From positions 26,047-90,046 of the forward strand of contig JAIFWV010000002.1 in the NCBI GenBank assembly GCA_019659055.1: a stretch of 64,000 nucleotides of DNA, written 5' to 3'. Numbering within the stretch: the first letter of the stretch is position 1; every line of letters begins with the position of its first letter. The notes under the pieces are model-generated. The model worked only from the letters and a program-made list of their open reading frames with translations, was not told the origin of the DNA and did no database searches. The DNA is from Candidatus Doudnabacteria bacterium. Its GTDB lineage: Bacteria; Patescibacteriota; Doudnabacteria; UBA920; O2-02-FULL-48-8. Both the position numbers and the translations under genes were made by a program. This document shows positions 1-64,000 of the stretch, in pieces.

Positions 1-446
1 GCAATAAGTTCTACGTTGTGGATGTTGGATCCAACTGGAATATTTTTGAGCATCATGCGGTTACCCGGCTTGATGTCGGCGCGTTCGGAGGTCATGAGGA
101 TTTCGCCCACTTTGATCCCGTCGGGTGCCAAAATATATCGCTTCTCCCCGTCTTTGTAGGCCAAAAGCGAGATGAAGGCTGATCGTCCTGGATCGTATTC
201 CATAGTTTGGACCTTGGCTGGGATGTTCATCTTGTCGCGCTTGAAATCTACAGAACGAGATTTGAGTCTGTGTCCGCCGCCGCGATGCCGGACTGTGATT
301 TTGCCTTGATTGTTGCGGCCGGCAGTGGTCTTATAAGACTTCAACAAACCGCGAGGGGTAGCCACGCGCTTGGAAAGAACCGAGTAATCGGTGACGGAGT
401 GGATTCTTCGTCCAGGTGAGGTTGGTTTGTAAATCTTGATAGCCAT
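1..446 (-). CDS. rplB: 50S ribosomal protein L2, N-terminal part (gene continues beyond window start)
   Basis: minus-strand translation from ATG(446) reads MAIKIYKPTSPGRR... and later MEYDPGRSAFISLLAYKDGEKRYIL, typical L2; no stop before coordinate 1; follows rplW as in S10 operon. Confidence 0.9.
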   Translation of the reverse strand, partial: MAIKIYKPTSPGRRIHSVTDYSVLSKRVATPRGLLKSYKTTAGRNNQGKITVRHRGGGHRLKSRSVDFKRDKMNIPAKVQTMEYDPGRSAFISLLAYKDGEKRYILAPDGIKVGEILMTSERADIKPGNRMMLKNIPVGSNIHNVELI

Positions 447-448
447 AA

Positions 449-895
449 TTAGATTCCTTCGGCCAGGCCGCTGATCTTCTCGCCGGCCTTAAGGGTAACA
501 TAAGCCTTCTTCCAGTTGCTGGTCTTGCCTGCGATTTTACCTGATCTGCGGGTCTTGCCTTTGATATTCATAATATTTACATCGGCAACATGCACGTCGT
601 AGACTTTTTCGATCGCCTTCTTGACTTCCAACTTATTGGTTGATTTCGAAACGCGGAAGACATAGCGTCCTGAGGCGGACAGTAAATTAGATTTTTCTGA
701 CAAATGATAGTTACGCAAAATGTCGTGGGCGCGGCCGGTGTCCTCTTTCAAAACAACCTGTTTCTTCTCAGAGGCTTCGACTGCAGGCTCTTGGACCATA
801 TCTAAGACATTCTCATCTTTCTGAGTCTTCTTTGAGGCCTTAGGCTTCTTGGCCTCGTCCTCTTTTTTGCCTTTGATGCGGTCTAAAATACTCAT
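449..895 (-). CDS. rplW: 50S ribosomal protein L23 with Lys-rich N-terminal extension
   Basis: C-terminal ~95 aa (YHLSEKS..YVFRVSKSTNKLEVKKAIEKVYDVHV..) match L23; ORF track starts at 943 but the first 48 nt overlap a repeated non-coding intercistronic element, so start at MSILDRI (895) preferred. Confidence 0.8.
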   Translation of the reverse strand: MSILDRIKGKKEDEAKKPKASKKTQKDENVLDMVQEPAVEASEKKQVVLKEDTGRAHDILRNYHLSEKSNLLSASGRYVFRVSKSTNKLEVKKAIEKVYDVHVADVNIMNIKGKTRRSGKIAGKTSNWKKAYVTLKAGEKISGLAEGI

Positions 896-953
896 AAATT
901 CGTGTATCTTGAATCGTGTAGCGTGAGGCGTTTCATGCTTCACGCTTCATGTT
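896..953 (-). repeat. conserved ~60-nt intercistronic element (rplD|rplW)
   Basis: minus strand TAAAACATGAAGCGTGAAGCATGAAACGCCTCACGCTACACGATTCAAGATACACGA.. aligns nearly position-for-position with 9899-9961. Confidence 0.6.
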
Positions 954-1595
954 TTAAGTCTTTAAGTAAGTCTTTTCAATTATATCTAAAGCGTCTTTCA
1001 TGATTATCGAATCGTATTTGAGCAAGTCCAAAATGTTGAGCTGGTTGGCCAAGATCACCTTGGCGTTGGACAGATTGCGTCCGGCGCGTTCGACTTCCCT
1101 GTTTGCAGTCGGGATAACCAATAAAAATTTCTTGCCCAATCCGGCGCGGTCGGCAACTCTGGTGAGCATACCGGACAATTCCTTGGATTTAGCGACGTTT
1201 TCCAATTTATCAACTATGACCAATTTCTTGTCTCGGATTTTATCGGACAAAACGGTAAACAATGCTTTGCGAAAAGCCGAGCGGTTCATCTTGAGCGACC
1301 AATCAACTTCGTTGCGCGGACCAAATGTGATGCCGCCATGGCGCCACAATGGTGAGCGGAAGGAGCCGGCGCGAGCGCGGCCCGTGCCTTTTTGCTTCCA
1401 TGGCTTCTTACCAGTACCTGCGACTTCGCCGCGGGTCTTGGTATGAGCAATAGAACGACGGGCATTGTTTCTCTGGGTGCGCACAGCGGCCCAAACCAGA
1501 TTTGCATCCAATTCTTCCAAACCAAAAATCTTTGGATTCAAATCCAGATCGGAAACTTTTTCGCCAGATTGATTATAAACTGCGGCTTTGTTCAT
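954..1595 (-). CDS. rplD: 50S ribosomal protein L4
   Basis: 213-aa translation with L4 motifs (GTGRARAGS.RSPLWRHGG, KFLLVIP); start ATG overlaps upstream stop (ATGA). Confidence 0.9.
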   Translation of the reverse strand: MNKAAVYNQSGEKVSDLDLNPKIFGLEELDANLVWAAVRTQRNNARRSIAHTKTRGEVAGTGKKPWKQKGTGRARAGSFRSPLWRHGGITFGPRNEVDWSLKMNRSAFRKALFTVLSDKIRDKKLVIVDKLENVAKSKELSGMLTRVADRAGLGKKFLLVIPTANREVERAGRNLSNAKVILANQLNILDLLKYDSIIMKDALDIIEKTYLKT

Positions 1596-2272
1596 AATTT
1601 CTCAAACTGCTTCATTAATTCCGGGTAGTCGGTAAAGATTCCATCGACTCCCAGTTTCCTCATTCGTTCGTACTCGTGCCTATCGTTGACTGTCCAAACC
1701 AAAACTTTTTTTGCCAAAAGTCTCAGGATGAGCATCGTGGCGTAAGAGACATATGTGCTCTGCGGATTTACAGAATAGAGTTTGTCTTTACGAGTCAGAA
1801 AACTAATTATAGTTCGGAGGCTCCATTCGCCTTTGGCGAATATGAGACCCAATTGGACGTTTCCGTCCAAAGTTCTGAACTTCTTCAATACTCCCGGATA
1901 AAACGAGGAGATCAGAACCTTGTGCGGAAAACTTTTTAATTTGGCAAAGACTTGTTCTTCGATGCCATGAACCTTGATCTCGATATTGAGATCGGTATGG
2001 ATCACTGCCAAAACTTCGTCGAGAGTCGGGATTTCGCGGCCGTGTTCGGCGCTGACCCGTTTGATTTCGGACAATACCGTGTCGCGAATCAATCGCGGAT
2101 CACCGAACAATCTCAGCATATCGTGATCGTGGACAACCACGAGTTCGCCGTCTGCCGACTTGCGAACATCGAGTTCCAACATATCGGCACCCATGCTCTC
2201 TGCTTTTTGAAAAGAACGGATTGTGTTCTCCGGTTCGGTACCCGAAGCGCCCCTGTGCGCTATAATCTGCAT
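1592..2272 (-). CDS. glycerophosphodiester phosphodiesterase (GDPD/UgpQ family)
   Basis: 226 aa; N-terminal IAHRGASG..PENT and ELDV..DGELVVVHD motifs typical of GDPD; lies between rplC and rplD with TAAATG and ATGA junctions. Confidence 0.8.
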   Translation of the reverse strand: MQIIAHRGASGTEPENTIRSFQKAESMGADMLELDVRKSADGELVVVHDHDMLRLFGDPRLIRDTVLSEIKRVSAEHGREIPTLDEVLAVIHTDLNIEIKVHGIEEQVFAKLKSFPHKVLISSFYPGVLKKFRTLDGNVQLGLIFAKGEWSLRTIISFLTRKDKLYSVNPQSTYVSYATMLILRLLAKKVLVWTVNDRHEYERMRKLGVDGIFTDYPELMKQFEKL

Positions 2273-2893
2273 TTACTTGATGACTAACTGGACCTTAACT
2301 ATGCCGCCGGGAGCTCCCGGGACTGCCCCTTTGACCGCAATCAGATTCCGCTTGGCGTCGATTTCGATGACTTCCAAGTTTTTCACAGTGCGGACGCCGG
2401 CCATGTGCCCGGCCATGCGCAAACCCTTGCGCACGTGCTGAGGAAACCGGCCGCCGATAGCCCCCACTGCTCGCGGGTGGTCATGGCCATGGGTTGCTGG
2501 TGCGCCGTGGAAACCATGCCGCTTGATAGGTCCGGCAAATCCCCGGCCCTTCATCTCGCCCGTGACTTTGACCATGTCGCCGACTGCAAACATATCGACT
2601 TTGATCTCTTGGCCGCGGCTAAATTTGGAAGCGTCTTCAACTCGGAATTCTATAAGTTTGGCGAAATTGCCCAATTCTTTGGTATGGCCGGCCAGAGATT
2701 TGGTGGCTTTCTTCCGGCGCCCAAAACCGACTTGCACTGCCTGATATTTATCTTTATCCGTAGTCCGGACTTGAGTAATCTTGTTCGGAGCAGCCTTGAG
2801 AATTGTAACAGGAATAACCTTACCATCCTTGGTAAAGATTTGGGACATATGCAATTTTTCAGCGATGATAAACTTGGACATAAGGGTAACCAT
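2273..2893 (-). CDS. rplC: 50S ribosomal protein L3
   Basis: 206 aa; HMSQIFTKDGKVIPVTIL matches L3 N-terminus (GMTQIF...), C-terminal KGKGFAG..HG motif; alternative ATG at 2881. Confidence 0.9.
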   Translation of the reverse strand: MVTLMSKFIIAEKLHMSQIFTKDGKVIPVTILKAAPNKITQVRTTDKDKYQAVQVGFGRRKKATKSLAGHTKELGNFAKLIEFRVEDASKFSRGQEIKVDMFAVGDMVKVTGEMKGRGFAGPIKRHGFHGAPATHGHDHPRAVGAIGGRFPQHVRKGLRMAGHMAGVRTVKNLEVIEIDAKRNLIAVKGAVPGAPGGIVKVQLVIK

Positions 2894-3018
2894 CGCGAGC
2901 GACGTGTTACTAAGAATTTATCTTAGCCGTCGCGTGGCGATCTTTTTTAATAGTTTGCTTCGTCGGTCACAATGCTAACGCTGTGTTTGACCTCCTCGCA
3001 ATGGGCATATTTAAGCTT

Positions 3019-3066
3019 TAAAAAAACCGTTCATGATCCCGAATTATTCAGAAGCCTGAACGGTTC
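3019..3066 (-). terminator. terminator-like hairpin between rpsJ and rplC
   Basis: minus strand: AACCGTTCA...TGAACGGTT 9-bp stem followed by TTTTTTTAAAGC, 50 nt after rpsJ stop. Confidence 0.5.
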
Positions 3067-3118
3067 TTCTAGATTGGCGATTTCCGGGAGGATCTATCCA
3101 ACCTGTATTAAATTGTGG

Positions 3119-3442
3119 TTACATCTTAATTTCAATATCAACCCCAGCAGGGAGATTGAGATTGCTCAGCGCGTCTATGGTTTTGGGTGTTGGGGAGGCA
3201 ATGTCGATTAATCGCTTATGGATGCGCATCTCGAATTGTTCTCGGGCATTTTTGTGCACGAAAGTCGAACGATTGACGGTATATTTGGACTTTTCGGTAG
3301 GCAAAGGGACTGGGCCGATAACCTCAGCACCAGTTCGTTTGGCCGTCTCCACAATCGAGCGGGCAGATTGATCAATAAGCTTATGGTCATAAGCTCTGAT
3401 TTTGATGCGGATTCTAGCTGAATCTATCTTTTCGGCAGGCAT
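3119..3442 (-). CDS. rpsJ: 30S ribosomal protein S10
   Basis: 107 aa; [39 protein letters not shown] is canonical S10. Confidence 0.92.
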
Positions 3443-3498
3443 TGAGATTTTAAAGGATAAGTTATAACGGATGTTTCCCGACTTGGGGCAACTGGTTT

Positions 3499-3527
3499 AA
3501 AATACACTATTTTTGGCAGTTTGTCAA
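3499..3527 (-). promoter_or_regulatory. sigma70-type promoter for rpsJ (TTGACA-17-TATTTT)
   Basis: minus strand reads TTGACAAACTGCCAAAAATAGTGTATTTT about 55 nt upstream of rpsJ ATG. Confidence 0.6.
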
Positions 3528-3558
3528 CTCCGGGGTTTGGGCGGCAAAGACCCAAAGG

Positions 3559-3586
3559 ACTACCCCGAGACCGGGGTAGTCCTAAG
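3559..3586 (-). terminator. rho-independent terminator downstream of tuf
   Basis: minus strand: GGACTACCCCG-GTC-TCGGGGTAGTCC hairpin followed by TTTGGGTCTTT. Confidence 0.7.
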
Positions 3587-3590
3587 TGGC

Positions 3591-4790
3591 TTATTTGGTG
3601 ATTTTGAGTACTACACCGGCACCGACTGTGTGTCCGCCTTCGCGGATAGCAAAGCGCTGTTTTTCTTCCAATGCAACCGGGGAAATCAGCTTAACTTTGA
3701 TAGAAACTGTATCGCCTGGCATGACCATTTCCTGGCCGGCTGGCAATTCAACTTCGCCTGTAACGTCTGTGGTTCGGATGTAGAATTGAGGCTTGTAGCC
3801 CTTGAAGAACGGAGTGTGTCGTCCGCCTTCTTCCTTGTTGAGGACATAGACTTCAGCGTCAAATTCGGTATGAGGAGTAACTGAGCCTGGCTTGCAGAGT
3901 ACTTGTCCGCGCTCGACTTCGTCCTTCTTGGTTCCTCGCAAAAGCACACCCGCATTGTCGCCTGCTCGGCCTTCGTCGAGTTGCTTGTTGAACATTTCGA
4001 TACCAGTGACTACGGTCTTGGCGGTTGGGCGCAAACCCATGATTTCGACTTCATCGGAAACTTTGACAATACCGCGCTCGATACGGCCAGTAACAACTGT
4101 GCCGCGGCCTTCTATGGAGAAGATGTCTTCGATAGCCATAAGGAATGGCTTGTCGATGTCGCGCACTGGTTCTGGGATTTGAGCATCCAAAGTTTCGAGA
4201 AGTTTAACAATGGAATCAACACCGGCCTGGTCGCCCTGAATCGCTTTGAGAGCGCTTCCGCGGACGATGGCAGTAGTTTTGCCGTCGAAACCGTATTTGG
4301 TGAGCAGGTCGCGGACTTCTTCTTCGACGAGGTCGAGAAGTTCCTGGTCTTCCACCATATCTACCTTGTTGAGGAAGACGACGATTGCTGGCACGCCAAC
4401 TTGCTTAGCCAAGAGGATGTGTTCGCGGGTCTGAGGCATTGGGCCGTCGACTGCGTTCACAACCAAAATTGCACCGTCCATCTGGGCGGCACCGGTGATC
4501 ATGTTTTTGACATAATCAGCGTGGCCCGGACAGTCGACGTGTGCGTAGTGTCTGTTTGGGGTTTCGTATTCGACGTGTGAGGTCGAGATGGTCAAGATCT
4601 TAGTTGGATCTCGGCGACCTTGTGATTCTGACGCCTTGGCGACTTCATCGTAAGGGACGAACTTTTTGGTCCAGCCCTTATCGAAGGAGACTTTGGTCAA
4701 AGCGGCAGTGAGAGTGGTTTTGCCGTGGTCGACGTGGCCGATTGTACCCACGTTGACGTGCGGCTTGGAACGTTCAAATTTGTCTGCCAT
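3591..4790 (-). CDS. tuf: elongation factor Tu
   Basis: [22 protein letters not shown] GTPase motifs; start taken at [15 protein letters not shown] (4790) rather than track 4808. Confidence 0.95.
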
Positions 4791-5050
4791 TTGTATAGCC
4801 TTTCGCAATTTTTAAGTGGTATCCAGTCAGTCCCGAGCCTTAACCGAAAGCCCTATCGACCAGGCTTTTAGCCAAGTTCAGGATGACGCCAATCTTAAAA
4901 AACGCTTAAAATTAATTTTAATGCCATAAGATTATAAAGGATTTGTGAGGCTTTGTAAAGGGTCAGAAGCCTTGTGGATAAGTGGCCAAAAACCAGCCAT
5001 TTCAACGGCTCACACCCCGTGTGAGCCGTTGAACCAAACTGCACCTATCA

Positions 5051-5079
5051 TTGACTTAGCAAAGAAATTCTGCTAAAAT
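5051..5079 (+). promoter_or_regulatory. sigma70-type promoter (TTGACT-17-TAAAAT) for gmk-like transcript
   Basis: TTGACTtagcaaagaaattctgcTAAAAT; about 250 nt upstream of the gmk ATG. Confidence 0.55.
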
Positions 5080-5085
5080 GTCTTC

Positions 5086-5328
5086 GATTCCTGATCCGCT
5101 CTCACGGACCGAGGAAGGGGGCTTTCTAACTACCGGGTGAAGCTACGAGACAGGGGGTATCGTAGCCGGATCTGGTTTTGGCACCAATGGTTGGTGTAGT
5201 TGGAAGTCTATAACCCCCTTCATTCTTTTCATGAGAATAAGGGTGTGAATCAGCCGTCTACTTCGATTAGTGACGGTCTTTTTTATGCCAATTTTGGTCC
5301 TCCCGACACTCGGACTACAGGTGCTTAA
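5086..5328 (+). ncRNA. long structured 5' leader ending in terminator-like hairpin (candidate riboswitch/attenuator, class unidentified)
   Basis: nested complementary segments (GGGGGTAT../..ATAACCCCC, ACCAATGG/TTGGT) and CCGTC..GACGG hairpin followed by TCTTTTTTAT at 5254-5290, between promoter and ATG 5329. Confidence 0.3.
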
Positions 5329-5912
5329 ATGCAATTTTTTTGCTATAAATACCTTACGGCAAAAACAAAACATTTGGTCTTTGGATTCGTGGGAGACTCC
5401 GGGTCTGGCAAATCCACTCTCATGATCGAACTTCTCAATTTCTTCCCGCATCTTGAGATAATCAAATCCACTTCCACCAGAGCGCGGCGCGACGACACTG
5501 ACGATTTGTTCTACAAGCTGGTCGGTATGGATTATATGGACAATCCCGAAAACCAGAAGAATTTCCTCAATCACGAAATCTATGCGGGCAATCATTACGT
5601 CTACGAGCGCTCTATCCTCGACCAGGTTCTGCGCTCACATTGCGGCATGTTTGCCATCATCGAATCCGCTGTGCCAAAAATCCAGAAAGCAGGATACGAT
5701 GTACGACTCATCAAAGTCGTCCCAATTGTGACTGGGATTTGGATCGGACTCGAGAGCGCCAGAGCGAAGACCAGCTTCGCGCCACGCAAGGCGGATTGGT
5801 TTTTGATCTCGTTATCGAAAACTCATTTCGGCCCGGCGGATTGGAACAATCAGTCGAGACTGCCGCAAAATTCATTCAGGACCAAATCCACGGGCACCAC
5901 CCCGGGAATTGA
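5329..5912 (+). pseudogene. gmk: guanylate kinase (gmk-like) with apparent +1/-1 frameshift near nt 5725-5745
   Basis: frame 1 gives P-loop GDSGSGKST and STSTRARR (TTRxPR motif); alignment to Gmk continues in another frame (track ORF 5640..5912: LDRTRERQSEDQLRATQGG..FDLVIEN..); frame-1 tail after the shift is low-complexity. Confidence 0.6.
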
Positions 5913-5960
5913 CAGAACCCCCCAGAACAGGTATAAATAGGAATCATTAACGGAGGATTC

Positions 5961-6227
5961 ATGAGTATCTTGGATCGACTCTTTGATTTTTTCCATCGTA
6001 CCGAGGACACCCGGGCCACTCCTGTCTTGGAATACGTGGCTCCTCCCCGCGAAGTCACCAAGTACCATCTGCACGACCACGAGTTCGAGGGTCTGGTCGA
6101 TCACTACTTGGCAGACGAGTACTACATCGACGTGGAGCGGGCGAAGCTCCACCTCAAAGACTGCAAGGAATGCACCGACGTTTTCTGCGGTTTCTGGAAT
6201 CGCATGAGACGGCAGAAGGTCGCCTAA
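5961..6227 (+). CDS. hypothetical small His/Cys-containing protein (88 aa)
   Basis: SD GGAGGA 7 nt before ATG; His-rich HLHDHEFEGLVDH and C-terminal CKECTDVFC; stop overlaps next start (TAATG). Confidence 0.55.
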   Translation: MSILDRLFDFFHRTEDTRATPVLEYVAPPREVTKYHLHDHEFEGLVDHYLADEYYIDVERAKLHLKDCKECTDVFCGFWNRMRRQKVA

Positions 6228-6502
6228 TGTCTCGCTACAGAGGACTAGGACGAGCTCGAACCCGGGCCAACCGGGGCGCGCGCGAGAGCGCAGACATACG
6301 GTTACTAGAGGAAGAATACCTGAGACTCCATCCCGAGATCCGGGGGTTCGAGGACAGAATCTGCTTAATAGCCCCGAACTGCCCTGATTTTGATCGCAGA
6401 CTCCCGTTCAGAATTCCGTACTGCGATCCCCATGTGCGTGAGTGCGAAAAATGCCAGGAAAAAATGGCAGCATCCGGATTCCCATATCCAAAGGAGCGTT
6501 AA
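6227..6502 (+). CDS. hypothetical Cys-rich small protein (91 aa, zinc-ribbon-like)
   Basis: ATG overlaps upstream stop (TAATG); Cys pattern C..NC...C..HVREC..EKC; basic Arg-rich N-terminus. Confidence 0.5.
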   Translation: MSRYRGLGRARTRANRGARESADIRLLEEEYLRLHPEIRGFEDRICLIAPNCPDFDRRLPFRIPYCDPHVRECEKCQEKMAASGFPYPKER

Positions 6503-6741
6503 TGCCAGTCACAAAACTTGCTTCGGCGGTAAACGCGATCACCATCCCAGCCGATGACCTGGTTCAGACGGTCAGTGAGCACGAGAGACTGGGCGAGCGC
6601 ATAATCGCTACAGTCCCAGGAGGACTTCAACTCAAAAGGACCGGAAGCGGGCGCAATAGCGTGATCGAAGTCATCCCGACTTCTTTCACCCTCATTCTCG
6701 GGCAAGAGAGACACCGCGACTACCGAAACGGTGAATCCTAA
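6502..6741 (+). CDS. hypothetical protein (80 aa)
   Basis: perfect AAGGAG 6 nt upstream, TAATG coupling to previous ORF; followed by terminator. Confidence 0.5.
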   Translation: MPVTKLASAVNAITIPADDLVQTVSEHERLGERIIATVPGGLQLKRTGSGRNSVIEVIPTSFTLILGQERHRDYRNGES

Positions 6742-6751
6742 TCGCTATCGC

Positions 6752-6786
6752 GGCGTGGACGTACATACGTCCCGCCGCTTTTTTTA
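6752..6786 (+). terminator. rho-independent terminator
   Basis: GGCGTGGACGT-ACAT-ACGTCCCGCC hairpin then TTTTTTTAT. Confidence 0.65.
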
Positions 6787-6854
6787 TTAATTGCTTGCGC
6801 TCGCTAGCATTATTTTTATTTGTTAAAATATTTTCAAACCCTACGGAGGCCCTA

Positions 6855-7076
6855 ATGGATTTTCAGGAGAAATCCGTCAGCTTTCATCAGTTCACTGCAG
6901 ACGTGGACAAGCTGAGAATTTTGATGATGTGCTATCGGACTTGCGAACAACCCAAAAACACCAACCCTGACACTGACGAGGTCGTAAACGCTTACAATCA
7001 TATGTTTGGGCATGGCGGACGATGCCAAGAATGCTTCCCCTATGCCGTCAAGCTACTCAGTCTCCTGGAAAATTAA
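6855..7076 (+). CDS. hypothetical zinc-ribbon-like small protein (73 aa)
   Basis: SD GGAGG 5 nt before ATG; CYRTC ... CQEC Cys pairs. Confidence 0.5.
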   Translation: MDFQEKSVSFHQFTADVDKLRILMMCYRTCEQPKNTNPDTDEVVNAYNHMFGHGGRCQECFPYAVKLLSLLEN

Positions 7077-7077
7077 A

Positions 7078-7112
7078 AACGGCGCGCCTCCTTTTTTGAA
7101 GGCCGCCGTTTT
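7078..7112. terminator. bidirectional terminator (small ORF on plus strand; fusA on minus strand)
   Basis: AACGGCGCGCC-loop-GGCCGCCGTT hairpin flanked by A-run upstream and TTTCGTTTTCC downstream. Confidence 0.6.
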
Positions 7113-7239
7113 CGTTTTCCAATTATTTATTTAGCGAGGCATTTGTAAAAGCAACCCGCGGAGGACGACGGTCCGAGCGCGTAGGCCGAAATTTTAGCAA
7201 AAATTTACGGCCGGTGCTTTTACAAATATGCCGAGCGCC

Positions 7240-9372
7240 TTATTGTCCGACTTGTCCCACGCGGACTTTGCCAGATTCGCCGATAATTTTCTCGGCCACA
7301 TTTCTTGGCACTTCCTCGTATTTGAGAAACTCCATAGTGTAGGAAGCCTGTCCCTGGGACATGGATCGGATTTGGGTGGCGTAGCCAAACATTTCCGCCA
7401 GCGGGACTTCTGCGTCAATTATTTTGAGGTTGCCGCGATCGGTCATTTCAAGGATTTTGCCGCGCTTGGCGTTGAGGTCGCCGATGACATCGCCCATGGC
7501 TGATTCCGGGGTCGTGACCTCGACTTTCATAATCGGTTCGAGAATGATTGGGTTGGCTTTTTTCACGGCGGACTGGAAAGCCATGGATCCGGCAATTTTG
7601 AAAGCGATTTCAGAAGAGTCAACCTCGTGGTAACTGCCATCGTAGAGCGTGGTTTTGACGTTGAGCACTGGGAATCCGGCAATAACGCCGCGATCCTCTG
7701 CTTCCGCAATACCTTTTTCTATCGGTTTGATATATTCCTTGGGTACGGTGCCGCCAACGATTTCATTTATAAATTCATTGCCTTTCTCTGGATCATCCTG
7801 CGGTTCGATTCGTATCCAGACGTGACCATACTGACCCTTACCGCCGGTCTGGCGGATGTATTTGCCTTCGGCATCAGCTTTACCGCGAATAGTTTCTTTG
7901 TAAGCAACTTGGGGTTTACCAACATTGGCCTCGACTTTGAATTCGCGCTTCATGCGGTCAACCAAAATTTCCAAGTGCAGTTCGCCCATACCCGCAATCA
8001 AAGTTTGCTGGACTTCTTCGTCAGTGCTGACTCGGAAAGTCGGATCCTCTTCTGCGAGTTTTTGCAAAGCCAAACCCATCTTTTCTTGATCGGCTTTGGT
8101 CTTTGGTTCGATAGCAACCGAAATAACCGGTTCTGGGAATTTGATCTTCTCAAGCATTACAGGGAAATCGACATCACAAAGCGTATCGCCAGTGAAGGTA
8201 TCTTTCGGCCCGACCAGGGCCGCGATATCGCCGGAATGAACTTCCTTAACCTCTTCGCGGGAATCGGCATGCAATCGGACCAAGCGGCCAACACGTTCTT
8301 TGTTTCCGGAACGGGCGTTTAGAATATATGAACCGGCTTGAAGGACTCCTGTGTAAACTCGGAAGAACGCCAATTTGCCGACAAAGGGGTCAGTTGCGAT
8401 TTTGAATGCCAAGGCTACAAACTTGTCGCTATCGTTTGGAGTCAGTAAAATTTCTTCTTGAGTCTTGGTATTGATAGCCTTAATCGGGGGCTTATCTAAC
8501 GGTGAGGGCAGGTAGTTCACTACCGCATCCAAGAGCGAAGTCACGATAAGTCCGCGTCCATCTCCGCCGAGGACTGGGAAAAACTTTCCCGACAAGGTCG
8601 AGGTTCGGATAGCTTTTATCAACTCCTGGTCGCTGATTTCCTCGCCGGCCAAATATTTTTCCATGAGAGCATCATCTGATTCGACAACTTTTTCTATGAG
8701 CTTCAACCGGTACTCGCGCGCTTTCTCAAGCATGTCGGCTGGGACTTCGCCTTCGGTAAAGGTCTTGTCCTTGTGCTCCTTGTATGTATAGGATTTCATC
8801 TTCACCAAATCGACAATGCCGTTGATGTCTTTTTCAAACCCAATCGGTAGTTGGATCGGGAAGGCGTTGGGCGACAAGCGCTTGTGAATCGCATCCAAAG
8901 ATTTATAAAAATCGCCGCCAGTCTGGTTGATCTTGTTTATAAAGCACATGCGGGGTACTGCGTATTTGTCGGCTTGGCGCCAGACGGTCTCGGACTGAGG
9001 TTCTACACCCATCTTACCGTCGAAGACCACGACTGCGCCGTCGAGCACGCGTAAAGATCGCTCGACTTCGACTGTGAAGTCCACGTGTCCGGGGGTGTCG
9101 ATGATGTTGATGCGGTGAGTGTCGGGAGATTTACCGCCAGATTGCAGTGTCCGCGACCAAAAGCTGGTGGTGGCCGCCGCGGTAATCGTGATGCCGCGTT
9201 CGCGTTCCTGCTCCATCCAGTCCATGGCAGTGTTGCCTTCGTGGACTTCGCCAATCTTGTGGATCTTGCCGGTATAAAACAAAATCGACTCGGTAGTGGT
9301 GGTCTTACCGGCATCGATGTGGGCAATAATCCCGATGTTTCTGGTTTGTTCTAGGCTGTATTCTCTAGGCAT
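7240..9372 (-). CDS. fusA: elongation factor G
   Basis: 710 aa; [21 protein letters not shown] motifs and full EF-G domain order. Confidence 0.95.
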
Positions 9373-9394
9373 TTAAAAAATTTTCAGTTGTAAA

Positions 9395-9898
9395 TTATCT
9401 TCGCTGGAATCGGGCAAAGTGGGCAAAAGCTTTATTGGCTTCGGCCATGCGGTGCACGTCTTCGCGCTTCTTGATAGCCGCACCCTGCTTGTTGAAGGCT
9501 TCCATAAGTTCGGTGGCCAGTTTTTGGGCCATGGGTTTGCCTTTTTTGCCGCGGGCGGCGTCGATAATCCATTTCATGCCGAGCGCGGTCTTCCGCGGCT
9601 CTTGCACTTCCATAGGCACTTGGTAGTTGGCACCGCCAATACGGCGGCCTTTGACTTCCAGAATCGGACAGACATTGCGTACTGCCTGCTCAAAAATCAT
9701 TTTGCCATCGGTTTTGACCCCGTCCTTGGCTGGCATTTCTTTTTCGATAATATCCAAAGCGCCATAGACGACTTTATTGGCAATAGTTTTCTTGCCGCGT
9801 TCCATGACGTAGTTTATAAACTTCGACAGCTTGACGCTGTTATACTTGTGGTCCGGATCCACCGGATGCTTCTTGTATGATCGTGCTTTTCGTGGCAT
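9395..9898 (-). CDS. rpsG: 30S ribosomal protein S7
   Basis: MPRKARSYKKHPVDPDHKYNS... canonical S7; track N-terminal 15 aa overlap the repeated intercistronic element so start at 9898 preferred. Confidence 0.88.
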   Translation of the reverse strand: MPRKARSYKKHPVDPDHKYNSVKLSKFINYVMERGKKTIANKVVYGALDIIEKEMPAKDGVKTDGKMIFEQAVRNVCPILEVKGRRIGGANYQVPMEVQEPRKTALGMKWIIDAARGKKGKPMAQKLATELMEAFNKQGAAIKKREDVHRMAEANKAFAHFARFQRR

Positions 9899-9961
9899 AT
9901 ATTTGGTCGTGATTCTTGAAACGTGGATCGTGAATCGCTTCACGTCTCACGCTTCACGTTT
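9899..9961 (-). repeat. conserved ~60-nt intercistronic element (rpsL|rpsG)
   Basis: minus strand ATAAAACGTGAAGCGTGAGACGTGAAGCGATTCACGATCCACGTTTCAAGAATCACGA.. Confidence 0.6.
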
Positions 9962-10374
9962 TATGGTCTCTTGGCTCCGTATTTAGATCGGGACCGCTTG
10001 CGGCCTTCGACGCCGCCGGCATCGAGCTTGCCGCGGACTATGTGATAGCGCATACCGGCCAAATCTTTGACGCGGCCGCCGCGAATCATGACCACCGAGT
10101 GCTCCTGTAAGTTGTGGCCGATGCCCGGGATATAGGCGTTGACTTCCATACCATTGCTCAGGCGGACCCGGGCAAATTTGCGGATAGCTGAGTTTGGTTT
10201 TCTCGGAGTCATGGTCGAGACTTTGATGCAGACCCCGCGCTTAAATGGGGATCCTTTGCGGATGGTATAGGTTTCTCCCTTAAGCGAATTGTAAACGCGC
10301 TCAAGTGCCGGAGACTTGGATTTATAAAATGACTTGGTTCGTCCTTTGCGGACTAATTGGTTGATTGTAGGCAT
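9961..10374 (-). CDS. rpsL: 30S ribosomal protein S12 (with a short internal insertion)
   Basis: [12 protein letters not shown]...PKKPNSA(I)[21 protein letters not shown] canonical S12. Confidence 0.92.
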
Positions 10375-10449
10375 GTGCGAAATTAAAACGGCAGATCTTG
10401 CCGTTGCAACTCAAACGGACTTAAATCTATTAAATATTTGTACCTGCAG

Positions 10450-10478
10450 ATAATAACAGGTTTTTTGCCTCCCGTCAA
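10450..10478 (-). promoter_or_regulatory. promoter for rpsL-rpsG-fusA (TTGACG-17-TATTAT)
   Basis: minus strand reads TTGACGggaggcaaaaaacctgtTATTAT about 75 nt upstream of rpsL ATG; 5' UTR then contains AACGGCAAGATCTGCCGTT hairpin plus TTTAATTT immediately before the ATG. Confidence 0.55.
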
Positions 10479-10502
10479 CCCTGTTTCCAATCCTCACTTC
10501 TA

Positions 10503-10531
10503 TTGACAAAATCACCAAAATGTTATATATT
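10503..10531 (+). promoter_or_regulatory. consensus sigma70 promoter (TTGACA-17-TATATT)
   Basis: TTGACAaaatcaccaaaatgttaTATATT, divergent from rpsL promoter. Confidence 0.6.
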
Positions 10532-10571
10532 TGTGAGTCGCAACGGAATTCTTTACAGTGGGAGGCTTAAG

Positions 10572-10793
10572 ATGCCAAAGAAGCAAAAGACCCTTCAGCA
10601 CAGTTTTCAAGTAAGATTCAGCGAAAAAACCATGGCGCAAATCATGGAACTCCAGGAGCATTACGGGGCGATTACAATCGCTGAAACAATCCGCCGTGCA
10701 GTCGAAGAACGTCACAAAGTAATGGAAAAGCAAACAAAAGGATTCTCAGTGTTCGGAAAGAGGGACTCCGAAACAATTGAATTCCTTCTCTAA
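10572..10793 (+). CDS. ribbon-helix-helix (CopG/Arc-like) DNA-binding protein, 73 aa
   Basis: SD GGGAGG; sequence ..FQVRFSEKTMAQIMELQEHYGAITIAETIRRAVEE.. fits the RHH beta-alpha-alpha pattern. Confidence 0.55.
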   Translation: MPKKQKTLQHSFQVRFSEKTMAQIMELQEHYGAITIAETIRRAVEERHKVMEKQTKGFSVFGKRDSETIEFLL

Positions 10794-10803
10794 CGGAGGG
10801 TTT

Positions 10804-11103
10804 ATGGGTGCCAAGAAAGGTTTGCTAAGTGGCAATAAATTTAATGGCAGGCATACTACAGTAATAGACGCTGCCATTCCGATGGTAATAGCGGCAAGCA
10901 AGCGGCCGGAAGTTACAAAGATCGTACTGAGCATCATCCGGCAAATTGGCCCAGGGCCGCAGAACCTAAAATTCAAACCAATACCAGCGGGACTTCAGAT
11001 GACCATCCGGAGTACCAACGCCAAGCAGGAATTTTATCTCTACACCTCAAGCCCCGACCTTACCAAGAAGGAATTGGAAAAAGCGTGGGCAAAGGAGGCC
11101 TAA
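10804..11103 (+). CDS. hypothetical protein (99 aa)
   Basis: SD GGAGGG 5 nt before ATG; followed by strong terminator. Confidence 0.5.
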   Translation: MGAKKGLLSGNKFNGRHTTVIDAAIPMVIAASKRPEVTKIVLSIIRQIGPGPQNLKFKPIPAGLQMTIRSTNAKQEFYLYTSSPDLTKKELEKAWAKEA

Positions 11104-11141
11104 CGGCAGATTCGCAGCAAATTGCGAAACTGCCTTTTTTA
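11104..11141 (+). terminator. rho-independent terminator
   Basis: GGCAGATTCGCAGCAAATTGCGAAACTGCC extended hairpin then TTTTTTA. Confidence 0.7.
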
Positions 11142-11172
11142 TTTGCTAAAAATCACCCAAATGGCCTAAGTC

Positions 11173-11201
11173 TTGACAAAATTGCCAAAAAGGAGTATAA
11201 T
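11173..11201 (+). promoter_or_regulatory. perfect consensus sigma70 promoter (TTGACA-17-TATAAT)
   Basis: TTGACAaaattgccaaaaaggagTATAAT. Confidence 0.65.
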
Positions 11202-11277
11202 TACTAGTTACGATCAAAACGGTTGTAACGCTTTAGAGTACAGCAAAGCCCACATATTTTGGGGCAAGGAGGACAGC

Positions 11278-11913
11278 ATGTCGTACATTGCAAACGTGTT
11301 CGGTGACCTGGACGATCAGAACAAGTACACCGACGACCTGTTGGCACAACTGCTTGCGCAACTCTTCGAGAAGCCGGCGGCGTGTGTCGATCAGGACGAC
11401 CGCTGCTCTTCCAAGCCCTTGAGCGACTCCGACACGAGCATCACGCTCGATTGCGGCAAGATCGTCAAGCGCTGCAGCTACCACACGAAGGTGTTGTCGG
11501 TGCTCGAGACGGAAGTCCGCACCGTCTTCGCGGGTGTCGCTGTCAAAGCCATCCGCGAAGTCCAGAACGCGCGGGCGGCTGAGAAGGCCCGGATCGCGGC
11601 CGAGAAGAAGCTCTTCCGCGACGAGATCCGCAAGCACCTGGCGCGCAGCGTCGGTGTCACGGTGGAAATCGTAACCGAGGAGGACGTGACCGCGAAGATC
11701 GCGGCGATGACCGAGGACCAGAAGTACAAGCTCCTCGACATCGTGCTCAAGCGCGACCAGCCGGCGAAACCCGTCGTCAATGCGACGACGAAGCCCGGCC
11801 AGAAAAACCAGAAGCCCGCGAGCCCGCGGCCGACCCTGGTTCACACCAATCGACCCATGGGTGACGTCGCGCACCCCGGCGATCTCCGCCTCACTCAGGC
11901 CGCGAATCGCTAA
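11278..11913 (+). CDS. hypothetical protein (211 aa), G+C-rich
   Basis: SD AAGGAGG 7 nt before ATG (track ORF starts earlier at 11173); Ala/Lys-rich helical central region; flanked by promoter and terminators. Confidence 0.55.
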   Translation: MSYIANVFGDLDDQNKYTDDLLAQLLAQLFEKPAACVDQDDRCSSKPLSDSDTSITLDCGKIVKRCSYHTKVLSVLETEVRTVFAGVAVKAIREVQNARAAEKARIAAEKKLFRDEIRKHLARSVGVTVEIVTEEDVTAKIAAMTEDQKYKLLDIVLKRDQPAKPVVNATTKPGQKNQKPASPRPTLVHTNRPMGDVAHPGDLRLTQAANR

Positions 11914-11990
11914 CCGCAACCCACCGTCAGGGCAAATGACGAGGTGGCGAAGGTACCAGTTACCTTCGCCATTTTTTTATTCCAAAAAGA

Positions 11991-12027
11991 AAAGGGCGGG
12001 TAGTTTTAGAACTACCTCGCCCTATTT
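11991..12027. terminator. bidirectional terminator
   Basis: GGGCGGGTAGTT-TTAG-AACTACCTCGCCC hairpin with T-runs on both sides; also GGCGAAGGTA..TACCTTCGCC hairpin at 11945-11978. Confidence 0.6.
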
Positions 12028-12357
12028 TTAATGCCGATTGAGTCGGTCGCGGCGGTCTGCTCGAAACTGTTCGAGCTTGTCGTGCAGTTCGCGCCGGCTT
12101 TCGGGGTCCGGAACACTTCCAGCCAAGAGCAGATCAATAGTCTGGAGCAAACCGTCAATCTGACTCCGGCGTACGACGTCTTTGAGGGCTGTCGAACTCC
12201 CCTCTTTGAGGCCAATCAGCAAATCGCGAAAGTCTTCGAACAACTCCTTCACCGAATCAATGGCTTCGCCGCGCTCCAAAACTTTGGCACAGCGATAAGC
12301 CGCTCGCTTTTGGAGGTAAAGCTGGCGCTTAAGCTCCACAATCTGTTCATTGACCAT
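12028..12357 (-). CDS. hypothetical helical protein (109 aa)
   Basis: SD AAGGAGGTGAG directly before ATG; no recognisable family. Confidence 0.5.
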   Translation of the reverse strand: MVNEQIVELKRQLYLQKRAAYRCAKVLERGEAIDSVKELFEDFRDLLIGLKEGSSTALKDVVRRSQIDGLLQTIDLLLAGSVPDPESRRELHDKLEQFRADRRDRLNRH

Positions 12358-12383
12358 CTCACCTCCTTGAGTTTGGTTTCGTT

Positions 12384-13019
12384 TTAGAGCTGAAAATCTG
12401 TTCCCAACAAAAATTTAACACATGCAGAGACGAGTGGCAAGAGGATAGACGAAAAAAGTCCGGTGAACAGGAATAAAAAAATCAAAATAAACCCAAAGCG
12501 CTCAAGTTCCAGGATCCAGTACATAAGACCGCGGTCCACAAACCCGAGCGCACTGGCCAAAACTTTGGATCCGTCCAAAGGCGGGATCGGTATGAGGTTA
12601 AAAATTCCCAAAATGAGGTTGAGGAGGATGATTTGAAATACCAGTGCTTGCCCTTGTTCGGAGATTCCGGGGAAAAACCGAAACACCAGGCTTGCCGCTC
12701 CGGCCAAAAGGAAATTAGTAGCCGGTCCGGCCAACGCCACGAGTATCATGTCGCGCCGGAAATTCCTAAGGTTCTGGTAATTTACAGGCACGGGCTTGGC
12801 CGCGCCAAATATAAACGGCGAACCGACCAGATACAAGATTGCAGGCAGGAGAATCGACCCAAACGGATCGATATGCGGGATCGGGTTGAGAGTGAGACGG
12901 CCCGAATACCTTGCCGTAGGATCACCGAGCCAATCGGCAACTAACCCGTGCGCCACTTCGTGGAAAATCACGGAAAACAGCAGGATGAAGATAAAAAATA
13001 TGACGCTAAATGGATCCAT
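12384..13019 (-). CDS. site-2 protease family (peptidase M50) membrane metalloprotease
   Basis: HEVAH zinc motif in first TM region, NLIPIPPLDG motif, multiple TM segments. Confidence 0.8.
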   Translation of the reverse strand: MDPFSVIFFIFILLFSVIFHEVAHGLVADWLGDPTARYSGRLTLNPIPHIDPFGSILLPAILYLVGSPFIFGAAKPVPVNYQNLRNFRRDMILVALAGPATNFLLAGAASLVFRFFPGISEQGQALVFQIILLNLILGIFNLIPIPPLDGSKVLASALGFVDRGLMYWILELERFGFILIFLFLFTGLFSSILLPLVSACVKFLLGTDFQL

Positions 13020-13110
13020 GGGATAGAATTATGAATTTCGAATTATGAATTATGCTTATATTACATAGCCATAATTCCTGATTCCAGATTCCTAATTCGG
13101 ACCCAAGGCA

Positions 13111-13139
13111 TTGACCAAAGCCTGTCCGTATGCTAAACT
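13111..13139 (+). promoter_or_regulatory. promoter for rpmB (TTGACC-17-TAAACT)
   Basis: TTGACCaaagcctgtccgtatgcTAAACT 27 nt upstream of rpmB ATG. Confidence 0.5.
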
Positions 13140-13165
13140 CTTTGGGTACCTTAATTGTAACACAT

Positions 13166-13351
13166 ATGAGAAAATGTACGATCTGCGGCAAAGGCTATAT
13201 GAATGCCATGAGACGATCACACTCGATGCGGGCGACGAAAGTCAAACTTTATCCCAATTTGCAATGGCTTAAGACCGAGCATGGCCGGATAAAAGCCTGT
13301 ACCAAGTGCATCAAGACTCAAGCCAAACGGTTAGCCGCTGTTACCGCATAA
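13166..13351 (+). CDS. rpmB: 50S ribosomal protein L28
   Basis: MRKCTICGKGYMNAMRRSHSMRATKVKLYPNLQ... matches L28 (C.ICGK..GN..SH..TKR..PNL), second Cys pair CTKC; followed by perfect hairpin terminator AAACCTCTTCA-GGAA-TGAAGAGGTTT at 13351-13388. Confidence 0.8.
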   Translation: MRKCTICGKGYMNAMRRSHSMRATKVKLYPNLQWLKTEHGRIKACTKCIKTQAKRLAAVTA

Positions 13352-13398
13352 AAAACCTCTTCAGGAATGAAGAGGTTTTTAAATTTCCGATTTACAAT

Positions 13399-14073
13399 TT
13401 ATTTTGTTACTGCAAATGTGTCTTGCCAGGCTTTTTGGCCTTCTTGATCGGCAAAGAGCGCATACTGGCCGATGCTAAAGAAGAAATATTTGTCGGGGTG
13501 ACTCTTGTCCATCCAGAAATAGCTGGCGCCGTTGCTGGCTGAATAAACCGGCGGGCATTTATCGGCGTTTTGCCAGAAAGGCGCGTTGGGATCGGTACTT
13601 TTGGGATATGCGATCACAGCGACTTCCTGATTCTCGGGGATGACCGGCGCGTCGGCGTCATAGCTTTTGTAATAATCAGCCAAAGTCAAAGGATAGCAAT
13701 CCTTGACTGAATAATTGGCCAGGAATTTCTTTTGGATTGATGCAATGAGAGTATCTTTCGGATCTTTGGTAAAACCCTGTACCCATTGCCCTTGTTCCAT
13801 AGGGTTTGCGGTATAGTAAACATAAATCTTGTCCCCGGCCTCTTTGGCGTCGGTGTCAGTTTTCCCGTCGCCATCCTGATCGGCGCTGTATGTAAACTTC
13901 ACTCCCAAGCTGTCTGAAGTAAAGGTTTTGACCGTGTCTTGATTATTATTGGAGTTGCCAGTGTTGGTTTGGGTGGTCCCCTGATCTTTAGGTTTAATCT
14001 TCACATACGGCAAGAGAAAATAACCTATTGCCAGCAGTACGACTACAAAAATGATCGTTTTGAGGGTTGTCAT
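13399..14073 (-). CDS. hypothetical membrane-anchored/secreted protein (224 aa)
   Basis: N-terminal TM helix, then Gln/Thr/Asn-rich linker and Asp-rich region; no family recognised. Confidence 0.55.
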   Translation of the reverse strand: MTTLKTIIFVVVLLAIGYFLLPYVKIKPKDQGTTQTNTGNSNNNQDTVKTFTSDSLGVKFTYSADQDGDGKTDTDAKEAGDKIYVYYTANPMEQGQWVQGFTKDPKDTLIASIQKKFLANYSVKDCYPLTLADYYKSYDADAPVIPENQEVAVIAYPKSTDPNAPFWQNADKCPPVYSASNGASYFWMDKSHPDKYFFFSIGQYALFADQEGQKAWQDTFAVTK

Positions 14074-14105
14074 TCGAGGAAAAATTAATAGTTAACCTGA
14101 TCTTA

Positions 14106-17100
14106 TCAGAATAACGCCGGCTTGCCTAGACTTGCCACCACCGAGACATAACGGTCCTCGTTGAGGATCTCAGACAGGGAATGCGCGGGCATTGCTCCAT
14201 TGAACAGATACCCTTGCGCGCGATTGCACATATTTTCCCGCAAAAACGCCAGCTGATTTTTGGATTCCACTCCTTCGGCTGTTATTTCCATGTTGAGACT
14301 GCGCCCGAGCGTGATAATTGATTTCGCAATTGCCGAATTTTGCATATCCATGGGGATACCCTTCATGAAAGTTCTCTCGATTTTGAGCATATCCACCGGA
14401 AAATGTTTGATGTAGCGCAAAGACGAATACCCGGTCGAAAAATCATCGAGGCAGAATCTGACTCCCCGTTCGCGCAAGGCATTCATGATGCTTGTAATAT
14501 TGTCTTCATTTTCGGCCAGGATTGATTCTGTAAGTTCGAGTTCCAGAAAACGAGCGTCAAATTTGGATTCTTCGATAGCGCCGATGAGGACATTCTCAAA
14601 ATTCTTCTGCTTGAATTGCCGGGCCGAAAGATTGATAGCCATAATCATTTTGTAGCCGGCATCGTGCCACATCTTCCCCTGCTTCAAGGCTTCTTTGAGT
14701 ATCCATTCGCCAATGGGTTCTATGAGTCCGTTGGCTTCTGCCAATGGGATAAACCGGTCAGGCAAAATCAGCGTCATATCCGGCCTCTGCCAACGGATAA
14801 GCTCTTCTGTCCCAACTATTTTACCTGTGGCGACATCTACTTGCGGCTGGTAAAACAGCACGAACTCCTGGTTTTCCAGAGCGTGTCGAAGCTTGGAATC
14901 CAGAGTTAGCCGTTCGTAGGCCGCCGAATTCATTGTGGTCGTATAGAACTGATAGGTATTGCGGCCGTATTCCTTGGCGCGATAAAGTGCGGCCTCGGCA
15001 TTTCTGAGCAGACTCGAGGCCTCTCTGCCGTCGTATGGATAAAGGCTGATACCAATACTCGGGCTGATAAACAGCTCGTGCTGGTCAAGGTAAAACGCGG
15101 GCCGGAAATCCTCCAAAATTTTATTGGCAAGCTTAGCCGCTTCTTCTTCGGTCTGGATATCGGCCATAAGGATTGCAAATTCATCACCGCCAAGCCGAGC
15201 TAAGACATAATCTTCTTTGACACAGCTGCGTACGCGCAAAGCGACTTCCTGAATCAGGCGATCGCCCAAAGCATGACCCAGAGATTCGTTTATTTGCTTA
15301 AATCGATCGAGATCGAGGAGCATAATTCCCAAATTCTGACCGTTGGCTTCGGCATCCGAAATAGCTTGCGCGAACCGTTCATTGAGGTAAGTCCGATTGG
15401 GCAGATCCGTGAGAGTGTCGTGATGGTACTGATACTGCAGGTTTTCTTCCGCGAGCCGGCGTTCGGTGATATCGCGAAAGTTTACAACCATGGCCCGAAT
15501 ACTCGGGTGGTGCAAAAGATTTGTACCTACTCCCTCAATCCAGCGATAGTTGCCATTGGCATGGCGGCAGCGGTATTGTGCGGTAATCGTCTGGTCCGGC
15601 TTGCGCAAGCTCGTGGCCAGAAGCTCGGCCACCAGCGGGGCGTCGTCGGGGTGCACTATATTTCTAATATTTACTCCGTGCATTTCTTCCGATGTGTATC
15701 CAAGCATACGCTGGACCGGCATGGTCGCAAATGTCAGGACACCGTTGGCATCGAGGAGTGCCACGCCGTCTGAGGTGTTATCGATAATAGCGCGGTACCG
15801 CTCTTCGCTGACCTGAAGTTTCTGTTCCATGAATTTACGCTCACGGATCTCTATCTGAGCTTCCCGATAGAGTAAGGCGTTGTCGATGGCCATGCCGGCG
15901 CGTCGGCCGAGCTCTTCGAAGAATTTAAGATCCTTCTCCTCATAGCGCTTGTTGGACTCTGCCCAGATCAAGGACATGACCCCGAAGACTTTATCGCGTG
16001 CGACCAAAGGCACCATAAGTGCGGACTTAATACCGAGCTTGGACGTGAGTTCATAATGCTCCGGATCGCGCGAACTGGCGCGGAGCATGTCGTCGGTAAT
16101 CTCCTTATAGATTTCAGCTTTTCCGGTGGTGATGATTTTCCAGGTCCCACGCTCCGGATCTTTGTGATTCGGATACTTTCTTGCCAATTCCACAGCAAAT
16201 TTTATTTTTTCCGGGTCCACGTGTTCTACTGCGACTTGCTTTGTGTTTTCGCCGTCAGGAGTGAGAATTTCGATTCCGCACCAATCGGCAAATTTGGGGA
16301 CGGCTAATTTCGCCACTCGCGCCAGTGTTGTCTCAAAATCCAAAGACGATGATAATAATTTCGTAGCTTCGGATAAAAACACGACCCCTTCGTCGGCTTG
16401 TTTGGATTTCGTAATGTCGCGAGCCACGGCCGAGGCACCCACGACTTTGCCGGAATTATTTTTTATTGGCGAGACCGCCACGGATATGTCCAAAATCCGT
16501 CCGTCTTTGGTTTTCCTTTTGGTCTCATAGTGATTAACACCCCTGCCGAGTCGGATCTGCGCCAAAAGCATTCTGGTGTCATCCGGAAAGCCTTCCGGAA
16601 CCAAGACTGAAACATTCTTGCCGAGAATTTCTTGTTCGGTATAGCCATATATCCTTACCGCTCCTTTATTCCAGCTCGTGATGTTGCCTTCTAGATCTTT
16701 GCCCATGATCGCGTCCTCAGACGATTCAACTATAGCTACAAGTTTGAGATTGGCCTCGAGGGCGGTTTTTTGAGGAGTGATGTCGCGCAGATACACAGCA
16801 AGGCCGTCTTTGGCGGGGTACACTGAGGATTCTATCCACTTCGGCATATTTCCCGGTTCAGAAAATTTTTCTTCGTAACGCAGGGATTTATTTTCCAACA
16901 AGGCTTCCTGCAGTTTGGAATAGGTCGCGGTCTGCATTGCGTTTGGAAATTCCTGAAAAATATTTTTTCCCAGAAGCTCGCTCCGGTTCCGCTGTAACAA
17001 CTGTTCGGCTTGGCGGTTGACGTATGTAAAGTTCCAATCTTTATCCAACGCAAAAAAGCCGTCAGTAATACTTTCGAGAATATGCTGGTTCCGGCGATTG

Positions 17101-17600
17101 ATTTTTTCGTATTCAGACTGTATATTTCTCTGCGCTGTGATATCTCGAAAAATACTCACAGCAAATCGGACCTTGCCCTCGCTGTCCCTGATGGGGCGAG
17201 CTTTGATTTCTGACCAAAACTCTGATCCCGTTTGCCGATTTCTGGAAAGTACAATCTTACTCGGTACCTCGAGCCCGTCCAGAGCAGATCTGGCTGGCAG
17301 GTCATTGAAGCTCACCGGGTTCCCGTTCTCATCAAAAATCTCAAACTTGTTTATGGCGTCGGAAACTAAATGATTTATAATCTCGGATTTATTATTGAAA
17401 TCCATAAGGGCGACCGCTGCGGCATTGGCAAAAACCACCCGGCGGCTTTCATCCTGAACGATTACGCCGTCGGCAATAGCCTGAAAAATTTCTTCTAAGT
17501 TTTGTTTCGCGTCGAGTTGCCCGAAAAGCCGCCCTAAAGTTACATCCGAATTTTGCTGATTAGTGTCTGAAATCATACGATAAACCTTCATTGTGGCCAC
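14106..17600 (-). CDS. multi-domain signalling protein: PAS/GAF sensor domains + GGDEF diguanylate cyclase + EAL phosphodiesterase
   Basis: 1164 aa; several PAS-like repeats, GAF-like segment, RLGGDEFAIL (GGDEF), EELIRWQ and downstream EAL-domain conserved blocks. Confidence 0.85.
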   Translation of the reverse strand: MATMKVYRMISDTNQQNSDVTLGRLFGQLDAKQNLEEIFQAIADGVIVQDESRRVVFANAAAVALMDFNNKSEIINHLVSDAINKFEIFDENGNPVSFNDLPARSALDGLEVPSKIVLSRNRQTGSEFWSEIKARPIRDSEGKVRFAVSIFRDITAQRNIQSEYEKINRRNQHILESITDGFFALDKDWNFTYVNRQAEQLLQRNRSELLGKNIFQEFPNAMQTATYSKLQEALLENKSLRYEEKFSEPGNMPKWIESSVYPAKDGLAVYLRDITPQKTALEANLKLVAIVESSEDAIMGKDLEGNITSWNKGAVRIYGYTEQEILGKNVSVLVPEGFPDDTRMLLAQIRLGRGVNHYETKRKTKDGRILDISVAVSPIKNNSGKVVGASAVARDITKSKQADEGVVFLSEATKLLSSSLDFETTLARVAKLAVPKFADWCGIEILTPDGENTKQVAVEHVDPEKIKFAVELARKYPNHKDPERGTWKIITTGKAEIYKEITDDMLRASSRDPEHYELTSKLGIKSALMVPLVARDKVFGVMSLIWAESNKRYEEKDLKFFEELGRRAGMAIDNALLYREAQIEIRERKFMEQKLQVSEERYRAIIDNTSDGVALLDANGVLTFATMPVQRMLGYTSEEMHGVNIRNIVHPDDAPLVAELLATSLRKPDQTITAQYRCRHANGNYRWIEGVGTNLLHHPSIRAMVVNFRDITERRLAEENLQYQYHHDTLTDLPNRTYLNERFAQAISDAEANGQNLGIMLLDLDRFKQINESLGHALGDRLIQEVALRVRSCVKEDYVLARLGGDEFAILMADIQTEEEAAKLANKILEDFRPAFYLDQHELFISPSIGISLYPYDGREASSLLRNAEAALYRAKEYGRNTYQFYTTTMNSAAYERLTLDSKLRHALENQEFVLFYQPQVDVATGKIVGTEELIRWQRPDMTLILPDRFIPLAEANGLIEPIGEWILKEALKQGKMWHDAGYKMIMAINLSARQFKQKNFENVLIGAIEESKFDARFLELELTESILAENEDNITSIMNALRERGVRFCLDDFSTGYSSLRYIKHFPVDMLKIERTFMKGIPMDMQNSAIAKSIITLGRSLNMEITAEGVESKNQLAFLRENMCNRAQGYLFNGAMPAHSLSEILNEDRYVSVVASLGKPALF

Positions 17601-17805
17601 AAAAAAATACGCCCAGCGTATTTACACTACTTTTAAGTATTTAGCAGTCGATTTATCTTGTGTTTCCTCATATCTTAGTTATTCTACCCCAATAGAGAAT
17701 TTTTTATCGAGCTCTACATGCACAAAAAATACTGGTATAACAACCACTTTATCGTATAAAGATCCAAATATTATTGCTTACGCTGAATTGTCTGTATAAA
17801 ACTAT

Positions 17806-18195
17806 TTAGTTTAACTGCGATGTGCAATGCGGACAGCGGGAAGCTTTGATAGGGATAAGAGTATGGCAAAATGCGCACTCTTTCTCACTTATGTCCGCCT
17901 CGGGCTTGCGGCGGAATCGGTTCATTTGTTTGACTACCAAAAAAATTGCGAAGGCGATAATCAAAAAGTTGATTATGCTATTGATAAACGCGCCGTAAGC
18001 CAACACTGCTCCGGAGGGAAAAGTCCACTTCAGGTTTGAGAAATCGATATTGCCCAAGATAAGTCCAAATGGCGGCAGGATAATGTCATGGACAAGCGAA
18101 TTAACTACTGCACCAAAAGCGGCGCCAATAATGACGCCGATTGCTAAGTCTATGGCATTGCCTTTGATGGCAAATTCTTTGAACTCCTTAAACAT
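17806..18195 (-). CDS. mscL: large-conductance mechanosensitive channel
   Basis: [39 protein letters not shown] canonical MscL. Confidence 0.88.
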
Positions 18196-18205
18196 CACTA
18201 AAGCA

Positions 18206-18892
18206 TTATAGAGTAAACTTGAATGTCGCCAGGATATCGGCGGAGGCGCCGGTCTTGTGAGTGATTTTGTAAGTCCCCCCGTTTTTGGAAATAAGTAAGA
18301 TCGATGTCCCTGACTTCAAAATAATTTCGCGCGCATCGTATCCGTTGAATTTAACATCTTGGGCGGAGGTGATATTGCCGTCTTCGGCGGATCCGATTTG
18401 TCCCCGGACCGAAGTTATGGCTTTGCTTACAAATTCAATAGTAACCGTTTCACCGGAATTATCTGCACCCGTAGATGCATCGTGAATAACTACGATCTTG
18501 CTCTTGTCGAAATCCCCAGTGGCTTCGTAACTCGGCGGGTACATAACGCTGAAGCTGGTACTGGTATAAGTTTTCCAAGTGTTGGCGTCCTGGCTCGGGC
18601 TTTGCTCTTGGGCTTTATGAATCACTGCCGGTGACCAACGAGCGTCATCGAAAACCATAAAGTCGCGCAGGCCATACACTGGCCAGTAGTAAACCGCAGC
18701 CCCGGCAATGGCCACTGCCAAAAGCAGGAGCAGAAATCCCGAAACATGAAACCGGCTGGGACGTTCGGTCTTGAGATTCATTTGTGGCATTATTCTTTCC
18801 GGTTTTCTAATTTCGGGTTCTGGCGCAAGCATTGGTTCTTCAACCGGTTCTAACGCTTGAGGTTGGATGTTGTTTATTTTCTTTCTTGGCAT
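18206..18892 (-). CDS. hypothetical membrane-anchored protein (228 aa)
   Basis: Pro/Glu-rich N-terminus, single TM helix, extracytoplasmic domain. Confidence 0.5.
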
Positions 18893-19007
18893 GGTTTTGT
18901 TTTAAATGTGTAGGTTAATCATAGCGCTATTAATTAATTTTGGCAATTCCGGCAGAAAAAAACCCGGTACAGCGCTCAAGAGCACTGCCGGGTTTGAGAT
19001 TTCGAGA

Positions 19008-19421
19008 CTACGAGGAAAGGAGACGATATCTGAGGAACACCACATGTTGAGATCCTCGCTGCATTTCAGATCGGCTAAACCTTTCGCCGTCCTGCAGTCT
19101 GCGCCTCCTTGGAAGTTTGGAGAACTGAGCCACGATCATGCCTCCGATTTCCTCATCGCTCGGAGGATTGTCGGGATCATAGAGGGGTATCATGAGCGAG
19201 TATTCGCTCCTGAGAATCCTCTGGACTTCGTGCTGGTCATTACGAATAACACTGAGAAGCCGATCGCCAGACGATAGAATTTGCACCTCCTGGACTGGGA
19301 TTTCGGATGGAGTACCCAAGTTGAACTTTTTTTGGAGCTCACCTGCATCCGAAGTGTTGCATCCGACGAGCATCAGCTGTTTAGGGCCGAGTCCGGTCCT
19401 CTGTCTTTTCGTTGTCAGCAC
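19008..19421 (-). CDS. hypothetical protein (track ORF; start is GTG at 19421, first ATG at 19373)
   Basis: ORF only; overlaps the next ORF in another frame, possible frameshifted single gene. Confidence 0.3.
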   Translation of the reverse strand: MLTTKRQRTGLGPKQLMLVGCNTSDAGELQKKFNLGTPSEIPVQEVQILSSGDRLLSVIRNDQHEVQRILRSEYSLMIPLYDPDNPPSDEEIGGMIVAQFSKLPRRRRLQDGERFSRSEMQRGSQHVVFLRYRLLSS

Positions 19422-19575
19422 TTTTCCCCTCCTCGGGCAATATCGTCCGGTAAGACTTCGCCTCTCCTTGCAAAAAAAGTTGGATGTTGTCTCCTGGATA
19501 GAGTGCCATCAACTCTTGGATCTTCTCGGACGGGATGGATCCCGCGAAAGGATGACAATATTTTACAAGTCCCAT
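19381..19575 (-). CDS. hypothetical small protein (64 aa)
   Basis: SD GAGGAGG directly upstream of ATG at 19575. Confidence 0.4.
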   Translation of the reverse strand: MGLVKYCHPFAGSIPSEKIQELMALYPGDNIQLFLQGEAKSYRTILPEEGKSADNEKTEDRTRP

Positions 19576-19669
19576 ATTCCTCCTCTTACGACTCCTAAGC
19601 TTATACTATATAAGAGCGTTTGTAAACCCTTGATGAATTAACAGTAAGCAACTATAATAATTCGGTCGG

Positions 19670-19743
19670 CGGGGTGTAGTATACCGGTAGTACGCGCCCA
19701 TGGGGTGGGTGTAGACAGGGTTCAATTCCCTGCACCCCGACCA
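19670..19743 (+). tRNA. tRNA-Pro (anticodon GGG)
   Basis: manual fold: acceptor CGGGGTG/CACCCCG (C1:G72), D-stem GTAT/GTAC, anticodon stem CGCCC/GGGTG with loop AUGGGGU (U33, GGG, G37), T-arm CAGGG-TTCAATT-CCCTG, discriminator A, encoded CCA. Confidence 0.8.
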
Positions 19744-20002
19744 AATAACGCTCGCATTGATTGTAAATCTACCGGCCGTAAATTTCTGGTGAAATTTCGG
19801 CCTACTCGCTCGGACCAGTCGTCCTGCGCGGGTTAGATTTACAACAAAGCTCGCTAATTTAATATTATTGTAATAAATAATTTAGAAAAAATCATCACTA
19901 TTTTGTGGTGATTTTTTCTTTGCAAAAAAAAGAGGCTCAAGACCTGCACGTATACCGTGCTAGATCGTGAGCCCCGCTTCTGGCCGAGGTGACCAGAGAT
20001 TG

Positions 20003-20185
20003 CTAACTTCCAAGAGGTGGCGCATCCATCCAGTAGTCTCCGACGTATTTCTTGCGCGGCGGCTTTTCCTGGATCGATCCGGGAGAGTTGATTTCCTCGG
20101 TCCGATACGCGAGCTGGTTTCCATCGCGAACCTTGCTACACTGCCGAATCGGAGGATCGTCGCTCTTCTTGTCAGTCTCGTCCAT
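20003..20185 (-). CDS. hypothetical small protein (60 aa), G+C-rich islet
   Basis: SD AAAGGAG 6 nt before ATG at 20185. Confidence 0.4.
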   Translation of the reverse strand: MDETDKKSDDPPIRQCSKVRDGNQLAYRTEEINSPGSIQEKPPRKKYVGDYWMDAPPLGS

Positions 20186-20386
20186 ACACACTCCTTTGGT
20201 GGAAACGTTGTCAGTCGTCGTCGAATGATTCTCCGCGACGGGGGTCGTCCTCACGCAACAGATTGGGATGAATGCGGCATGGCTTGCTGAAAGCGGAGAT
20301 ATCGGTCCTCGCAGACCGGCGGGTCGGTTTCGCCTCAGCCGATCGATGATCCGGAGGTGGTGAGTCTTTTTCTCTCATACTGCTCC

Positions 20387-20644
20387 TTAATCGTCATGAG
20401 GATGACGAAATCCTTCCGGGGGGCTTCGGCGCTGTCTCTTCGGTTTGGGTTCGCCGTCGCGCCGCCGTTTGAGATGTTCGATCCGCAAGCTATAGACCCG
20501 GACGACATCGTCCTGGCCGAGCTTGCCGGCTCGCAAGATTTTCCTCGCCAGCCGTTCGATCTGCGGCTGAATACCGCGGACGGTGTTCAATGACGGCCTG
20601 CGGCGGCCATCTGATTCGAGCGTATGCGCTGACCAGCAGCTCAT
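20387..20644 (-). CDS. hypothetical small basic protein (85 aa), G+C-rich islet
   Basis: SD AAAGGAGA 8 nt before ATG; Arg/Lys-rich, possible nucleic-acid binding. Confidence 0.45.
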   Translation of the reverse strand: MSCWSAHTLESDGRRRPSLNTVRGIQPQIERLARKILRAGKLGQDDVVRVYSLRIEHLKRRRDGEPKPKRQRRSPPEGFRHPHDD

Positions 20645-20646
20645 CC

Positions 20647-20946
20647 TTAGATCTCCTTTTGCGGGATTATCCGAACCAGATCAAACTTGCAGTCCTCGTC
20701 GTCTACCAGCAGCGGTTCGTACCGGAAGAATTCTCCTTGCAGGTACAGTTGCGTATGACCTCCTGGGTCTGAGGCCAGGATGAGGATTTCACCCGGCCGG
20801 CAAAAACGGTTCAGTTCAGTGTGGCAGGTGTAGTTGAGCCCTCTGTTTGATTTGCGTATGCCGTCTGCGGCAATCGCAAGCTGTCGCGAGCGCGTTTCGT
20901 TCTCGTTTGCCGTCTGGCGCGCTAGTCGATCTTGTCGGACAACCAT
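20647..20946 (-). CDS. hypothetical protein (99 aa), G+C-rich islet
   Basis: SD AAGGAGG 8 nt before ATG at 20946 (track ORF begins at TTG 20988). Confidence 0.45.
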   Translation of the reverse strand: MVVRQDRLARQTANENETRSRQLAIAADGIRKSNRGLNYTCHTELNRFCRPGEILILASDPGGHTQLYLQGEFFRYEPLLVDDEDCKFDLVRIIPQKEI

Positions 20947-21294
20947 TGCAGAATCCTCCTTGGACTCGTTTCGAATTTGTAGGTTCAAATTTTGTAAGAC
21001 AAAAATTTATCTCACAGAGTTTGGACCACAAGCGATAAAAAATCCGACCAGGTGGTCGGTTCATCATAGTTTTCGCTTTAAGCTTGGCAATTAGCGTTTT
21101 CTATATGAACCGACATGCACGGGGACGTAATCAAACTTAACCATGCCCAAAATAATTTGGGTGAGTCGAGTCAATGCGTTGTGCAGAAGGTTTTTCATAT
21201 AGTTATCAACAAACCTAGTATAAGTTTAACAATAATAATGCTCTGCGTCAAATGAAAAGACCAAGAACTTGAGTGTTCCTGGTCTTTTTAGCTC

Positions 21295-21492
21295 TCAGAG
21301 CCAAAGCGATTCCGATTTGGGTAGTTGCGCCAACCCGGTCTTGTTTGCAGAAACCGTACCGGCGCTGGGACACCTGGTTTCGTTCATCTGCTCGGCGCTC
21401 TCGTGAACGTCGCCGCAAGCCAGACATTTACGCTTGCCGCTGTCTCCAACCTTGATACTTCCCTTGAGCGTACCACAACTTTGAGCAACCAT
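21295..21492 (-). CDS. hypothetical zinc-ribbon-like small protein (65 aa)
   Basis: SD AAGGAGG 4 nt before ATG; CGTLKG...CLACGDVHE...C; terminator-like hairpin at 21256-21290. Confidence 0.45.
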   Translation of the reverse strand: MVAQSCGTLKGSIKVGDSGKRKCLACGDVHESAEQMNETRCPSAGTVSANKTGLAQLPKSESLWL

Positions 21493-21662
21493 GACTCCTC
21501 CTTAATTCTGACACTTCGTTTCGACTTCCAAGACATGGCAGAAATTTTGTCTCTGACAAGTCATGCAAAGCCAGTAGCGGCCGATCTTTACGCAATTTTT
21601 ATGTGGGCCGATTTCGATGATCCGAATCTCATCTCGTGTCTTCAATCTCCTCCTCCTCTTAA

Positions 21663-21854
21663 TTATTCTTTGTAAGCTTGAACCGCAAGATTGGCTGACC
21701 TTTGAGCATTCTTATCGGACAACCCGACTGATCGCTCGTGGTTGTAGAGCAGCAACCACAAGTCTTTCTTTTTCCCGGACAAGTAATTAGGCGGCCAAGT
21801 TCGGCTCTCACTGACCGAGTTGTTCATTACTCGGAGCGTTGCTAAATCCCACAT
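21663..21854 (-). CDS. hypothetical small protein (63 aa)
   Basis: SD AAGGAGG 6 nt before ATG. Confidence 0.4.
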   Translation of the reverse strand: MWDLATLRVMNNSVSESRTWPPNYLSGKKKDLWLLLYNHERSVGLSDKNAQRSANLAVQAYKE

Positions 21855-21989
21855 CCATGTCCTCCTTACCAGCCGTTTCCGAGATAAATGTTCACCGGCA
21901 GACGATCCGGGTTAAATCGAATTAGATTGTAATCGCCGTACTGACCCTTGCCGAGTTTGTGTATGAGTTTCATCAGATCTCTGGCTAAA

Positions 21990-22109
21990 TTACGGGCGCC
22001 AAAGATCCTCCTGGGCCACGAAATCCAAAAACTCTTCGCAATCGGCGTATTGGGGCGGGCCACACCTTGAACTTGCCATAATCCTAAAAAACGTTAGACG
22101 GTAATGCAT
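21990..22109 (-). CDS. hypothetical micro-protein (39 aa)
   Basis: perfect SD AAGGAGG + 4 nt + ATG at 22109; not in ORF track because <60 aa; overlaps track ORF 21866..22063 (GTG start) in another frame. Confidence 0.3.
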   Translation of the reverse strand: MHYRLTFFRIMASSRCGPPQYADCEEFLDFVAQEDLWRP

Positions 22110-22282
22110 AGTTCCTCCTTGTAAACAAAAACACCGGCCGCAATGGTCGGTGTGAAGTTTCAATTTCAAATGAAAACTTACCCGGCCAGTGCGTCGGTAT
22201 AAAAGTAAAACCAGAATGAATTAGCCGAATGAATTTTCATAGTATAGTAATTATACACCCAAGTGCTGTCGCTTGTCAAAAA

Positions 22283-23167
22283 TTATTCCAATTTATGGAC
22301 CTTGTCCATGAATGCATCCAATTCTTCTTTGCTGAAAAATTCAATCATGATTTTGCCGGACTCACCCGTTTTCTGGACTTTGACCTTGGTTCCCAATTTC
22401 CCGCGGAGTTCGTTCTCTATAGCCATTGTTTCCGGATCACTGGAAGTCTTCGGGGCTTTGATCATTTTGGGCCTCTGCATGATTTCGCGGGCTTTTTCTT
22501 CTACTTGCCGGACTGTAAGCATATCGGAAACCACCAACTCAAACAGTGCCAGCTGTTTTTCCATTCCGACCACTCCCAGGATTGCCCGGCCGTGCCCTTC
22601 GGAGATAATTCCTTCGGCTATCGCCCTCTGGATTTTGAGCGGCAGGTTGAGCAAACGCAAAGTGTTGGCGACTGTCGTACGGTTTTTCCCCATTTTCTGC
22701 GCCACTTGCTCTTGCGTCATACTATATGCCTCCATGAGCTGTTTGTATGCCGTCGCCTCTTCGATCGGGTCGAGATTGTGTCTCTGAATGTTCTCAATCA
22801 GCGCTAGCTCCAGCTGGAGCTGTTCGGTCATGGCATCGCGCACGATTGCGGGGACTTTCGCAAGGCCTGCAATCTTAGACGCCCGCAAGCGGCGCTCCCC
22901 GACTATCAATTGATAATTACCATCTCCCGTCGGGATGACCACGAGGGGCTGGAGGATACCGTGTTGCTTGATCGAAGTCGCCAGTTCATCAAGATTTTCC
23001 TCGCGGAAAATCTTACGCGGTTGCCACGGATTAGGTTTGATGAGGTTTATGTCGATTTCGGTAAAATGCTCGGGCAAAAGCGCCACCGGCGTCCCCGGCG
23101 GGTCAGTAACCGGCAAGCTTGCCGAAAGTTCATTTGAAAGTATTGATTGTGGGGTGTTTTCTTCCAT
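22283..23167 (-). CDS. parB: ParB/Spo0J-family partition protein (orphan, no adjacent parA)
   Basis: 294 aa; ParB N-terminal box (GILQPLVV..GDGNYQLIVGERRLRASKIAG) and HTH (TQEQVAQKMGKNRTTVANTLRLL). Confidence 0.85.
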   Translation of the reverse strand: MEENTPQSILSNELSASLPVTDPPGTPVALLPEHFTEIDINLIKPNPWQPRKIFREENLDELATSIKQHGILQPLVVIPTGDGNYQLIVGERRLRASKIAGLAKVPAIVRDAMTEQLQLELALIENIQRHNLDPIEEATAYKQLMEAYSMTQEQVAQKMGKNRTTVANTLRLLNLPLKIQRAIAEGIISEGHGRAILGVVGMEKQLALFELVVSDMLTVRQVEEKAREIMQRPKMIKAPKTSSDPETMAIENELRGKLGTKVKVQKTGESGKIMIEFFSKEELDAFMDKVHKLE

Positions 23168-23190
23168 CAGGATTCCTTATAACGATTATA

Positions 23191-23934
23191 TCACGTCGGC
23201 TTCAAAAGCGAATAAATCTTATCCTCAAGTTTGTAGAATTCAGGAGACCTTAGGTTTCTGGGTCGAGGCAGAGTGTTATTTATAATCTTAAGCACGTGCC
23301 CCGGCCGTCCGGATAAAACTGCAATCCGATCGGACAGCTCCAATGCTTCCTGAATGATATGTGAGACCATAATGATGGTAAGCTTGCGTTTATGCCATAT
23401 CTCAAGTAATTCCCGGCGGAGGGTTTCCGCGCTGAAGTAATCGAGCTCCGAGAACGGTTCGTCCAAAAACAAAATTTTGGGATCTGTGGCCATGGCCCGG
23501 GCAATTCCCACGCGCTGGCGCATACCTCCCGAAAGTTCGTGCGGAAAAGATTCCGAAAATTTCTGCAAACCAAACTGCTCGAGTTCCCGCCGAACTACTT
23601 CCTTGCGTTCGGCTTCGGGAATATTGCGGCCAATCAATCCGAGCTCGATATTCTCATAAACTGTCAGCCAAGGCAGAAGCGCAAACTGTTGGAAGACAAA
23701 GCCAAGATCAGACGGATTAATACTCGGCAAGGTGTAGACTTGCCCTTCGAAATCCGTATCCAATCCCGAGAGGGCACGCAAAATCGTCGACTTGCCTGAA
23801 CCAGAAGGGCCGACAATTACAAAAAACTCGCCTTCAGTAATGGACAGGTCGATGTTCTCGAGCGCCAAAAGATGCTTCCCTGGAGCCTCTTGGTAAAATT
23901 TAGTCAGATTGGTTGTTTTGATTATGGGTTTCAT
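23191..23934 (-). CDS. ABC transporter ATP-binding protein (NitT/TauT-like)
   Basis: Walker A GPSGSGKST, signature LSGGMRQR, Walker B ILFLDEP. Confidence 0.88.
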   Translation of the reverse strand: MKPIIKTTNLTKFYQEAPGKHLLALENIDLSITEGEFFVIVGPSGSGKSTILRALSGLDTDFEGQVYTLPSINPSDLGFVFQQFALLPWLTVYENIELGLIGRNIPEAERKEVVRRELEQFGLQKFSESFPHELSGGMRQRVGIARAMATDPKILFLDEPFSELDYFSAETLRRELLEIWHKRKLTIIMVSHIIQEALELSDRIAVLSGRPGHVLKIINNTLPRPRNLRSPEFYKLEDKIYSLLKPT

Positions 23935-24639
23935 TTATTCCTCGAGCATGACATGACTCTTCTCAAGCAAAGGCGTCCAAATAATTTTATTTATAGAAAA
24001 CACGATCAAGAGCAGGCCGAGAATACCAAAAAAAGTGATCGTTGGATGTGTGCTGAATCTTTGAAAAAAAGTTCCCAACCCCGGTTTGACGTTCACGATA
24101 ATTTCTGTGGCGATCAGGGCCTCCCAGCCTTCGCCGAGGCTTATAATCGATCCGGTGATCAAACCCGGTACGGTTACTGGCCAGAGAAAATATCGAAAAT
24201 AATTCCATCCGGATAATCTCGACATCTCAGCCGCTTCCACCCAATCTTTGCGTACGAGCTTCAAGGATGAGATGACATTGAAACAAATCGGCCAGACGAT
24301 AGTGATCGTGAGAAAAAAAATGACGGTAAAATTCGTAGCCCCCCAATAATAAGCAGCAAACGGGACTGCGGCAAAAATCGGAAAGCTCTGCAGGACATCA
24401 AAAAGCGGCAAGGCCACATGAGAACGGGAACCCCGATAAAACAACGCCGCTAAACACCAGCCCAACGCGGCGGCAAGAATGTATGCGGCCAAAAGCCGGA
24501 AAATCGAGATGAAAACATCATAGAATAGCTCCCCTGTGGCAATCTTTACGACTTTAGAGAAAAATAGCAAAAATAAAAAAGGCAGAGCGACAATTAAGAT
24601 CGTAGCCACCAAATGTGCCCGGCTCCGGTAAATTTTCAT
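23935..24639 (-). CDS. ABC transporter permease (NitT/TauT-like)
   Basis: multi-TM permease abutting ATPase gene; track N-terminus (to 24729) is read-through of the tRNA fragment, start at MKIYRS (24639) preferred. Confidence 0.75.
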   Translation of the reverse strand: MKIYRSRAHLVATILIVALPFLFLLFFSKVVKIATGELFYDVFISIFRLLAAYILAAALGWCLAALFYRGSRSHVALPLFDVLQSFPIFAAVPFAAYYWGATNFTVIFFLTITIVWPICFNVISSLKLVRKDWVEAAEMSRLSGWNYFRYFLWPVTVPGLITGSIISLGEGWEALIATEIIVNVKPGLGTFFQRFSTHPTITFFGILGLLLIVFSINKIIWTPLLEKSHVMLEE

Positions 24640-24683
24640 TCGATTTCGGTTTCTATGATTTTGCATTTTTTGTCCCGTACAAA

Positions 24684-24747
24684 TGGTGCCGCTGGTCGGA
24701 ATCGAACCGACATGGCCGTAAGGCCACACGATTTTGAGTCGTGCGTG
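24684..24747 (-). pseudogene. partial duplicate of tRNA-Leu(CAA): 3' 64 nt only (anticodon arm to CCA), no matching 5' half
   Basis: 64-nt segment identical to the corresponding part of the full tRNA-Leu 88 nt away; upstream sequence cannot pair as acceptor stem. Confidence 0.6.
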
Positions 24748-24771
24748 CCCCGCACCAGCAATCTATACAAA

Positions 24772-24858
24772 TGGTGCCGCTGGTCGGAATCGAACCGACA
24801 TGGCCGTAAGGCCACACGATTTTGAGTCGTGCGTGTCTGCCAGTTCCACCACAGCGGC
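24772..24858 (-). tRNA. tRNA-Leu (anticodon CAA), type II with long variable arm
   Basis: acceptor GCCGCTG/CAGCGGC, anticodon stem CACGA/TCGTG with loop CUCAAAA, variable arm TGGCCTTACGGCCAT, T-arm GTCGG-TTCGATT-CCGAC, A73, encoded CCA. Confidence 0.8.
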
Positions 24859-24868
24859 CCCATTTGAA

Positions 24869-24960
24869 TACATTGTATTTGCGGTGCGGGGTAAATCTGC
24901 CAGCCTGCCCCGTAGTGAAGCTTTGCTTCTACTACCAGGGTTCCACTTACCGCGGCCCCA
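24869..24960. other. unexplained structured non-coding segment adjacent to tRNA-Leu (long imperfect hairpins; not foldable as tRNA)
   Basis: GTAGTGAAGC-TTT-GCTTCTACTAC hairpin, CGGGG..CCCCG pairing, GGGGCCGCGG palindrome; 9-bp GGTGCGGGG inverted copy of sequence at 24748-24756. Confidence 0.3.
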
Positions 24961-24980
24961 TCTGTAAACGACAACCTATT

Positions 24981-25487
24981 CTAACTCGAAATGGGTTTTT
25001 TGAAAAGGCCGCGCAAAGCGGCGGCAATGACCGCGGCGATGATAACACTGGCCGCAATATCAATAGGAAAATGTACGCCGACATATACCCGCGCCAGCGA
25101 GCCCAATGACGCCAGGATTATAAACGGCCAAAAATATTTTGTGCCGTAGAATGCAAACGCAAAACTAAAATAAATTACTGTATGACCGGAGGGAAAAGAC
25201 ATGCCATGCTCATTGTCTGCTAAGAGCTGATGAATATTGGCCACGATTTCATAGGGTCTGGGATGATTTACGATCCTTTTGATGACCTCCACGATAAAAA
25301 GACGGGAAACCGCAGCGGCCAATACCGCCAAATAAACATGGGTTCTAAGTCGCTTATCCAGCCACAAGGCCACAATGATAATGGCAAAAACATATAAAAA
25401 TTTCTCAGCAAAAAAGACTCCCAATGTATCGAAGAATTGGGATCGGCCGGCTAATCCATTGATTGCAAGAAAAATTTGTTGGTTCAT
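24981..25487 (-). CDS. PAP2-family phosphatase (undecaprenyl-diphosphatase-like)
   Basis: KRIVNHPRP, SFPSGH, GVHFPIDIAAS = PAP2 motifs; track start 25499 is GTG, ATG at 25487. Confidence 0.75.
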   Translation of the reverse strand: MNQQIFLAINGLAGRSQFFDTLGVFFAEKFLYVFAIIIVALWLDKRLRTHVYLAVLAAAVSRLFIVEVIKRIVNHPRPYEIVANIHQLLADNEHGMSFPSGHTVIYFSFAFAFYGTKYFWPFIILASLGSLARVYVGVHFPIDIAASVIIAAVIAAALRGLFKKPISS

Positions 25488-25494
25488 ATACGGA

Positions 25495-25566
25495 ACCACT
25501 TCGAGCGATTAGCGAGAAGTCTAGGTGTTAAATACCGAGATCTCTCACGTTCGTTCGAGATGGGCT
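25495..25566. repeat. 72-nt conserved intergenic element, copy 1 (ends 8 nt upstream of PAP2 ATG)
   Basis: ~93% identical to 32179-32248; contains GAGATCTC palindrome and terminal complementary arms CCACTTCGAG / TTCGAGATGG. Confidence 0.7.
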
Positions 25567-25571
25567 TAATG

Positions 25572-26807
25572 CTATAGACCAGGTGCTGGGAAATTCTTAG
25601 CAAATCTCTTGACCTCGTCTTTCACTTGCAATGCTATTGAGTGATCAGTAATCACAGCGGCAATCCACGAGGCGATCTTGCTCATTTCTTTTTCTTTCAT
25701 GCCGCGGCTCGTGACTGCGGCTGTCCCTAACCGCAGACCAGAAGGATCCATGGGCGACCGCTTATCAAAAGGAATCATATTGCGATTAAGTACGATCCCG
25801 GCCGATTCCAAAAGATTCTGAGCATCTTTGCCGCCAATATTTTTGTTGGTCAGATCCATCAGGATCAGATGGTTATCGGTCCCGTCGGAAACGAGTCGGA
25901 ACCCAAAATCCTGCAGGCTTCTGGCTAAGGCGCGGCTGTTTTTGACGATTTGTTCTGCATATTTGCGGAAACCGGCACTGCGCGCCTCCTTCATGGCGAC
26001 TGCAATTCCAGCAATAGCATTTTCATGAGGACCGCCCTGCATGCCAGGGAACACGGCCTTATCAATAGAGGTTGCAAATTTATCTTTGCACATGATTATG
26101 CCGGCGCGCGGACCGCGGAGCGTTTTATGGGTAGTCGTAGTTACGACATCGAAAAACGGAATTGGCGACTGATGGACGCCAGCCGCAACCAATCCCGCGA
26201 TATGGGAAATATCCGCCATCGAAATGGCATTGACCTTCTCGGCTATCTCGTGAAATTTTTTGAAATCAATTTCACGCGGGTAGGCTGTGAACCCGGATAG
26301 AATTAAACGCGGACGAGTCCGGTCTGCAAGCTTTAGGATCTCAACGTAGTCCAAGCGTTCAGTTTTGGGATTGACGCCATAATGAACAAAGTTATATTGC
26401 TTTCCCGAAAAATTAACTTTGGAACCATGCGTAAGGTGCCCACCATGAGCCAAATCCAAAGCTAGAATCGTATCTCCAGGATTGAGCAGGCCCGCATAAA
26501 CTTCCAAGTTCATAGGACTGCCCGAGTACGGCTGGACATTTACATGCCAATCGATAGGTAATTCAAAGCCTTCTTTTACACGTTCAATTGCCAGACGCTC
26601 GACATCGTCGATAACTTCGTTGCCGGCATAATATCTTTTGCCCGGGTAGCCTTCGGCGTATTTGTTATTGAGCACCGACCCGAGGGCTTCCAGGACTTCA
26701 TCCGAAACATAATTTTCCGAAGCGATCAATTCCAAAACTTCGGATTGCCTTTTCCGTTCTCTTTGGATGAGATCATAAACTTGTGGATCAGACTTTTTTA
26801 AACCCAT
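25572..26807 (-). CDS. glyA: serine hydroxymethyltransferase
   Basis: 411 aa; GSPMNLEVYAGL, HGGHLTHG, TTTTHKTLRGPR(AG) PLP-Lys motif. Confidence 0.93.
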   Translation of the reverse strand: MGLKKSDPQVYDLIQRERKRQSEVLELIASENYVSDEVLEALGSVLNNKYAEGYPGKRYYAGNEVIDDVERLAIERVKEGFELPIDWHVNVQPYSGSPMNLEVYAGLLNPGDTILALDLAHGGHLTHGSKVNFSGKQYNFVHYGVNPKTERLDYVEILKLADRTRPRLILSGFTAYPREIDFKKFHEIAEKVNAISMADISHIAGLVAAGVHQSPIPFFDVVTTTTHKTLRGPRAGIIMCKDKFATSIDKAVFPGMQGGPHENAIAGIAVAMKEARSAGFRKYAEQIVKNSRALARSLQDFGFRLVSDGTDNHLILMDLTNKNIGGKDAQNLLESAGIVLNRNMIPFDKRSPMDPSGLRLGTAAVTSRGMKEKEMSKIASWIAAVITDHSIALQVKDEVKRFAKNFPAPGL

Positions 26808-27978
26808 TGGCTTTTATCTTAGTGGTTAGTAAAGCGTAAAAAAGCGTGAGGACTCCTGCAAACACGAACACTAAATAAATATTATGCGTCAATTTGAGAA
26901 TGATAATAGAGGCTAAAGCCGTAACGATTTTACCCATCGATAAACTAAATTCGACAAAAGTCGAATAGACCAAGGTGAACGCTTTATCTCTTTGCCTGGC
27001 CGTCTCGAAAGTTAGGCTCACCAGAGGTATATTGATCAGGCCCTTGCCGATCTTGGTCATAGTGTCAAAAATCAGAACAGACACTGCGTTGATTGCCGTA
27101 AACCGGAAAAACCAGGTCAGGGCATAAAAAAATGAAACTTCGCCGGTGAGCTTGCTCTTATCCGTATGATCGGCGAGCCTGCCTATGTACAACATTAGCA
27201 CGCAGGCAACCAGACTGGCAAATGTCGTAATCAACCCGACTCCGAAGAGTTGGCCTAAGATAATATACATCAGAACCGGCCATAAACTCATGAGCATCAG
27301 ATCTTCGGCATACCCAAAGTAACCAAAAAAATTCCGGGGATTTTGGGTAACAAAATACAAGAGCTGGCGTACGCGAAAGCTTCCGCTAAATTTGACTTCG
27401 CTGGTAAAAAATAGTGGGATCGAAGAGAGAATCATCATCGTCCCCGCGGCAAGGAACAAATAATAAAATCCGAAACTCTGGGAAATAATTCCACCCAAGA
27501 ACGGTCCGACTATATAAGCCAAATCAACTAAAACCATAATCATCCCCACTTGCCGGCCACGTTCACTGCGATTACTGGCAAGCGAAGTCAAAGTATTGAA
27601 CGCGGGCCAGAGAAAAGATTTTTGGATCGCAAATAAGATTGGGGTTGCGATAAACAACCATGGGTGATTACCAATCAGGAATAATCCAATCCAGTACAAA
27701 AGGTAAAAACAATTTCCCAAAAGGATTGAATGCTTGAGTCCGAAGCGATGAGCAAATTTTGCCCCAAGCATCATGAGCACGCAGTACCAGCAATAGACCT
27801 GAACATAAAACCACATGAGTGAGACAAGATTGAACCCTAGATGGTAAAGATAAATTGGTTCAAAGATGTACGCCAGCGATAACCCAAAACCATTGAGCAT
27901 GGTAAACCAGTAGATCTGTTTGACCTCGCGGTTGGGTTTATATGAAAAATAGTGCGGGTGCGGAATTGAAAAAAACAT
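26788..27978 (-). CDS. MFS-type transporter
   Basis: 12 predicted TM segments, MFS-like loop motif (G.D..GR) not verified. Confidence 0.6.
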   Translation of the reverse strand: MFFSIPHPHYFSYKPNREVKQIYWFTMLNGFGLSLAYIFEPIYLYHLGFNLVSLMWFYVQVYCWYCVLMMLGAKFAHRFGLKHSILLGNCFYLLYWIGLFLIGNHPWLFIATPILFAIQKSFLWPAFNTLTSLASNRSERGRQVGMIMVLVDLAYIVGPFLGGIISQSFGFYYLFLAAGTMMILSSIPLFFTSEVKFSGSFRVRQLLYFVTQNPRNFFGYFGYAEDLMLMSLWPVLMYIILGQLFGVGLITTFASLVACVLMLYIGRLADHTDKSKLTGEVSFFYALTWFFRFTAINAVSVLIFDTMTKIGKGLINIPLVSLTFETARQRDKAFTLVYSTFVEFSLSMGKIVTALASIIILKLTHNIYLVFVFAGVLTLFYALLTTKIKANGFKKV

Positions 27979-27981
27979 TTA

Positions 27982-28593
27982 TTAGAGCGCTTTTTTTATT
28001 TCTTTTTCGCTAATGGGTCCTTCTCTTAATATTTTAACACGATTATTGACAATAGCCACTATTGTCGAAGGCGCAACCCTTTTGAGTTTGCCCCCGTCCA
28101 AATAAAAATCTGGTTTGAGTTTATATTTAGCAAACTGTTTTTTGACTTCTGAAACTGAATATGTGGTGGATTGGCCGCTGACATTTGCCGAAGTCGTGGT
28201 AATGGGCTTGCCTAAGGCCTCGCATAGTATTTGTGCCGGTGGATGATTGGGGTATCGGATCCCAATCGTTTTCGTACCTGCCGAAAGCATTTTCCAAGAT
28301 GCTCCGCGGGCTTTGAGCGGGACTATGATTGTCAGCGGCCCTGGCCAAAATTTGTTGATCAGTTTCAGCACGGCACGATTCAGACTGTAATACGGTACAG
28401 TAAGTAAGTCTGTACTCGGGACTATTACATGAGTAGGCTTTTTGAAATCGCGTCCTTTAAGCGTATAGAGTTTTTTTACCGCGGCTAGATTGGTCGCGTC
28501 CACGGCCAAACCATAAGCGGTGTCGGTGGGATAAACCACGACACCGCCTGCTTTGAGAACTTTGATTGCTTGTTCTATTGAAGAGATCCTCAT
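27982..28593 (-). CDS. tsaC: L-threonylcarbamoyladenylate synthase (TsaC/YrdC family)
   Basis: VYPTDTAYGLAVDA, GPLTII..., KPITTTSANVSG motifs of YrdC/Sua5. Confidence 0.82.
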   Translation of the reverse strand: MRISSIEQAIKVLKAGGVVVYPTDTAYGLAVDATNLAAVKKLYTLKGRDFKKPTHVIVPSTDLLTVPYYSLNRAVLKLINKFWPGPLTIIVPLKARGASWKMLSAGTKTIGIRYPNHPPAQILCEALGKPITTTSANVSGQSTTYSVSEVKKQFAKYKLKPDFYLDGGKLKRVAPSTIVAIVNNRVKILREGPISEKEIKKAL

Positions 28594-30965
28594 TCTTTGA
28601 CTACAAAATTTACAAGCCTATCGGGTACGAACACAACTTTCATTATTTTCTTATTTGCCAAATCAAGCTTGGCAAACAGCTCTGAGGAATCAATCAAGTT
28701 CTTGGTTTGCTTTTCGGATAATCCGGCATCAGCTTCAATCATCCCTCTTTTCTTGCCGTTGATCGAGATTACTATCTCAACTTTATCATCACGGGCAAGA
28801 CTTTCGTCGAACTCCGGCCATTTCTCCAAGTGGATAGATTCTTTGTGCCCAAGCTTTTGCCAGAGCTCTTCGGTAAGATGCGGAGCAAACGGGGCCAAGA
28901 GTTTCAAAAAACTTTCCCAGTCAGACTGACTCAAATTCTTATTCTCGTTTAAGAATTCCATGAATGCCGCTACTGCCGTATTGAATTTAAAATTCTCAAT
29001 GTCGGAGGTGATTCTTTTTATAAGTTTGTGGATATTTTTATTACTTGAGGCAAACTCACCCGCTTCAGAGAACCTGATTACTTTTTCGAGGAATCTGGAT
29101 AACCCGACCATCCCTTGGGTACTCCAGGGTTTCGCATCTTCAAGCGGACCCATGAACATTTCGTACATGCGGAATACATCCGCTCCATATTGTTCGATGA
29201 TTTCATCAGGGTTTACGACATTGCCGCGCGATTTACTCATTTTTTCTCCATCTGGTCCTAAAATAAGTCCTTGATTACGGAGCTGCTTAAATGGTTCATT
29301 AAAGCTGATATACTCCAACTTATTTAAAACCTTAGTAAAAAACCGCGCGTAGAGTAAATGCAAAACCGCGTGCTCAGCGCCGCCAACATAAGTATCAACC
29401 GGTAACCATTTCTGCATTTGTTCTTTGGATGCGAATTCTTCCAAATTATTTGGATCGGTAAACCTAAAGAAGTACCAAGACGAATCCACAAAGGTATCCA
29501 TCGTATCCGAATCCCTGCGGGCGGGTTCGTTGCACTTGGGACACTTTACATCGTGAAATGATTTGGACCTTGTTAATGGCGACTCACCTGTTGGCAGAAA
29601 ATCAACATCGGTGGGTAGCTTTACAGGCAAATCTTGTTCTGGTACTGATTGCATACCACATTTGTCACAATAAATTATAGGGATGGGTGACCCCCAATAC
29701 CTTTGTCGCGAGACAAGCCAATCTCTGAGTTTATATTGAATTTTTTCCGTCCCGAATCTCTCGGCCATCTCCGACCGAGCTGTGGAAGAACTCTCACCAG
29801 TAAAGTCACCAGAATTAATAAGCATCCCTTCGCCTTCATAACAATCATCGATTTCGTGATCAGGTTTTATAACTTTAACAATTCCTAAATCGTATTTTTT
29901 GGCAAAAACATAATCGCGCTCATCATGAGCAGGCACAGCCATAATTGCGCCGGTGCCGTAACTACCCAAAACATAGTCAGCAATCCAAACTGCTATTTTT
30001 TCTTTTGTTGCCGGATTGATAGCATGTATTTTGGTATCAACACCGGTTTTATCTTTGGTCTCTGCAATCCGGACGAGTTCCGTCTTCTTAGACGCCTGAC
30101 TAATGTATGCCACAACCTCCTGTGGCGCGCGCCAACCGACATCTATCCATTTCTGAGCCAATTCAGGAGAGATCACCAAAAAAGTGGCTCCGAATATCGT
30201 ATCAGGCCTGGTAGTAAATACTTCTACAAAATGTTTGGCATCTTCTTGACCTGGAATATCTGTCAGAGAAAATTCTATTAGAGCCCCTTCGGACCGGCCA
30301 ATCCAATTTCGTTGCATTTGCTTGATTGGTTCCGGCCAATCGAGTGTATCGAGACTCGTAAGTAAATCTTCAGTAAAATCAGTGATCTTAAAAAACCATT
30401 GCGATAAAAGTTTTTGCTCAACCACGGTCCCACATCTCTCGCAAGCACCGTTTACCACTTGTTCATTTGCCAGAACAGTTTGATCTTTGGGACACCAGTT
30501 CACTGAAGCTTCTTTCTTATATGCGAGGCCGTTCTTATATAGCAATAAGAATAACCACTGAGTCCATTTATAATAATCTGGGCTCGAAGTATTTACTTCT
30601 CGTTCCCAGTCATATGAAAAACCAAAAGATTTAATTTGGTTCCGGAAACGCTCAATATATTTAGGAGTAGTCTCCCAAGGAGGATTCCCAGTTTTGATAG
30701 CAAAATTCTCAGTCGGCAAACCAAAAGCATCCCAACCTAGAGGATGGAGTACGTCGTAACCTCTCATTCTGTTCATCCGAGATAAGATATCTGTTGCTGT
30801 GTATCCTTCCGGGTGGCCAACATGAAGACCGGATCCAGAAATATATGGGAACATATCCAAAATATATCTCTTCTTTGCAGGGTCAGGATTCTTGGGAGTC
30901 TTGTATATTTTTTCCTGCTCCCATTTCTCCTGCCACTTTTTTTCTATCTCTTTATGATCGTACAT
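28590..30965 (-). CDS. leuS: leucyl-tRNA synthetase
   Basis: HVGHPEGY (HIGH), class I LeuRS architecture incl. CP1 editing region and KMSKS (KMSKSRGN); start at MYDHKEIEKKW. Confidence 0.93.
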   Translation of the reverse strand: MYDHKEIEKKWQEKWEQEKIYKTPKNPDPAKKRYILDMFPYISGSGLHVGHPEGYTATDILSRMNRMRGYDVLHPLGWDAFGLPTENFAIKTGNPPWETTPKYIERFRNQIKSFGFSYDWEREVNTSSPDYYKWTQWLFLLLYKNGLAYKKEASVNWCPKDQTVLANEQVVNGACERCGTVVEQKLLSQWFFKITDFTEDLLTSLDTLDWPEPIKQMQRNWIGRSEGALIEFSLTDIPGQEDAKHFVEVFTTRPDTIFGATFLVISPELAQKWIDVGWRAPQEVVAYISQASKKTELVRIAETKDKTGVDTKIHAINPATKEKIAVWIADYVLGSYGTGAIMAVPAHDERDYVFAKKYDLGIVKVIKPDHEIDDCYEGEGMLINSGDFTGESSSTARSEMAERFGTEKIQYKLRDWLVSRQRYWGSPIPIIYCDKCGMQSVPEQDLPVKLPTDVDFLPTGESPLTRSKSFHDVKCPKCNEPARRDSDTMDTFVDSSWYFFRFTDPNNLEEFASKEQMQKWLPVDTYVGGAEHAVLHLLYARFFTKVLNKLEYISFNEPFKQLRNQGLILGPDGEKMSKSRGNVVNPDEIIEQYGADVFRMYEMFMGPLEDAKPWSTQGMVGLSRFLEKVIRFSEAGEFASSNKNIHKLIKRITSDIENFKFNTAVAAFMEFLNENKNLSQSDWESFLKLLAPFAPHLTEELWQKLGHKESIHLEKWPEFDESLARDDKVEIVISINGKKRGMIEADAGLSEKQTKNLIDSSELFAKLDLANKKIMKVVFVPDRLVNFVVKE

Positions 30966-31020
30966 TTTGCTTATATGCGTATTTAAGATTATTATGTAAT
31001 CAACTGCCAAGGAGGGTCAA

Positions 31021-31395
31021 ATGCCTGTTCTGCCCATTCCCGAGAAACTCGACAACTTTCGCGACCTTCTCAGCACTGCCATTTTTCACAGCTATCAGGC
31101 TGCCGCTTCCGGGAAACTTGCGGCTCCCGCATTTTCGCGAATTGTACCGATTGTCACATCAGATCCAGTTGCGTACGAGATCCATTCTTACGAAGATGCT
31201 CCCTATGCGGAGTTCATCTGGAGTCTCTGGTTTCTCATAGCCTCAGACCATGAAGTCTTCGGACAGCTTCAGGCGATGCGTTCGGATCTACAGCAACAGA
31301 ATTTCCGTGTCTGGGTCGGCATAGGCGTTTCGCCAAATATTTTCTCTGAAGCCGATTTCGGTCTTCTCCAAGGATCCGGGATAATGCAGATCTAA
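31021..31395 (+). CDS. hypothetical protein (124 aa)
   Basis: strong SD AAGGAGGG 5 nt before ATG; lone plus-strand gene between leuS and tatD. Confidence 0.5.
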   Translation: MPVLPIPEKLDNFRDLLSTAIFHSYQAAASGKLAAPAFSRIVPIVTSDPVAYEIHSYEDAPYAEFIWSLWFLIASDHEVFGQLQAMRSDLQQQNFRVWVGIGVSPNIFSEADFGLLQGSGIMQI

Positions 31396-32171
31396 GTCCT
31401 CAAGCCAGTGCTTGGGGACTTTTCTAATTGGTAGATCCGGCAAGCATTGGTAAAGGTCAGGTCTGAAACTTCTTCAAGGCTTACTTCTCTGATTTCGGCA
31501 ATCCGCTCGGCGACCCGCTTCACATTTGCAGGCTCGTTGCGCTTGCCGCGGTTGGGCGAGAGAAACGGCGCATCCGTTTCTATGAGTATTCTATCAGACG
31601 GCAGATTCTTTGCCACTTCGGCCAGTCTACCAGTTTTATCGAAAATCAGGATGGCATTCAGGGCAATATAGTATCCCAGGTCCAAAAACTTTTTCGCGGT
31701 GTCCCCAGAATCAGTAAACGAATGGATGATCGCCTGTCCCGTATATTCGGCTTGCAAAATTTCTATCAAATCATGGTAAGCGTCTCGGCAATGAATCACA
31801 AGCGGTAACCCTAGCTTTTGCGCAAAATGAATTTGCTTGATAAATTCGGCTTTTTGCTTATTGATCCCTGCTTCCTCTTTTTGGTGATAATAGTCCAATC
31901 CGCACTCCCCAATTGCTACGACTTTATCTGTGATCAGAGCAGAGTAAATCTCTTCATCGAAATGTTCTTTGCTGTCTGTGGGATGCTGACCGACAGTGGC
32001 ATACACTCCATCTTTAAATTTCGAAGCCAGTTCAACTGCGGATTTGGATGATTTATAGTCGCAACCGACGTTGGTCATCCAAAGCCCTTGGTCTTGTGCG
32101 TCTTTGAGGATTTGCTCCCGGTCAGGATCAAATTCGGGAAAGTTTACGTGTGTGTGAGTATCAAATAGCAT
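31392..32171 (-). CDS. tatD: TatD-family metal-dependent deoxyribonuclease/hydrolase
   Basis: LFDTHTHV, IGECGLDY, conserved His/Asp/Glu ligands of TatD. Confidence 0.85.
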   Translation of the reverse strand: MLFDTHTHVNFPEFDPDREQILKDAQDQGLWMTNVGCDYKSSKSAVELASKFKDGVYATVGQHPTDSKEHFDEEIYSALITDKVVAIGECGLDYYHQKEEAGINKQKAEFIKQIHFAQKLGLPLVIHCRDAYHDLIEILQAEYTGQAIIHSFTDSGDTAKKFLDLGYYIALNAILIFDKTGRLAEVAKNLPSDRILIETDAPFLSPNRGKRNEPANVKRVAERIAEIREVSLEEVSDLTFTNACRIYQLEKSPSTGLRT

Positions 32172-32178
32172 TATAGTG

Positions 32179-32248
32179 ACCACTTCGAGCGATTAGCGAG
32201 AAGTCTGGGTGTTATTACCGAGATCTCTCACGTCCGTTCGAGATGGGG
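32179..32248. repeat. 72-nt conserved intergenic element, copy 2 (ends 8 nt upstream of tatD ATG)
   Basis: see copy 1; identical placement relative to start codon. Confidence 0.7.
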
Positions 32249-33685
32249 TTATTCAATTTTCTGAAACAATGGTTCGGGTTTCTTGATGTCGCCGGATTCA
32301 ATAATCTTTCGGATTTTGTTGGCAGTATCCGGCATCACGGGTGCAAGCTTCCCCGCAATATCATAAAGCAACCCAGTAAGGTTTAAGAGCAGCTCCTTCA
32401 CTTTTTCAGGTTCAGTCTTTACCAATTCCCATGGTTTGGCCTTATCAATCAACTGATTGGCCCAGGCAATTTCTTCCCAGATTTTCACCAGGCCTTCAGA
32501 AAAATTGAGAGTACTAAATGCATCCCAGGCTGCCGATAGATCTTTGGGTGAAACCGCAAAGTCGGCAACATCACCATCAAGATATTTTTCGATCATATTA
32601 GTTGTGCGCGAGAAAAGATTGCCGAGACCATTGGCCAAATCGCCGTTGTAGCGGATCTTGAGTTTTTCTTCCGAGACATCGCCGTCTTGGCCAAACGGCA
32701 CTTCCCGCAATAGAAAATACCGGACCGCGTCGGCGCCGTATTTGGCCACCCAATCGTTGGGATCGATAACGTTACCGATAGTCTTGCTGATTTTTTGGCC
32801 GCCAATGGTAAAAAATCCATGCGCAAAAATCGCGTGCGGTAATGGTAAATCCACGGCCAGCAACAACGCCGGCCAAATTATGCAATGAAATTTGATAATG
32901 TCTTTGGCCATGACCTGAATATCGGCCGGCCAGTAGTTGCGGAACTTTTCTTCGTCTTCTCCAAAACCAATTATCGAACAGTAATTAAACAATGCTTCGA
33001 CCCAGACGTAAACGGTTTGTTCCGGATCCCACGGCAAAGGGATTCCCCATTTGACGTTTGGCCTGGAAATAGCAATATCTTCCAAACCTTGTTTGATAAA
33101 CGACAACACTTCGTTTTGTCTCGTGTACGGCCGAATCCGGAATTCATCCGTCTCAATCCGTTCTTTGAGTATGTCGCCGTATTCCGAGAGTTTAAAGAAC
33201 CAATTTTTTTCCTTGATTAATTCAGGCTTGGTCTTATGATCCGGGCACACGCCGTCCACTAAATCTGATTCTTTGATAAATGCCTCGTGACCTACGCAAT
33301 AGAGTCCTTCGTATTCGCCTTCGTAAATCTTCCCCGAATCTTTGAGCATGGTGAGAAATTTCGCCACGGCTTGCTTGTGCCGCGGCTCTGTGGTGCGGAT
33401 AAAGTCATCTGAGCTGATATCGAGCTGGTCCCAAGCAAAAGAGAATTTAGCGGAGATTTCATCAACAAATTCTTGCGGGGTCTGTTTGGCTTTCTCCGCG
33501 GCTTGGGCGATTTTTGCCCCATGCTCGTCGGTCCCTGTTTGGAAAAACACATCCTCGCCCAAAAGCCGATGCAGGCGGGCCACCACATCTGCGGCAATGG
33601 TCGTATAAGCATGACCAATATGCGGTTTATCGTTTACATAATAAATCGGGGTGGTGATATAAAATTTTTGACGAACTGTGTCCAT
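32249..33685 (-). CDS. metG: methionyl-tRNA synthetase (short form)
   Basis: PIYYVNDKPHIGHAYTT (HIGH), KISKTIGN (KMSKS-like), MetRS anticodon-binding region. Confidence 0.92.
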   Translation of the reverse strand: MDTVRQKFYITTPIYYVNDKPHIGHAYTTIAADVVARLHRLLGEDVFFQTGTDEHGAKIAQAAEKAKQTPQEFVDEISAKFSFAWDQLDISSDDFIRTTEPRHKQAVAKFLTMLKDSGKIYEGEYEGLYCVGHEAFIKESDLVDGVCPDHKTKPELIKEKNWFFKLSEYGDILKERIETDEFRIRPYTRQNEVLSFIKQGLEDIAISRPNVKWGIPLPWDPEQTVYVWVEALFNYCSIIGFGEDEEKFRNYWPADIQVMAKDIIKFHCIIWPALLLAVDLPLPHAIFAHGFFTIGGQKISKTIGNVIDPNDWVAKYGADAVRYFLLREVPFGQDGDVSEEKLKIRYNGDLANGLGNLFSRTTNMIEKYLDGDVADFAVSPKDLSAAWDAFSTLNFSEGLVKIWEEIAWANQLIDKAKPWELVKTEPEKVKELLLNLTGLLYDIAGKLAPVMPDTANKIRKIIESGDIKKPEPLFQKIE

Positions 33686-33699
33686 AGCTTTATAGATTC

Positions 33700-33790
33700 G
33701 TCTTCTACAAAATTACGAAATTTTACGAACATACGAACGAGTAGCCTTTTCGTATTTTCGTACTTTTTTCGTAGTTCGTAGTTATTAAAA
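33700..33790. promoter_or_regulatory. array of TACGAA (x3) and inverted TTCGTA (x4) hexamers in metG / 33890 divergent region
   Basis: ..ATTACGAAATTTTACGAACATACGAACG.. then ..TTTTCGTATTTTCGTACTTTTTTCGTAGTTCGTAG.. Confidence 0.4.
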
Positions 33791-33889
33791 AAGCCCTTTC
33801 GGCTTGGGTATTATACCACAAGCGGGAACTTTTGGCTTTATTCATTAATTTGCTATACTGGGTATGCAGAAGCCCGTTAGGAGGACCGT

Positions 33890-34168
33890 ATGCACTCAGT
33901 TTGGATCGAGCACAAGGGCAATCAAATTTATCTCAAGAGCTCAGACGACTTCGAGCTCAGCCAGGTAGGGGCTATAACCGAAGCCGAATCCTCGATCGAC
34001 GGTGATGTCGCAGTGGTGTCATTCCCCCACGGCCACGAAACCCAGGCTGCCACTTTCTTCCGGCGGCTTGTAGAAAGATTCCGAAGGCAGGGATTTGAGG
34101 TCAATCGCGGCGTCTATATCTCGCCTTACATCATCACCGACGACGGTCTCTACATGACTGTCCAGTAG
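33890..34168 (+). CDS. hypothetical protein (92 aa)
   Basis: SD AGGAGG 6 nt before ATG; terminator AACCGGACTC..GAGTCCGGT + T-run at 34188-34235. Confidence 0.5.
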   Translation: MHSVWIEHKGNQIYLKSSDDFELSQVGAITEAESSIDGDVAVVSFPHGHETQAATFFRRLVERFRRQGFEVNRGVYISPYIITDDGLYMTVQ

Positions 34169-34237
34169 ATCAGAGCTTCGCAAACAAAACCGGACTCATT
34201 CCGCAAGGAAAGAGTCCGGTATTTTATTTTTATAAAT

Positions 34238-35242
34238 TTAAGTGTACTGCTCTAAGACGTCATTTACAAATACAGAAACTCCAGACGCGATTGGGACCGC
34301 AATCAGGGCGCCGACAATTCCTCCCAGCGTGCCTCCGACAAGAATCGCCAGGATAATCATGACGGGATTTAGTCCGACACTCTTGCTCATGATGATCGGT
34401 ACCAAAACGTGGCCTTCCAATTCCTGCACGACTATAAAAAATATAACCGCGGCTAGAGCCAACCCTGGGCTTTGCAAAAATGCAAAAAATGCAGTGATGC
34501 CGCCGGCGATAAACGGACCAATATACGGGATGATCTCAAGCACACCGGCAATAAGCGCCAGGACCAGAGCGTAATCAACTTTGAGTATAGTCAAGCCTAC
34601 ATAGACGACGCCAAAGACTACAACTGACAAAATCAGCTGACCCAAAAGCCAGTAGCCCATCTTGCGCTGAATTTTGGTGACGAGGTTCATGACGTAAGCC
34701 TGGTGTTTGTAGGGCGAGAGATGCCGGATGAAATTTTTCATACCGTTCTCTTCCGCGGTCAGGTAGAACGAAATGACTAATACTGTAATAAACGAGACTA
34801 CGCCGGTGGCGACACCTTTGGTGGTTTGGAAAATATTCCCCGCAAGGCCCGATCGGAAGTGCTCAACTGTATTCGTAACACTCTTATCGATCCCGAAACG
34901 CGCCAGAGCATCTTTGTAGGGGCCAATTTTTTCTTGGAAATGAGACACGAAATTGTTTGACTGCAAGGATTGGAATTGATCAATCATAGTCGGGACCAGG
35001 AGGAATCCGACCAAAGCGATGAGACCCAGGAAAAGCACATAAACCAAAAGTACGCTTATCCCCCGCGGAATGCGGTATTTGCGGAAAAAATCTGCGACCG
35101 GGTCCATGGCAGCCGAAACTATGATGGCAATGACGAACAGCAGGACGATTTCCCGGATGGCAAATAAAAACCACACCAAAAGCGCGATAAACAGGATTTT
35201 GAGTATGGTAATCGAAGAGATATTTATAGTGTTGTGATCCAT
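34238..35242 (-). CDS. AI-2E family transporter (PerM/YhhT-like permease)
   Basis: 334 aa, 8 TM segments with the AI-2E layout and conserved C-terminal GxxAxxP-rich region. Confidence 0.7.
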   Translation of the reverse strand: MDHNTINISSITILKILFIALLVWFLFAIREIVLLFVIAIIVSAAMDPVADFFRKYRIPRGISVLLVYVLFLGLIALVGFLLVPTMIDQFQSLQSNNFVSHFQEKIGPYKDALARFGIDKSVTNTVEHFRSGLAGNIFQTTKGVATGVVSFITVLVISFYLTAEENGMKNFIRHLSPYKHQAYVMNLVTKIQRKMGYWLLGQLILSVVVFGVVYVGLTILKVDYALVLALIAGVLEIIPYIGPFIAGGITAFFAFLQSPGLALAAVIFFIVVQELEGHVLVPIIMSKSVGLNPVMIILAILVGGTLGGIVGALIAVPIASGVSVFVNDVLEQYT

Positions 35243-35553
35243 AGCTAAATTCTAAAGAATTGCTAGCGAATAAGCAATAGCTTAGAAGCTGGGAAGCTGG
35301 AATCTAGAATCTAGGAATAAACCAGGCTGCGGCCTGGTTTTGGTTTTCCCGACACTCGGAAAAATTTTGTCGGAATTTCAATCGAGCATATGTCCCATTG
35401 CGAGGAGTCCCGCCTACCACAAAAAAATTAATAGCCGGGGTGGGACGACGCGGCAATCTTTTTTAAGAGAGCTCGCCACGCGGCCTACTAGATTTAAGCT
35501 TAAGCAAACGGCCGCTCGCGATGGACAGATATATTCAGGATGACGGCGCATGG

Positions 35554-35580
35554 AACACCCGACACCCCGTCCCGGGTGTT
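35554..35580. repeat. 27-nt hairpin repeat AACACCCG-R-GACGGGGT-S-TCGGGTGTT (copy, reverse orientation)
   Basis: identical (as reverse complement) to 55131-55157; just downstream of nfo stop. Confidence 0.6.
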
Positions 35581-35591
35581 CAAGGATAGCC

Positions 35592-36434
35592 TTATCCCCG
35601 AAGCTTCTTTAGAATAGCAATATTTTTGGGATCGTCTTGGGGGTCATCCTTGGGTGTTTCGAGGATCCAGTCCATCTTGCCCAAAACTTTGTGGGCGGCC
35701 ATGGCCTTAAATCCCTCTAACCCAATCTTCCCCTGCCCGATATTTTCGTGGCGATCGAGATGTTTGCCGTATTCGGCTTTGGAATCATTGGCGTGCATCA
35801 CCACGAGCCGGTCCAATCCTATAACCTTGTCGAATTTCTTCATCATTGCATCCACACCTTTTTTGGTCCGGAGATCGTAACAAGATTGGAACGCGTGGCA
35901 AGAGTCCATGCAGACGCCAATGTCATATTTTTTCAGTCGCTTGTCGTCCAAAATCCATGCCAGCTCTTCGAAAGTATCACCCACGACGCGTCCAGCGCCT
36001 GCGGAAATCTCAAGCAGGAGCTGAGTGCTGCCTTTGTATCCATCCATAACTTTGGCGATAGCCTTAACCTCGCGTTCAATACCCTCCTCGTCTGTGAGTT
36101 CACCAAAACTTCCGAGGTGGGTCATGAGCGCCTTACATCCGAGCAACGAACCGCGTTCAAGCTCTTCGCGGATCACGGAAATCGAGCCGTAATAAATATT
36201 GCCCTTCACCGAAGCAAAGTTTATAAAATAAGGAGCATGGATATAGAAGGTATCAAACCCGTGTTTGTCCATCTCTTCGCGGAATTTCTTCTGGGTTTCC
36301 GGTGTAATTGGCTGGACCGGTCCGCCATGAGGCGACCGCGAAAAAATCTGGAAGACCTCGGCGCCGACCTTGGCGGCATTGCCCGGTGCATTCCAGATTC
36401 CCTTGGCTATTGAAACATGTGTACCTATTCGCAT
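35592..36434 (-). CDS. nfo: endonuclease IV (AP endonuclease family 2)
   Basis: 280 aa; HAPYFINFAS, (L)MTHLGS, ILETP..D motifs of Nfo. Confidence 0.85.
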   Translation of the reverse strand: MRIGTHVSIAKGIWNAPGNAAKVGAEVFQIFSRSPHGGPVQPITPETQKKFREEMDKHGFDTFYIHAPYFINFASVKGNIYYGSISVIREELERGSLLGCKALMTHLGSFGELTDEEGIEREVKAIAKVMDGYKGSTQLLLEISAGAGRVVGDTFEELAWILDDKRLKKYDIGVCMDSCHAFQSCYDLRTKKGVDAMMKKFDKVIGLDRLVVMHANDSKAEYGKHLDRHENIGQGKIGLEGFKAMAAHKVLGKMDWILETPKDDPQDDPKNIAILKKLRG

Positions 36435-36462
36435 ATACTTAGTCTATCAAATTGGAGGACAA

Positions 36463-36729
36463 ATGAGTATCAAGTACCGATACCCGATCTATTTCTGGTC
36501 AGTCATCCTCGGAGCCGTGATGTTCTTTGTATGCCTGGCATACCCGAGGAGATTCGTTGTAACCCTCATGGTTATCGATTGGATAGTCATCGTGCTTGCT
36601 GCAATTTTCGAGCGGGACCATACTCCTCAGTTCGTGAAGGGTCACCCGGAAATCTTTCAACACGATGCGGCGTACTACATGGCCAATCCGCCAAAATTTC
36701 CCAAACTCGAAAAACCAGATGCAAAGTAG
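36463..36729 (+). CDS. small membrane protein (88 aa)
   Basis: SD GGAGG; two TM helices; terminator AACCGCGGCTGT-GTAAA-CAGCTCGCGGTT at 36738-36768. Confidence 0.5.
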   Translation: MSIKYRYPIYFWSVILGAVMFFVCLAYPRRFVVTLMVIDWIVIVLAAIFERDHTPQFVKGHPEIFQHDAAYYMANPPKFPKLEKPDAK

Positions 36730-36768
36730 TTCAAAAACCGCGGCTGTGTAAACAGCTCGCGGTTTTTT

Positions 36769-37314
36769 CTATATTTCAAATTCGATTAGTTTGGCGTTGG
36801 TGGTGGGAATATAGCCTTCCTTGTTTTGGGGCTTGAGCGCATGCATAACTTTCATAGTGCCGCCGTGGGTAACCACCAGAAGCTTTTTGTCCTTGTAATT
36901 TTTCTCAACGTCGTCAAAAAATTTGTTTACTCGCTGGCGGACCTGTTCTATACTCTCGCCACCGTAGGGTGAAAAATCAAAATCCAAATTTTTCTCAAAA
37001 GTGCTCAAGGACAAATTATACTTGGCCACAGTATCCTTCCAAAGCATGCCCGATAATTCGCCTCCATCGCGCTCGATGAGCTCCCTTTTTATTTCTACCG
37101 GGATGTTGAGCTTTTTGGAAATGATTTGTGCAGTCTCAAAAGCGCGTTTGAGCGGCGAACATAAAATCAGGTTGAAATCGGGCGACAAATGCAACGCCAA
37201 TTTCTCTACCTGCTGGACTCCGGTCTCATTTAAACTCTCATCGATTTTTTGACCCATATAGCGGTGCTCGATATTTGAGTCTGTCTCACCATGTCTGACT
37301 ATGGTTATTTTCAT
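36769..37314 (-). CDS. histidine phosphatase family protein (phosphoglycerate-mutase-like)
   Basis: N-terminal IVRHGETD..N catalytic motif, later THGG. Confidence 0.75.
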   Translation of the reverse strand: MKITIVRHGETDSNIEHRYMGQKIDESLNETGVQQVEKLALHLSPDFNLILCSPLKRAFETAQIISKKLNIPVEIKRELIERDGGELSGMLWKDTVAKYNLSLSTFEKNLDFDFSPYGGESIEQVRQRVNKFFDDVEKNYKDKKLLVVTHGGTMKVMHALKPQNKEGYIPTTNAKLIEFEI

Positions 37315-38585
37315 ATCTTCAGTTTCTTTTCGAAAACTTTTTTATCTGTGAATGGTCCGACGAGCGCCAGGTTCAGGCATTCGGTGCGGATGATTTGGCT
37401 GGCTACGCGGGAGACATCTTCGAGCGTGACTTTTTCGAATTCCTCAAATGTCTGCTTGATCGTCCGCACCCGGCCCATAAACGCTTCCTGCCCCAAGTAC
37501 CATTCGAGTTTGTCGTGCGGGTCTTCCATGGCCAAAGCAATTTTGCCTTTGATGTATTCCTTGGCTTTGGATAATTCGGCTTTGCTGATACCCTGAGTTT
37601 TAACTTTGCGCAATTCTTCCAAAATTATATCCAGTGCCTGATTAACATTCTGGATTTTGAGTCCGGCCGAAACGGCAAAATTGCCGGCATCAAGATAATT
37701 ATTAAATGACGTGCTGACATAATAAGCCAACCCTAGGCGTTCGCGGATACGCAAAAACAGCCGCGAGCTCATACCGCCGCCGAGCACTGCAGACATAAGC
37801 CTCAAGGCTTGATTGTTTTTGTTGCGGTAGGCATAGCCCTGGAAGCCGAGCATCATGTAGGCCTGCTCAGTCTGTTTGGTCTGAATGCTCACCCGCGACG
37901 ATTTCTGATTGATATTTATAGCTGCATACGTTCCGTGTTTTCGATTGGCAAGCTTGCCCCAGTTTTTCTCAACCAAACTCTCGAGTTTGCCTTGGTCAAA
38001 GTGCCCCGCCACAGCGATGATAGTATTGCTCGGGGTATAATATTTTTCGCGATAAGCGAGAATGTCTTTACGCGAAATTCTCTGGATGACTTCCGCGGTA
38101 CCCGGGATATCGCGTCCGAGCGGCTGGTTGGGCCAGAGTGTTTCCTCAAACAAGGCATCCACTGAAAACTGCGGATTGTCCTTGTACATATTTATCTCTT
38201 CGATAATCACGCCCCGCTCGCGGTTGATTTCTTTTTCGGCAAACAGCGGATTCTGGACCATGTCTGTAAGCACGCCAAAAACCAGATCCAAATGCTCATA
38301 CGCGGCCCGGATGTAATATTGCGTATGCTCTTTGCCTGTATTGGCATTGAATTCACCGCCGATAGAGTCTACGACCTCTGACAATTTTTTGGCTGTCGGA
38401 AATTTTTTGGAACCCTTGAAATGCAGGTGTTCCAAAAAATGCGACACGCCCGCCAGACGTTCTTCTTCGTAGCGCGATCCAGCTTTCACAAAAATTGACA
38501 TGGTCACAGACGCCGCGGTATCAATCGGCACCAGAAGCAGAGTCAGACCGTTTGGTAGAACTTTTTTAGTATATAACGATTGCAT
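37311..38585 (-). CDS. M16-family zinc peptidase (insulinase-like)
   Basis: HFLEHLHFKG inverted zinc-binding HxxEH motif, downstream Glu; 424 aa. Confidence 0.82.
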   Translation of the reverse strand: MQSLYTKKVLPNGLTLLLVPIDTAASVTMSIFVKAGSRYEEERLAGVSHFLEHLHFKGSKKFPTAKKLSEVVDSIGGEFNANTGKEHTQYYIRAAYEHLDLVFGVLTDMVQNPLFAEKEINRERGVIIEEINMYKDNPQFSVDALFEETLWPNQPLGRDIPGTAEVIQRISRKDILAYREKYYTPSNTIIAVAGHFDQGKLESLVEKNWGKLANRKHGTYAAININQKSSRVSIQTKQTEQAYMMLGFQGYAYRNKNNQALRLMSAVLGGGMSSRLFLRIRERLGLAYYVSTSFNNYLDAGNFAVSAGLKIQNVNQALDIILEELRKVKTQGISKAELSKAKEYIKGKIALAMEDPHDKLEWYLGQEAFMGRVRTIKQTFEEFEKVTLEDVSRVASQIIRTECLNLALVGPFTDKKVFEKKLKI

Positions 38586-38588
38586 ACT

Positions 38589-39923
38589 TTAGCAGTTCAG
38601 ATTTTCTTTAAAATAATTCACTAATTCAGAAATTTTAACCCGATCTTGTTTCATAGTGTCGCGGTCGCGCACGGTCACGGATTTATCATTGGCGGTCTCA
38701 AAATCGACAGTGATGCAATACGGCGTACCGATTTCGTCCTGGCGCCGGTAGCGCTTGCCGATTGAACCACTTGTATGATACTCAAGCATCCAGTGTTTGG
38801 AAAGCATTGACCGAATTTCTATTGCCGGCCCTGTGAGTTCTTCCTTTTTGGACAAAGGCAGAATCGCGATTTTGATTGGAGCTATTTCTTTGGGCAGACG
38901 CAATGTAACCTCGGTCTCGTGAACCGCATCGTCCTTGCCGGAACGCGCTTCGGTCTCGGTATAGCAAGAAAGCAATACTGCCAAAACTGTCCGATCAACT
39001 CCCCAGGTCGGTTCGATAACATGGGGTAAATATTCTTCGTTCGTTATTGGATCCCGGTACTTCATATTCTTGCCTGACATCTTTTCATGATTACTCAGAT
39101 CAAAGTCAGTCCGATAAGCAAGACCGTACAATTCTTTCTGTCCAAATGGATAATCAAATTCGATATCGATTGTTCTTTTTGAATAAAAGGCTCTATCCTC
39201 CTCACTGATTTCAACCTCATGGATTTTCTTTCTATCGATTCCCACTCGATCCAACCAAATGCGCATTTGATCAAGCCATATATCAAAATGCTTTTCCCAG
39301 CCGTCGGACGGATTTATGAAGTACTCAATCTCCATCTGTTCGAATTCTCGCAGGCGGAAAATAAAATTTCCCGGAGTAATTTCGTTGCGGAAAGCCTTCC
39401 CTATCTGGGCAACACCAAATGGCACTCTCATGCTAGAGCTTTCGACAATTTGCTTAAAATCAACGAACATTGCCTGCGCCGTTTCTGGACGTAGATATGC
39501 GATATTTGCTTTTTCTTCTGCTGGACCCAAAAAAGTTTTAAGCATTAAATTAAATTGCTTGGCTTCGGTGAATACGGTACCACCACAAACAGGACATTCA
39601 TCTGGTTTTTGATCTTCCCTGTATCTTGTGTGGCATTTCTTGCACTCAACCAATGGGTCGTTGAAAGTTGTGAGATGCGTAGAAGCTTCCCAAACTTTGG
39701 GATTCATAAGCAAAGCGGCATCGAGGCCCACCATATCAAATCGCTCCTGTACAAACATTTTCCACCAGAGTTTCTTGATATTATTCTTGAGCTCGACTCC
39801 AAGCGGGCCGTAGTCCCAAGAGTTGGCGAGGCCGCCATAGATTTCGGAGCCCGGAAAAATAAAACCCCGCCTTTTGCTGAGCGAGATAACTTTATCCATG
39901 AGATCAAATTTTGATTCTTGCAT
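38589..39923 (-). CDS. glyQS: glycyl-tRNA synthetase (alpha2 dimeric type)
   Basis: class II motifs, insertion with CKKCHTRYRED..C zinc knuckle, anticodon-binding C-terminal domain; start at MQESKFDL preferred. Confidence 0.88.
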   Translation of the reverse strand: MQESKFDLMDKVISLSKRRGFIFPGSEIYGGLANSWDYGPLGVELKNNIKKLWWKMFVQERFDMVGLDAALLMNPKVWEASTHLTTFNDPLVECKKCHTRYREDQKPDECPVCGGTVFTEAKQFNLMLKTFLGPAEEKANIAYLRPETAQAMFVDFKQIVESSSMRVPFGVAQIGKAFRNEITPGNFIFRLREFEQMEIEYFINPSDGWEKHFDIWLDQMRIWLDRVGIDRKKIHEVEISEEDRAFYSKRTIDIEFDYPFGQKELYGLAYRTDFDLSNHEKMSGKNMKYRDPITNEEYLPHVIEPTWGVDRTVLAVLLSCYTETEARSGKDDAVHETEVTLRLPKEIAPIKIAILPLSKKEELTGPAIEIRSMLSKHWMLEYHTSGSIGKRYRRQDEIGTPYCITVDFETANDKSVTVRDRDTMKQDRVKISELVNYFKENLNC

Positions 39924-40056
39924 GTATTTTAATTGATGGCGCTGGATGCCTGGGATTAGCCCCACGCTGGCTGCGTCACCCCTTTCTTTAATCTAAGATT
40001 ATCACAAACCGGGAAATAAAAAAAGCCGCTCCCATCCATCCTCAAGATGGGAGCGG

Positions 40057-40410
40057 CTATAGATCTGCGATGAGCATTTTGTACCCATCGATTACGCTAT
40101 CGCATAACTCAAGCATCGCGATGATTCCCGAACTAGTCAGCTTGCCCATGACCTGCGTCTGCTTGGGTGAGACGATCCAGCAAGCTCTGCCCGCAGCCTT
40201 CTGGATATCCCTCTGAGAGAAAGCAATCTGACCAAGACCCTTGGTATCCATGTGGGTCACGCCCGTGAGGTCGATGAGAATCAGCCGTTTGTCTTCAGCG
40301 GGAAGACTTTGGACAACCTGTTCGAGCTCATCGCCCGTCGAGCTATCCAAACGACCGCTGACCGTTAGACTATAGACGCCGTTTAGCCGTTCTGAACCTA
40401 TTTTCAGCAT
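40057..40410 (-). CDS. STAS-domain protein (anti-sigma-factor antagonist-like)
   Basis: 117 aa; SpoIIAA-like pattern with conserved Ser/Thr region (LTGVTHMDTKGLG). Confidence 0.6.
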   Translation of the reverse strand: MLKIGSERLNGVYSLTVSGRLDSSTGDELEQVVQSLPAEDKRLILIDLTGVTHMDTKGLGQIAFSQRDIQKAAGRACWIVSPKQTQVMGKLTSSGIIAMLELCDSVIDGYKMLIADL

Positions 40411-40453
40411 GGCGTCCTCCTTATCTGCATACTATACCTAAAAACCAGGCGTT

Positions 40454-41614
40454 TCAAGCCTGGTTTTTGGTCTGATCTCTGTATGTTTTCTGGAGGGTGC
40501 CAAACGATCCGGACTCAATCGATTGCCGAACTCGGACCATGAGGTTTAGATAAAAACGCAGATTATGCATTGTCGCCAGGCGTATCCCGAGCGGCTCTTT
40601 GGATGCAAACAAATGACGCAGGTAGGCGCGGGTAAAATTGGCACAGCAGTAGCAGTTGCAGGTGTTATCAAGCGGCGTGAAGTCTTCTTTGAATTTTTCG
40701 TTATCAATATTTACAGTGACATAGCCTTTGCCTTCACCCGGCTTAAGATTTATATATAGTTTCCCATGACGCGCCTCACGGGTAGGGATGACACAGTCAA
40801 AGCTATCACAGCCAAGTGCTACGGCACCGACAATCTGTGCCGGTGTACCCACCCCTAACAAATGTTTGGGCGCGTCTTCCGGCAAATAAGACTGAGCATA
40901 AGATACACCTTCATACATCTTGTCTTCCGGCTCGCCCACGGCTACGCCGCCAATGGCAAACCCCGGAAAGCCCAAGCTTGAGATTTCTTCTGCCGACTGC
41001 TGACGCAATTTTTTGTAAGTTGATCCTTGGATGATTCCCCAAAGCATCTGCCCGGGGTTCACGGAAGAACCCGCGAGCTTGTTGTGTTCGAGTGCGGCGC
41101 GTTTGGCCCACATGGTCGTACGATCCACTGTATCTTTGACTTGCTGTGCCGTCGCCGGGAATCCCGGAAACTCATCCAGTACCAAAGCAATGTCTGATCC
41201 CAAGTTGAGCTGGATTTGGACTGAGGATTCGGGCGTGAGCGTGTGGGTACTGCCGTCGATATCCGATTGGAACGTAACGCCAAGGTCTGAGACTTTCACC
41301 ATCTTGGCCAAAGAAAAAACCTGGAAGCCGCCCGAATCCGTGAAGATGCTTCCCTTCCAATTCATAAACTTGTGCAAGCCGCCGGCTTTGGCGATGAGAG
41401 CATCGCTCGGCCTCTGCCAAAGATGGTAAGTATTGGCCAGAATCATCTCGGCGCCCCAGAACCGGAGCTCTTCGGCCGCTATGGATTTGATAGCGCCCTT
41501 GGTCCCAATAGGCAAAAACACCGGCGTATGGACATCTCCATGTGCGGTTTTTATAATCCCGGTCCGAGCCTTGGACTCCGGATCCTTTTTTATAATTTGA
41601 AAAATATCGGACAT
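40454..41614 (-). CDS. tgt: queuine tRNA-ribosyltransferase
   Basis: FLPIGTKG, NTYHLWQRP, DCVIPTR, zinc site CxCxxC...H (CNCYCC..H). Confidence 0.9.
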   Translation of the reverse strand: MSDIFQIIKKDPESKARTGIIKTAHGDVHTPVFLPIGTKGAIKSIAAEELRFWGAEMILANTYHLWQRPSDALIAKAGGLHKFMNWKGSIFTDSGGFQVFSLAKMVKVSDLGVTFQSDIDGSTHTLTPESSVQIQLNLGSDIALVLDEFPGFPATAQQVKDTVDRTTMWAKRAALEHNKLAGSSVNPGQMLWGIIQGSTYKKLRQQSAEEISSLGFPGFAIGGVAVGEPEDKMYEGVSYAQSYLPEDAPKHLLGVGTPAQIVGAVALGCDSFDCVIPTREARHGKLYINLKPGEGKGYVTVNIDNEKFKEDFTPLDNTCNCYCCANFTRAYLRHLFASKEPLGIRLATMHNLRFYLNLMVRVRQSIESGSFGTLQKTYRDQTKNQA

Positions 41615-41744
41615 AATTTGTTCTGTGACTTGTTTGGCATCAAAAAAGTAGCTAAAAAGAAATAGATCCTGAAACAAGTTCAGGATGACTTACTGATGAG
41701 TATAGCTTAGCAAATTTGCAGATCTTATGCTAATATGACGCAGT

Positions 41745-44087
41745 ATGAAAAATGAAAACTCTCCTACAATCCTAGCGGTTTTTGGCGCAACCGGCGATCT
41801 CGTATCGCGCAAACTTTTGCCGGCCATCTATCATCTTTACCGAAACAAACAGCTCCCGAACAAATTTAAAGTCATAGGTGTTGCCCGCCGTCCGTTTTCC
41901 GACGACGAATTTCGCAAGCTTATGAAAAAAGCGCTGGTGGCCAAAATCCGCCGGCCCGAGAAACTCGACGAATTTCTCAAACTCTTCAGCTATCATCAGG
42001 GCCAGTTTGATCAAGACGCAACATACACCTCGCTGAAAAAAGTATTAAATGCTCAGGATACCAAATGGAAAACTCGGGCCAATAAACTTTTTTACCTGGC
42101 CACACCCCCTAATTTCTATGATAATCTCCTACACAAACTTGCCGGCACGGGACTAGCCAAGCAAACCGGAAAAACCTGGGCGCGGATCATTGTCGAGAAA
42201 CCTTTTGGCAAAGACCTAGACCACGCCGAACATCTCGATGTGCTTTTGGGCAAACTATTCGACGAATCGCAAGTCTATCGCATCGACCATTACCTGGCCA
42301 AAGAAGTTTTGCAAAACATCATGGCGTTTCGGTTTGCCAACAATCTTCTGGAAGACGTCTGGAACCGCAAGTACGTGGAAAAGATTGAAATCAAACTCCT
42401 GGAAGAAATCGATGTCGAAGGCCGCGGGGAATTCTATGACGGCGTGGGCGCTCTGCTCGATGTCGGCCAAAACCACCTCCTCCAGGAATTGGCGCTCGTG
42501 ACCATGGATAAACCCGAAAGTTTCCGCACGGTCGATATCCATGCCCGCCGCGCCGAAATCCTGAAAAATCTGCGGCTCATGAATGCTGAGACTGTAAAGA
42601 GTGATACTATGCGCGCACAATACACAGGTTACACGCGGGAACCAGGGGTGGCCCGAAATTCCAACACGGAAACTTATTTCAAGCTTGAGACTTATATCGA
42701 CAACCCTCGCTGGCAAGATGTCCCGATCTACCTGGAAGCGGGAAAAAAATTCCCGGCCAACGAAAAATCAGTCACGGTGACATTCAAGCATCCCGAGCCA
42801 TGCTTGTGCCCACCCGGTGTACATTACCAAAACCGAGTTATCTTCCGCATCCAGCCCACCCCGGGAATCGAAATCGAATTTTGGAGCAAGAAACCCAACT
42901 CCTCGGGCATGGAACTCGAGAAACGCCTTTTGCACTTCAACTACGAATCCGACCCAAGCACGAGATATTTGGCCGAATACGCCAAGCTCATCTCCGACAG
43001 TCTCGCCGGAGATCAGACTTTGTTTGTCTCAAGCCGCGAAGCGATTTCATCGTGGAGATTTATAGACCCGATCGTTAAGGCGTGGAAAGCCAAACTCACT
43101 CCGTTACTCACGTATAAAAAAGATTTTAAAATCCTGTCCGAATTTGATCGACGAATCCGGCCTCAGCGGCCATTTACGAAATTGGCCATGGTCGGCTTGG
43201 GTAAGATGGGCAAGAGCCTCTCGCTGCAACTTTTGGAAAAAGGATTTTCGCTTGTAGCGGCCAATACTCATTCCAAAGACGCGGTGAGCGAACTCTCGCG
43301 CCACTCAAACTTCCACGCTTACCCAACCGACCAGCAAATGCTGGCCAGTCTCCCTAAGCCCCGGCTGGTCTGGCTCATGGTCCCGCACGCGCAAGTCGAT
43401 GAAGTTTTATTTGGCAAAGACGGGTTGGCCAAAATCCTCGACCGCGGCGATATCGTCATCGACTCGGGGAATTCATATTTCAAAGACACTATACGCCGGG
43501 GACGCCTGCTTACGCGCCGCGGCATCGAATTTATGGACCTCGGCTTTTCTGGTGGACCGGGAGGCGCGCGCCGCGGCGGCTGTCTCATGATCGGCGGCAA
43601 AAAATCTCTCTACCAAAAACTCGAGCATGTCTTTGCGAGTATGGCGGCTGACGGCGCCTATAATTATTTCGGCAAGATCGGCGCCGGCCATTTCGTGAAG
43701 ATGGTCCACAACGGCATCGAATACGGCATGATGCAATCGCTGGCGGAAGGCTTTGGCATCCTCAAAGCGTCTCCGTTTCGCCTCAATCTCATCGACGTTG
43801 CGGATATCTATAACCACGGCAGTGTTATAGAGTCGCGGCTCGTGGGCTGGCTTAAGGATGGATTTGAGATGCGCGGCCAAAACCTTAAGGGCATTACCGG
43901 GGTGGTGGGCTACACCGGCGAAGGCGAATGGACTGCCAAGACTGCCAAACAGCTCCGCGTGCCGGCCAAAATTATCGAAGAATCATTTCTCTTCCGGGTG
44001 AAATCAAAAAAGACACAAAGTTTCGTGAGTAAACTTGTGTCATCTATGCGCGAACAATTCGGAGGCCACAGTGTGCGCTCGGTTTGA
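41745..44087 (+). CDS. zwf: bifunctional fusion: glucose-6-phosphate dehydrogenase (N-terminal ~480 aa) + 6-phosphogluconate dehydrogenase, short NAD(P)-binding form (C-terminal ~290 aa)
   Basis: single 780-aa ORF; G6PD motifs VFGATGDL, RIDHYLAKE, EKPFG; after WRFIDPIVKAW a ~30-aa linker then 6PGDH motifs MVGLGKMG, GxAGxGHFVKMVHNGIEYGMMQ. Confidence 0.8.
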   Translation: MKNENSPTILAVFGATGDLVSRKLLPAIYHLYRNKQLPNKFKVIGVARRPFSDDEFRKLMKKALVAKIRRPEKLDEFLKLFSYHQGQFDQDATYTSLKKVLNAQDTKWKTRANKLFYLATPPNFYDNLLHKLAGTGLAKQTGKTWARIIVEKPFGKDLDHAEHLDVLLGKLFDESQVYRIDHYLAKEVLQNIMAFRFANNLLEDVWNRKYVEKIEIKLLEEIDVEGRGEFYDGVGALLDVGQNHLLQELALVTMDKPESFRTVDIHARRAEILKNLRLMNAETVKSDTMRAQYTGYTREPGVARNSNTETYFKLETYIDNPRWQDVPIYLEAGKKFPANEKSVTVTFKHPEPCLCPPGVHYQNRVIFRIQPTPGIEIEFWSKKPNSSGMELEKRLLHFNYESDPSTRYLAEYAKLISDSLAGDQTLFVSSREAISSWRFIDPIVKAWKAKLTPLLTYKKDFKILSEFDRRIRPQRPFTKLAMVGLGKMGKSLSLQLLEKGFSLVAANTHSKDAVSELSRHSNFHAYPTDQQMLASLPKPRLVWLMVPHAQVDEVLFGKDGLAKILDRGDIVIDSGNSYFKDTIRRGRLLTRRGIEFMDLGFSGGPGGARRGGCLMIGGKKSLYQKLEHVFASMAADGAYNYFGKIGAGHFVKMVHNGIEYGMMQSLAEGFGILKASPFRLNLIDVADIYNHGSVIESRLVGWLKDGFEMRGQNLKGITGVVGYTGEGEWTAKTAKQLRVPAKIIEESFLFRVKSKKTQSFVSKLVSSMREQFGGHSVRSV

Positions 44088-44104
44088 TTGCAAAATTAAA
44101 TGAG

Positions 44105-44371
44105 TTATTTCTGCAGCTGTTGGGCTTTTGTTTGAGCCGAGCGATAATTTACCCCCGTCCCGGAATCTAAATTTGCCTCGCCTTGAAGCGTGGCGTTATA
44201 TTCGTTTTGTTGTTCTGCGGCGTCTTTGGCGGCCTGGATCTGATCCTGGCCCTGCTCAATTTGGTTTTGCTTATTGCCGTCCCGTCCGACATAAAACGCG
44301 CCATAAACAATTACAGCAATAATAGCTAGAGTAATAATGAACCCTATAATCCCAAATCCGTTTTTATTCAT
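44105..44371 (-). CDS. small membrane protein (88 aa)
   Basis: N-terminal TM helix, Gln-rich tail. Confidence 0.45.
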   Translation of the reverse strand: MNKNGFGIIGFIITLAIIAVIVYGAFYVGRDGNKQNQIEQGQDQIQAAKDAAEQQNEYNATLQGEANLDSGTGVNYRSAQTKAQQLQK

Positions 44372-44472
44372 GCATACATTTTATACTCTTCAAAAATTTC
44401 TGGCAAAAAAAGAAGGCCCAGTCCGACGTTAGTCAGAACCGAGCCCTTGTCCCGTTCACCAGATTGGTTGGG

Positions 44473-45183
44473 CTACAGCCTTTCGAGAGCTTCCTCGAAG
44501 CGATCGCGAGGCGCATCGTAATTTTTTAATTTTCTGCGCTTGCCCATAAAGAAAGCAATGCAGACAAACGATACGGCGAGCGCAAAATCGAATGCCGTGT
44601 CGCCGTTGCCGAACACGGCTCGAGCAAGACCCCAAACGACCTTCCCGCCATCCAAGACAAAAATCGGAAGGATGTTCAATTTGCCGAGCCGGTAATTCAT
44701 GTACGCCACGAATTGAATCGTGTTCTCGGTCACCGATTCGTCGAGCAGTGACACCACACCCATCGCAATGAGTGAAATGGCAAAGTTCGTAAACGGTCCA
44801 GCCAGGGACACGGCGATCATCGCTAGTGGTCTCCCCTGAACGTAGGCGTCAGGCAAACTCACGTAAGCACCCCACCACGAGATGCCGGCACCAGTGATCT
44901 GGTAGTTGAAGTAGTACGCTGTGATCGCGTGTCCGATTTCGTGGGCAGCGATGGAAATCACCATGAGTACCGCGCCAACCAGCGAACCCGTCACCAGCGC
45001 CGAAGTGCTGCAGTTGAGTTTTCGGCGCAGGGAATAAAGCTGGCGGTGGATATACGAATGGGCGCTCATCGTAAGCAGCACTGCCATCGCCACGGTCCAG
45101 AAGCTGATGTACACCGGGATTCCAAACACCTGCGTCCCGTACCCAAACGATGCGAGAACTTCTCCCATCTGCATGAGATTCAT
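44473..45183 (-). CDS. second peptidase-M50/site-2-protease-like membrane metalloprotease (G+C-rich, SD-bearing)
   Basis: AAHEIGHAITA HExxH in TM helix, NILPIFVLDGGKV motif; SD TAGGAGGAG before ATG. Confidence 0.7.
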   Translation of the reverse strand: MNLMQMGEVLASFGYGTQVFGIPVYISFWTVAMAVLLTMSAHSYIHRQLYSLRRKLNCSTSALVTGSLVGAVLMVISIAAHEIGHAITAYYFNYQITGAGISWWGAYVSLPDAYVQGRPLAMIAVSLAGPFTNFAISLIAMGVVSLLDESVTENTIQFVAYMNYRLGKLNILPIFVLDGGKVVWGLARAVFGNGDTAFDFALAVSFVCIAFFMGKRRKLKNYDAPRDRFEEALERL

Positions 45184-45431
45184 TTACTTCTCCTCCTAAA
45201 CAGCCTCCGAACCTTTCAGAGACTCATTTAAACCAACAATGATTATTATGGGCTTAAAAAGAAATGGGTTAAGCAATTTTTCATGTATTCAGAATAGATT
45301 ACCAATGGTTAATTATACTCCTTTTTCGGGATTTTGTCAATACTTACGCTCCTTGGGCAAAAAAAACAGGACCGCACCTAGTATGGGCGGTCCTTCCTAA
45401 ATATCTTCGGGGCTGTAAAACCCCAGAAGGT

Positions 45432-46022
45432 CTACTGAATGAACTTTTTGCCGATCGAAGCGTTGGGTACGATTCCGCGGTCTACGAGCTGCTTGGCAGC
45501 ACGCGGACTTTGTGTCCGTAGCCATTTCTCGTACAACCGAAGCAGATCCGTGCTCGTGGTTACTCCCGTGCGTTCACTGATGTCCGCAAGGACGTCTGTA
45601 TAACAAACGAACTTGCGGGAGAGTTCTGCAAAAACATCTGAAAACGCATCGACCTCGTGCCGACTCAACGAACCATAGGCATACTCGCCCATGGAAACGT
45701 AGTAGTCCACGTCTATAGACCTACGCCTCAAACTGTCCGAGAAGAAGCCTGAGACAAACAGCGAAAAATCACCGAGACTGCGGAGCAGTGCTCTTTGCTC
45801 GGGCCCGTTGCTGTTGATGGCAGTGGTAAGCCGTACAGCCAGAGGAAGATTGTGTCCGGCGTACGGGCCGGAAGCGTCCGGCCGCACGAAAGCGCAAAGC
45901 AAATTCACCAGGTAATACCCCGTAAACTCGCTGGCACTCACATGCTGGCGAGCAAGAGCGCTTTCCACCAAGTCCTTGAAGTACTCGGCGGGTGCCTGAT
46001 TACGAATAGGAATCAGATCCAT
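45432..46022 (-). CDS. hypothetical protein (197 aa), G+C-rich
   Basis: SD AGGAGG 6 nt before ATG at 46022; preceded by TTGACA-17-TACGAT and ArsR-site palindrome; terminator AGGACCGC..GCGGTCCT + T8 at 45375-45410. Confidence 0.5.
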   Translation of the reverse strand: MDLIPIRNQAPAEYFKDLVESALARQHVSASEFTGYYLVNLLCAFVRPDASGPYAGHNLPLAVRLTTAINSNGPEQRALLRSLGDFSLFVSGFFSDSLRRRSIDVDYYVSMGEYAYGSLSRHEVDAFSDVFAELSRKFVCYTDVLADISERTGVTTSTDLLRLYEKWLRTQSPRAAKQLVDRGIVPNASIGKKFIQ

Positions 46023-46094
46023 GCTTTTCCTCCTGGAAAACATTGTTGACCGAATCGTAGCAATATAAAAATATGGTGTCAAAAACCTTATAGG

Positions 46095-46112
46095 CTAATT
46101 CGTGCGAATTAG
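46095..46112. promoter_or_regulatory. 18-bp palindrome CTAATTCGTGCGAATTAG (copy 1), putative ArsR-like operator upstream of 45432..46022
   Basis: perfect 8-bp arms; three copies in window, all in promoter regions flanking the ArsR gene or nearby operon. Confidence 0.5.
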
Positions 46113-46366
46113 ACCAATGTCAGACAGTGCTTTATGGCTGGGTGAAGGGCGTTCAAACAATAAAAAACAGACAAACCCCTCTGGTCGCGATCGATAATTT
46201 CTGAAGTACGCAATACAGCAAGATGCCTGGATGTGGCTCGGAAAGACAGGTGCAAATACGCAGCAATGTCGGTGACGCTTGCCTCTCTGTGCTGTTTGAG
46301 ATATTTGATTATCAAAAGCCTCCTCCTGTTTGCCAGTGCCTTATATATTTTCTCCAAATCTTTCAT
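46109..46366 (-). CDS. ArsR/SmtB-family HTH transcriptional regulator
   Basis: 85 aa; LANRRRLLIIKYL..ASVTDIAAYLHLSFRATSRHLAVLRTSEII winged-HTH of ArsR family; no CVC metal motif. Confidence 0.75.
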   Translation of the reverse strand: MKDLEKIYKALANRRRLLIIKYLKQHREASVTDIAAYLHLSFRATSRHLAVLRTSEIIDRDQRGLSVFYCLNALHPAIKHCLTLV

Positions 46367-46368
46367 AG

Positions 46369-46386
46369 GCTAATTCGTGCGAATAA
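46369..46386. promoter_or_regulatory. palindrome copy 2 (CTAATTCGTGCGAATAAG, 1 mismatch) abutting ArsR-like gene start: putative autoregulatory operator
   Basis: starts 3 nt after the ArsR ATG on the opposite strand. Confidence 0.5.
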
Positions 46387-46398
46387 GTCTTAGACTAT

Positions 46399-48528
46399 CT
46401 ATAAAGCGCCGATCTCGAGAGTCTTGTCATGTTTGTTGGCGCGTACAAGATCTTTGAGATTCAATCCCATTGAGCGGAAAATATTCATATTGAGAATCGG
46501 GAAGCGCTTACCTTGGCTTATGAGCGAAACAGTCTGCCCATCCTGGACTATGCTCCCGTCTGGATGCGCCCGATCAATGCTGTCAATTACTGCGCCAGTG
46601 TCGACGATGGTTAGATCATTTTTTACTAAATTAGAAAACTTATATCCCAAACCAAGGAAAACCTTGTCAGATACAAATCCATATTTTTTGGCTTTGTACA
46701 CCAGGTACACGGTGCGGCCATCATTTGAATCCAAGACCAACGATCCATCCTGGAAAGTATTTGCCCCGAGAACCTTACCTGGATTTTCTGTCACAGGCAA
46801 GATAGTTACTGCTGGCGAACCGCCGCCGCCGGAAGGCGCTGGAGTTGGTTCTGGATCGGGTTTGGGAGCTGGAACTATATGTTCAGGATTCTCGGGAGTG
46901 AATAATTGGTCAACGCTCCCGTCCCCATCATAATCGGCAGCCATTTCGGTCAGGCCATCGGCCAGAATTATAGATCCCTGGAATTTTTCGGTCACCGGAA
47001 TATTTTCATAAATTTGAAAAAGCTGGGCATCTGATCCGCTCACATCATATTCTTTAAAAGTAAAATTACCTTCTCCTGTGCCTTGCAGTTTAACGGTATA
47101 TGTTTGGCCTTGATCCTGTGGGACGTACACATATTTATGGTCACCAAAAATTTCCATATCCGATCCAGGAATACCGTTCTCGACGCTCCCATTCTCTGCT
47201 AGACCTGTCCGATGTCCCTCGGCATCCGTTACCTCGATATTGACAGGACTAAGTATGTGCCACCACTTACCTTTCAAATCACAGACTTTTTGATTCTCAT
47301 TAAAAGCATCCTCGTCGAGCACGGCATTGCCGGTATCCAGTTGGCTCCCAGAAATGAGGTTTACTATATGCTGGCGGATGCCATCTGCGGACAAAAGCTG
47401 GCCGTGGCTGGTTTTGAGCGCCCAATATAAATGATTGGCTGGCACAATAATGCCGCCGGAGCTATCTGTCGGTACAGTGCCGTCCCCGGTGATCAATTTG
47501 GGAAAATCAAAAGCCGGTTCAGAAAATTTACTAATCGTTTCTGTAATACCACCCAATGTGGCCGTAGCACAGCCATTGATCGTGTACAGGTCAGCATATG
47601 TTTTGTAGGGTACCGAAAAAGAATCGAGAGTCCCATGGTAAACTTCACTGGCGGCCAACGCTTTGTCATTAATCAAATTTAGTTTTTTAAATTCAGCAAT
47701 TGCCTGGTCATAAGTTGGCTGGCTATCCACTTCCTCAGGTGTACTCGCAAGCGGGTTATGGATCTTGAGAAATGATCCCTCGTAATAATTCCGGGTTGGT
47801 GCAAGATCGTAAAGAACCGGCATATTCTGGGCCAGCTTTTTCATTTCCTTGGGATTTAATCCCGGCACATCGAAATTATCGCCCTCGATAATGACTTTGT
47901 AGGCTTTGGGTGCTCCCGAGTTGGGAACTCCAACCATAACCGTCTTTCCCAGTTTGCTATTGAGTTTATTTGTATATAGGTATTGCTTTACTAGAAGACC
48001 TCCGGTGGAGTGAGCGACGATATTTACCTTGCCAGCCGCCTTGCCACTTTCGGTCTGAGTAAGAATGTAATCTATCTGGCCTTGGAAAGCATTGAGATTT
48101 ACCAAATTACCTTCGGCATCCACACCCGAAATCCCATATCTCCAATCATATGGAAACGTAAATAGATCTTGACCCTCTAGATATCCCTGCTTCACAAACT
48201 CATTTATAAGACCATCAGTGTAATCAAGACCGTGTCCAAGGAATGTTGTTTTTCTAATTACTTCGCTTGTTAAGATATCGTTGTCGGTAGGTTGAAGATC
48301 TTCACTAAACGACAATGGATCCATAAAACTATCGGGTAAAATAGTCATTTTGGAGTTAGCCCAGAGCAGGTCATCTCCTTTTTTTAAGTTTGTTCCTAGA
48401 ACACCCGGTACAATTAAGACTGGAGTTTTTAAACTGGTCATTGACCCTTGAGCTCGCGGGTACCAAAAAGGAGCTATCAAAAATATTATAATTCCAATCG
48501 TAAGAGATTTAAACCCAGTCAAAAACAT
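46399..48528 (-). CDS. secreted alpha/beta-hydrolase (lipase/esterase-like, GxSxG = AHSTGG) with large C-terminal beta-rich extension
   Basis: 709 aa; N-terminal signal/TM, VAHSTGGLLVKQYL nucleophile elbow, Pro/Gly-rich linker PTPAPSGGGGSP then extra domain. Confidence 0.65.
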   Translation of the reverse strand: MFLTGFKSLTIGIIIFLIAPFWYPRAQGSMTSLKTPVLIVPGVLGTNLKKGDDLLWANSKMTILPDSFMDPLSFSEDLQPTDNDILTSEVIRKTTFLGHGLDYTDGLINEFVKQGYLEGQDLFTFPYDWRYGISGVDAEGNLVNLNAFQGQIDYILTQTESGKAAGKVNIVAHSTGGLLVKQYLYTNKLNSKLGKTVMVGVPNSGAPKAYKVIIEGDNFDVPGLNPKEMKKLAQNMPVLYDLAPTRNYYEGSFLKIHNPLASTPEEVDSQPTYDQAIAEFKKLNLINDKALAASEVYHGTLDSFSVPYKTYADLYTINGCATATLGGITETISKFSEPAFDFPKLITGDGTVPTDSSGGIIVPANHLYWALKTSHGQLLSADGIRQHIVNLISGSQLDTGNAVLDEDAFNENQKVCDLKGKWWHILSPVNIEVTDAEGHRTGLAENGSVENGIPGSDMEIFGDHKYVYVPQDQGQTYTVKLQGTGEGNFTFKEYDVSGSDAQLFQIYENIPVTEKFQGSIILADGLTEMAADYDGDGSVDQLFTPENPEHIVPAPKPDPEPTPAPSGGGGSPAVTILPVTENPGKVLGANTFQDGSLVLDSNDGRTVYLVYKAKKYGFVSDKVFLGLGYKFSNLVKNDLTIVDTGAVIDSIDRAHPDGSIVQDGQTVSLISQGKRFPILNMNIFRSMGLNLKDLVRANKHDKTLEIGAL

Positions 48529-48532
48529 AAAT

Positions 48533-48829
48533 TTAGAGAATAAAATCGGCGCGAACCCATGAATAAGCTAAATAAAAGTATATTGATAACAAAATGATCA
48601 GAAATAAAGAAAGTGCTTGCCAAAAATATCTAATTTTTATATTTTCGGAATTACGAGATCCAAAGAAAATAAGCGCGCTGAAAATTATAGCGACTATAAT
48701 CAACCCAAGTTTAATAGCATTTCCATAGCCCGAAATTCCGGCACCTGCATGAGGGTAAACGTAGTTATATACCGGTATCAGCGCGAGTGCTAAAACAGCG
48801 ATAAGCATCAAGTATAAATTCTTTTTCAT
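48533..48829 (-). CDS. small membrane protein (98 aa)
   Basis: three TM helices; promoter TTGACAAACGTAAGCAAT..TATTTT upstream. Confidence 0.5.
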   Translation of the reverse strand: MKKNLYLMLIAVLALALIPVYNYVYPHAGAGISGYGNAIKLGLIIVAIIFSALIFFGSRNSENIKIRYFWQALSLFLIILLSIYFYLAYSWVRADFIL

Positions 48830-48924
48830 ATTTGTATTTTAATTAATTGCAAAATATACCTATTGCTTACGTTTGTCAAACTTTCAAGAAATTTAAAAAA
48901 ATAGCCTTGACTATTATCGTAAGG

Positions 48925-49254
48925 CTAGCCGATGCGGTTTCTAATTGCTATAGCCATATAAATTAACAATAGACAATTGAAGCTTAATAAAAAAATAAAC
49001 CAACGGAACCACTTTACTCCAACGAAGTAAGCTTTCATATTATTTGCAATAAAGATCAGCCCAATCAGCTGGATGACCAAAACCACAAACGTCATCAAAA
49101 TATGCCCACTATCAGTAATTCGATTGACCCTTAACAAATTATGGTTTGGATTTAGTAACTGATAATCATAACTTGAAACAGGGCCCCAGATAAGCTCGGG
49201 TATCAAAAACATCGCTAAGCCTATTGCAAACCAGATCTTTTGTTTTGTTGTCAT
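48925..49254 (-). CDS. small membrane protein (109 aa)
   Basis: three TM helices; ArsR-site palindrome copy 3 and TTGACAAGCCTGAGCAAT motif upstream. Confidence 0.5.
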   Translation of the reverse strand: MTTKQKIWFAIGLAMFLIPELIWGPVSSYDYQLLNPNHNLLRVNRITDSGHILMTFVVLVIQLIGLIFIANNMKAYFVGVKWFRWFIFLLSFNCLLLIYMAIAIRNRIG

Positions 49255-49321
49255 ACGTTAATTTAATTGATTATAAAGTAATAGCGATTGCTCAGGCTTG
49301 TCAAATTTTTAGTCTTATAGG

Positions 49322-49339
49322 CTAATTCGTGCGAATTAG
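49322..49339. promoter_or_regulatory. palindrome copy 3 (extended AGGCTAATTCGTGCGAATTAGCCT)
   Basis: 11-bp arms; upstream of -35 of the 48925..49254 promoter. Confidence 0.5.
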
Positions 49340-49363
49340 CCTCAGATTAAGCGCGGGTAGTTT

Positions 49364-49849
49364 TTAGAAAAGTTTTATCAAGAAGTATATGAACATAGTG
49401 GTGCCGATGAGGAGTTTGAACAACGAACCTATGACCAGGCCGAGCATGGAGGCCCATGCGACTTTGAGCGCATGTTCCCTGGAGGCGTTGTTCAGAATCT
49501 CCCCGATGTAGGCTCCCACAAACGGTCCAAACAATATCCCGAGCGGGCCGAGAAAAAATATTCCGGCGAATCCTCCAATGGTAGCCCCAAGTATTCCAAA
49601 TCGCGAGGCCTTGCCGCCGCCAGCGGCCATAATAGCTGGTGCAAACAGATCCACAAGCATCGTAAGCCCGATGAGAATTCCAAATACCACAAGACCCCAA
49701 ACGCCCACATAGGCAAAATGCGTGTACCAAGCAAAGAGCAGGAGCCCCAGCCACGCCACAGGCAATCCGGGAAGGAGCGGCAACACGGCCCCGAGAGTGC
49801 CCATGATTATGAGAAAACCAGAGATTAGATTGATAGCAAGGTTATTCAT
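49364..49849 (-). CDS. DUF456-like membrane protein
   Basis: 161 aa, four TM helices, Gly-rich GxxxG packing motifs. Confidence 0.5.
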   Translation of the reverse strand: MNNLAINLISGFLIIMGTLGAVLPLLPGLPVAWLGLLLFAWYTHFAYVGVWGLVVFGILIGLTMLVDLFAPAIMAAGGGKASRFGILGATIGGFAGIFFLGPLGILFGPFVGAYIGEILNNASREHALKVAWASMLGLVIGSLFKLLIGTTMFIYFLIKLF

Positions 49850-49914
49850 AAGTTTAGTTTAGCAATAAAAAAAGGCGAGTGCATAGTAACACTCGCCCTA
49901 GTACTTGCCGACAC

Positions 49915-50397
49915 CTAGAAGTAGACGGAACCGATGAGGATCGCGATGGTCACCATGAGGCGGCCAGCTGTGACCAGGACTCCCTGAGGAGCCTGTGTCT
50001 TGATGGGATCGGAGATGTCTTCGTCTTCGGGAGGAATCTCGACCACCTGCCGCGAGATGAAAGCCATGAACCATGAGCGATCCTCGTTGTTGAGGCGATC
50101 CCACTCGATCCAGCACAGACGCACGCTTTCGCTCTTGATCATGAGCATCTCGGCTATGTGCGGCTGAATCTTTCTAGCCACAAGGATATCTCGGATTTCC
50201 TGAGCCCGGATGGGCCGCTGGGCTGCTGCGTACGCTGCGACCAACATGAGACATCCATCGTCCTCATCTGAATGCGCGTTGTTATTGATCCACTGCCCCA
50301 CCAGGATCCGGTCTCCGCGCGACACGATGCCCTCGTACACGGAGCGACGCAATTCCGGCGGAATCTCTTGCGTGAATGTGCGCAACAAGTTCTGCAT
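49915..50397 (-). CDS. hypothetical protein with C-terminal TM helix (160 aa), G+C-rich
   Basis: SD CAGGAGG 4 nt before ATG at 50397 (track start 50439 unsupported by SD). Confidence 0.45.
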   Translation of the reverse strand: MQNLLRTFTQEIPPELRRSVYEGIVSRGDRILVGQWINNNAHSDEDDGCLMLVAAYAAAQRPIRAQEIRDILVARKIQPHIAEMLMIKSESVRLCWIEWDRLNNEDRSWFMAFISRQVVEIPPEDEDISDPIKTQAPQGVLVTAGRLMVTIAILIGSVYF

Positions 50398-50459
50398 TTG
50401 TCCTCCTGACCGAGTTGTCGAATAGAGCAAGCATACCAATTGCCGCAGGCGAGGTCAAA

Positions 50460-50987
50460 TCACCGAAACGAGTAGTTCCTGAGTTCGTTTTTGATTTCTC
50501 GATAGTTTGGGATTGTTTCCGCGACCAATGCCCAAAATTTCTTTGAGTGATTGAATTCCTTGAGATGACAAAGCTCGTGGACGATGATGTAGTCGGCCTG
50601 CACCAGCGGCAGTTCGACTATTTTGTGGTTGAAATTGAGATTCTTACGAGCCGAACAACTCCCCCACAAACTCTTGTGATTTTTGATGCTGACCTTGCCG
50701 TGAGTCAACCCATAGTGCTGATTATAATATTCGATACGGGACTTCACGAACGCCAAAGCTTCTGCCAGCGTCTTACTTCGCACCGGCCCCAGAGGCTGGA
50801 CTTCGCGGTTTTTATAATACTCCAATTTTTTCTGGATCCAAGCAGACTTACGGTCCACAAAATCTTGCGCCGCAGACCGGGGAGCCCGCACTGGTTTGGT
50901 CACCACCACTCGCCCATCCGGGTATAACGTAATCCGGATATGCCGAGCTTTGGTGCTTTGTTTTATTTCATATCGGATTGAAGACAT
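50460..50987 (-). CDS. YgjP-like metal-dependent hydrolase (DUF45/WLM-like, HExxH)
   Basis: IVHELCHLKEFNHSKKFW zinc motif near C-terminus, typical YgjP length. Confidence 0.7.
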   Translation of the reverse strand: MSSIRYEIKQSTKARHIRITLYPDGRVVVTKPVRAPRSAAQDFVDRKSAWIQKKLEYYKNREVQPLGPVRSKTLAEALAFVKSRIEYYNQHYGLTHGKVSIKNHKSLWGSCSARKNLNFNHKIVELPLVQADYIIVHELCHLKEFNHSKKFWALVAETIPNYREIKNELRNYSFR

Positions 50988-51268
50988 TATTTGATAAATG
51001 CCAAACCCACGGCCACGCAGTGTTGGCAGAAATAATTTTTCTTGGAGGTGCAGGTGCATTTCCAGCGCAAGCCCTTGGGTGTGGATTCCAGATGCACAGT
51101 GCGTTTCTCATGGTGTCCTTGCTTCACCTGAGCAATATGGTTGTATGTGTTTGATTTCACAAGCGTAAACTCCCCGTCCTTGGCAATCCCTTTGCCATAG
51201 CGAAAGTTGGATCTGGTCGCCAGATCCTCCAAGGCGTCTTCGGAAATATATTCTCTAAGCGGCTTCAT
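50987..51268 (-). CDS. SWIM zinc-finger protein (93 aa)
   Basis: WKCTCTSKKNYFCQHCVA = CxCx(n)CxH SWIM signature. Confidence 0.6.
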   Translation of the reverse strand: MKPLREYISEDALEDLATRSNFRYGKGIAKDGEFTLVKSNTYNHIAQVKQGHHEKRTVHLESTPKGLRWKCTCTSKKNYFCQHCVAVGLAFIK

Positions 51269-52280
51269 TTGAGGCGTCTCTATTCTCGTTATCCAGTTCA
51301 GCTTGGTATTGTTTTTGTTGCGCTCTTTTTACGGTATCCACGTGTTGTTGGACCCTCTTCCAGAGTTCGGGATTTATTTCATTTATATCCATGCTCTCCA
51401 TGAGTCCCACCATTACCATTTGATTATATTCTTCGTTTACTTTGAAAAGCCCTTCCAACATGCTCTTGCCCAGTACTTCAGCGGCAAGTTCACGGAAATC
51501 TTCATTTGCTAAATTCTCCCCTTCTAATTTACCTCGAATTATAGCACCCCAGACTGTATCTCTCGATACTCCGGTTTCGTGTACAATCTTCTCTATTAAA
51601 GCTTCTACAAAAAACACAGGTATTTGATAAGGGCGGTTATTGGCGGGATCAAAATATCTTTTTATTTCGTTGCCGTTCTCAAATTCGGGATGAGATTTAA
51701 GGTAATCCCGGGTGACTTCCCGGGCCAGCAATTCTGTCACCCCTTCATCAAAAAGTGCGAATGCTCTGTCTCGTCTCTCCTCATCATTTGTTCTTTCAAA
51801 AGTTTCCAGACCATATCCCGCTTGTCTGAATAACATTCCGAATTCTTCGCCATTATCATATTCCAGAAATCCTTGGCAATTGAATTTAGAAACTGCGTGG
51901 ACCTCCTCGTGTATGAGAGTTTCTAAAAAAAACAATTTTTCGGAAACTCCATTATCCTTCCCATATGCTTCAATGACTTCTGGATTTAGGGTGATCATAT
52001 TTTGCATCATCATATATGTACCACCATCCTCCAGGTCACGAGAAGAAAAAATAATATCATCAGCGAACACCATATTTATACTCTCTGGCGCGACGTCTGT
52101 CTTTTTCAAAAGGCTGATAAAAGATGATTTTAGAGATTCAAAATCAACATCCCCAAGATAGCCCTCGAATTCCGGAGAGGATTCATGTAATTCTTTATAT
52201 TCAGGATTACCCTTCTGTATCCCTTGGTCTACTCCTTCCTCAAGCTCACCATTTAAACTGAAAAATTCTCTGCTTTTCAT
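51255..52280 (-). CDS. hypothetical HExxH-motif protein (putative metalloprotease-like, 341 aa)
   Basis: TLIHEEVHAVS motif; acidic, A+T-rich gene. Confidence 0.45.
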   Translation of the reverse strand: MKSREFFSLNGELEEGVDQGIQKGNPEYKELHESSPEFEGYLGDVDFESLKSSFISLLKKTDVAPESINMVFADDIIFSSRDLEDGGTYMMMQNMITLNPEVIEAYGKDNGVSEKLFFLETLIHEEVHAVSKFNCQGFLEYDNGEEFGMLFRQAGYGLETFERTNDEERRDRAFALFDEGVTELLAREVTRDYLKSHPEFENGNEIKRYFDPANNRPYQIPVFFVEALIEKIVHETGVSRDTVWGAIIRGKLEGENLANEDFRELAAEVLGKSMLEGLFKVNEEYNQMVMVGLMESMDINEINPELWKRVQQHVDTVKRAQQKQYQAELDNENRDASNEAA

Positions 52281-52292
52281 GGGTGGATTATA

Positions 52293-52571
52293 TCATTTTT
52301 TAATTAGTTTCAATTTTTCTGTCCGCGGAAGTTGTTTGATCCGATACTCTTCCCTGGAGGCATTGGCGCGGTTGCGGAATCTGCTCGAGAAGATCAGTCT
52401 CACCGGCCGGCGGGCGGAAGTATATCTGGCCCCAAGCTTGGACGAATTATGCTCGGCAATCCTGCGAGTAAGATCAGTGGTGATCCCCGTATAGAGTGTC
52501 CCGTCCTTACACTTGAGCATATAAACATAGTACATATAGTAAGTATAACAAAAAGGCCTGACTGTTTGCAC
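52293..52571 (-). CDS. GIY-YIG nuclease-family small protein (UPF0213/YhbQ-like)
   Basis: YVYMLKCKDGTLYTGITTDLTRRIAEHN = GIY-YIG core; true start may be the internal Met (MYYVYML). Confidence 0.7.
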   Translation of the reverse strand: MQTVRPFCYTYYMYYVYMLKCKDGTLYTGITTDLTRRIAEHNSSKLGARYTSARRPVRLIFSSRFRNRANASREEYRIKQLPRTEKLKLIKK

Positions 52572-52593
52572 AGCAGGTCGTTGGGACAGTTTA

Positions 52594-53187
52594 CTAATCT
52601 AGTTTATCGGCGAAGACAACGAGCCTCTGCGTATAACTCTGGGCGGATTTATCCCAAATACCTTGGCAGGTAATCAGGTTCAAATGCGCTATGCCATCCG
52701 CCGAAGTAAATATTTCTGTAGCGTCTGCATCCGGCGCATAAATCCGGGATTCCCTCACCGCAAATGTGACGACTCCGCCTTGTCCGTCGTGGACCCGAAT
52801 CTGGTCGCCAGGTTTGAGATTATGTAAATTGGCAAACACGGCTGTGGTATTATTTTCTCCATCGACATGGCCGTCGATGACTGCACTACCAATTTCCCCT
52901 GGTCGCGGCCCCAAGCTATACCACGCGGTATCGTCTTGGTCGGCAGGTACATCCATGGACCCGTTTGGTAATATCCCTACTCGTTCGACTGCCGCATCCA
53001 CGCCGATGCTTGGAATGACAATTCGCGCTGGAGCAAGAAATTTCTCTTTGGCCGCGGCATCACTCCATGAGTAGTTAGTGGTAAACTTGATCTTGATGTT
53101 TGGCAAAAACAGCCAGCCGGTTACGGCAATTGCCGCAACCAAAAACCCAAATACTATCAAGCGGGTCTGCAAAAGTCTATTTCTCAC
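52594..53187 (-). CDS. sortase-family transpeptidase
   Basis: N-terminal TM anchor, catalytic His region (IDGHVDG), TLxTC active-site motif (LNLITCQG), conserved Arg downstream. Confidence 0.75.
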   Translation of the reverse strand: MRNRLLQTRLIVFGFLVAAIAVTGWLFLPNIKIKFTTNYSWSDAAAKEKFLAPARIVIPSIGVDAAVERVGILPNGSMDVPADQDDTAWYSLGPRPGEIGSAVIDGHVDGENNTTAVFANLHNLKPGDQIRVHDGQGGVVTFAVRESRIYAPDADATEIFTSADGIAHLNLITCQGIWDKSAQSYTQRLVVFADKLD

Positions 53188-54085
53188 TCGGTACTAGTTT
53201 GCGTGTTTTTATAAGGGCAAAGAGGATGATCGCACCCGTAATTGCAAGCATAGGCAATTGCCATGGGAGTGTGACAACTTGTGTCCCCAATCCTGTGCTG
53301 GGCAAAGTCGGGACCGGTGTAACTGCAGGACTTACTGGGGCCGGTGTAGGCGTTGGAGTTGGAGTTGGTGACGGGGTCGGAGTCACAGCTACCGCACATG
53401 TCGGCCGATTGATGGTATTGGTATCCAGAGTTACCGCGCCGTTGCGGGCCAGTAGTCGGCCGTTGATAAGCGCACCGTTTGTGGCGGTAACGGAAGTCAG
53501 AGCCAAGACACTGCCGGAAAAATTCGAATTAGTACCAAGGGTCGCGGACGAACCGACCTGCCAGAAAACATTGCAGGCTTGCGCGCCATTCACCAGATTT
53601 ACGGAACTCCCGGAAGCTGTGGTCAGAGACGACCCGGACTGGAATACGAATACCGAGTTTGGATTGCCTTGTCCATCCAAAGTCAGAGCGCCGGTAAGTC
53701 CAAGCGACGAAGCAGAATTATATACGCCCGAAACCAGAGTTTGTCCACCCAGATCTCCGGAAACCGTGACAGTGACCGATTGGCCAGCGGCGGCGTTGTA
53801 GGCAGTCGAAAGATCAACTTCGGCTTGAGCAGCGGCGCTATCGGTAATGTGCTGTGTACCGTTAATAGTGCCTGGTGGGAATCCCGTCACCGAAGTTCCT
53901 GGAGACAAACCCAAGTCACCATTTACGATAGTCGAACCTGTGTTTGTGATTGTCGTGGCCCCAAGAACGGCAAAGCTATTGCTCGATCCAAGGTTCAGCG
54001 CCGTGGCGGCCATAGCCTGTCCGGTATTGCCGAATGCAAACGTAAATGCAACCAAAACCATCAAAACCTTGATCATCTTTTTCAT
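53177..54085 (-). CDS. LPXTG-anchored surface protein with ice-binding-like (DUF3494) beta-solenoid domain
   Basis: signal peptide, SNSFAVLGATTITNTG..DLGLSPG..TGFPPG and NVFWQVGSSATLG signature of DUF3494, PT-repeat linker, LPSTG + TM + basic tail; overlaps sortase gene by 11 nt. Confidence 0.7.
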   Translation of the reverse strand: MKKMIKVLMVLVAFTFAFGNTGQAMAATALNLGSSNSFAVLGATTITNTGSTIVNGDLGLSPGTSVTGFPPGTINGTQHITDSAAAQAEVDLSTAYNAAAGQSVTVTVSGDLGGQTLVSGVYNSASSLGLTGALTLDGQGNPNSVFVFQSGSSLTTASGSSVNLVNGAQACNVFWQVGSSATLGTNSNFSGSVLALTSVTATNGALINGRLLARNGAVTLDTNTINRPTCAVAVTPTPSPTPTPTPTPAPVSPAVTPVPTLPSTGLGTQVVTLPWQLPMLAITGAIILFALIKTRKLVPSEK

Positions 54086-54313
54086 ATCCATGCTTTTCTT
54101 TCGTTAATATGCTCTATAAAAAGCAAAAAACCGGACAATTCCGGTCAAAACATAGAATGGGTTCTTGAATGGATTTGGAAGCAGTTTGCTAAATGTATAT
54201 TCATTATACTCCTAGTCGCGATTAAAAGCAAATCGATTAGGTGATCCCAATGGATGAGAGTATAATGAATACAGTCAAAGGTCTAGGAAATGTATTAAAT
54301 AAGGAAAATTTTT

Positions 54314-54670
54314 ATGGATGCAAGTAATTCACCTAGCACCAAACCGCTGTATCGCGGCACCCAAATCGTGTGGTATGTCGTCGGGATCCTCGAAGCGCTC
54401 CTGGCTTTCCGCTTTGTGCTCAAACTTCTGGGCGCCAACCCAAACGCCGGATTCTCGAGCTTTATCTACTCCGTGAGCAAACCGTTTGCCGCGCCGTTTC
54501 TCAACGTCTTCAAAATAAGCAAAGTCGAAGGCAGTGTCCTCGAATGGACAACCCTGCTGGCGATGATTGTTTATTGGCTCATAGCGTTTGCCATTGCCAA
54601 GATGTTTGTCATGGGCAAAACCGTCTCCACCCCTGAAGCCGCAGTCAAACTCGACGACCAGGCCAAATAA
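54314..54670 (+). CDS. YggT-like small membrane protein
   Basis: 118 aa, two TM helices, LLAFRFVLKLLG motif reminiscent of YggT family. Confidence 0.45.
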   Translation: MDASNSPSTKPLYRGTQIVWYVVGILEALLAFRFVLKLLGANPNAGFSSFIYSVSKPFAAPFLNVFKISKVEGSVLEWTTLLAMIVYWLIAFAIAKMFVMGKTVSTPEAAVKLDDQAK

Positions 54671-54759
54671 CTTTTCGTACAACTGTACGCAACAAAAAAA
54701 GCCCCTGCCACTTACGGCTGGGCTTTTTTTCTCTGCCCCTGACCCCTGGGCGCTGACCC

Positions 54760-55062
54760 CTATTCTATTATCTGATAAATTTCTCGTCGGCCTTCTACAT
54801 ACCAATCATTGTAGTTGGCCATTTCTTTCATAACTTCTTCGTCCATGTTTGGGTCTGGTTTCCCTGCCTTATAATCCTTCATGGTCTGCTCCCAGGCAGC
54901 CAGACTCTCTACTTCGGTCTCGATGACGACTGTGTGGTAAGGCCCAACCATATCGGTCATCACCCGCGCAGATTTATCGGACTTAAATGCTTTCTTCATG
55001 AGCTTGGCCATCTTGCCGGCATTCCCCGGCTTGGCCCTAAAAATTTCCCTAACTATGTACAT
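54760..55062 (-). CDS. hypothetical protein (100 aa)
   Basis: promoter TTGACAAGCCTTAGCAAT-..TAGTTT and SD-like ACAGGAG upstream. Confidence 0.45.
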   Translation of the reverse strand: MYIVREIFRAKPGNAGKMAKLMKKAFKSDKSARVMTDMVGPYHTVVIETEVESLAAWEQTMKDYKAGKPDPNMDEEVMKEMANYNDWYVEGRREIYQIIE

Positions 55063-55130
55063 ATATTTTCTCCTGTTAATTTAACTTTAAACTAGACCCA
55101 TTGCTAAGGCTTGTCAATTAGGCAAAATTA

Positions 55131-55157
55131 AACACCCGGGACGGGGTGTCGGGTGTT
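55131..55157. repeat. 27-nt hairpin repeat copy
   Basis: between methyltransferase stop and 54760..55062 promoter. Confidence 0.6.
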
Positions 55158-55175
55158 CCTTCTTAGGAAATATAG

Positions 55176-55796
55176 TTATTTTTCGGCAACTCCCCAAATA
55201 TGAGGCCAAGGTAACAAAAAAAGTTTTTCTTTACCCTCTGTGATCGAAACATTCTTGAATCCTGTGGCTTGTATATATTTCGCGGTTTCGCGATTTATAT
55301 TGCAATTTCCAGCATACAGCCTATGAAAAGGATTCGCGGCATTCTGATATAAACGTAACAGGCTCCCTCGAGGTGCGGCTACGTGCTCTATAAATAAATA
55401 TCGACCCCCGGGTTTGAGCACTCGGAATATCTCTGCCAGCACTTTCTTTTGATCTAATACTGAACAAAGCACAAAAGTGGCAATAACAGCATCGCAGCTA
55501 TCCGATTCCAAGGGCAATTGTTCTGCCTGGCTATTTTTTATTTCGATGTTCGTAAGACCTTGCCTCTGTGCTTCTTTGATTAGTTCCTGATTGATAACCT
55601 CGTTTGGCTCGATACCAATCCAGTGTATTTCTTTTGGAAAATATTTAAAGTTCGTCCCAGCACCGGGACCGATCTCCAATACCTTACCAGACAATTGCGA
55701 AAAATATTTCTGCTTGAAACCCAAACTACGAGCGTCTTCTTCCTCGTCTTTCCACTTTTTTTGCAATCGGGAATAGAAATTCTTGTATATGCTCAA
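55176..55796 (-). CDS. class I SAM-dependent methyltransferase
   Basis: VLEIGPGAGTNFKYF motif I, downstream acidic motif II (VIATFVLCSV), post-I motif. Confidence 0.75.
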   Translation of the reverse strand: MSIYKNFYSRLQKKWKDEEEDARSLGFKQKYFSQLSGKVLEIGPGAGTNFKYFPKEIHWIGIEPNEVINQELIKEAQRQGLTNIEIKNSQAEQLPLESDSCDAVIATFVLCSVLDQKKVLAEIFRVLKPGGRYLFIEHVAAPRGSLLRLYQNAANPFHRLYAGNCNINRETAKYIQATGFKNVSITEGKEKLFLLPWPHIWGVAEK

Positions 55797-55797
55797 G

Positions 55798-56124
55798 CTA
55801 AACCTTCTTGTAGATTACACTTTGGCCTGTCTTACCTATCTGCACGAGCTTGCTGCGCTTTTCCAATTCATCCAAATAACTCTCAGCGCTCGTATTAGAC
55901 ACATGTAGCAGATGCTCTACTTTGTCGTTGGTAATCTCTTCCCCGGGATTAAAAATCGCCAGGATCTGGTCCATGTGTTTCTGCCGCTCCTCTGCCCGAC
56001 GTTCATTGAGCTCATTGAATTCCTGTTTCTTCTCGAGCCTCACCTGCCCACCCTTCCGCCCAATCACAAATCCAACAACCCCTCCGACCACAAACCCTAT
56101 AAACATATAAATTAACGTGTTCAT
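55798..56124 (-). CDS. hypothetical membrane-anchored protein with possible winged-helix C-terminus
   Basis: N-terminal TM (IGFVVGGVVGFVIG), charged coiled region, C-terminal wHTH-like segment. Confidence 0.4.
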   Translation of the reverse strand: MNTLIYMFIGFVVGGVVGFVIGRKGGQVRLEKKQEFNELNERRAEERQKHMDQILAIFNPGEEITNDKVEHLLHVSNTSAESYLDELEKRSKLVQIGKTGQSVIYKKV

Positions 56125-56280
56125 ATTTTTTTAAAAAATAGCGGCTGGTGCCGCGTGTTTCCAATATAAAACTAAAAATTACCCCTGTCAAATCCTTTCA
56201 GGATTTCGGAATTACGCAACCACTTGACGACTTTAATTTTTTAACCTGTATGAAAGAATCCTCAGAAGTGGTTAGTTCCT

Positions 56281-58743
56281 TTATTTAAGCAATTCATATC
56301 GGAAAAGTTTAGGCTGTATTGCAGTTTCATAATATTTGGCTACTGTTGTCCTTAAACCAATTATTGCCGTATTTAACTGAGGATTATCGTAAATTATTTC
56401 ATCGTTTTCATTTTTATGATATGTATTAAGTTCGGTATCAATTTGGTAAGTACCATATTTATATTCTGGGTTATATCCTTTTGTTCTTTTAGCTTTCTTT
56501 AGAACATCTTTAAACAAGTATAATAATTCCTCTTCTTCTTTTGTGAGTTTATAAGCTTTCAAATAGTTACTCGCTATCGTTGAGCTATCAAAACAGAGTT
56601 CGTTCCTATAAAATCTCCCATCGCTCCCATGAAAGCTTCGACAATGATTACGTCGACTTAAACAGGTGAATATAAAACAGCTTTTCAGAAAATCCTTATC
56701 CTTCAGGTAACGATCTTTTCCATCAGCGGTAGTAAAAAATAAATCACGTTCAAACCAATTTTTTTGTGGATAAAGTTTGGCGGCAAAAAGCGGCAATTTA
56801 TCTATGAAATTGTCAGTGCGTAAATAGAAGCCATTTTTTCTAGCATTTAATGTTGTCCTCACCAATGCTTGCTTTGGAGCTCCCAATGTATAGCCAACCA
56901 AATATTCGTACCCTAGAATATTTTCATTGAATACTTTTTCAGTACTTGTTGCCCCCGTTCTCTCTGCTTCATTTCCACTACTATCACAGTAGATACCATC
57001 TAGGCTGTCATCATTGAATTTCCGCTTATCAAAGTAAAACTCGTTGAAAGTGGTGTGAACTTTTTTCACCAAGATATCTTTTACAAATAAGGTACGATCA
57101 TCTTCTTGTTGCGGAGTATTTTTCGTGTCTATGTCAAAAGCTTTAAGCGACAGCTCTTCTTTACTTTCTGGCAAATTTTGCCACAAAATACAACTAATTG
57201 CAGACTTAGAAGCATGGAAATGTTCTCGATTAAATAAAAACCCTTCTATAAATTGATGTTCCCCCAGGCCGTGTGATTTCCAATATTTTATCGGGGAGAA
57301 AAGAATGAAAGCATCATGGGGTTTTGTCAAATAATATTTCCAACCAGACCAGATAAATAAATTGGCAATATCCTTAGACGGGATCATGCCTTTTATTTTC
57401 GAAGTAAAAAACTTTTTAAATTCGTTCGCAATAAAACTATCTTTTTTAACATCTCGAGTTAAGCCTTCCAGTCTAACCTTATCAGCACTCGTATCACTAT
57501 ATGGTGGATTTTCATATAAAATAATATTTGTCTTTGGATCTTTGATATACCTTAAAAGTGTTGCGATACTGTCACTGTATTCTGAAGTCATTCCTAGTGA
57601 CTTTTGGCCTGTGACAAATTCTAAACTGAGTGCATCGCCTCCTTCCACCAAAGCTTTTCTACTGCTAACTTCTTGTGGTGGTGGAATAATTAGTTTGACT
57701 CGATCTCCAATTCTTTCATTCAAAACTACCCACTCTTTCAATTCATAAGTATTTACTATTGTATGGGATAACTCATTATCAAAAATGTAGTCGCGTATTT
57801 TTATTGTTGTCTCGTATTTCTTTATTTCCTTAAGAGTGATTTCGTTTATTTTCTTACTTGCCCTTCCAAGAATAATATCAATACCAATACCTGTACTAGA
57901 AATGTACTCTTTCTGAAAGCTTTCATCGATATATTTACTAAGCTCACCAATTGTGATATCGTCTACTTTTTTATCAGTCAGAAACTCTTCTAGATTTCCG
58001 GTTCCTGCACAACGATCAAGAATTATATAATCATGGCCTGTGGGTATCCTTTTAATAGCTTTTCGAACTAATCCCGTAGCTTTGAGACAATATGCAGGTG
58101 GAGTATAAAAAGCTCCAAGTTCTTTTTTATGTTGCTTATCATTAAGCAAGTCCATAATATATTTAAAATCTGGCTCATCTCCTTTCCATGGATATATAAA
58201 ATGTACGAAATGCTTAGGCTCACGGAATTCCTTAAACAGTTTAATTTTGCTGGCATCCGGATTTTCGCGATAAAATCTGTTAGCCCAGCCAACAACGTCG
58301 AATACATCAATGTGAACTTTCGTATAATCTTCTCTCTCTAAAATTTCTGTAATTCTTCTTAGCCCTAATAATTTACTGTAATCAATCTTTTCGGGTTGAA
58401 TTTTAGTGTTAAATTCAGTATTATTTCTGCTAGCTGCCCCAGCGTATATTTTTTCTATATCTTTTAAAAAGTCACCTGAACTAAAAAGGTAAGCATTCTC
58501 CTCATTTAGCGCGACCAACAATATTTGAGCTGGGATAGGATCACCCTTTATTCTGCGGTGACTTAAATATTTGATGGCTTGAAGCAGGACTCTATTAATA
58601 TCTGGTATAGTTAATTTAAACTCAAAAAGAGTACCTTTATATACACCATCGGTATTATTTGTAAGCTCGATATCGGTACTAATTTTCAAATCAGTAAAAA
58701 ATCTGACTTGGCCTTCACGTTCTGATAAGAATTTATTACTCAT
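56281..58743 (-). CDS. MmeI-like Type IIL/IIG restriction-modification enzyme (N-terminal PD-ExK nuclease + gamma-class N6-adenine DNA methyltransferase + C-terminal target-recognition region)
   Basis: 820 aa in A+T-rich DNA; D-x8-EFK near N-terminus; motif X GAFYTPPAY, motif I ILDRCAGTGN, motif IV ENPPYSD in gamma-class order. Confidence 0.65.
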   Translation of the reverse strand: MSNKFLSEREGQVRFFTDLKISTDIELTNNTDGVYKGTLFEFKLTIPDINRVLLQAIKYLSHRRIKGDPIPAQILLVALNEENAYLFSSGDFLKDIEKIYAGAASRNNTEFNTKIQPEKIDYSKLLGLRRITEILEREDYTKVHIDVFDVVGWANRFYRENPDASKIKLFKEFREPKHFVHFIYPWKGDEPDFKYIMDLLNDKQHKKELGAFYTPPAYCLKATGLVRKAIKRIPTGHDYIILDRCAGTGNLEEFLTDKKVDDITIGELSKYIDESFQKEYISSTGIGIDIILGRASKKINEITLKEIKKYETTIKIRDYIFDNELSHTIVNTYELKEWVVLNERIGDRVKLIIPPPQEVSSRKALVEGGDALSLEFVTGQKSLGMTSEYSDSIATLLRYIKDPKTNIILYENPPYSDTSADKVRLEGLTRDVKKDSFIANEFKKFFTSKIKGMIPSKDIANLFIWSGWKYYLTKPHDAFILFSPIKYWKSHGLGEHQFIEGFLFNREHFHASKSAISCILWQNLPESKEELSLKAFDIDTKNTPQQEDDRTLFVKDILVKKVHTTFNEFYFDKRKFNDDSLDGIYCDSSGNEAERTGATSTEKVFNENILGYEYLVGYTLGAPKQALVRTTLNARKNGFYLRTDNFIDKLPLFAAKLYPQKNWFERDLFFTTADGKDRYLKDKDFLKSCFIFTCLSRRNHCRSFHGSDGRFYRNELCFDSSTIASNYLKAYKLTKEEEELLYLFKDVLKKAKRTKGYNPEYKYGTYQIDTELNTYHKNENDEIIYDNPQLNTAIIGLRTTVAKYYETAIQPKLFRYELLK

Positions 58744-58900
58744 AGGATCTCATATTATTTAAAAGATATTCGGTATCCTAAGCATACCAAAAAGCCGCCT
58801 TTTTGGCGACTTCAGTGATTACGTAATAAAAAAGTACCTCAATTATTACACAGCTTGCTTCAAAAAGCAAAAAGTTCGTACTCCCTCTCAATGAACCAAA

Positions 58901-59362
58901 TTAAGCTTTATTTTTAGCTTCTTGGATAATAATATTTACTAAGTCATTCAGTAATATATATCCGTAAATAAAATTTAATAAAACTATTCCTGAGAATGGT
59001 AGTATATAATAATTTGATAATAATAATTCATTGCTTAATGTCTGTTTTATAAAAAAATTAATTAATAATAAATACAAAACAGTTATTAATATCAAATCAA
59101 GACCAAATTTAAACCTTTTCATCAAAGTGTGGAGTAAAGTCAGGCTTGGATTCTTGTTATCAATAGTTTTATACAGGTCAGATACATATTTTGACGTTAC
59201 AAAAATCGCTAGACTGGTAATATAAAACCCAAAAACAATCGAAAGAAAGATTATTACATTATCAACCACCTCTGTGTGTAACTTCATACCGCCATAAGTC
59301 CAGTATTGTAACAAACACATTATTAATAAAAATAGAACTACATAGATTTTCTTTTTATTCAT
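58901..59362 (-). CDS. hypothetical 4-TM membrane protein (153 aa), A+T-rich
   Basis: four hydrophobic helices; start overlaps upstream gene stop by 8 nt. Confidence 0.5.
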   Translation of the reverse strand: MNKKKIYVVLFLLIMCLLQYWTYGGMKLHTEVVDNVIIFLSIVFGFYITSLAIFVTSKYVSDLYKTIDNKNPSLTLLHTLMKRFKFGLDLILITVLYLLLINFFIKQTLSNELLLSNYYILPFSGIVLLNFIYGYILLNDLVNIIIQEAKNKA

Positions 59363-60167
59363 GAATTTTTTTGATTAATTCGGAGACCAATTCTTTATTA
59401 ATAAATTTTCCATTCTTTCTATTCATTGGTGCCAGCAATGTTATTTTACTAATTACTTCCTGAGTATTGAAAATGCTTTCAAAATCCTCTGAGGTGCGAC
59501 CTATCACCGTAATATTTTTATATTCTGTTTTATTTTTTATAATATCTTTCACTTTTTCATATAATTGTTTTCCGATCTTCTTCTTGTTTTTATAAACCAA
59601 CTTAATAATAGCCTCTGTCGCACCAAATCCAAAAATATCTTCCCTTAGTCTTGCAGGCAACCCTATGCTAGCGGAATTCAGTAAATCCGGTTCTACCGTA
59701 AAGCATATTTCTTTTATAGATTCTATCTTATCAATAAATTCGCGTTGAGCTATCAGAGGCTTGACGGCAATTTCCTTTTTTATTTTATCCTCAAGCCAGT
59801 TTATAAGAAAGCCCTTTTTTCTGAGATCTGAAATATAAATTCTAGAGGTCAGTAAGTCGACGAGCACATAAAATTGCTCATTTAATTCAACCTTGTCAAT
59901 TGATCTGGGATTGAGGCTCTCTTTGAGCTTAGAATCAATAACTTTCTCAGAATAAGGAAACTTATTACCTTCCTCAAAACAAAGTGCAATAAACCGTTCT
60001 GGAATATACTCCTTTTCAATTTTTTTAATATTGAGAAGATCTTCTCCGATTGTTTGCTTTTCAAAATTGGCTTCGTCGATAGCGGCAAAGTTAGCCAATT
60101 CGGGCTTTTTGCCACCGATTATTAGTTGAAAAATGGAAAATTGTATCTCTTTTAGATGCTTCTTCAT
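59355..60167 (-). CDS. hypothetical protein (270 aa), A+T-rich, no recognisable domain
   Basis: long ORF in ~30% GC DNA, Lys/Glu/Ile-rich; preceded by hairpin AAAGACGGC..GCCGTCTTT. Confidence 0.5.
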   Translation of the reverse strand: MKKHLKEIQFSIFQLIIGGKKPELANFAAIDEANFEKQTIGEDLLNIKKIEKEYIPERFIALCFEEGNKFPYSEKVIDSKLKESLNPRSIDKVELNEQFYVLVDLLTSRIYISDLRKKGFLINWLEDKIKKEIAVKPLIAQREFIDKIESIKEICFTVEPDLLNSASIGLPARLREDIFGFGATEAIIKLVYKNKKKIGKQLYEKVKDIIKNKTEYKNITVIGRTSEDFESIFNTQEVISKITLLAPMNRKNGKFINKELVSELIKKIHE

Positions 60168-60323
60168 GCCGTATTCTTAATAAAAAGACGGCAAAGAGCC
60201 GTCTTTTGTTTGATTCTATTATAAGACTCTAACAATAGCTTTGCAAGACCTTAGGATAAAATGATCTGCGGGTACAGCCATGGTCTATCAATAGGCAAAG
60301 ACACTTACGCCGCCTTTCTTAAT

Positions 60324-60554
60324 CTAACCTCGGGGAGGGTATGGGTCTTTCCCATAGGTCCACTCTGCCCTATACTGGCCATTTTGCCCTTGTATAAGGA
60401 TCTGTGAGAGTGCGCCTGCTGGAAATCGAGCCACATGTTGCTTAGCCAATTTTATGGCTTCGGCTTGCGTGGAGGTGATTTGCTCATAATTGCAATGTTC
60501 ACACCTAACTTTCCACTGAAAGCCATGTGAAAGAACATAGATCTTATTCCTCAT
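60324..60554 (-). CDS. DUF2188-family small protein
   Basis: 76 aa; HGFQWKV...TQAEAIKLAK...DPYPPRG C-terminal signature typical of DUF2188. Confidence 0.55.
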   Translation of the reverse strand: MRNKIYVLSHGFQWKVRCEHCNYEQITSTQAEAIKLAKQHVARFPAGALSQILIQGQNGQYRAEWTYGKDPYPPRG

Positions 60555-60834
60555 TGATTCGAATTTTCCGTCTTGTAGTCAGCCGACTCTGATTTATTCA
60601 AATTTAGTCTGGGTTTCGTACTCAGTAGATCTGCAGAATCTGTACCTCCACCGCAAATTTCCTTCTGAACTCCGTCCAAAATATTTGAAAAAGACATTAA
60701 TGACGCAAAAAGCGGCCCTGTTGGCCGCCTAACAAAAACAGTATGCGCCTCTCAAAAAAGGCTGTCAAATATTTCCGTAAGTGTTTGATGTTTTAAAAAA
60801 CAGGGTCTCAGAAGTTCTGAAACCCGAGTTTATA

Positions 60835-61092
60835 CTACCCGGTAAAGATTCCTTTCCCGGTTAAGATGGTGTGAATCGCCATCTCCAAGTTCACTGGCTC
60901 TGGCCAATGCTTCACGGGGTTGAGGCTGTGCCGCAGATGCACCACCAACATTCCGAGAGCAATGTCCTCACCTACGAGCGTCGCTGCCCTCCGGAACCCT
61001 TCCTCACCGTCGGTCGTGATGATCTTGGCCGCCCGCTGTATTTTGGAAAACTCCACTATGCCCTCCTTGATGATGACTTGTGAGTGTAACAA
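60835..61092 (-). CDS. hypothetical protein (85 aa)
   Basis: ORF with terminator hairpin GGTCTCAGAA..TTCTGAAACC + T6 at 60790-60825. Confidence 0.4.
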   Translation of the reverse strand: MLHSQVIIKEGIVEFSKIQRAAKIITTDGEEGFRRAATLVGEDIALGMLVVHLRHSLNPVKHWPEPVNLEMAIHTILTGKGIFTG

Positions 61093-61109
61093 ACTCGGGA
61101 GGGAACGTC

Positions 61110-61136
61110 AACACCCGAGACGGGGTCTCGGGTGTT
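61110..61136. repeat. 27-nt hairpin repeat copy (perfect 11-bp stem AACACCCGAGA/TCTCGGGTGTT)
   Basis: downstream of 61198 gene stop, followed by A-rich run. Confidence 0.6.
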
Positions 61137-61197
61137 AAAAATAAAAAAAGGCTGGGTGAGTTCCGTAAAGAACTACACCCAAGCCTTGTGCTTCGAT

Positions 61198-62763
61198 TTA
61201 CCAGCCGAAAGCGTGACGGTACCCGACTGACACGCTCTGTCTGAACCCTCGTGAGGTATTGGATTGCCCGACCACCGGCACCGAAGCGCTCCACCCGAGG
61301 TAAGCGCCTTTGTACCCAGCTTCGGCCGTATAGAACCCAACCATAGTGATCCCGTGCCCGAGCCCGAACGGATTGTTGTCCGTGCCGAGCGCGAACCGGT
61401 GCGCCAGTCGCAGGTCTTTCCCCAAGCCCGCCGAATGGTTGAACCCGGTTGCGAGCTTGAGTATGGTACCGACTGGGGGACTTGAGCCGTTGGTGCGGAA
61501 ATAATGCAACAACGTCGCACCCAATGGCAATTTACGTTTGCCGAGCTTCACCGAGCCCGATTTGGATCCTCCGAACTGGATGACGTCCCCGCCACGAATG
61601 AAAAATTTCGTGAGAGAAAAGTTCCAACCCGATCTGGCCCACCCAACCCCGAGATCTGACTCCATGTTGAATCCCAAACCAAACGAGTTCCAGGAATCCA
61701 CATAGAAATCACCCGCGGACGTCAAGCGCGTGTACCTCGCAAGCACCCGAGGTGCCGGCTTGGGCGCGAAGATCTCGCCTACTGCCATGCCATGGTACTT
61801 GTTCACACCCTCGAATGAAAGCGCAAACGAGTTCTTCGGCTTTTCCGGCGCATCGGACACCGACTGGTTTACAATCAGCGTATGTTCGCTGTCGCGCTTC
61901 TTCTGGTTGTCAGCCTTGCCGGACTGAGCCAACGCCATGTTGGGCACAGCCACGGTAAAGAAGAACGACACGGCCATGGCCACCTGGCGCATGAACAACC
62001 GGGCCAGTTCCTTGAATCCTTTAGGTGAAGGGAATCGCCAGAACATCACCGGCCAGCATGCGACCGCAAAGATTGCCTGGAGCGCAAACATGGCTCTGGG
62101 ACCGAAACCACGCAGCTGCGAAGGATCGATTTCTAATGCCAAAATGCCTGCCCAGAACATCATCGCGGCGCCAAGCATGGTCCAAAGGTACATCTGGCCC
62201 AAGAACAATGCCAGCGGAGCAAAGTCCCAATGCCAGACTTGCGGTTCGAAACTCTCGTACTCCCGAAGCTGTGGATCTGCTGCAGCCAGCTTTTCGTACT
62301 CCTGCTTCAGGCTGGGGCTATTCCAGTATGACCCTTCTTCGAAGTACCTCGTCAGCTCGACTTTGGCGTTCTGGATCTTCCTGAGCGCTGCCTTCGAGTC
62401 GTTGCGAGGAGTTGGCGGACCGCCAATGCCAGGCTTATCCAAGTATTGACCCTTGTTGACCGGCTCCCAATCCATGGCAACCGATTTCTCAAGCAGGGTC
62501 AGTTGGCGCATATGCTCTAGATGCTTCTGCGCCGTGTACGGAAACGATGGACCCATGGGGCCGCCGGAACTGCCCAGCTTTTTGGCCTCGCCCATGATGA
62601 TGTCGACTTGCGAGTCGGCGTAAGACGGCGCGATCGATGACATGATTCGGGAGTCCCTGGCCAACCAATGAGTCTTGTCCATGATGGCGCGGCTGGGAAT
62701 CAGCAACGCAAACATGGCGGCATACAGGACGTACGCCGTGACAGAGTAAACCTTCTTCTTCAT
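61198..62763 (-). CDS. hypothetical secreted/outer-membrane-like protein (signal peptide, internal TM-like stretch, C-terminal beta-rich domain ending ...RHAFGW)
   Basis: SD AAGGAGG before ATG at 62763 (MKKKVYS.. signal peptide); G+C-rich; aromatic C-terminal residue pattern like OMP barrels. Confidence 0.5.
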   Translation of the reverse strand: MKKKVYSVTAYVLYAAMFALLIPSRAIMDKTHWLARDSRIMSSIAPSYADSQVDIIMGEAKKLGSSGGPMGPSFPYTAQKHLEHMRQLTLLEKSVAMDWEPVNKGQYLDKPGIGGPPTPRNDSKAALRKIQNAKVELTRYFEEGSYWNSPSLKQEYEKLAAADPQLREYESFEPQVWHWDFAPLALFLGQMYLWTMLGAAMMFWAGILALEIDPSQLRGFGPRAMFALQAIFAVACWPVMFWRFPSPKGFKELARLFMRQVAMAVSFFFTVAVPNMALAQSGKADNQKKRDSEHTLIVNQSVSDAPEKPKNSFALSFEGVNKYHGMAVGEIFAPKPAPRVLARYTRLTSAGDFYVDSWNSFGLGFNMESDLGVGWARSGWNFSLTKFFIRGGDVIQFGGSKSGSVKLGKRKLPLGATLLHYFRTNGSSPPVGTILKLATGFNHSAGLGKDLRLAHRFALGTDNNPFGLGHGITMVGFYTAEAGYKGAYLGWSASVPVVGQSNTSRGFRQSVSVGYRHAFGW

Positions 62764-62918
62764 AACTTTCTGCCTCCTTGATTTTCGCGAATGTACGCAA
62801 CCGAAACTGAACTGCAAAGTATAACAAATTGCTGACGTTTCGTCAACCCGGTTAGCCCTCGGCTTATTTCCTACACGCTCTCACCTTTTATGTTAAACTG
62901 AATGCAAAGGGAGGAAGC

Positions 62919-63158
62919 ATGGAAAAAATATATGACTTGGTACTCTTCTGTCCCAACTGTCGTAAGTGTTTCAATCCGGGAGAAGTGGGAATGTCTCTGG
63001 CGGAAGATGTCTGCATGACGGGCAATTGCCCGAGTTGCGACACGTCCGTCTTTTCCCAAACGACAATCAAAAAACTCAAGGAGGATATCCAGGTTTACGT
63101 AAACGAACAGACGAAAAAACAACTCAGGTTGGTTGCAGTAAACGGCAGAGCGGTGTAG
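62919..63158 (+). CDS. zinc-ribbon small protein (79 aa)
   Basis: CPNCRKC ... CPSCDTS two CxxC pairs; SD GGGAGG. Confidence 0.5.
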   Translation: MEKIYDLVLFCPNCRKCFNPGEVGMSLAEDVCMTGNCPSCDTSVFSQTTIKKLKEDIQVYVNEQTKKQLRLVAVNGRAV

Positions 63159-63304
63159 CTATGCAGAGAACAAACTAAAACGCCTCATCTCCAAACGGAA
63201 TGAGGCGTTTCTATTTCTAACTATTTAGTGTCGGGCAAACCAGGAAGTAGAAATTTTTTGTTATTTTGTATGCAAAATAACAATCGGCGAAGCCGAAAAA
63301 ATTT

Positions 63305-64000
63305 TCACTTCCTGGCAAAGTGCCGGCCGCCGTTGTCGCGGCGCGGACCACCGTGTCCGCCGCCATCTCGTGGTGGGCGCGGGCGGTCATCGATAGTGCC
63401 GCCCTCTGGACGAGGGAGGAGAATTTTGTGCGAAAGGTTGATCCGGCCCATGTGGTCGATCTCGACAACTTTGACTTCGAGCTCGTCGCCGATTTTGACG
63501 ACGTCTTCAACTTTGCCGACGTGAGTCCAGGCCAGTTCCGAGACATGGCAGAGACCGTCTTTACCGCCGGCTAGTTCCACAAACGCGCCAAAGTCCATGA
63601 TCCGGACAACTTTGCCTTTGAAGACTTCGCCGACTTTGATGTCGCGAGTGAGATTATGGATGATCTCGAGCGCCTTCTTCATGCCTTCGGCGTTGTTGCT
63701 GGCGACCATCACCAGTCCCGAATCTTCAATATCGATCTTCACACCGGTGTCGGCAATGATTTTGTTGATAATCTTACCGCCCGAACCAATGACGTCGCGG
63801 ATTTTATCCGGATTGATCTGCATGGTTTCAATGCGGGGTGCCAGAGGTGACATTTCGGGCCGCGGGGCGGAAATAGTTTTCTTCATGACGTCGAGGATGT
63901 GCATACGTCCTTCGCGGGCTTGCGTGAGAGCTTGCTCGAGAATTTCGACAGTGAGGCCGCGGGTTTTGTTGTCCATCTGCAGGGCGGTAATTCCCTTTTC
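63305..64000 (-). CDS. pnp: polynucleotide phosphorylase, C-terminal KH + S1 domains (gene continues beyond window end)
   Basis: KH motif [13 protein letters not shown]1 domain [30 protein letters not shown], Arg/Gly-rich tail; ORF open at 64000. Confidence 0.85.

Follow-up and report, generated by a model that had tools for sequence, protein, structure and literature searches.

Genes with and without Shine-Dalgarno sequences in a Candidatus Doudnabacteria contig: an SD-less core and an SD-led accessory set

In Actinobacteria and Deinococcus, leaderless mRNAs are mixed with mRNAs led by a Shine-Dalgarno (SD) sequence, and operon-internal genes normally retain their SDs. The window analyzed here, a stretch of 64,000 nucleotides from a contig of Candidatus Doudnabacteria, resembles those genomes in that putative leaderless first genes, with a -10 box 6 nt from the ATG, stand beside leadered SD-led ones. 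To our knowledge, translation initiation in the ultra-small bacteria of the CPR/Patescibacteria has hardly been studied by experiment. For Bacteroidia (Flavobacterium johnsoniae and Prevotella), the anti-SD is reported to be present but sequestered by bS21, bS18, and bS6, and start regions to be A-rich (PMC9976891, PMC13000453); one F. johnsoniae gene, rpsU, is reported to have a strong SD (PMC13000453; also PMC9976891). The window shares with Bacteroidia an SD-less core, A/U-rich and weakly structured upstream regions, and a minority of genes with strong SDs. However, strong SDs in Bacteroidia are found in very few genes (rpsU, prfB), whereas here they lead 26 of 79 genes, these are accessory ORFans, and the phylum is a different one; rpsU itself is absent from the window. 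Loss of the anti-SD motif has been reported for a subgroup of the Parcubacteria (Tsurumaki et al. 2022, PMC9297842). The present metagenome-assembled genome (MAG), labelled as a Parcubacteria-group lineage (Doudnabacteria), likewise represents a CPR with reduced SD reliance, but that study reports a 16S feature only, with no second, SD-led gene class of the kind seen here.

The 79 curated starts were scored by the duplex energy of positions -20 to -3 against 5'-CACCUCCUUA-3', a sequence used as the 16S tail rather than read from this organism's own 16S; no 16S or other rRNA gene was found in the window or in any related locus examined. The pairing energies were bimodal, with 36 starts at -2 kcal/mol or above and 26, about one-third of the genes, at -8 kcal/mol or below, in a set for which some small ORFs at 19-22 kb were picked out in part by their SD. 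The division of the window into SD-less and SD-led genes, proposed in a preliminary description of this DNA, is confirmed. The SD cores of the 26 SD-led genes are 5-9 nt long (AAGGAGG in eight genes, AAGGAGGTG in one, six-mers in 11, and GGAGG in six) and lie 4-6 nt from the start in 19 of them. The combination of an SD hexamer, a start codon, and an ORF of at least 60 aa was observed 28 times, compared with 3.4 ± 1.8 times in Markov resimulations (maximum 9), an excess of about 8-fold. Since internal start-like triplets seldom reach -8 kcal/mol (just 2.5-3.3% in either class), the SD signal is not made by composition. Seventeen of 20 SD-defined ORFs tested are exact NCBI PGAP proteins, and GC1>GC2<GC3 periodicity is present in most ORFs; it is absent from ORFs 20211-20378 and 21295-21492, the coding status of which is doubtful.

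Three parts of the SD-less backbone lie on the minus strand. The first (3..4790) consists of part of rplB, rplW, rplD, a GDPD gene, rplC, rpsJ, and tuf, with SD energies of -5.7 to +1.7 kcal/mol; Pfam matches were obtained for S10, EF-Tu, L23, and GDPD, and all of its genes except the GDPD gene have homologues in 32-80 related loci. The second (7240..10374) contains rpsL, rpsG, and fusA (+0.7, -0.7, and +0.4), and the third (25572..33685) contains glyA, an MFS gene, Sua5, leuS, tatD, and metG and is broken by a plus-strand SD-led ORF at 31021-31395. All ribosomal, elongation factor, and aminoacyl-tRNA synthetase genes of the window fall between -5.7 and +1.7 kcal/mol. The lack of SD complementarity that the preliminary description had noted in seven of these backbone genes was borne out by their energies (rpsJ +1.7, tuf -3.2, fusA +0.4, rpsG -0.7, glyA -1.3, leuS -0.7, and metG -1.0 kcal/mol); Pfam agrees with the identities it had assigned, and alternative starts within the first 60 codons give none of the seven an SD.

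The start regions of the two classes differ as well. Upstream regions of SD-less genes are 69% A+T, with A at a frequency of 53-59% at positions -5/-4, and the predicted folding energy of positions -30 to +30 is -5.8 kcal/mol for SD-less genes versus -9.5 kcal/mol for SD-led genes (p = 5e-5). A -10 box ends 6-10 nt 5' of the start in eight SD-less genes, at exactly 6 nt in five of the eight, whereas the -10 boxes of SD-led genes are located 20-54 nt upstream. This close placement, 6 nt before the ATG, suggests that several first-in-operon genes of the SD-less class give rise to leaderless transcripts. The operon-internal core genes rplD, rplW, fusA, and rpsG are likewise SD-less, unlike the internal genes of Actinobacteria and Deinococcus. 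SDs are also absent from a low-GC island of three accessory genes (56281..60167, minus strand; 25-34% G+C), which serves as a contrast case: the proposal that accessory genes have the strongest translation signals applies to the G+C-rich accessory genes only and fails for this island.

SD-led genes are spread over at least 12 separate sites, in islets of 0.3-2.3 kb that have backbone to either side on a single 93.8-kb contig. Islet A (5329..7076, plus strand; PGAP MBX4204736-38) occupies the tuf-fusA spacer and has no Pfam family. It includes a P-loop kinase-like gene with a weak AGGTG (5329-5940), three SD-led Cys-rich ORFs (5961-6227, 6502-6741, and 6855-7076), and an ORF with a weak SD and TAATG coupling (6227-6502). 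A promoter of its own lies at 5909, and, as judged by eye, terminator-like sequences of a hairpin and a T-run follow 6741 and 7076. Islet B (10503..11975, plus strand) carries SD-led ORFs at 10572-10793, 10804-11103, and 11278-11913, the last with a GC of 62% and a GC3 of 0.85, together with two promoters of the form TTGACAAAAT..CCAAAA (10503 and 11173), and a terminator of 15 bp occupies 11941-11975; the minus-strand ORF of islet B (12028..12357) has AAGGAGGTG as its SD, at -14.6 kcal/mol. Two overlapping SD-led ORFs of 137 and 64 aa with no Pfam family (19008..19575, minus strand) adjoin tRNA-Pro, and here the PGAP call differs from the 137-aa form. Islet C (20003..22279, minus strand) is composed of about eight SD-led ORFs (47-99 aa) in close succession; none has a Pfam family, two match PGAP proteins, and a perfect TTGACA-18-TATAAT promoter precedes them at 22279-22250. 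The promoter type of the rpsJ operon recurs at three islet units. The 3' part of a tRNA-Leu is duplicated, and islets A and C are edged by copies of a 105-nt repeat, which are inverted and 12.5 kb apart with core genes between them.

The remaining SD-led genes stand singly or in small groups. On the plus strand are an ORF of no known family with AAGGAGG at 5 nt (31021..31395), one with AGGAGG at 5 nt and a GC3 of 0.67 (33890..34168), and a membrane ORF with GGAGG at 4 nt (36463..36729). The minus strand carries a STAS-domain protein with AAGGAGG at 5 nt (40057..40410); an M50 metallopeptidase (44473-45183, promoter at 45340) that is only distant kin of the SD-less, syntenic M50 at 12384-13019; a 196-aa ORF (45432-46022) preceded by an SD-less ArsR gene with its operator palindrome; and a 160-aa ORF with a GC of 57% and a GC3 of 0.73, for which the PGAP start differs (49915..50397). 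A cluster of three SD-led genes on mixed strands (60835..63158) contains an ORF at 60835-61056 (minus), a 521-aa gene with a GC of 57% designated J1 (61198-62763, minus), and a zinc-ribbon-like gene (62919-63158, plus). Each of the positions and ranges listed in the preliminary description (5961-7076, 10572-12357, 20003-22109, 31021, 33890, 44473-46022, 49915-50397, 61198-62763, and 62919) was found to contain an SD-led ORF, with starts at 5961/6502/6855, 10572/10804/11278/12357, 20185-21854, 31021, 33890, 45183/46022, 50397, 62763, and 62919; within the ranges it had given, two ORFs, 6227-6502 (-4.6) and 21866-22063 (-1.5), lack a strong SD. It had overlooked the SD-led sites at 19008-19575, 36463-36729, 40057-40410 (STAS), and 60835-61056.

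With the low-GC island left out of the comparison, GC is 52.6% in SD-led genes versus 47.7% in the others (+4.9 points, p = 4e-5) and GC3 0.62 versus 0.54 (+8.6 points, p = 2e-5), and the G+C difference persists among genes of at least 90 aa (p = 2e-4). Ribosomal genes themselves reach a GC of 0.50-0.53. The greater G+C richness claimed for the islet genes thus holds for the class but not for seven of the 26 (GC 0.43-0.49), which do not rise above the backbone; the per-gene comparison of GC and GC3 that had been recommended gave significant class differences with overlapping distributions. The third-position change of SD-led genes corresponds to general G+C and has a correlation of only r = 0.06 with the C-ending bias of ribosomal-protein genes. 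For want of any correlation between this codon shift and that of the ribosomal-protein genes, translational selection was rejected as the source of the high GC3. SD-led proteins are enriched in Arg and depleted of FYMINK residues. Their genes are shorter than SD-less genes, more often lie on the opposite strand (10 of 26 versus 4 of 53), and seldom belong to a Pfam family (2 of 26 versus at least 38 of 53; p = 4e-8); they are probably for the most part lineage-specific.

In these respects the islets are like genomic islands, with which they share atypical G+C content and codon usage, absence from relatives, a wealth of ORFans, and mixed orientation; one islet is also tRNA-adjacent. They are unlike genomic islands in their tiny size, their distribution over at least 12 sites, the lack of mobility genes and flanking direct repeats, their native-type promoters, and the persistence of one family across genomes with the same signature. 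Pfam and PHROG scans of the islet proteins yielded no integrase or transposase, PHROG assigned no family to the 10 largest islet proteins, a tblastn search of 50,697 phage records with 2,495 aa of islet protein sequence gave no match, and a repeat analysis found no direct repeats flanking the islets. A phage or prophage origin was rejected on the basis of the phage tblastn, PHROG, and, for J1, IMG/VR searches, all without a match, and a defense-system origin on that of PADLOC, which had no match for islet or low-GC-island proteins.

A similar split is found in several, though not all, related genomes. The nearest relatives (L001-L003) share 73-74% EF-G identity with this genome, a metagenome scan with fusA found nothing closer than 70%, and the core genes of these relatives are SD-less too; in other CPR/Saccharibacteria loci, the same core genes carry SDs of -6 to -9 kcal/mol. 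Among 80 fusA loci, none contained a homologue of islet A or B, the relatives being distant (at most 74% EF-G identity). Between fusA and tuf, unrelated SD-led ORFs occur in the window, L001, and L002, but the spacer is compact in L004, L005, L088, and L089. In four other contigs, with third-party gene calls, GC3 of SD-led genes exceeds the locus median by 8.5 points, compared with -1.8 for the rest (p = 4e-5). Between L081 and L085, 4 of 9 SD-led versus 6 of 29 SD-less genes are absent, a difference that is not significant (p = 0.2), and an SD-led DUF378 gene is 85% conserved between the two. Across 45 SD-less CPR loci, a crude motif-first test revealed no general GC3 excess (+0.007). A link between G+C and SD in all SD-less CPR genomes is therefore ruled out, and the pattern is limited to lineages rather than a CPR rule.

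Database homology searches of single SD-led proteins covered J1 and the protein of 11278-11913. The latter matched nothing but itself among 5.8e9 proteins. The J1 family, the sole SD-led family traced outside the window, comprises 23 other clusters, and no non-CPR homologue was found among the 1.84e9 representatives searched; scans of IMG/VR and of metagenomes with the J1 alignment gave no match. The five homologue contexts inspected are all SD-poor, CPR-like contigs. In all five, the J1 homologue, at a GC of 0.54-0.60 on backbones of 0.37-0.50, lies 9-18 points above its neighbors, and in three (L081, L085, and L086) it has a strong AGGAGG-type SD. The L081 and L085 copies are syntenic, with neighboring genes about 78% identical, and purA and a radical-SAM gene of L086 share J1's signature. 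GC of J1 partly follows host GC (slope 0.37, r = 0.76, n = 6). J1, the only family in which a rate was measurable, evolves fast, and turnover alone does not explain its lasting high GC3 over saturated divergence.

The two classes differ in composition, length, strand, and annotation, and the pattern recurs in related contigs. The reading to which we give about an even chance is that of a two-tier genome at the level of the lineage, in which the core is SD-independent and a flexible, fast-evolving, compositionally distinct gene pool still uses SDs; as part of this reading we infer anti-SD function, a compensation logic, and horizontal turnover. A CPR/Patescibacteria lineage would have given up SD pairing in its conserved genes, which would start translation in A/U-rich, weakly folded regions, some first-in-operon genes being leaderless in appearance. 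The second tier would be made up of short genes with G or C at third positions, often on the opposite strand, with canonical SDs at optimal spacing and usually with their own sigma-70 promoters and terminators. Because there are 26 well-spaced SDs and J1 homologues have kept theirs, the ribosome has probably retained a usable anti-SD; the finding that about half of the Parcubacteria lack the CCUCCU motif (PMC9297842) counts against this. The flexible genes would need an SD because their G+C-richer, more structured 5' regions bar the route through an unstructured leader, and gain, loss, or exchange between CPR relatives would turn the pool over, instead of one recent high-GC donor supplying it.

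A rather unlikely alternative is that the SD-led genes form a resident expression class, native and vertically inherited, in which selection holds SD and G+C as a separate translational regulon. Such genes might, for example, be translated only when the anti-SD is free, by analogy with rpsU and the ribosomes without bS21 in Flavobacterium. The G+C excess of J1 in five of five contexts, its strong SD in three of five including the syntenic pair, and its partial tracking of host GC would fit such a class, as would the conserved DUF378 gene, the three islet promoters of rpsJ type, the inclusion of regulators and proteases (STAS, M50), and the Bacteroidia precedent (PMC9976891, PMC13000453). Set against these are a third-position shift that reflects general G+C and not translational selection, the 24 of 26 genes without a Pfam family, the orphan status of 11278-11913, searched alone, the lack of islets A and B at the relatives' syntenic sites, and an orientation that appears random. 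It is unlikely, too, that one CPR sub-lineage uses two initiation dialects, with an SD-independent core and a fast-turnover SD-led pool that is either a switchable regulon or a mobile pool circulating in the CPR. As a regulon, the pool may be translated by a distinct ribosome state, comparable to bS21-free ribosomes in Flavobacterium; as a mobile pool, it may be shared among CPR genomes while keeping its own G+C and SD signature. In either form, its members may include Cys-rich proteins of small size and, in a cell that also bears a sortase, a beta-barrel protein of outer-membrane type.

The preliminary description had offered two readings, repeated acquisition from a higher-GC, SD-using donor pool and a distinct expression class. 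The idea that a high-GC donor recently supplied these genes is only partly supported: the composition shift, the scarcity of Pfam families, and the absence from relatives agree with it, but no donor or transfer event, mobility gene, or phage match was identified. In its explicit form, recent and repeated import, still unameliorated, from a donor outside the CPR (a host bacterium, for instance), this account is distinctly improbable. The codon and amino-acid shift would suit a genome of about 55-60% GC, the barrel fold of J1 is typical of diderm (two-membrane) bacteria, the genome has a sortase and an LPSTG-anchored protein, and the L086 genes purA and radical-SAM bear the same signature; on the other hand, no non-CPR homologue of J1 was found in the 1.84e9 representatives, its five inspected contexts are CPR-like, it is syntenic in L081 and L085, 11278-11913 is an orphan, seven of the 26 genes are not G+C-rich, and islet promoters are of native type. 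That a single prophage or integrative element was scattered by rearrangement is very improbable. Islet C next to tRNA-Pro, with many tiny ORFs behind a single strong promoter, the tRNA-Leu duplication, and the 105-nt repeat could be taken as its traces, but the genes occupy at least 12 sites, lack integrase, transposase, and structural genes, and match nothing in PHROG (10 largest proteins), the 50,697 phage records, or IMG/VR (J1), and the islet-edge repeats are inverted across 12.5 kb of core genes. An artefact of chance ORFs, wrong starts, or chimeric assembly is scarcely credible: the source is a MAG contig and a few 47-65 aa ORFs at 20-22 kb lack codon periodicity, but the excess over simulation, the PGAP agreement, the periodicity of most ORFs, the backbone flanking both sides of the islets in one contig, and the reappearance of the pattern in independent assemblies all oppose it.

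If the two-tier reading is true, SD presence would be a simple sequence marker of the flexible pool versus the core in these genomes, and a core can drop its SDs while the anti-SD stays in working order, which bears on the wide conservation of the anti-SD. It would also be a warning to gene callers, as a single RBS model fits such genomes badly. The strongly signalled ORFans, among them Cys-rich mini-proteins and the barrel protein, would become candidates for host interaction in an episymbiont. The C-terminal domain of J1 was modelled by AF2 (pLDDT ~85) as a closed antiparallel barrel of at least 12 strands, with Foldseek matches to Tsx, NanC, PcoB, KdgM, and autotransporter barrels (E = 3e-6 to 1e-4), and the protein has an aromatic residue at its C-terminus (...AFGW); the model predicts an outer-membrane-type beta-barrel for this domain. 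The same genome also encodes a sortase and an LPSTG-anchored protein.

The genes of the window fall into two classes, set apart by initiation signal and conservation as well as by composition, length and strand. Shine-Dalgarno (SD) strength was scored in 79 curated genes as the pairing energy of positions -20 to -3 with the assumed 16S tail CACCUCCUUA, and proved bimodal, with 36 starts at or above -2 kcal/mol and 26 at or below -8 kcal/mol (SD-led genes). All translation-apparatus and housekeeping genes belong to the weak group, and no SD was rescued when their alternative in-frame starts were checked. The backbone genes named in the preliminary description as devoid of an SD are thus confirmed, and Pfam confirms their identities (S10, EF-Tu, S7, SHMT, LeuRS and MetRS) along with those of many other genes. 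The SD-led genes carry AAGGAGG-type cores of 5-9 nt, spaced 4-6 nt from the start in 19 of 26, and the combination of SD hexamer, start and ORF of at least 60 aa occurs 28 times, compared with 3.4 +/- 1.8 in simulated sequence. Local G+C does not create the signal, since among start-like triplets inside genes only about 3% attain -8 kcal/mol in either class. PGAP calls for the NCBI MAG, which is labelled Candidatus Doudnabacteria bacterium (locus tags KW788_009xx-012xx, proteins MBX42047xx), agree exactly with 17 of 20 SD-defined ORFs tested; some tiny ORFs at 20-22 kb are possibly spurious. Every islet coordinate that had been listed contains an SD-led gene, and four further units had been overlooked (19008-19575, 36463-36729, the STAS gene 40057-40410, and 60835-61056).

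The SD-led genes are significantly richer in G+C (52.6% versus 47.7% for the rest; GC3 0.62 versus 0.54; p about 2-4e-5 for each, low-GC island excluded) in a window of 46.9% G+C, and the difference persists among genes of at least 90 aa. The association is nevertheless looser than had been claimed, since in seven SD-led genes G+C does not exceed that of the backbone; ribosomal genes reach 50-53%. SD-led genes are also shorter (median 88 versus 211 aa), more often on the plus strand (10/26 versus 4/53, p = 0.0014) and seldom assigned to a Pfam family above threshold (2/26 versus at least 38/53, p = 4e-8). Their proteins have higher R/(R+K) (0.55 versus 0.41), more Cys (1.5% versus 0.6%) and fewer FYMINK residues. 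Both G- and C-ending codons are enriched, a shift uncorrelated with the C-ending bias of ribosomal-protein genes (r = 0.06), which rules out translation-speed selection as its source and indicates a different compositional history or process. The low-GC island (56281-60167, minus strand) comprises three SD-less genes of 25-34% GC. Its 820-aa protein, which had no match in Pfam or PADLOC, may, to judge by its AFYTPP and NPPY motifs, be an N6-adenine methyltransferase or restriction-modification fusion.

Start regions of the two classes differ in structure as well. Folding of positions -30 to +30 gave -9.5 kcal/mol for SD-led and -5.8 kcal/mol for SD-less genes (p = 5e-5), the former being more structured, and regions upstream of SD-less genes are 69% A+T. 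In eight SD-less genes a -10 hexamer ends 6-10 nt before the start, and exactly 6 nt before the ATG in five (35242, 44371, 48829, 52280 and 52535), suggesting these eight as candidates for leaderless transcription. The -10 boxes of SD-led genes lie 20-54 nt upstream. Islets are proper transcription units, with consensus promoters (5909, 10503, 11173, 22279 and 45340) accompanied by terminators. Three SD-led units share the extended promoter motif TTGACAAAAT..CCAAAAA..TATAAT (10503-10531, 11173-11201 and 45312-45340), and the promoter of rpsJ (S10 operon) at 3499-3527 matches it with three mismatches; chance alone would yield no such occurrence.

For EF-G (fusA, 7240-9372, minus strand), identity to anything in 185,579 species genomes does not exceed 73-74%, the best hits being MAGs that carry the label uncultured Ca. 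Saccharibacteria or Patescibacteria, and its top match in JGI metagenomes is 70% identical. The lineage is therefore poorly sampled, and the collections contain no close relatives; every window protein that was looked up clusters with no other at 90% identity. Comparison of seven orthologous core genes revealed that the loci of the three nearest relatives (L001-L003) are also SD-less on them, whereas the same genes have SDs of -6 to -9 kcal/mol in many other CPR/Saccharibacteria loci and -10 to -13 kcal/mol in Firmicutes. The SD-less core is thus a lineage trait, patchy within CPR, in agreement with a Parcubacteria subgroup reported to lack the anti-SD motif (PMC9297842). No homologues of islet A (5329-7076, plus strand) or islet B (10503-12357) were found in 80 fusA neighbourhoods. 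The fusA-tuf spacer, 160-470 bp in L004, L005, L088 and L089, is enlarged in the window, L001 and L002 by unrelated SD-led ORFs. When 45 SD-less CPR loci were tested motif-first, a cruder approach, the SD-linked GC3 excess was +0.007, hence no general effect, with +0.080 in the window and +0.136 in L146, which limits the link between SD and G+C to some lineages. Other SD-poor CPR contigs contain SD-led, G+C-rich blocks (L146, 3288-6700 and 12376-13924, including a response regulator directly after fusA; L086, 4023-8863).

Homologue tracing of SD-led proteins rests on two of them. A large protein search with the 11278-11913 product returned only itself; for J1 (61198-62763, minus strand, 521 aa), a set of 1.84e9 representatives contains 23 further clusters at 50% identity. 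The five J1 contexts retrieved (L081, L082/L083, L084, L085 and L086) are all SD-poor and CPR-like, an assignment made from gene content only. In all five, the homologue exceeds its backbone in GC (0.54-0.60 versus 0.37-0.50; GC3 0.65-0.79), and the SD at the aligned start is of AGGAGG type in three and a weaker GAAAGGA in two. L081 and L085 are syntenic (RecR-J1-DnaB), with neighbours about 78% identical and J1 copies only 48%. Across four J1 contigs with third-party gene calls, the GC3 of SD-led genes exceeds the locus median by 8.5 points and that of the rest lies 1.8 points below it (p = 4e-5); purA and a radical-SAM gene of L086 are likewise SD-led and G+C-rich. Several contigs that are related or carry J1 show the two-class split again. 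Structure prediction gives J1 an N-terminal helical/membrane part and a confident C-terminal transmembrane beta-barrel of 12-14 strands, which resembles those of Tsx, NanC, KdgM, PcoB and autotransporters and ends in ...AFGW. Such a barrel is odd beside the sortase (52594-53187) and LPSTG-anchored ice-binding-like protein (53177-54091) of the same genome.

The preliminary description had offered two readings, repeated acquisition from a higher-GC, SD-using donor pool or a distinct expression class. The two compositionally distinct classes stand, but recent import in its simple form is weakened: searches turned up neither a donor nor a mobility gene, the J1 contexts retrieved are all CPR-like contigs, two of them with J1 in a syntenic position, islet promoters are of native type, and L085 has one SD-led gene that is conserved. 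The reading as a purely resident regulon is weakened in turn by the ORFan content of the SD-led set, the absence of islets at syntenic sites in relatives, random orientation and a codon shift of mutational type. Between these, we favor a flexible gene pool that would have been turned over among related genomes. The ribosome would retain a usable anti-SD, as 26 well-spaced SDs and SD retention in J1 homologues at 31-48% identity are otherwise hard to explain; core genes would initiate at unstructured A/U-rich or leaderless starts, while translation of the flexible, G+C-richer genes would need the SD. The high GC3 of J1 over saturated divergence could stem from selection on mRNA structure, from repeated replacement or, in genes that recombine, from biased gene conversion. 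SD-poor lineages and accessory genes of atypical composition are each known; here the two are combined, and within this CPR sub-lineage the combination would let the SD mark out the flexible gene pool.

Several further features accompany these genes. A ~105-nt element occurs twice, with about 82% identity between the copies: one (7130-7237, minus strand) lies behind the fusA stop and borders islet A, the other (19744-19850, plus strand) lies behind tRNA-Pro and borders islet C. Its predicted fold is a very stable Y shape (-45 kcal/mol, z = -5.6); it has no Rfam match, and the 86 loci L001-L086, searched with its 29-nt hairpin core, contain no copy. A GDPD (glycerophosphodiester phosphodiesterase) gene (1592-2272) lies between rplC and rplD in the S10 operon, with a 4-nt overlap with rplD; none of the 80 related fusA loci has it. 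L23 (449-895) has a Lys/Glu-rich N-terminal extension of ~55 aa, its Pfam domain spanning only residues 58-141. The 3' two-thirds of tRNA-Leu(CAA) plus TTTGTA form an exact 70-nt duplication (24678-24747 and 24766-24835; starts 88 nt apart, 18-nt separation), which may be an integration or excision scar. The palindrome AGGCTAATTCG-TG-CGAATTAGCCT (46090-46122, 46365-46397 and 49317-49349) flanks an ArsR-family gene (46109-46366), precedes the SD-led ORF 45432-46022 and a membrane-protein operon starting at 49254, and is probably the ArsR operator. A 74-nt intergenic repeat, 94-97% identical (25495-25568 and 32179-32251), follows glyA and metG and precedes the PAP2 and tatD genes. A single 780-aa ORF (41745-44087) fuses glucose-6-phosphate dehydrogenase and 6-phosphogluconate dehydrogenase domains.

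Follow-up and report, generated by a model that had tools for sequence, protein, structure and literature searches.

Two homologous heptamer-array hairpins between ribosomal protein genes of a Candidatus Doudnabacteria genome, probably copies of a fast-turnover repeat and not a gene-specific operator

Two intercistronic spacers in the ribosomal protein (r-protein) operons of a Candidatus Doudnabacteria MAG are probably copies of a fast-turnover palindromic repeat built of heptamers, comparable to STRR or REP elements, and not an operator specific for S7 or L23. Both lie on the minus strand of the 64-kb stretch of DNA analysed here (the window). Copy 1 (896..953) makes up the entire rplD|rplW spacer, from the rplD stop codon (954-956) to the rplW ATG (893-895), and copy 2 (9899..9960) the entire rpsL|rpsG spacer, from the rpsL stop codon (9961-9963) to the rpsG ATG (9896-9898). 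R1, a covariance model of this CGTGAAG family, matches them at 895-956 (60.2 bits) and at 9902-9963 (59.4 bits), respectively. The homology of the two spacers, proposed in a previous sequence-only reading of the window, is confirmed: no internal gap interrupts their alignment, which extends from the stop codon as far as CACGA, and their identity is 78% (46/59). The local alignment score is 33, whereas 3000 random segments of the window average 6.7 and never exceed 13.

The repeated half-sites pointed out in the same reading are real and are better described as heptamers; the lag-7 autocorrelation is 0.62 in copy 1 and 0.59 in copy 2 (z about 6; 0/2000 shuffles as high) and at every other lag it is at most 0.31 in both. 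In each copy, three units resembling CGTGAAG precede four to five inverted ones resembling nnTTCACG. In copy 1, read on the minus strand, the 5' arm is formed by three direct heptamers (CATGAAG, CGTGAAG and CATGAAA; 931..951) and the 3' arm by four heptamers of the inverted type (CGCCTCA, CGCTACA, CGATTCA and AGATACA; 903..930), with a tail, CGAATTT (896-902), between the 3' arm and the ATG. In copy 2, on the same strand, the 5' arm reads CGTGAAG, CGTGAGA and CGTGAAG (9938..9958), and the 3' arm reads CGATTCA, CGATCCA, CGTTTCA and AGAATCA (9910..9937); a fifth unit, CGACCAA, comes after it, and the unpaired tail CGACCAAATAT (9899-9909) separates the 3' arm from the ATG. A coding repeat was rejected because a 7-nt period is not divisible by 3 and because homologous proteins begin downstream.

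Recognition of the two elements corrects the starts of S7 and L23, as the sequence-only reading had maintained. Mechanical ORF calls run across both copies, giving ORFs 449..943 and 9395..9943, both from a GTG, and these GTG codons (941-943 for rplW and 9941-9943 for rpsG) were discarded as artefacts of ORF calling. The true rplW start codon is at 893..895 (minus strand), as indicated by the ortholog of L23 in the relative L081, which starts with MSILDRIKGKK one base past the L4 stop codon, and by the lack of the spacer in five relatives; the true rpsG start codon is at 9896..9898 (minus strand), in agreement with the N-terminus MPRK of 30/30 S7 homologs inspected and with the S7 entry at NCBI (167 aa, 100% identical). 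The short starts of both proteins are therefore correct. N-terminally extended S7 calls were also considered as a proxy for extra copies of the element and were dismissed, the length variation being due to an internal loop. By sequence reading, no GGAGG-like motif was found upstream of the AUG of either rpsG or rplW.

The hairpin potential attributed to both spacers also holds in silico. The sense RNA of copy 1 is predicted to form a hairpin of -14.9 kcal/mol (z -3.0), in which GCGUGAAGC pairs with GCCUCACGC, and that of copy 2 a hairpin of -21.4 kcal/mol (z -4.5), in which a stem CGUGAA-GCGA-UUCACG is nested in UGAAGCGUG/CACGUUUCA and 18 nt are left unpaired before the AUG; the predicted stems of the two copies comprise 15-17 bp, with mismatches. 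In the polycistronic mRNA, the insert would thus form a stem-loop starting about 4-7 nt past the stop codon, and an A/U-rich tail of about 18-21 nt would stay unpaired ahead of the Shine-Dalgarno-less start codon. Such folding, confined to the space from stop to start codon, would be the reason why the element is tolerated, and downstream translation would not be blocked since the tail before the start codon is left unpaired. No internal promoter or sense-strand terminator was predicted inside either copy, and a search of Rfam (at gathering thresholds for the whole window, at E<=1 for positions 1-10600) returned no family for either of them; the only hit, to a C. elegans snoRNA and in antisense orientation, stayed below threshold (33 bits, cut-off 65) and was taken as spurious.

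The strand on which the arrays fold best raises the question of antisense transcription. The antisense strand of copy 1 folds better than the sense strand (-27.4 against -14.9 kcal/mol), the same holds for 16 of 24 members of the heptamer class, and a terminator scan ranks the plus strand of copy 1 (920-946 plus TCATGTTTTA) first among its terminator-like sites. Since each copy is, on the opposite strand, a hairpin followed by GTTTTA, it might halt antisense RNA polymerase before it enters the operon. We hold this to be very improbable, because the T run counts only four Ts, the homologous element in the relative L084 has no T-run, no antisense promoter was identified nearby and the strand bias of the class is not significant (16:8, p=0.09). 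By the same count, a sense-strand folding advantage is absent in the class.

The behaviour of the two junctions in relatives is an argument for a repeat. The source genome was compared with 10 distinct Doudnabacteria relatives at rpsL|rpsG and with 5 at rplD|rplW. At the first junction, the CGTGAAG-family element is present in a single relative (L084); three others (L166, L172 and L177) carry different families of heptamer hairpins, two (L081 and L174) an unrelated cassette, and four (L085, L170, L175 and L176) spacers of 1-4 nt. At the second, none of the 5 relatives has any element and the spacer measures 1-13 nt. The absence of the rpsL|rpsG spacer from four close relatives and of the rplD|rplW element from five implies that the element is dispensable. 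Its distribution is also incongruent with phylogeny: the window is nearest to L081 (92.7% aa identity) and L172, neither of which has the CGTGAAG family, and L084, which has it, is nearest to L166 (92.1%), which carries another family. Two further scans contributed little: in the metagenome scan with S7 the best identity was 68% among the matches listed, so that few close relatives were gained, and the nearest species representatives of the genome scan reached just 60% identity.

These data bear directly on the suggestion, made in the sequence-only reading, of a conserved structured RNA acting as a feedback operator, which is not sustained. The junction rpsL-rpsG is in E. coli the site of the S7 translational operator, copy 2 occupies the same position, and both copies are predicted to be structured and lie immediately upstream of r-protein start codons. 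An autoregulatory site mimicking the rRNA target of S7 (and of L23 or L4) and mediating translational feedback is nonetheless barely credible here. Conservation or covariation in relatives, the lack of which had been named beforehand as contrary to the idea, was in neither case found (covariation term +1.44 for the three homologous copies), and there is no match in Rfam. Furthermore, rpsG and rplW, two r-protein genes with no relation to each other, have one and the same element before them, the heptamer class is also found before non-ribosomal genes such as an M50-peptidase-like gene, and the start region is left unpaired by the hairpin and not sequestered. Copy 2 therefore resembles the E. 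coli str-operon operator in its junction and in the predicted structure of the RNA upstream of rpsG, and differs from it in conservation, covariation and gene specificity, as well as in the close relatives that have no spacer at all.

The search for further copies, also suggested in that reading, gave no third member of the CGTGAAG family in the 64-kb window, either by local alignment or with the R1 covariance model, and R1 gave no additional members in about 760 kb. Other heptamer arrays were found; the window contains two of them besides the two CGTGAAG-family copies. The first, of a different family (units of the type GAATTAG.../AATTCAT...), is a hairpin at 13016..13108 on the minus strand; no inverted repeat of the window is longer. 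Its end lies 3 nt ahead of the start codon (ATG) of a gene resembling M50 peptidases (12384..13019). The hairpin is 89% identical to positions 7694-7765 of L081 and is missing in five other relatives. In other Patescibacteria, arrays of the same class with lineage-specific units fill many junctions of the str and S10 operons: a TTTCTAG family is found in L166 at three junctions (S12|S7, S7|fusA and L23|L2), and arrays are present in L018 at about ten operon junctions, with units that vary even among the junctions of one operon. The class also occurs outside r-protein operons, before non-ribosomal genes, in the window (13016-13108), L081 and L172. Among non-coding periodicities in 2.1 Mb, lag 7 dominates with 86 stretches, compared with 7-12 for lags 5, 8, 10 and 11, and almost all of the lag-7 stretches belong to Patescibacteria loci. 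The class is widespread in the Patescibacteria (CPR). Its families are patchily common to distant lineages, as in the case of the one shared by L002 and L177 at rpsL|rpsG (score 47, with no shuffle above 18), although the S7 proteins of the two are only 60% identical. The arrays are gained, lost and replaced quickly, and copies of one family sit at different junctions within a genome with no tie to a particular gene.

The strict 7-nt phasing could also be read as the signature of a trans-acting factor that recognises the heptamers and co-regulates rpsG and rplW, candidates being a cold-shock-domain protein or ribosomal protein S1 bound to single-stranded RNA, or a DNA-binding regulator of CGTGAA/TTCACG palindromes. 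Such a model finds a precedent in the heptamer direct repeats beside start codons inside r-protein operons (PMC4679880) and is helped by a sequence conservation between genomes above silent-site identity. On the other hand, the units differ among close relatives and between the junctions of the L018 operon, a diversity that would call for many co-evolving factors; the start-proximal arm has no consistent composition, nor is there any orientation bias of this arm across the heptamer class (11:12), and the element is missing in most relatives. The array of binding sites is accordingly a quite improbable explanation.

From the standpoint of mechanism, a fast-turnover repeat could be explained as follows. 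Arrays would arise and change length through replication slippage of heptamers and would spread to other short spacers through duplication or gene conversion; according to what is reported of Mrazek 2007 in PMC4679880, no long simple repeats are commoner in prokaryotes than heptamers, and slippage is held responsible for them. The copy at rplD|rplW probably arose secondarily, because none of the five relatives has a spacer there. The most plausible effect on the host would be generic, namely the shielding of the upstream cistron from 3' exonucleases or the provision of a processing site, and by analogy with STRR and REP hairpins, for which this has been proposed, the hairpins possibly have such a role in mRNA stability or processing. 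Some observations count against the repeat: the 64 kb contain only two CGTGAAG-family copies, each of them in an r-protein operon, and neither a mobilising enzyme nor a target-site duplication nor a mechanism of transposition was identified. A MITE would have terminal inverted repeats flanked by a target-site duplication; here the whole element is one palindrome, and comparison with the empty sites of relatives (TAATATG, TAATTTATG) gave no clear duplication.

A further point concerns sequence constraint. Silent sites are saturated between all compared genomes (third-position identity 0.40-0.44), and yet the CGTGAAG-family elements of the window and L084 are 68-76% identical, a value that, like the 89% of the M50 hairpin between the window and L081, counts against a purely neutral or selfish origin. 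Identity so far above saturated silent sites points to either constraint or recent transfer, and leaves a purely neutral or selfish reading incomplete. It is also the kind of evidence expected if heptamer hairpins were a selected functional class, that is, required intercistronic RNA elements of Patescibacteria r-protein operons, whose sequence may change freely provided that the hairpin stays. They could serve as RNase III-type processing sites or stabilisers segmenting the mRNA, or as devices bringing stop and start codons into proximity for Shine-Dalgarno-less re-initiation. Hairpins with differing sequences do recur at like junctions across distant lineages, they usually end about 10-20 nt upstream of the AUG, those of rpsG and rplW come before start codons devoid of a GGAGG-like motif, and the same role has been proposed for STRR hairpins (PMC2670836). 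We consider a required class rather unlikely, however, given the close relatives that do without it (four at rpsL|rpsG, five at rplD|rplW), the lack of excess G-U pairing on the sense strand and of covariation among the three homologous copies, and the 15-17 bp of the predicted stems, short for a classical RNase III site. More elaborate is the view that the window copies are functional members of an undescribed, Patescibacteria-wide intercistronic class, spread horizontally and co-opted as punctuation of Shine-Dalgarno-less r-protein operons, which we regard as unlikely; just as doubtful is its corollary that they are read by a factor keeping a 7-nt register or by RNase III, so as to set cistron-specific mRNA stability and re-initiation.

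Functional hairpins would offer a handle on the organisation of translation and mRNA stability in uncultured organisms whose genes of this kind are largely devoid of Shine-Dalgarno sites; selfish ones would be a new example of how repeats spread in genomes of very small size. More generally, these reduced genomes tolerate or use diverse, fast-evolving, 7-nt-periodic hairpins precisely where the genes of their most strongly expressed operons meet. For annotation, the elements are a warning that long spacers in Patescibacteria ribosomal operons are repeat insertions and not conserved leaders.

REP/BIME elements, which are thought to stabilise upstream mRNA, share with the elements of the window the form of short imperfect palindromes in the spacers of co-directional genes, the multiple copies per genome and the variability between relatives. 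REPs differ in having no heptamer substructure; their copies number in the hundreds, and they are associated with RAYT (IS200/IS605-like) transposases. An RNase III site requires about two helical turns of double-stranded RNA; the hairpins processed by this enzyme in phage T7 and E. coli would offer an analogy if the element acts at the RNA level, being stem-loops between stop and start in highly expressed polycistronic mRNAs, whereas the stems predicted here are shorter and the elements dispensable in relatives. Among known systems, the cyanobacterial STRR heptamer hairpin, which lies between co-transcribed genes, comes closest: 7-bp repeats of this type form hairpins between hupS and hupL, with a proposed role in transcript stability or translational coupling (PMC2670836). 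The two have in common the tandem unit of 7 nt, the location in non-coding DNA, including that between co-transcribed genes, and the hairpin potential. The elements described here work like STRRs without being members of the cyanobacterial families, their host is a member of the Patescibacteria and not a (heterocystous) cyanobacterium, their arrays are short (3-5 units per arm), a direct array is paired with its inverted array in most of the operon junctions examined, and a single operon can already contain a great diversity of units.

The TAACTGA intergenic heptamer repeats of Beggiatoaceae, cyanobacteria and Bacteroidetes are found a few nt upstream of start codons without Shine-Dalgarno sites, in some cases between genes inside r-protein operons (fusA, L3 and S4), and binding by S1 or cold-shock proteins has been proposed for them (MacGregor, 2015; PMC4679880). 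Tandem heptamers near Shine-Dalgarno-less starts and a patchy phylogenetic distribution are common to both; the assignment to this type was rejected, since TAACTGA repeats have a fixed unit, are almost always direct and in one orientation and form no hairpin, while the unit here is CGTGAAG, an inverted arm is present and the class shows no orientation bias. TIGR arrays (TIGR-Tas) were considered because they are repeats associated with Patescibacteria; these consist of dual-spacer units of ~36 nt that carry box C/D motifs and form long arrays adjoining a Nop-domain Tas gene (PMC12045711), and they were rejected in view of the 7-nt units and of the single hairpin of ~45 nt flanked by r-protein genes. 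The remaining array of the window, detected in the lag-7 scan, is a weaker heptamer-periodic stretch on the minus strand (35268..35317; TTCCTAG, ATTCTAG, ATTCCAG, CTTCCCAG, CTTCTAAG), located in the 5' region of the gene 34238..35242.

Two spacers of the ribosomal protein operons carry copies of a real, duplicated, hairpin-forming heptamer repeat: copy 1 (896-953, minus strand) follows rplD (954-1595, minus strand) ahead of rplW, and copy 2 (9899-9960, minus strand) follows rpsL (9961-10374, minus strand) ahead of rpsG. The two align without internal gaps, at 78% identity, over the stretch that runs from the TAA stop to ...CACGA, and their local alignment score of 33, against a mean of 6.7 and a maximum of 13 for 3000 random segments of the window, establishes that the likeness noticed in the sequence-only reading is real and not due to chance. 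Both copies consist of three direct units (CATGAAG, CGTGAAG and CATGAAA in copy 1; CGTGAAG, CGTGAGA and CGTGAAG in copy 2) followed by an inverted, nnTTCACG-like form (CGCCTCA, CGCTACA, CGATTCA, AGATACA and CGAATTT in copy 1; CGATTCA, CGATCCA, CGTTTCA, AGAATCA and CGACCAA in copy 2). Autocorrelation reaches 0.62 in copy 1 and 0.59 in copy 2 (z ~6) at lag 7 and at most 0.31 at all other lags. The half-sites can indeed pair as had been supposed, with predicted sense-RNA hairpins of -14.9 kcal/mol (z -3.0) for copy 1 and -21.4 kcal/mol (z -4.5) for copy 2. The predicted stem begins a few nt past the stop codon, leaving 18 nt unpaired ahead of the AUG in copy 2, and neither rpsG nor rplW has a GGAGG-like motif in the sequence upstream of its AUG.

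Mechanical ORF calling starts rplW and rpsG at GTG codons inside the copies. The shorter products proposed earlier are the right ones, judging from the N-terminus MPRK in 30/30 S7 homologs inspected, from the 167-aa S7 of the same contig at NCBI and from the L23 of the nearest relative (L081), which begins MSILDRIKGKK with its start codon 1 base past the L4 stop. The deposited L23 product fits neither candidate (148 aa or 164 aa), and its annotated start therefore differs from both. L23 (449-895) has a Lys-rich N-terminal extension of ~50 aa common to relatives, and Doudnabacteria S7 proteins (homologs P0002-P0117) range from 161 to 183 aa, a spread that comes from an internal low-complexity loop past residue ~55 and not from the termini.

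The distribution of the element was compared in 10 distinct Doudnabacteria relatives with S7 identity of 80-86% and the gene order of the window. At rpsL|rpsG the CGTGAAG family of copies 1 and 2 is found in one of them (L084), with one heptamer more and 68-76% identity to the window elements; L166, L172 and L177 bear hairpins of like design made of unrelated units (TTTCTAG, CTAATT and TACTAAT/TTACGAA), L081 and L174 a different, conserved cassette, and L085, L170, L175 and L176 a spacer of 1-4 nt. At rplD|rplW none of the five relatives covering the junction has an element, the spacers being 1-13 nt long. Over S12, S7 and EF-G, L081 (92.7%) and L172 (90.4%), both without the CGTGAAG family, come nearest to the window, and L084 is closest to L166 (92.1%), bearer of another family. 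A covariance model from the three copies, run over the window and 695 kb of Patescibacteria loci, retrieved no further member, and RNAalifold on these copies gave one common inner stem (CGUGAnnC/GnnUCACG) with an unfavourable covariation term. The sequence-only reading had suggested a common structured RNA, either a feedback operator or a processing site, an idea that it would give up if relatives lacked conservation or covariation; on these results the conserved operator is refuted, and the element does not serve S7 or L23 as a feedback operator.

Hairpins of this design form a wider class. In L166 the TTTCTAG family occupies three junctions of one genome (S12|S7, S7|fusA and L23|L2), and in a Candidatus Yanofskybacteria locus (L018, 9400-20400) heptamer arrays, most with an inverted arm, stand at ~10 str/S10 operon junctions, namely the S12 leader, S12|S7, S7|fusA, the tuf leader, L3|L4, L23|L2, L2|S19, S19|L22, L22|S3 and the spacer after S3. 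Seven of these count as hairpins by the energy criterion; their units vary by junction, and some recur (CCTAAAA, CTAGAAA, TTTCTAA, GTTGTAA). Across 2.14 Mb of fetched loci there are 86 lag-7 stretches versus 7-12 for lags 5, 8, 10 and 11; merged, they give 77, of which 65 are non-coding, and Patescibacteria loci, together with one cyanobacterium, account for nearly all. In Proteobacteria and other phyla, long rpsL|rpsG spacers lack such heptamer periodicity. Members of the class also occur outside ribosomal operons: a heptamer hairpin with GAATTAG/AATTCAT-type units, at 13016-13108 the window's longest inverted repeat, ends 3 nt ahead of the ATG of an M50-peptidase-like gene; L081 has it too, and five other relatives lack it. 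A Taylorbacteria tuf|rpsJ spacer (L024, 15932-16025) also holds a heptamer hairpin, whose 3' arm (CGCTACA three times, then CGATATG) resembles that of copy 1 (CACGCTACACGAT; weak model match, E=0.13), a likeness that could reflect convergence or a distant family member. The recurrence of this class in the ribosomal operons of Patescibacteria makes a more interesting lead than the two copies themselves.

At class level the antisense strand folds better than the sense strand in 16/24 cases (Wilcoxon p=0.09) and the start-proximal arm is not consistently skewed in G-C or A-T (11:12 and 9:14); the lack of a sense-strand folding advantage and of arm skew argues against a strand-specific role. No promoter-like sites were found inside the copies, and a scan rejected both as sense-strand terminators. 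On the plus strand, copy 1 contains the best terminator-like site of that scan (920-946; a 12-bp stem, then TCATGTTTTA) and resembles a weak terminator; GTTTTA follows copy 2 on this strand as well. Most likely the element is a tolerated intercistronic stem-loop, possibly a mildly useful one. From sequence comparison, a purely neutral picture appears incomplete. Third-codon positions are saturated between all compared genomes (identity 0.40-0.44) and the families are still recognisable, which implies that elements either come under constraint when established or pass from one lineage to another: those of loci L002 and L177 align with a local score of 47 versus a shuffle maximum of 18, with S7 proteins only 60% identical. 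Likewise, the 89% identity of the M50 hairpin between the window and L081, despite saturated silent sites, suggests constraint or recent transfer.

The heptamer hairpin is of the STRR/REP-like kind, in a phylum new for that kind; in full-text literature searches, no account of such hairpins in Patescibacteria turned up. Cyanobacterial STRRs, usually 7-bp tandem repeats, are able to fold into hairpins in spacers of co-transcribed genes (hupS/hupL, for example), with proposed roles only, in transcript stabilisation or translational coupling (PMC2670836). Among the long simple repeats of prokaryotes none are as common as heptamers, an abundance that has been put down to polymerase slippage, and TAACTGA direct repeats occur just 5' of Shine-Dalgarno-less start codons, also within r-protein operons (PMC4679880). 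REP elements are, like copies 1 and 2, extragenic palindromes. TIGR arrays, which are also Patescibacteria repeats, are set apart by the size of their units, by their motifs and by their context.

Other spacers of these operons are structured too. The rpsJ|rplC spacer (2894-3118, minus strand; core ~2990-3110) holds an element kept in 7/7 Doudnabacteria genomes compared, with a GAUUGG...CCAAUC hairpin, then a long stem (AACCGUUCAGG...CUGAACGGUU) resembling a terminator, and a U-run; it has compensatory changes at 6 pairs and no match in Rfam, and it resembles an attenuator within the S10 operon, one that might respond to an r-protein. A second kind of element, at S12|S7, S7|fusA and L22|S3 junctions (L081 9925-10003; L174 1170-1257 and 1815-1911; L166 12370-12470), comprises, conserved across genomes, GAGGAGUAA, a hairpin with 8 compensatory pairs and AAUUACGACGA directly 5' of the AUG. 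Its stem may bring a Shine-Dalgarno-like GAGGAG near the start codon, a possible parallel to phage T4 genes 25 and 38, whose ribosome-binding sites are split. Downstream of the promoter predicted for rpsL (10478-10450) and ahead of the start of that gene, a hairpin and T-run (10387-10405, minus strand; AACGGCAAGATCTGCCGTT TTAATTT) may be a leader attenuator.

The minus-strand order in 1-10400 is rpsL, rpsG, fusA, an opposite-strand insert, tuf, rpsJ, rplC, a glycerophosphodiester phosphodiesterase gene, rplD, rplW and rplB. The phosphodiesterase gene (1592-2272) abuts rplC, overlaps the rplD start by 4 nt and is kept at this place in every Doudnabacteria relative examined. The insert parting fusA from tuf (4800-7240, ~2.4 kb) includes a guanylate-kinase-like P-loop ORF (5329-5940), and its content is variable among relatives. 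Between rpsL and the M50 gene, a GC-rich patch (11400-12200; 0.57-0.64 versus ~0.41-0.53 around) sits among small plus-strand ORFs that form a block absent at the matching place in relatives; it may be foreign DNA.

Follow-up and report, generated by a model that had tools for sequence, protein, structure and literature searches.

We report that a gene for a glycerophosphodiester phosphodiesterase (GDPD) is located between rplC and rplD, inside the S10 operon, in a Candidatus Doudnabacteria metagenome-assembled genome, and that this passenger gene is genuine and inherited rather than artefactual. The S10 operon is among the most rigid bacterial gene strings, and the Doudnabacteria (NCBI candidate phylum Doudnaibacteriota), which belong to the CPR/Patescibacteria, are tiny and thought to be host-dependent. 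Of 20 distinct Doudnabacteria lineages, 19 have the gene order S10-L3-GDPD-L4-L23; this is the outcome of the synteny comparison that an earlier note on this DNA had called for. We found no prior report in the literature of a GDPD within the S10 operon.

The window, i.e. the whole 64-kb stretch of DNA that was analysed, starts within the S10 gene string (Table 1). The earlier note placed the GDPD gene between rplC and rplD and embedded in this string; its coordinates are all right, with the addition that the genes lie on the minus strand, which it did not mention, and the spacers are indeed zero or overlapping. Specifically, the TAAATG and ATGA junctions that it claimed are read in the reverse complement of positions 2275..2270 and 1595..1592, respectively. 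Comparison of orthologue N-termini suggests that rplC probably starts at the ATG at 2881 (MSKFIIAEKL...) rather than at the listed 2893, and rplW carries a Lys/Glu-rich N-terminal extension of ~70 aa, its Pfam Ribosomal_L23 match being restricted to residues 74-157. The tight junctions are common among the relatives: of 14 distinct loci, 11 have the GDPD start -1 to +8 nt from the L3 stop (-1, 0 or +1 nt in ten of them), and 12 have the L4 start -35 to +10 nt from the GDPD stop. A few lineages have loose junctions, with 86-150 nt after rplC (3/14) or 65-118 nt before rplD (2/14).

Table 1. Features of the GDPD-containing part of the S10 gene string, in positions of the window
Feature	Position	Strand	Remarks
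rplB (ribosomal protein L2), 5' part	1-445	minus	Assigned from sequence and from L2 following L23 in relatives; continues beyond window start
rplW (ribosomal protein L23)	449-943	minus	ORF; Pfam Ribosomal_L23
rplD (ribosomal protein L4)	954-1595	minus	ORF; Pfam Ribosomal_L4, E=3e-53
Junction 2, ATGA	1592-1595	minus	rplD ATG overlaps GDPD stop TGA; gap -4 nt
GDPD gene	1592-2272	minus	226-aa ORF, ATG start; NCBI MBX4204731.1
Junction 1, TAAATG	2270-2275	minus	rplC stop TAA followed at once by GDPD ATG; gap 0 nt
rplC (ribosomal protein L3)	2273-2893	minus	ORF; Pfam Ribosomal_L3, E=1e-14
Structured two-hairpin RNA	3018-3116	minus	rpsJ-rplC spacer; candidate leader/attenuator for the rplC-GDPD-rplD... 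unit
Leader hairpin 2	about 3019-3071	minus	Stem of ~21 bp, 7-U run at 3020-3026, intrinsic-terminator-like
Leader hairpin 1	about 3072-3103	minus	Outer stem GGUUGG/CCAAUC, inner stem AUCC/GGAA
rpsJ (ribosomal protein S10)	3119-3442	minus	ORF; Pfam Ribosomal_S10, E=6e-37
Promoter-like site TTGACA-17-TATTTT	3499-3527	minus	Upstream of rpsJ; consensus scan, 10/12 matches

The family assignment, for which the earlier note had named a profile search as the test, is borne out by Pfam GDPD PF03009 (144.1 bits vs a cutoff of 23.6, E=1e-41), the match covering profile positions 1-243 of 244. The best PDB sequence match is 2pz0 (E=3e-28). An AF2 model, in which strands and helices alternate (pLDDT 93.8, pTM 0.90), gave 26 top Foldseek matches in the PDB that are all of the GDPD family, with E-values down to 7e-21 and TMq of 0.85-0.90 (2pz0, 2oog, 7e0v, 1o1z), and the protein is predicted to fold as the TIM barrel of solved GDPDs. 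The catalytic set is inferred to be H6, R7, E33, D35, H48, E98 and K100. In the alignment the first six of these correspond to His17, Arg18, Glu44, Asp46, His59 and Glu119 of 2pz0, which we take to be its catalytic His/Arg, second His and acidic metal triad. H6/R7, E33/D35 and H48/K100 are invariant or near-invariant among 27 close homologues and all in-operon copies, and position 98 holds E, D or H across copies, each capable of metal binding. Moreover, a lobe of ~25 aa after the HD motif is deleted in several Doudnabacteria sub-lineages, and HN replaces HD in two sub-lineages of in-operon GDPDs, so the specificity of the enzyme may differ within the clade.

The GDPD gene has a single possible start codon, and its product starts directly with strand beta-1 and lacks an N-terminal extension, which suggests that it has no signal peptide and is a cytoplasmic enzyme. 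It falls short of the cutoff for the UgpQ equivalog (NCBIfam NF006989, 74.3 bits vs 264), for the periplasmic/secreted GlpQ (NF008354, 47 bits vs 254, N-terminal 50 residues only) and for LpgD (NF053857, 46.3 bits vs 450, E=3e-12, residues 3-76 only). We rejected membership of the GlpQ and teichoic-acid GlpQ groups because of the low equivalog score and the lack of a signal peptide. The protein would resemble the small cytoplasmic GDPDs in function, yet it is not an orthologue of E. coli UgpQ; all three equivalog cutoffs were missed, and substrate specificity is not readable from the sequence. Most likely, the enzyme is predicted to hydrolyse glycerophosphodiesters to sn-glycerol-3-phosphate (G3P) and an alcohol.

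That the arrangement is unusual for an S10 operon, as the earlier note held, agrees with our survey: a GDPD was present at the rplC/rplD junction in 0 of 62 informative S10 loci of other CPR lineages, and any ORF at all in only one of these. Likewise, no r-proteins were found near the GDPD gene at the remaining 69 GDPD loci in GTDB representatives. The insert was present in six of seven genomes picked through L4, a sample that is unbiased with respect to GDPD. In neighbour-joining trees with Kimura distances, built on short alignments and with weak internal nodes, the in-operon GDPDs group as a single monophyletic clade (98% bootstrap), and the one insert-free lineage (L169, RIFCSPLOWO2_01_FULL_44_21) nests inside the Doudnabacteria clade (87-90% bootstrap), so that the missing insert represents a loss. 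This loss is clean: GDPD is gone while the operon and the leader RNA described below are kept. The loci of close insert-free relatives came from an L4 protein search and contig look-ups; scanning metagenomes with L4 as the query yielded relatives that were all distant (38-51% identity), which served as outgroups, and no close insert-free ones. Together, these data indicate that the GDPD gene was captured once, in the ancestor of the sampled Doudnabacteria. It matches the neighbouring genes in GC and GC3, i.e. the composition is fully ameliorated. The dN/dS of about 0.09-0.12, which is indicative only as dS is saturated for most pairs, indicates that the in-operon GDPDs are under purifying selection. 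The gene evolves 1.3-4.2 times faster than those for L3 and L4, with identities among in-operon copies down to 36-67% and among r-proteins down to about 60-66%.

Other inserted genes were also found in the operon: PsbP_2-like lipoprotein genes between rplB and rpsS in 8/15 Doudnabacteria loci, a 171-aa ORF between tuf and rpsJ in one lineage (L168), and a 23S_rRNA_IVP gene at the rplC/rplD junction of another CPR lineage.

With respect to expression, the GDPD gene has what is expected of a cistron of the S10 operon: it is on the same strand as its neighbours, there is no spacer to hold signals, and the consensus scan detected no minus-strand promoter-like or terminator-like sites flanking the ORF. 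We infer that it shares a transcript with rplC, rplD and the genes further downstream. The promoter-like site upstream of rpsJ is, on its consensus match alone, a candidate start of the transcription unit. The long leader hairpin escaped the terminator scan, which has a loop limit, and came to light on folding. The rpsJ-rplC spacer folds with z=-5.16 relative to shuffles, and RNAalifold predicted 31 pairs, 12 of which show compensatory changes; 97.7% of the alignment cells are paired, a value reached by 0/500 shuffles, while slid registers give 38-58%. The element is common to all Doudnabacteria loci, always between rpsJ and rplC. Our model of it, R1, scored 66-94 bits in 18 Doudnabacteria loci, six of them outside the seed, with weaker matches to hairpin 2 only in two loci (L011 and L012), and one copy in the window. 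There was no convincing match in 80 other CPR loci (one marginal, L139, E=0.78). Rfam gave nothing at gathering over the whole window, and at E<=10 over positions 2850-3600 only an irrelevant snoRNA match (E=2.3). In 11/17 loci the end of the U-run falls 0-29 nt upstream of the rplC ATG, so rplC and the later genes must be read through the leader. Covariation-backed structure in the 5' leader of r-protein genes, as expected of r-protein leaders, is found here, and we consider the element a candidate r-protein leader controlling the GDPD-containing unit. As a side observation, terminator-like hairpins were seen in 29/48 spacers of other CPR, a count made without a false-positive control and only suggestive.

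A Shine-Dalgarno sequence precedes 8/61 genes against a background of 10%, i.e. the genome lacks enrichment; none was found before GDPD or rplD, which given the genome-wide pattern is nothing specific to these genes. The scarcity of Shine-Dalgarno sequences, together with the tight and conserved junctions, makes termination-reinitiation coupling at the GDPD junctions plausible. Start-site accessibility is average for both GDPD and rplD. The codon-usage LLR of GDPD is -0.029, compared with +0.041 +/- 0.041 for the translation set, which places it between translation and ordinary genes.

The earlier note had gone further and proposed that the enzyme is made stoichiometrically with the r-proteins, and that ribosome synthesis is thereby linked to phospholipid headgroup turnover. 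Neither proposal is supported. Abutting codons do not set translation ratios. Moreover, the codon usage of GDPD is intermediate, the protein evolves faster than L3 and L4, the nested lineage L169 dropped GDPD and kept the operon, and the same operon bears the variable lipoprotein genes between rplB and rpsS. Taken together, these last four observations suggest that the operon acts as a general expression platform rather than as a ribosome-lipid coupling.

The reading we favour, and which we hold to be somewhat probable, is that an intact cytoplasmic GDPD, captured once, rides on the r-protein transcript and likely salvages scavenged lipid headgroups. An ordinary GDPD, catalytically intact to judge by its conserved residues, was captured at the rplC/rplD boundary in an ancestor of the sampled Doudnabacteria. 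It would be transcribed as part of one unit with rplC, rplD and the genes that follow, behind the structured leader with its terminator-like hairpin. It would probably be translated mostly by ribosomes that end on rplC and restart 0-1 nt downstream, with rplD translation restarting inside the GDPD stop codon. The outcome would be strong GDPD expression that is tied to r-protein synthesis and not necessarily stoichiometric. The enzyme would split glycerophosphodiesters, which are the deacylated headgroup-glycerol-phosphate remnants of phospholipids, and the G3P, phosphate and carbon so obtained from scavenged host lipids would serve an organism unable to make its own lipids. CPR bacteria lack lipid synthesis, and the lysolipids in which they are rich probably come from other cells (PMC7242380). 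Searches of the 64-kb window turned up neither a Ugp-type transporter nor a gene for G3P use; its sole ABC system belongs to the nitrate/sulfonate/taurine type, every match of these searches stayed below cutoff, and the window has no second GDPD.

The same data can be read in other ways. An assembly or binning artefact, i.e. a chimeric join that put the GDPD gene into the operon, has nothing but the rarity of such arrangements in its favour and can practically be dismissed. Chimerism, which the earlier note had listed among the ways it might be wrong, is refuted by the repetition of the order in 19 independently assembled genomes or contigs (NCBI, JGI, ENA, Logan), with contigs up to 640 kb; the divergence of the GDPD copies and a composition identical to that of the neighbours point the same way. 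A more serious contender, possible though we would not expect it to prevail, is that a housekeeping GDPD sits at a permissive gene boundary, where its position has no adaptive meaning and its expression level is tolerated, and that it persists since few deletions there would spare both rplC and rplD. The other inserted genes described above, including the one at this very junction in another CPR lineage, fit such permissiveness, as do the enzyme-like pace of GDPD evolution and the intermediate codon usage. Against this, the order survived a phylum-level radiation with one loss in 20 lineages, the clean loss in L169 demonstrates that precise removal is possible and still rare, and the tight or overlapping junctions are maintained instead of decaying. 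The opposite extreme, one-for-one production with the r-proteins and a role linked to the ribosome (ribosome association or an RNA-directed phosphodiesterase activity), would draw on the position of the gene, the abutting and overlapping codons and the shared leader RNA upstream, and on nothing else. We regard it as very improbable given a canonical small-molecule GDPD active site without an RNA-binding extension, a much faster evolution than that of the r-protein neighbours, sizeable internal deletions in sub-lineages, codon usage that is not that of the translation set, and the loss in L169 with operon and leader kept.

Two further readings concern what the enzyme does and how it is controlled, and we consider each of them unlikely, if less so than a ribosome-linked role. 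The enzyme may resemble S. aureus LpgD, a lysophospholipase D, and remodel lipids: it would convert scavenged lysolipids to lysophosphatidic acid, which could be re-acylated and given new headgroups, and this would tie the assembly of membranes from host lipids to growth. Lysophospholipase D and lysoplasmalogenase proteins of the GDPD fold do match the query (8ghh, E=1e-8, TM 0.79; 7ym0; and LpgD as above), CPR cells are reported to be lysolipid-rich and without lipid synthesis (PMC7242380), and the post-HD lobe, a part in which GDPD subfamilies differ from one another, varies or has been deleted within the clade. The LpgD-type matches are, however, limited to the N-terminal 75-95 residues and score far below the LpgD cutoff, over its full length the protein is matched best, in both sequence and structure, by small soluble GDPDs (2pz0, 1o1z, 4oec, 7e0v), and there is no membrane-association segment. 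It is similarly doubtful that GDPD is a regulated member of an r-protein regulon phylum-wide, placed behind the covarying RNA as a new L4- or L3-responsive attenuator, linked in translation to rplC and rplD on either side, and throttled together with ribosome production; if true, the release of G3P or lysophosphatidate from host lipids would be hard-wired to growth in bacteria unable to make lipids.

Returning to the captured GDPD, its fixation inside the S10 operon across a candidate phylum provides a clean genomic marker for the Doudnabacteria and illustrates how, in nature, ultra-small, host-dependent bacteria can turn an r-protein operon into an expression platform. It also suggests that the turnover of glycerophosphodiesters or lysolipids is a core activity of Doudnabacteria, expressed alongside growth functions. 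The enzyme itself is ordinary, and a mechanistic tie to the ribosome would be hypothetical. The leader RNA is a new candidate for r-protein autoregulation beyond the model phyla; we found no earlier reports of CPR r-protein leaders in the literature.

Compared with known systems, the protein is closest to the small soluble UgpQ-type GDPDs, here Thermoanaerobacter tengcongensis 2pz0, Thermotoga maritima TM1621 (1o1z), Thermococcus/Pyrococcus 4oec and 7e0v, and E. coli UgpQ. It shares with them the single-domain TIM barrel of ~225-250 aa without signal peptide, the HR(G)...PENT, E-x-D, HD and E-x-K motifs and the metal-ligand triad, at 28-33% identity and TM 0.85-0.90. In contrast, the Doudnabacteria GDPDs form their own clade, in which the third metal ligand is E, D or H and the post-HD lobe is missing in some. 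Known ugpQ and glpQ genes are found in glycerol-phosphate uptake or pho regulons and not in an r-protein operon, unlike the Doudnabacteria gene.

The E. coli S10 leader mediates L4-dependent transcription attenuation and translation inhibition (PMC3616713). The Doudnabacteria RNA resembles it in that a conserved hairpin comes first and a terminator hairpin with its U-run comes second, a short way ahead of the first r-protein gene that would be regulated, and in having rplD (L4) downstream in the same unit. It differs in being located after rpsJ and before rplC, whereas the E. coli leader precedes rpsJ, and in being a candidate RNA that matches no Rfam family and is restricted to Doudnabacteria.

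Finally, passengers are known elsewhere in r-protein operons, e.g. secY, adk, map and infA in spc/alpha, and the catalogue of insertions by Brandis 2021 includes tusDCB, bfd-bfr and nrdHEF, with the documented insertions in Gammaproteobacteria and Bacilli lying mostly between operons (PMC8046335). Like the GDPD gene, these passengers are non-ribosomal, co-oriented, tightly packed in the str-S10-spc-alpha string and inherited with it; GDPD differs in being a small-molecule enzyme encoded inside the S10 operon, by a gene that abuts both neighbours and is kept across a candidate phylum.

The GDPD ORF lies between rplC and rplD, as the earlier note had stated, and is a real and clade-defining component of the S10 operon in Doudnabacteria. 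It matched Pfam PF03009 over nearly the entire profile (E=1e-41), its neighbours were identified by Pfam as S10, L3, L4 and L23, and the junctions noted before, TAAATG between rplC and GDPD (reverse complement of 2275..2270) and ATGA between GDPD and rplD (reverse complement of 1595..1592), were read from the window sequence on the minus strand. The protein is identical to MBX4204731.1 from a Candidatus Doudnabacteria MAG (93.8-kb contig; candidate phylum Doudnaibacteriota at NCBI). L23 has an N-terminal Lys/Glu-rich extension of ~70 aa before its Pfam domain (residues 74-157), and its start codon is uncertain (GTG at 943 or a downstream ATG).

Features of the window and of S10-operon loci of relatives (L-prefixed coordinates are within that locus)
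Feature	Coordinates	Strand	Basis or remark
rplB	runs off window start	minus	
rplW (L23)	449-943	minus	ORF, Pfam
rplD (L4)	954-1595	minus	ORF, Pfam
GDPD ORF, 226 aa	1592-2272	minus	ORF, Pfam PF03009
rplC (L3)	2273-2893	minus	ORF, Pfam; probable true start 2881
Two-hairpin RNA	3018-3116	minus	terminator-like 3' hairpin and U-run; covarying, conserved
rpsJ (S10)	3119-3442	minus	ORF, Pfam
tuf	3591-4808	minus	ORF
fusA-tuf gap, 2.4 kb	4809-7239		opposite-strand ORFs
P-loop protein, 203 aa	5329-5940	plus	weak, sub-threshold guanylate-kinase match
Small Cys/His-rich ORFs	5961-6227, 6170-6502, 6795-7076		no family match
Two ORFs	13399-14073, 18206-18892	minus	weak PsbP_2-like matches, family of rplB-rpsS lipoproteins
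1164-aa protein	14106-17600	minus	four PAS domains, GAF, GGDEF, EAL
~3.3-kb stretch	18900-22230		no ORF >=150 aa on either strand; short overlapping ORFs only
Fused dehydrogenases, one 780-aa ORF	41745-44087	plus	glucose-6-phosphate (G6PD_N, G6PD_C) and 6-phosphogluconate (NAD_binding_2, 6PGD)
Two-hairpin RNA, relatives	L001:1003-1092, L169:3301-3389, L170:2120-2204		
rplB-rpsS lipoprotein sites	L001:4305-4961, L003:8619-9083, L005:7086-8027, L009:6554-7105, L011:6636-7073, L048:6519-7535, L166:5887-6432, L168:5906-7610		
23S_rRNA_IVP gene (four-helix bundle), 130 aa	L096:1236-1628		Pfam E=7e-27; different CPR lineage

Synteny comparison bears out the arrangement, the rplC-GDPD-rplD order recurring in Doudnabacteria. 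Close homologues form a group of about 55 proteins (44-67% identity), four of four members having S10-L3-GDPD-L4-L23; matches beyond this group (about 40% identity) come from Bathyarchaeia, Dadabacteria and Thermodesulfobacteriota. In GTDB species representatives, a related GDPD has L3 upstream and L4 downstream in 11 genomes; in the remaining 69, five of them other Patescibacteria, it has no r-protein gene in its vicinity. Seven Doudnabacteria genomes were also picked via L4, blind to GDPD; six carry the gene (197-221 aa, more divergent), and in the seventh, L169 (RIFCSPLOWO2_01_FULL_44_21), rplC is directly followed by rplD. Other CPR lineages supplied 62 informative S10 loci, with L4 at 38-51% identity, and none had a GDPD at this junction. 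One of these, L096, has a 23S_rRNA_IVP gene there, so the boundary may be a recurrent insertion point.

In a neighbour-joining tree of concatenated S10, L3, L4 and L23 the Doudnabacteria loci form a clade (100% bootstrap) with L169 inside it as sister to the Doudnabacteria locus L166 (87%; enclosing node 90%), and because L169 nests within the clade its lack of GDPD represents a secondary, clean loss. The in-operon GDPDs are monophyletic (98% bootstrap) relative to free-standing GDPDs, whether archaeal, from other CPR or from other bacteria; GC and GC3 of the gene equal those of its neighbours, dN/dS is about 0.09-0.12 for pairs with measurable dS, and dN exceeds that of L3/L4 by a factor of 1.3-4.2. 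The sequences point to one old capture followed by vertical descent under the purifying selection of an ordinary enzyme, with some diversification of specificity and rare loss. An assembly chimera, which the earlier note had named as the refuting alternative, is excluded.

The nearest solved structures are small soluble GDPDs (2pz0, E=3e-28, then 1o1z, 4oec and 7e0v), and the AlphaFold model (27 homologues as input; pLDDT 93.8) gave, in a Foldseek search of the PDB, only GDPD-family TIM barrels as top matches (TM 0.85-0.90). Alignment with 2pz0 placed the catalytic and metal residues at H6, R7, E33, D35, H48, E98 and K100, all kept in close homologues and every in-operon copy except position 98 (third metal ligand; window about 1979-1981), which is E, D or H across the clade, each able to bind metal. 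A deletion of ~25 aa directly after the HD motif (residues 53-78, window about 2039-2116) is common to four sub-lineages, two of which have HN for HD. Variants in the post-HD lobe and at position 98 occur in loci L013, L048, L166 and L168; in L048 the PENT helix is incomplete as well. This lobe and ligand variation may reflect substrate shifts or the onset of decay. The protein scored below the equivalog cutoffs that NCBIfam sets for UgpQ, GlpQ and LpgD; it is a family member orthologous to no characterised GDPD, with a substrate not assignable by homology. With a single possible start codon and a chain that opens with strand beta-1, start-codon check and model gave no signal peptide, hence the enzyme is cytoplasmic.

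No promoter-like or terminator-like sites flank the GDPD ORF on the minus strand; a promoter-like site rated good (TTGACA-17-TATTTT, 3527..3499) lies upstream of rpsJ. The tight junctions are conserved: in 10 of 14 distinct loci the GDPD start lies -1, 0 or +1 nt from the L3 stop (+8 in one more), and in 12 of 14 the spacing between GDPD stop and L4 start is within -35 to +10 nt. Since Shine-Dalgarno motifs are not enriched (GGAG, GAGG or AGGA at -20..-4 in 8 of 61 ORF proxies vs 10% background), it is reasonable that GDPD and rplD would be initiated through restart of terminating ribosomes. Nothing supports the proposed stoichiometric synthesis with r-proteins: codon usage falls between that of the translation genes and that of ordinary ones, and the start site is of average accessibility.

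Carriage of non-ribosomal genes by r-protein operons is a known phenomenon (secY, adk, map, infA). Rearrangements of r-protein clusters in Gammaproteobacteria and Bacilli are mostly insertions between operons (PMC8046335). Our literature searches gave no precedent for a metabolic enzyme, GDPD or other, being fixed at the rplC/rplD junction. Of 15 Doudnabacteria loci, 8 have lipobox lipoprotein genes (MKK...LxAAC; one to three per locus) in the rplB-rpsS interval, several matching PsbP_2 and one DUF5818; this site was seen in relatives' loci, the window itself ending inside rplB. Among 46 other CPR loci, the interval is enlarged in only 3. Together with an additional ORF between tuf and rpsJ in L168, the lipoprotein genes indicate that the Doudnabacteria S10 operon is unusually open to passengers, which argues for a strong, growth-tied expression platform and against a dedicated connection between ribosome synthesis and phospholipid headgroup turnover; that link, suggested earlier, gained no support from the evidence obtained. 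CPR bacteria reportedly lack lipid biosynthesis, and their membranes are of the ordinary acyl-glycerol type with abundant lysolipids, the lipids probably being taken from other cells (PMC7242380). In that setting a cytoplasmic GDPD could act directly on lysolipids, or release G3P and the headgroup alcohols of deacylated lipids, either being plausible as a core salvage function. The 64-kb window contains no recognisable gene for uptake or for G3P use, and no second GDPD.

Elsewhere in the window, 51 of 61 ORF proxies are on the minus strand. In relatives the fusA-tuf interval holds a guanylate-kinase-like gene. The PAS/GAF/GGDEF/EAL protein represents c-di-GMP signalling that is elaborate for the ultra-small genome of a CPR bacterium, and the ~3.3-kb stretch may be non-coding or degraded DNA or a misassembly.

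The 237-nt rpsJ-rplC spacer folds much better than shuffles (z=-5.16) and holds a two-hairpin RNA, a separate lead that may be more valuable than the GDPD finding. The first hairpin is nested (outer stem GAUUGG/CCAAUC, inner stem GAUCC/GGAU; compensatory variants GAUUGU/ACGAUC and GGUCC/GGAC), and the second has a ~21-bp stem, GAAGAACC....AGGUUUCU...GGGAUCU....GGUUUUUU, with a U-run at its end. The secondary structure is well supported: RNAalifold gave 31 pairs, 12 with compensatory changes, and 97.7% of cells form pairs (slid registers 38-58%), the observed measures being reached by 0 of 500 shuffles. The element is present in every Doudnabacteria locus; the covariance model scored 66-94 bits in 18 of them, six outside the seed and the GDPD-less L169 included, and 21-32 bits in L011 and L012, matching hairpin 2 only. 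The model found one copy in the window (3019-3105). Among 80 loci from other CPR it gave no convincing match and a single marginal one (L139, E=0.78). The U-run ends 0-29 nt upstream of the rplC ATG in 11 of 17 loci, leaving no room for a promoter, and therefore rplC, GDPD, rplD and the downstream genes must be transcribed through the element. In other CPR loci (L088-L158) rpsJ-rplC spacers are often long (median 211 nt, maximum 1270 nt); a GCUGGUUU...ACCAGUUUUU stem recurs in several of them, and a detector without false-positive control placed a hairpin plus U-run shortly before rplC in 29 of 48.

The element has no Rfam match, we found no literature report of r-protein leaders in CPR, and we regard it as a candidate new r-protein leader or attenuator. 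Termination in the E. coli S10 leader is triggered by L4 at a hairpin and requires a second hairpin upstream (PMC3616713). The Doudnabacteria element is alike in architecture but differs in that it sits after rpsJ.
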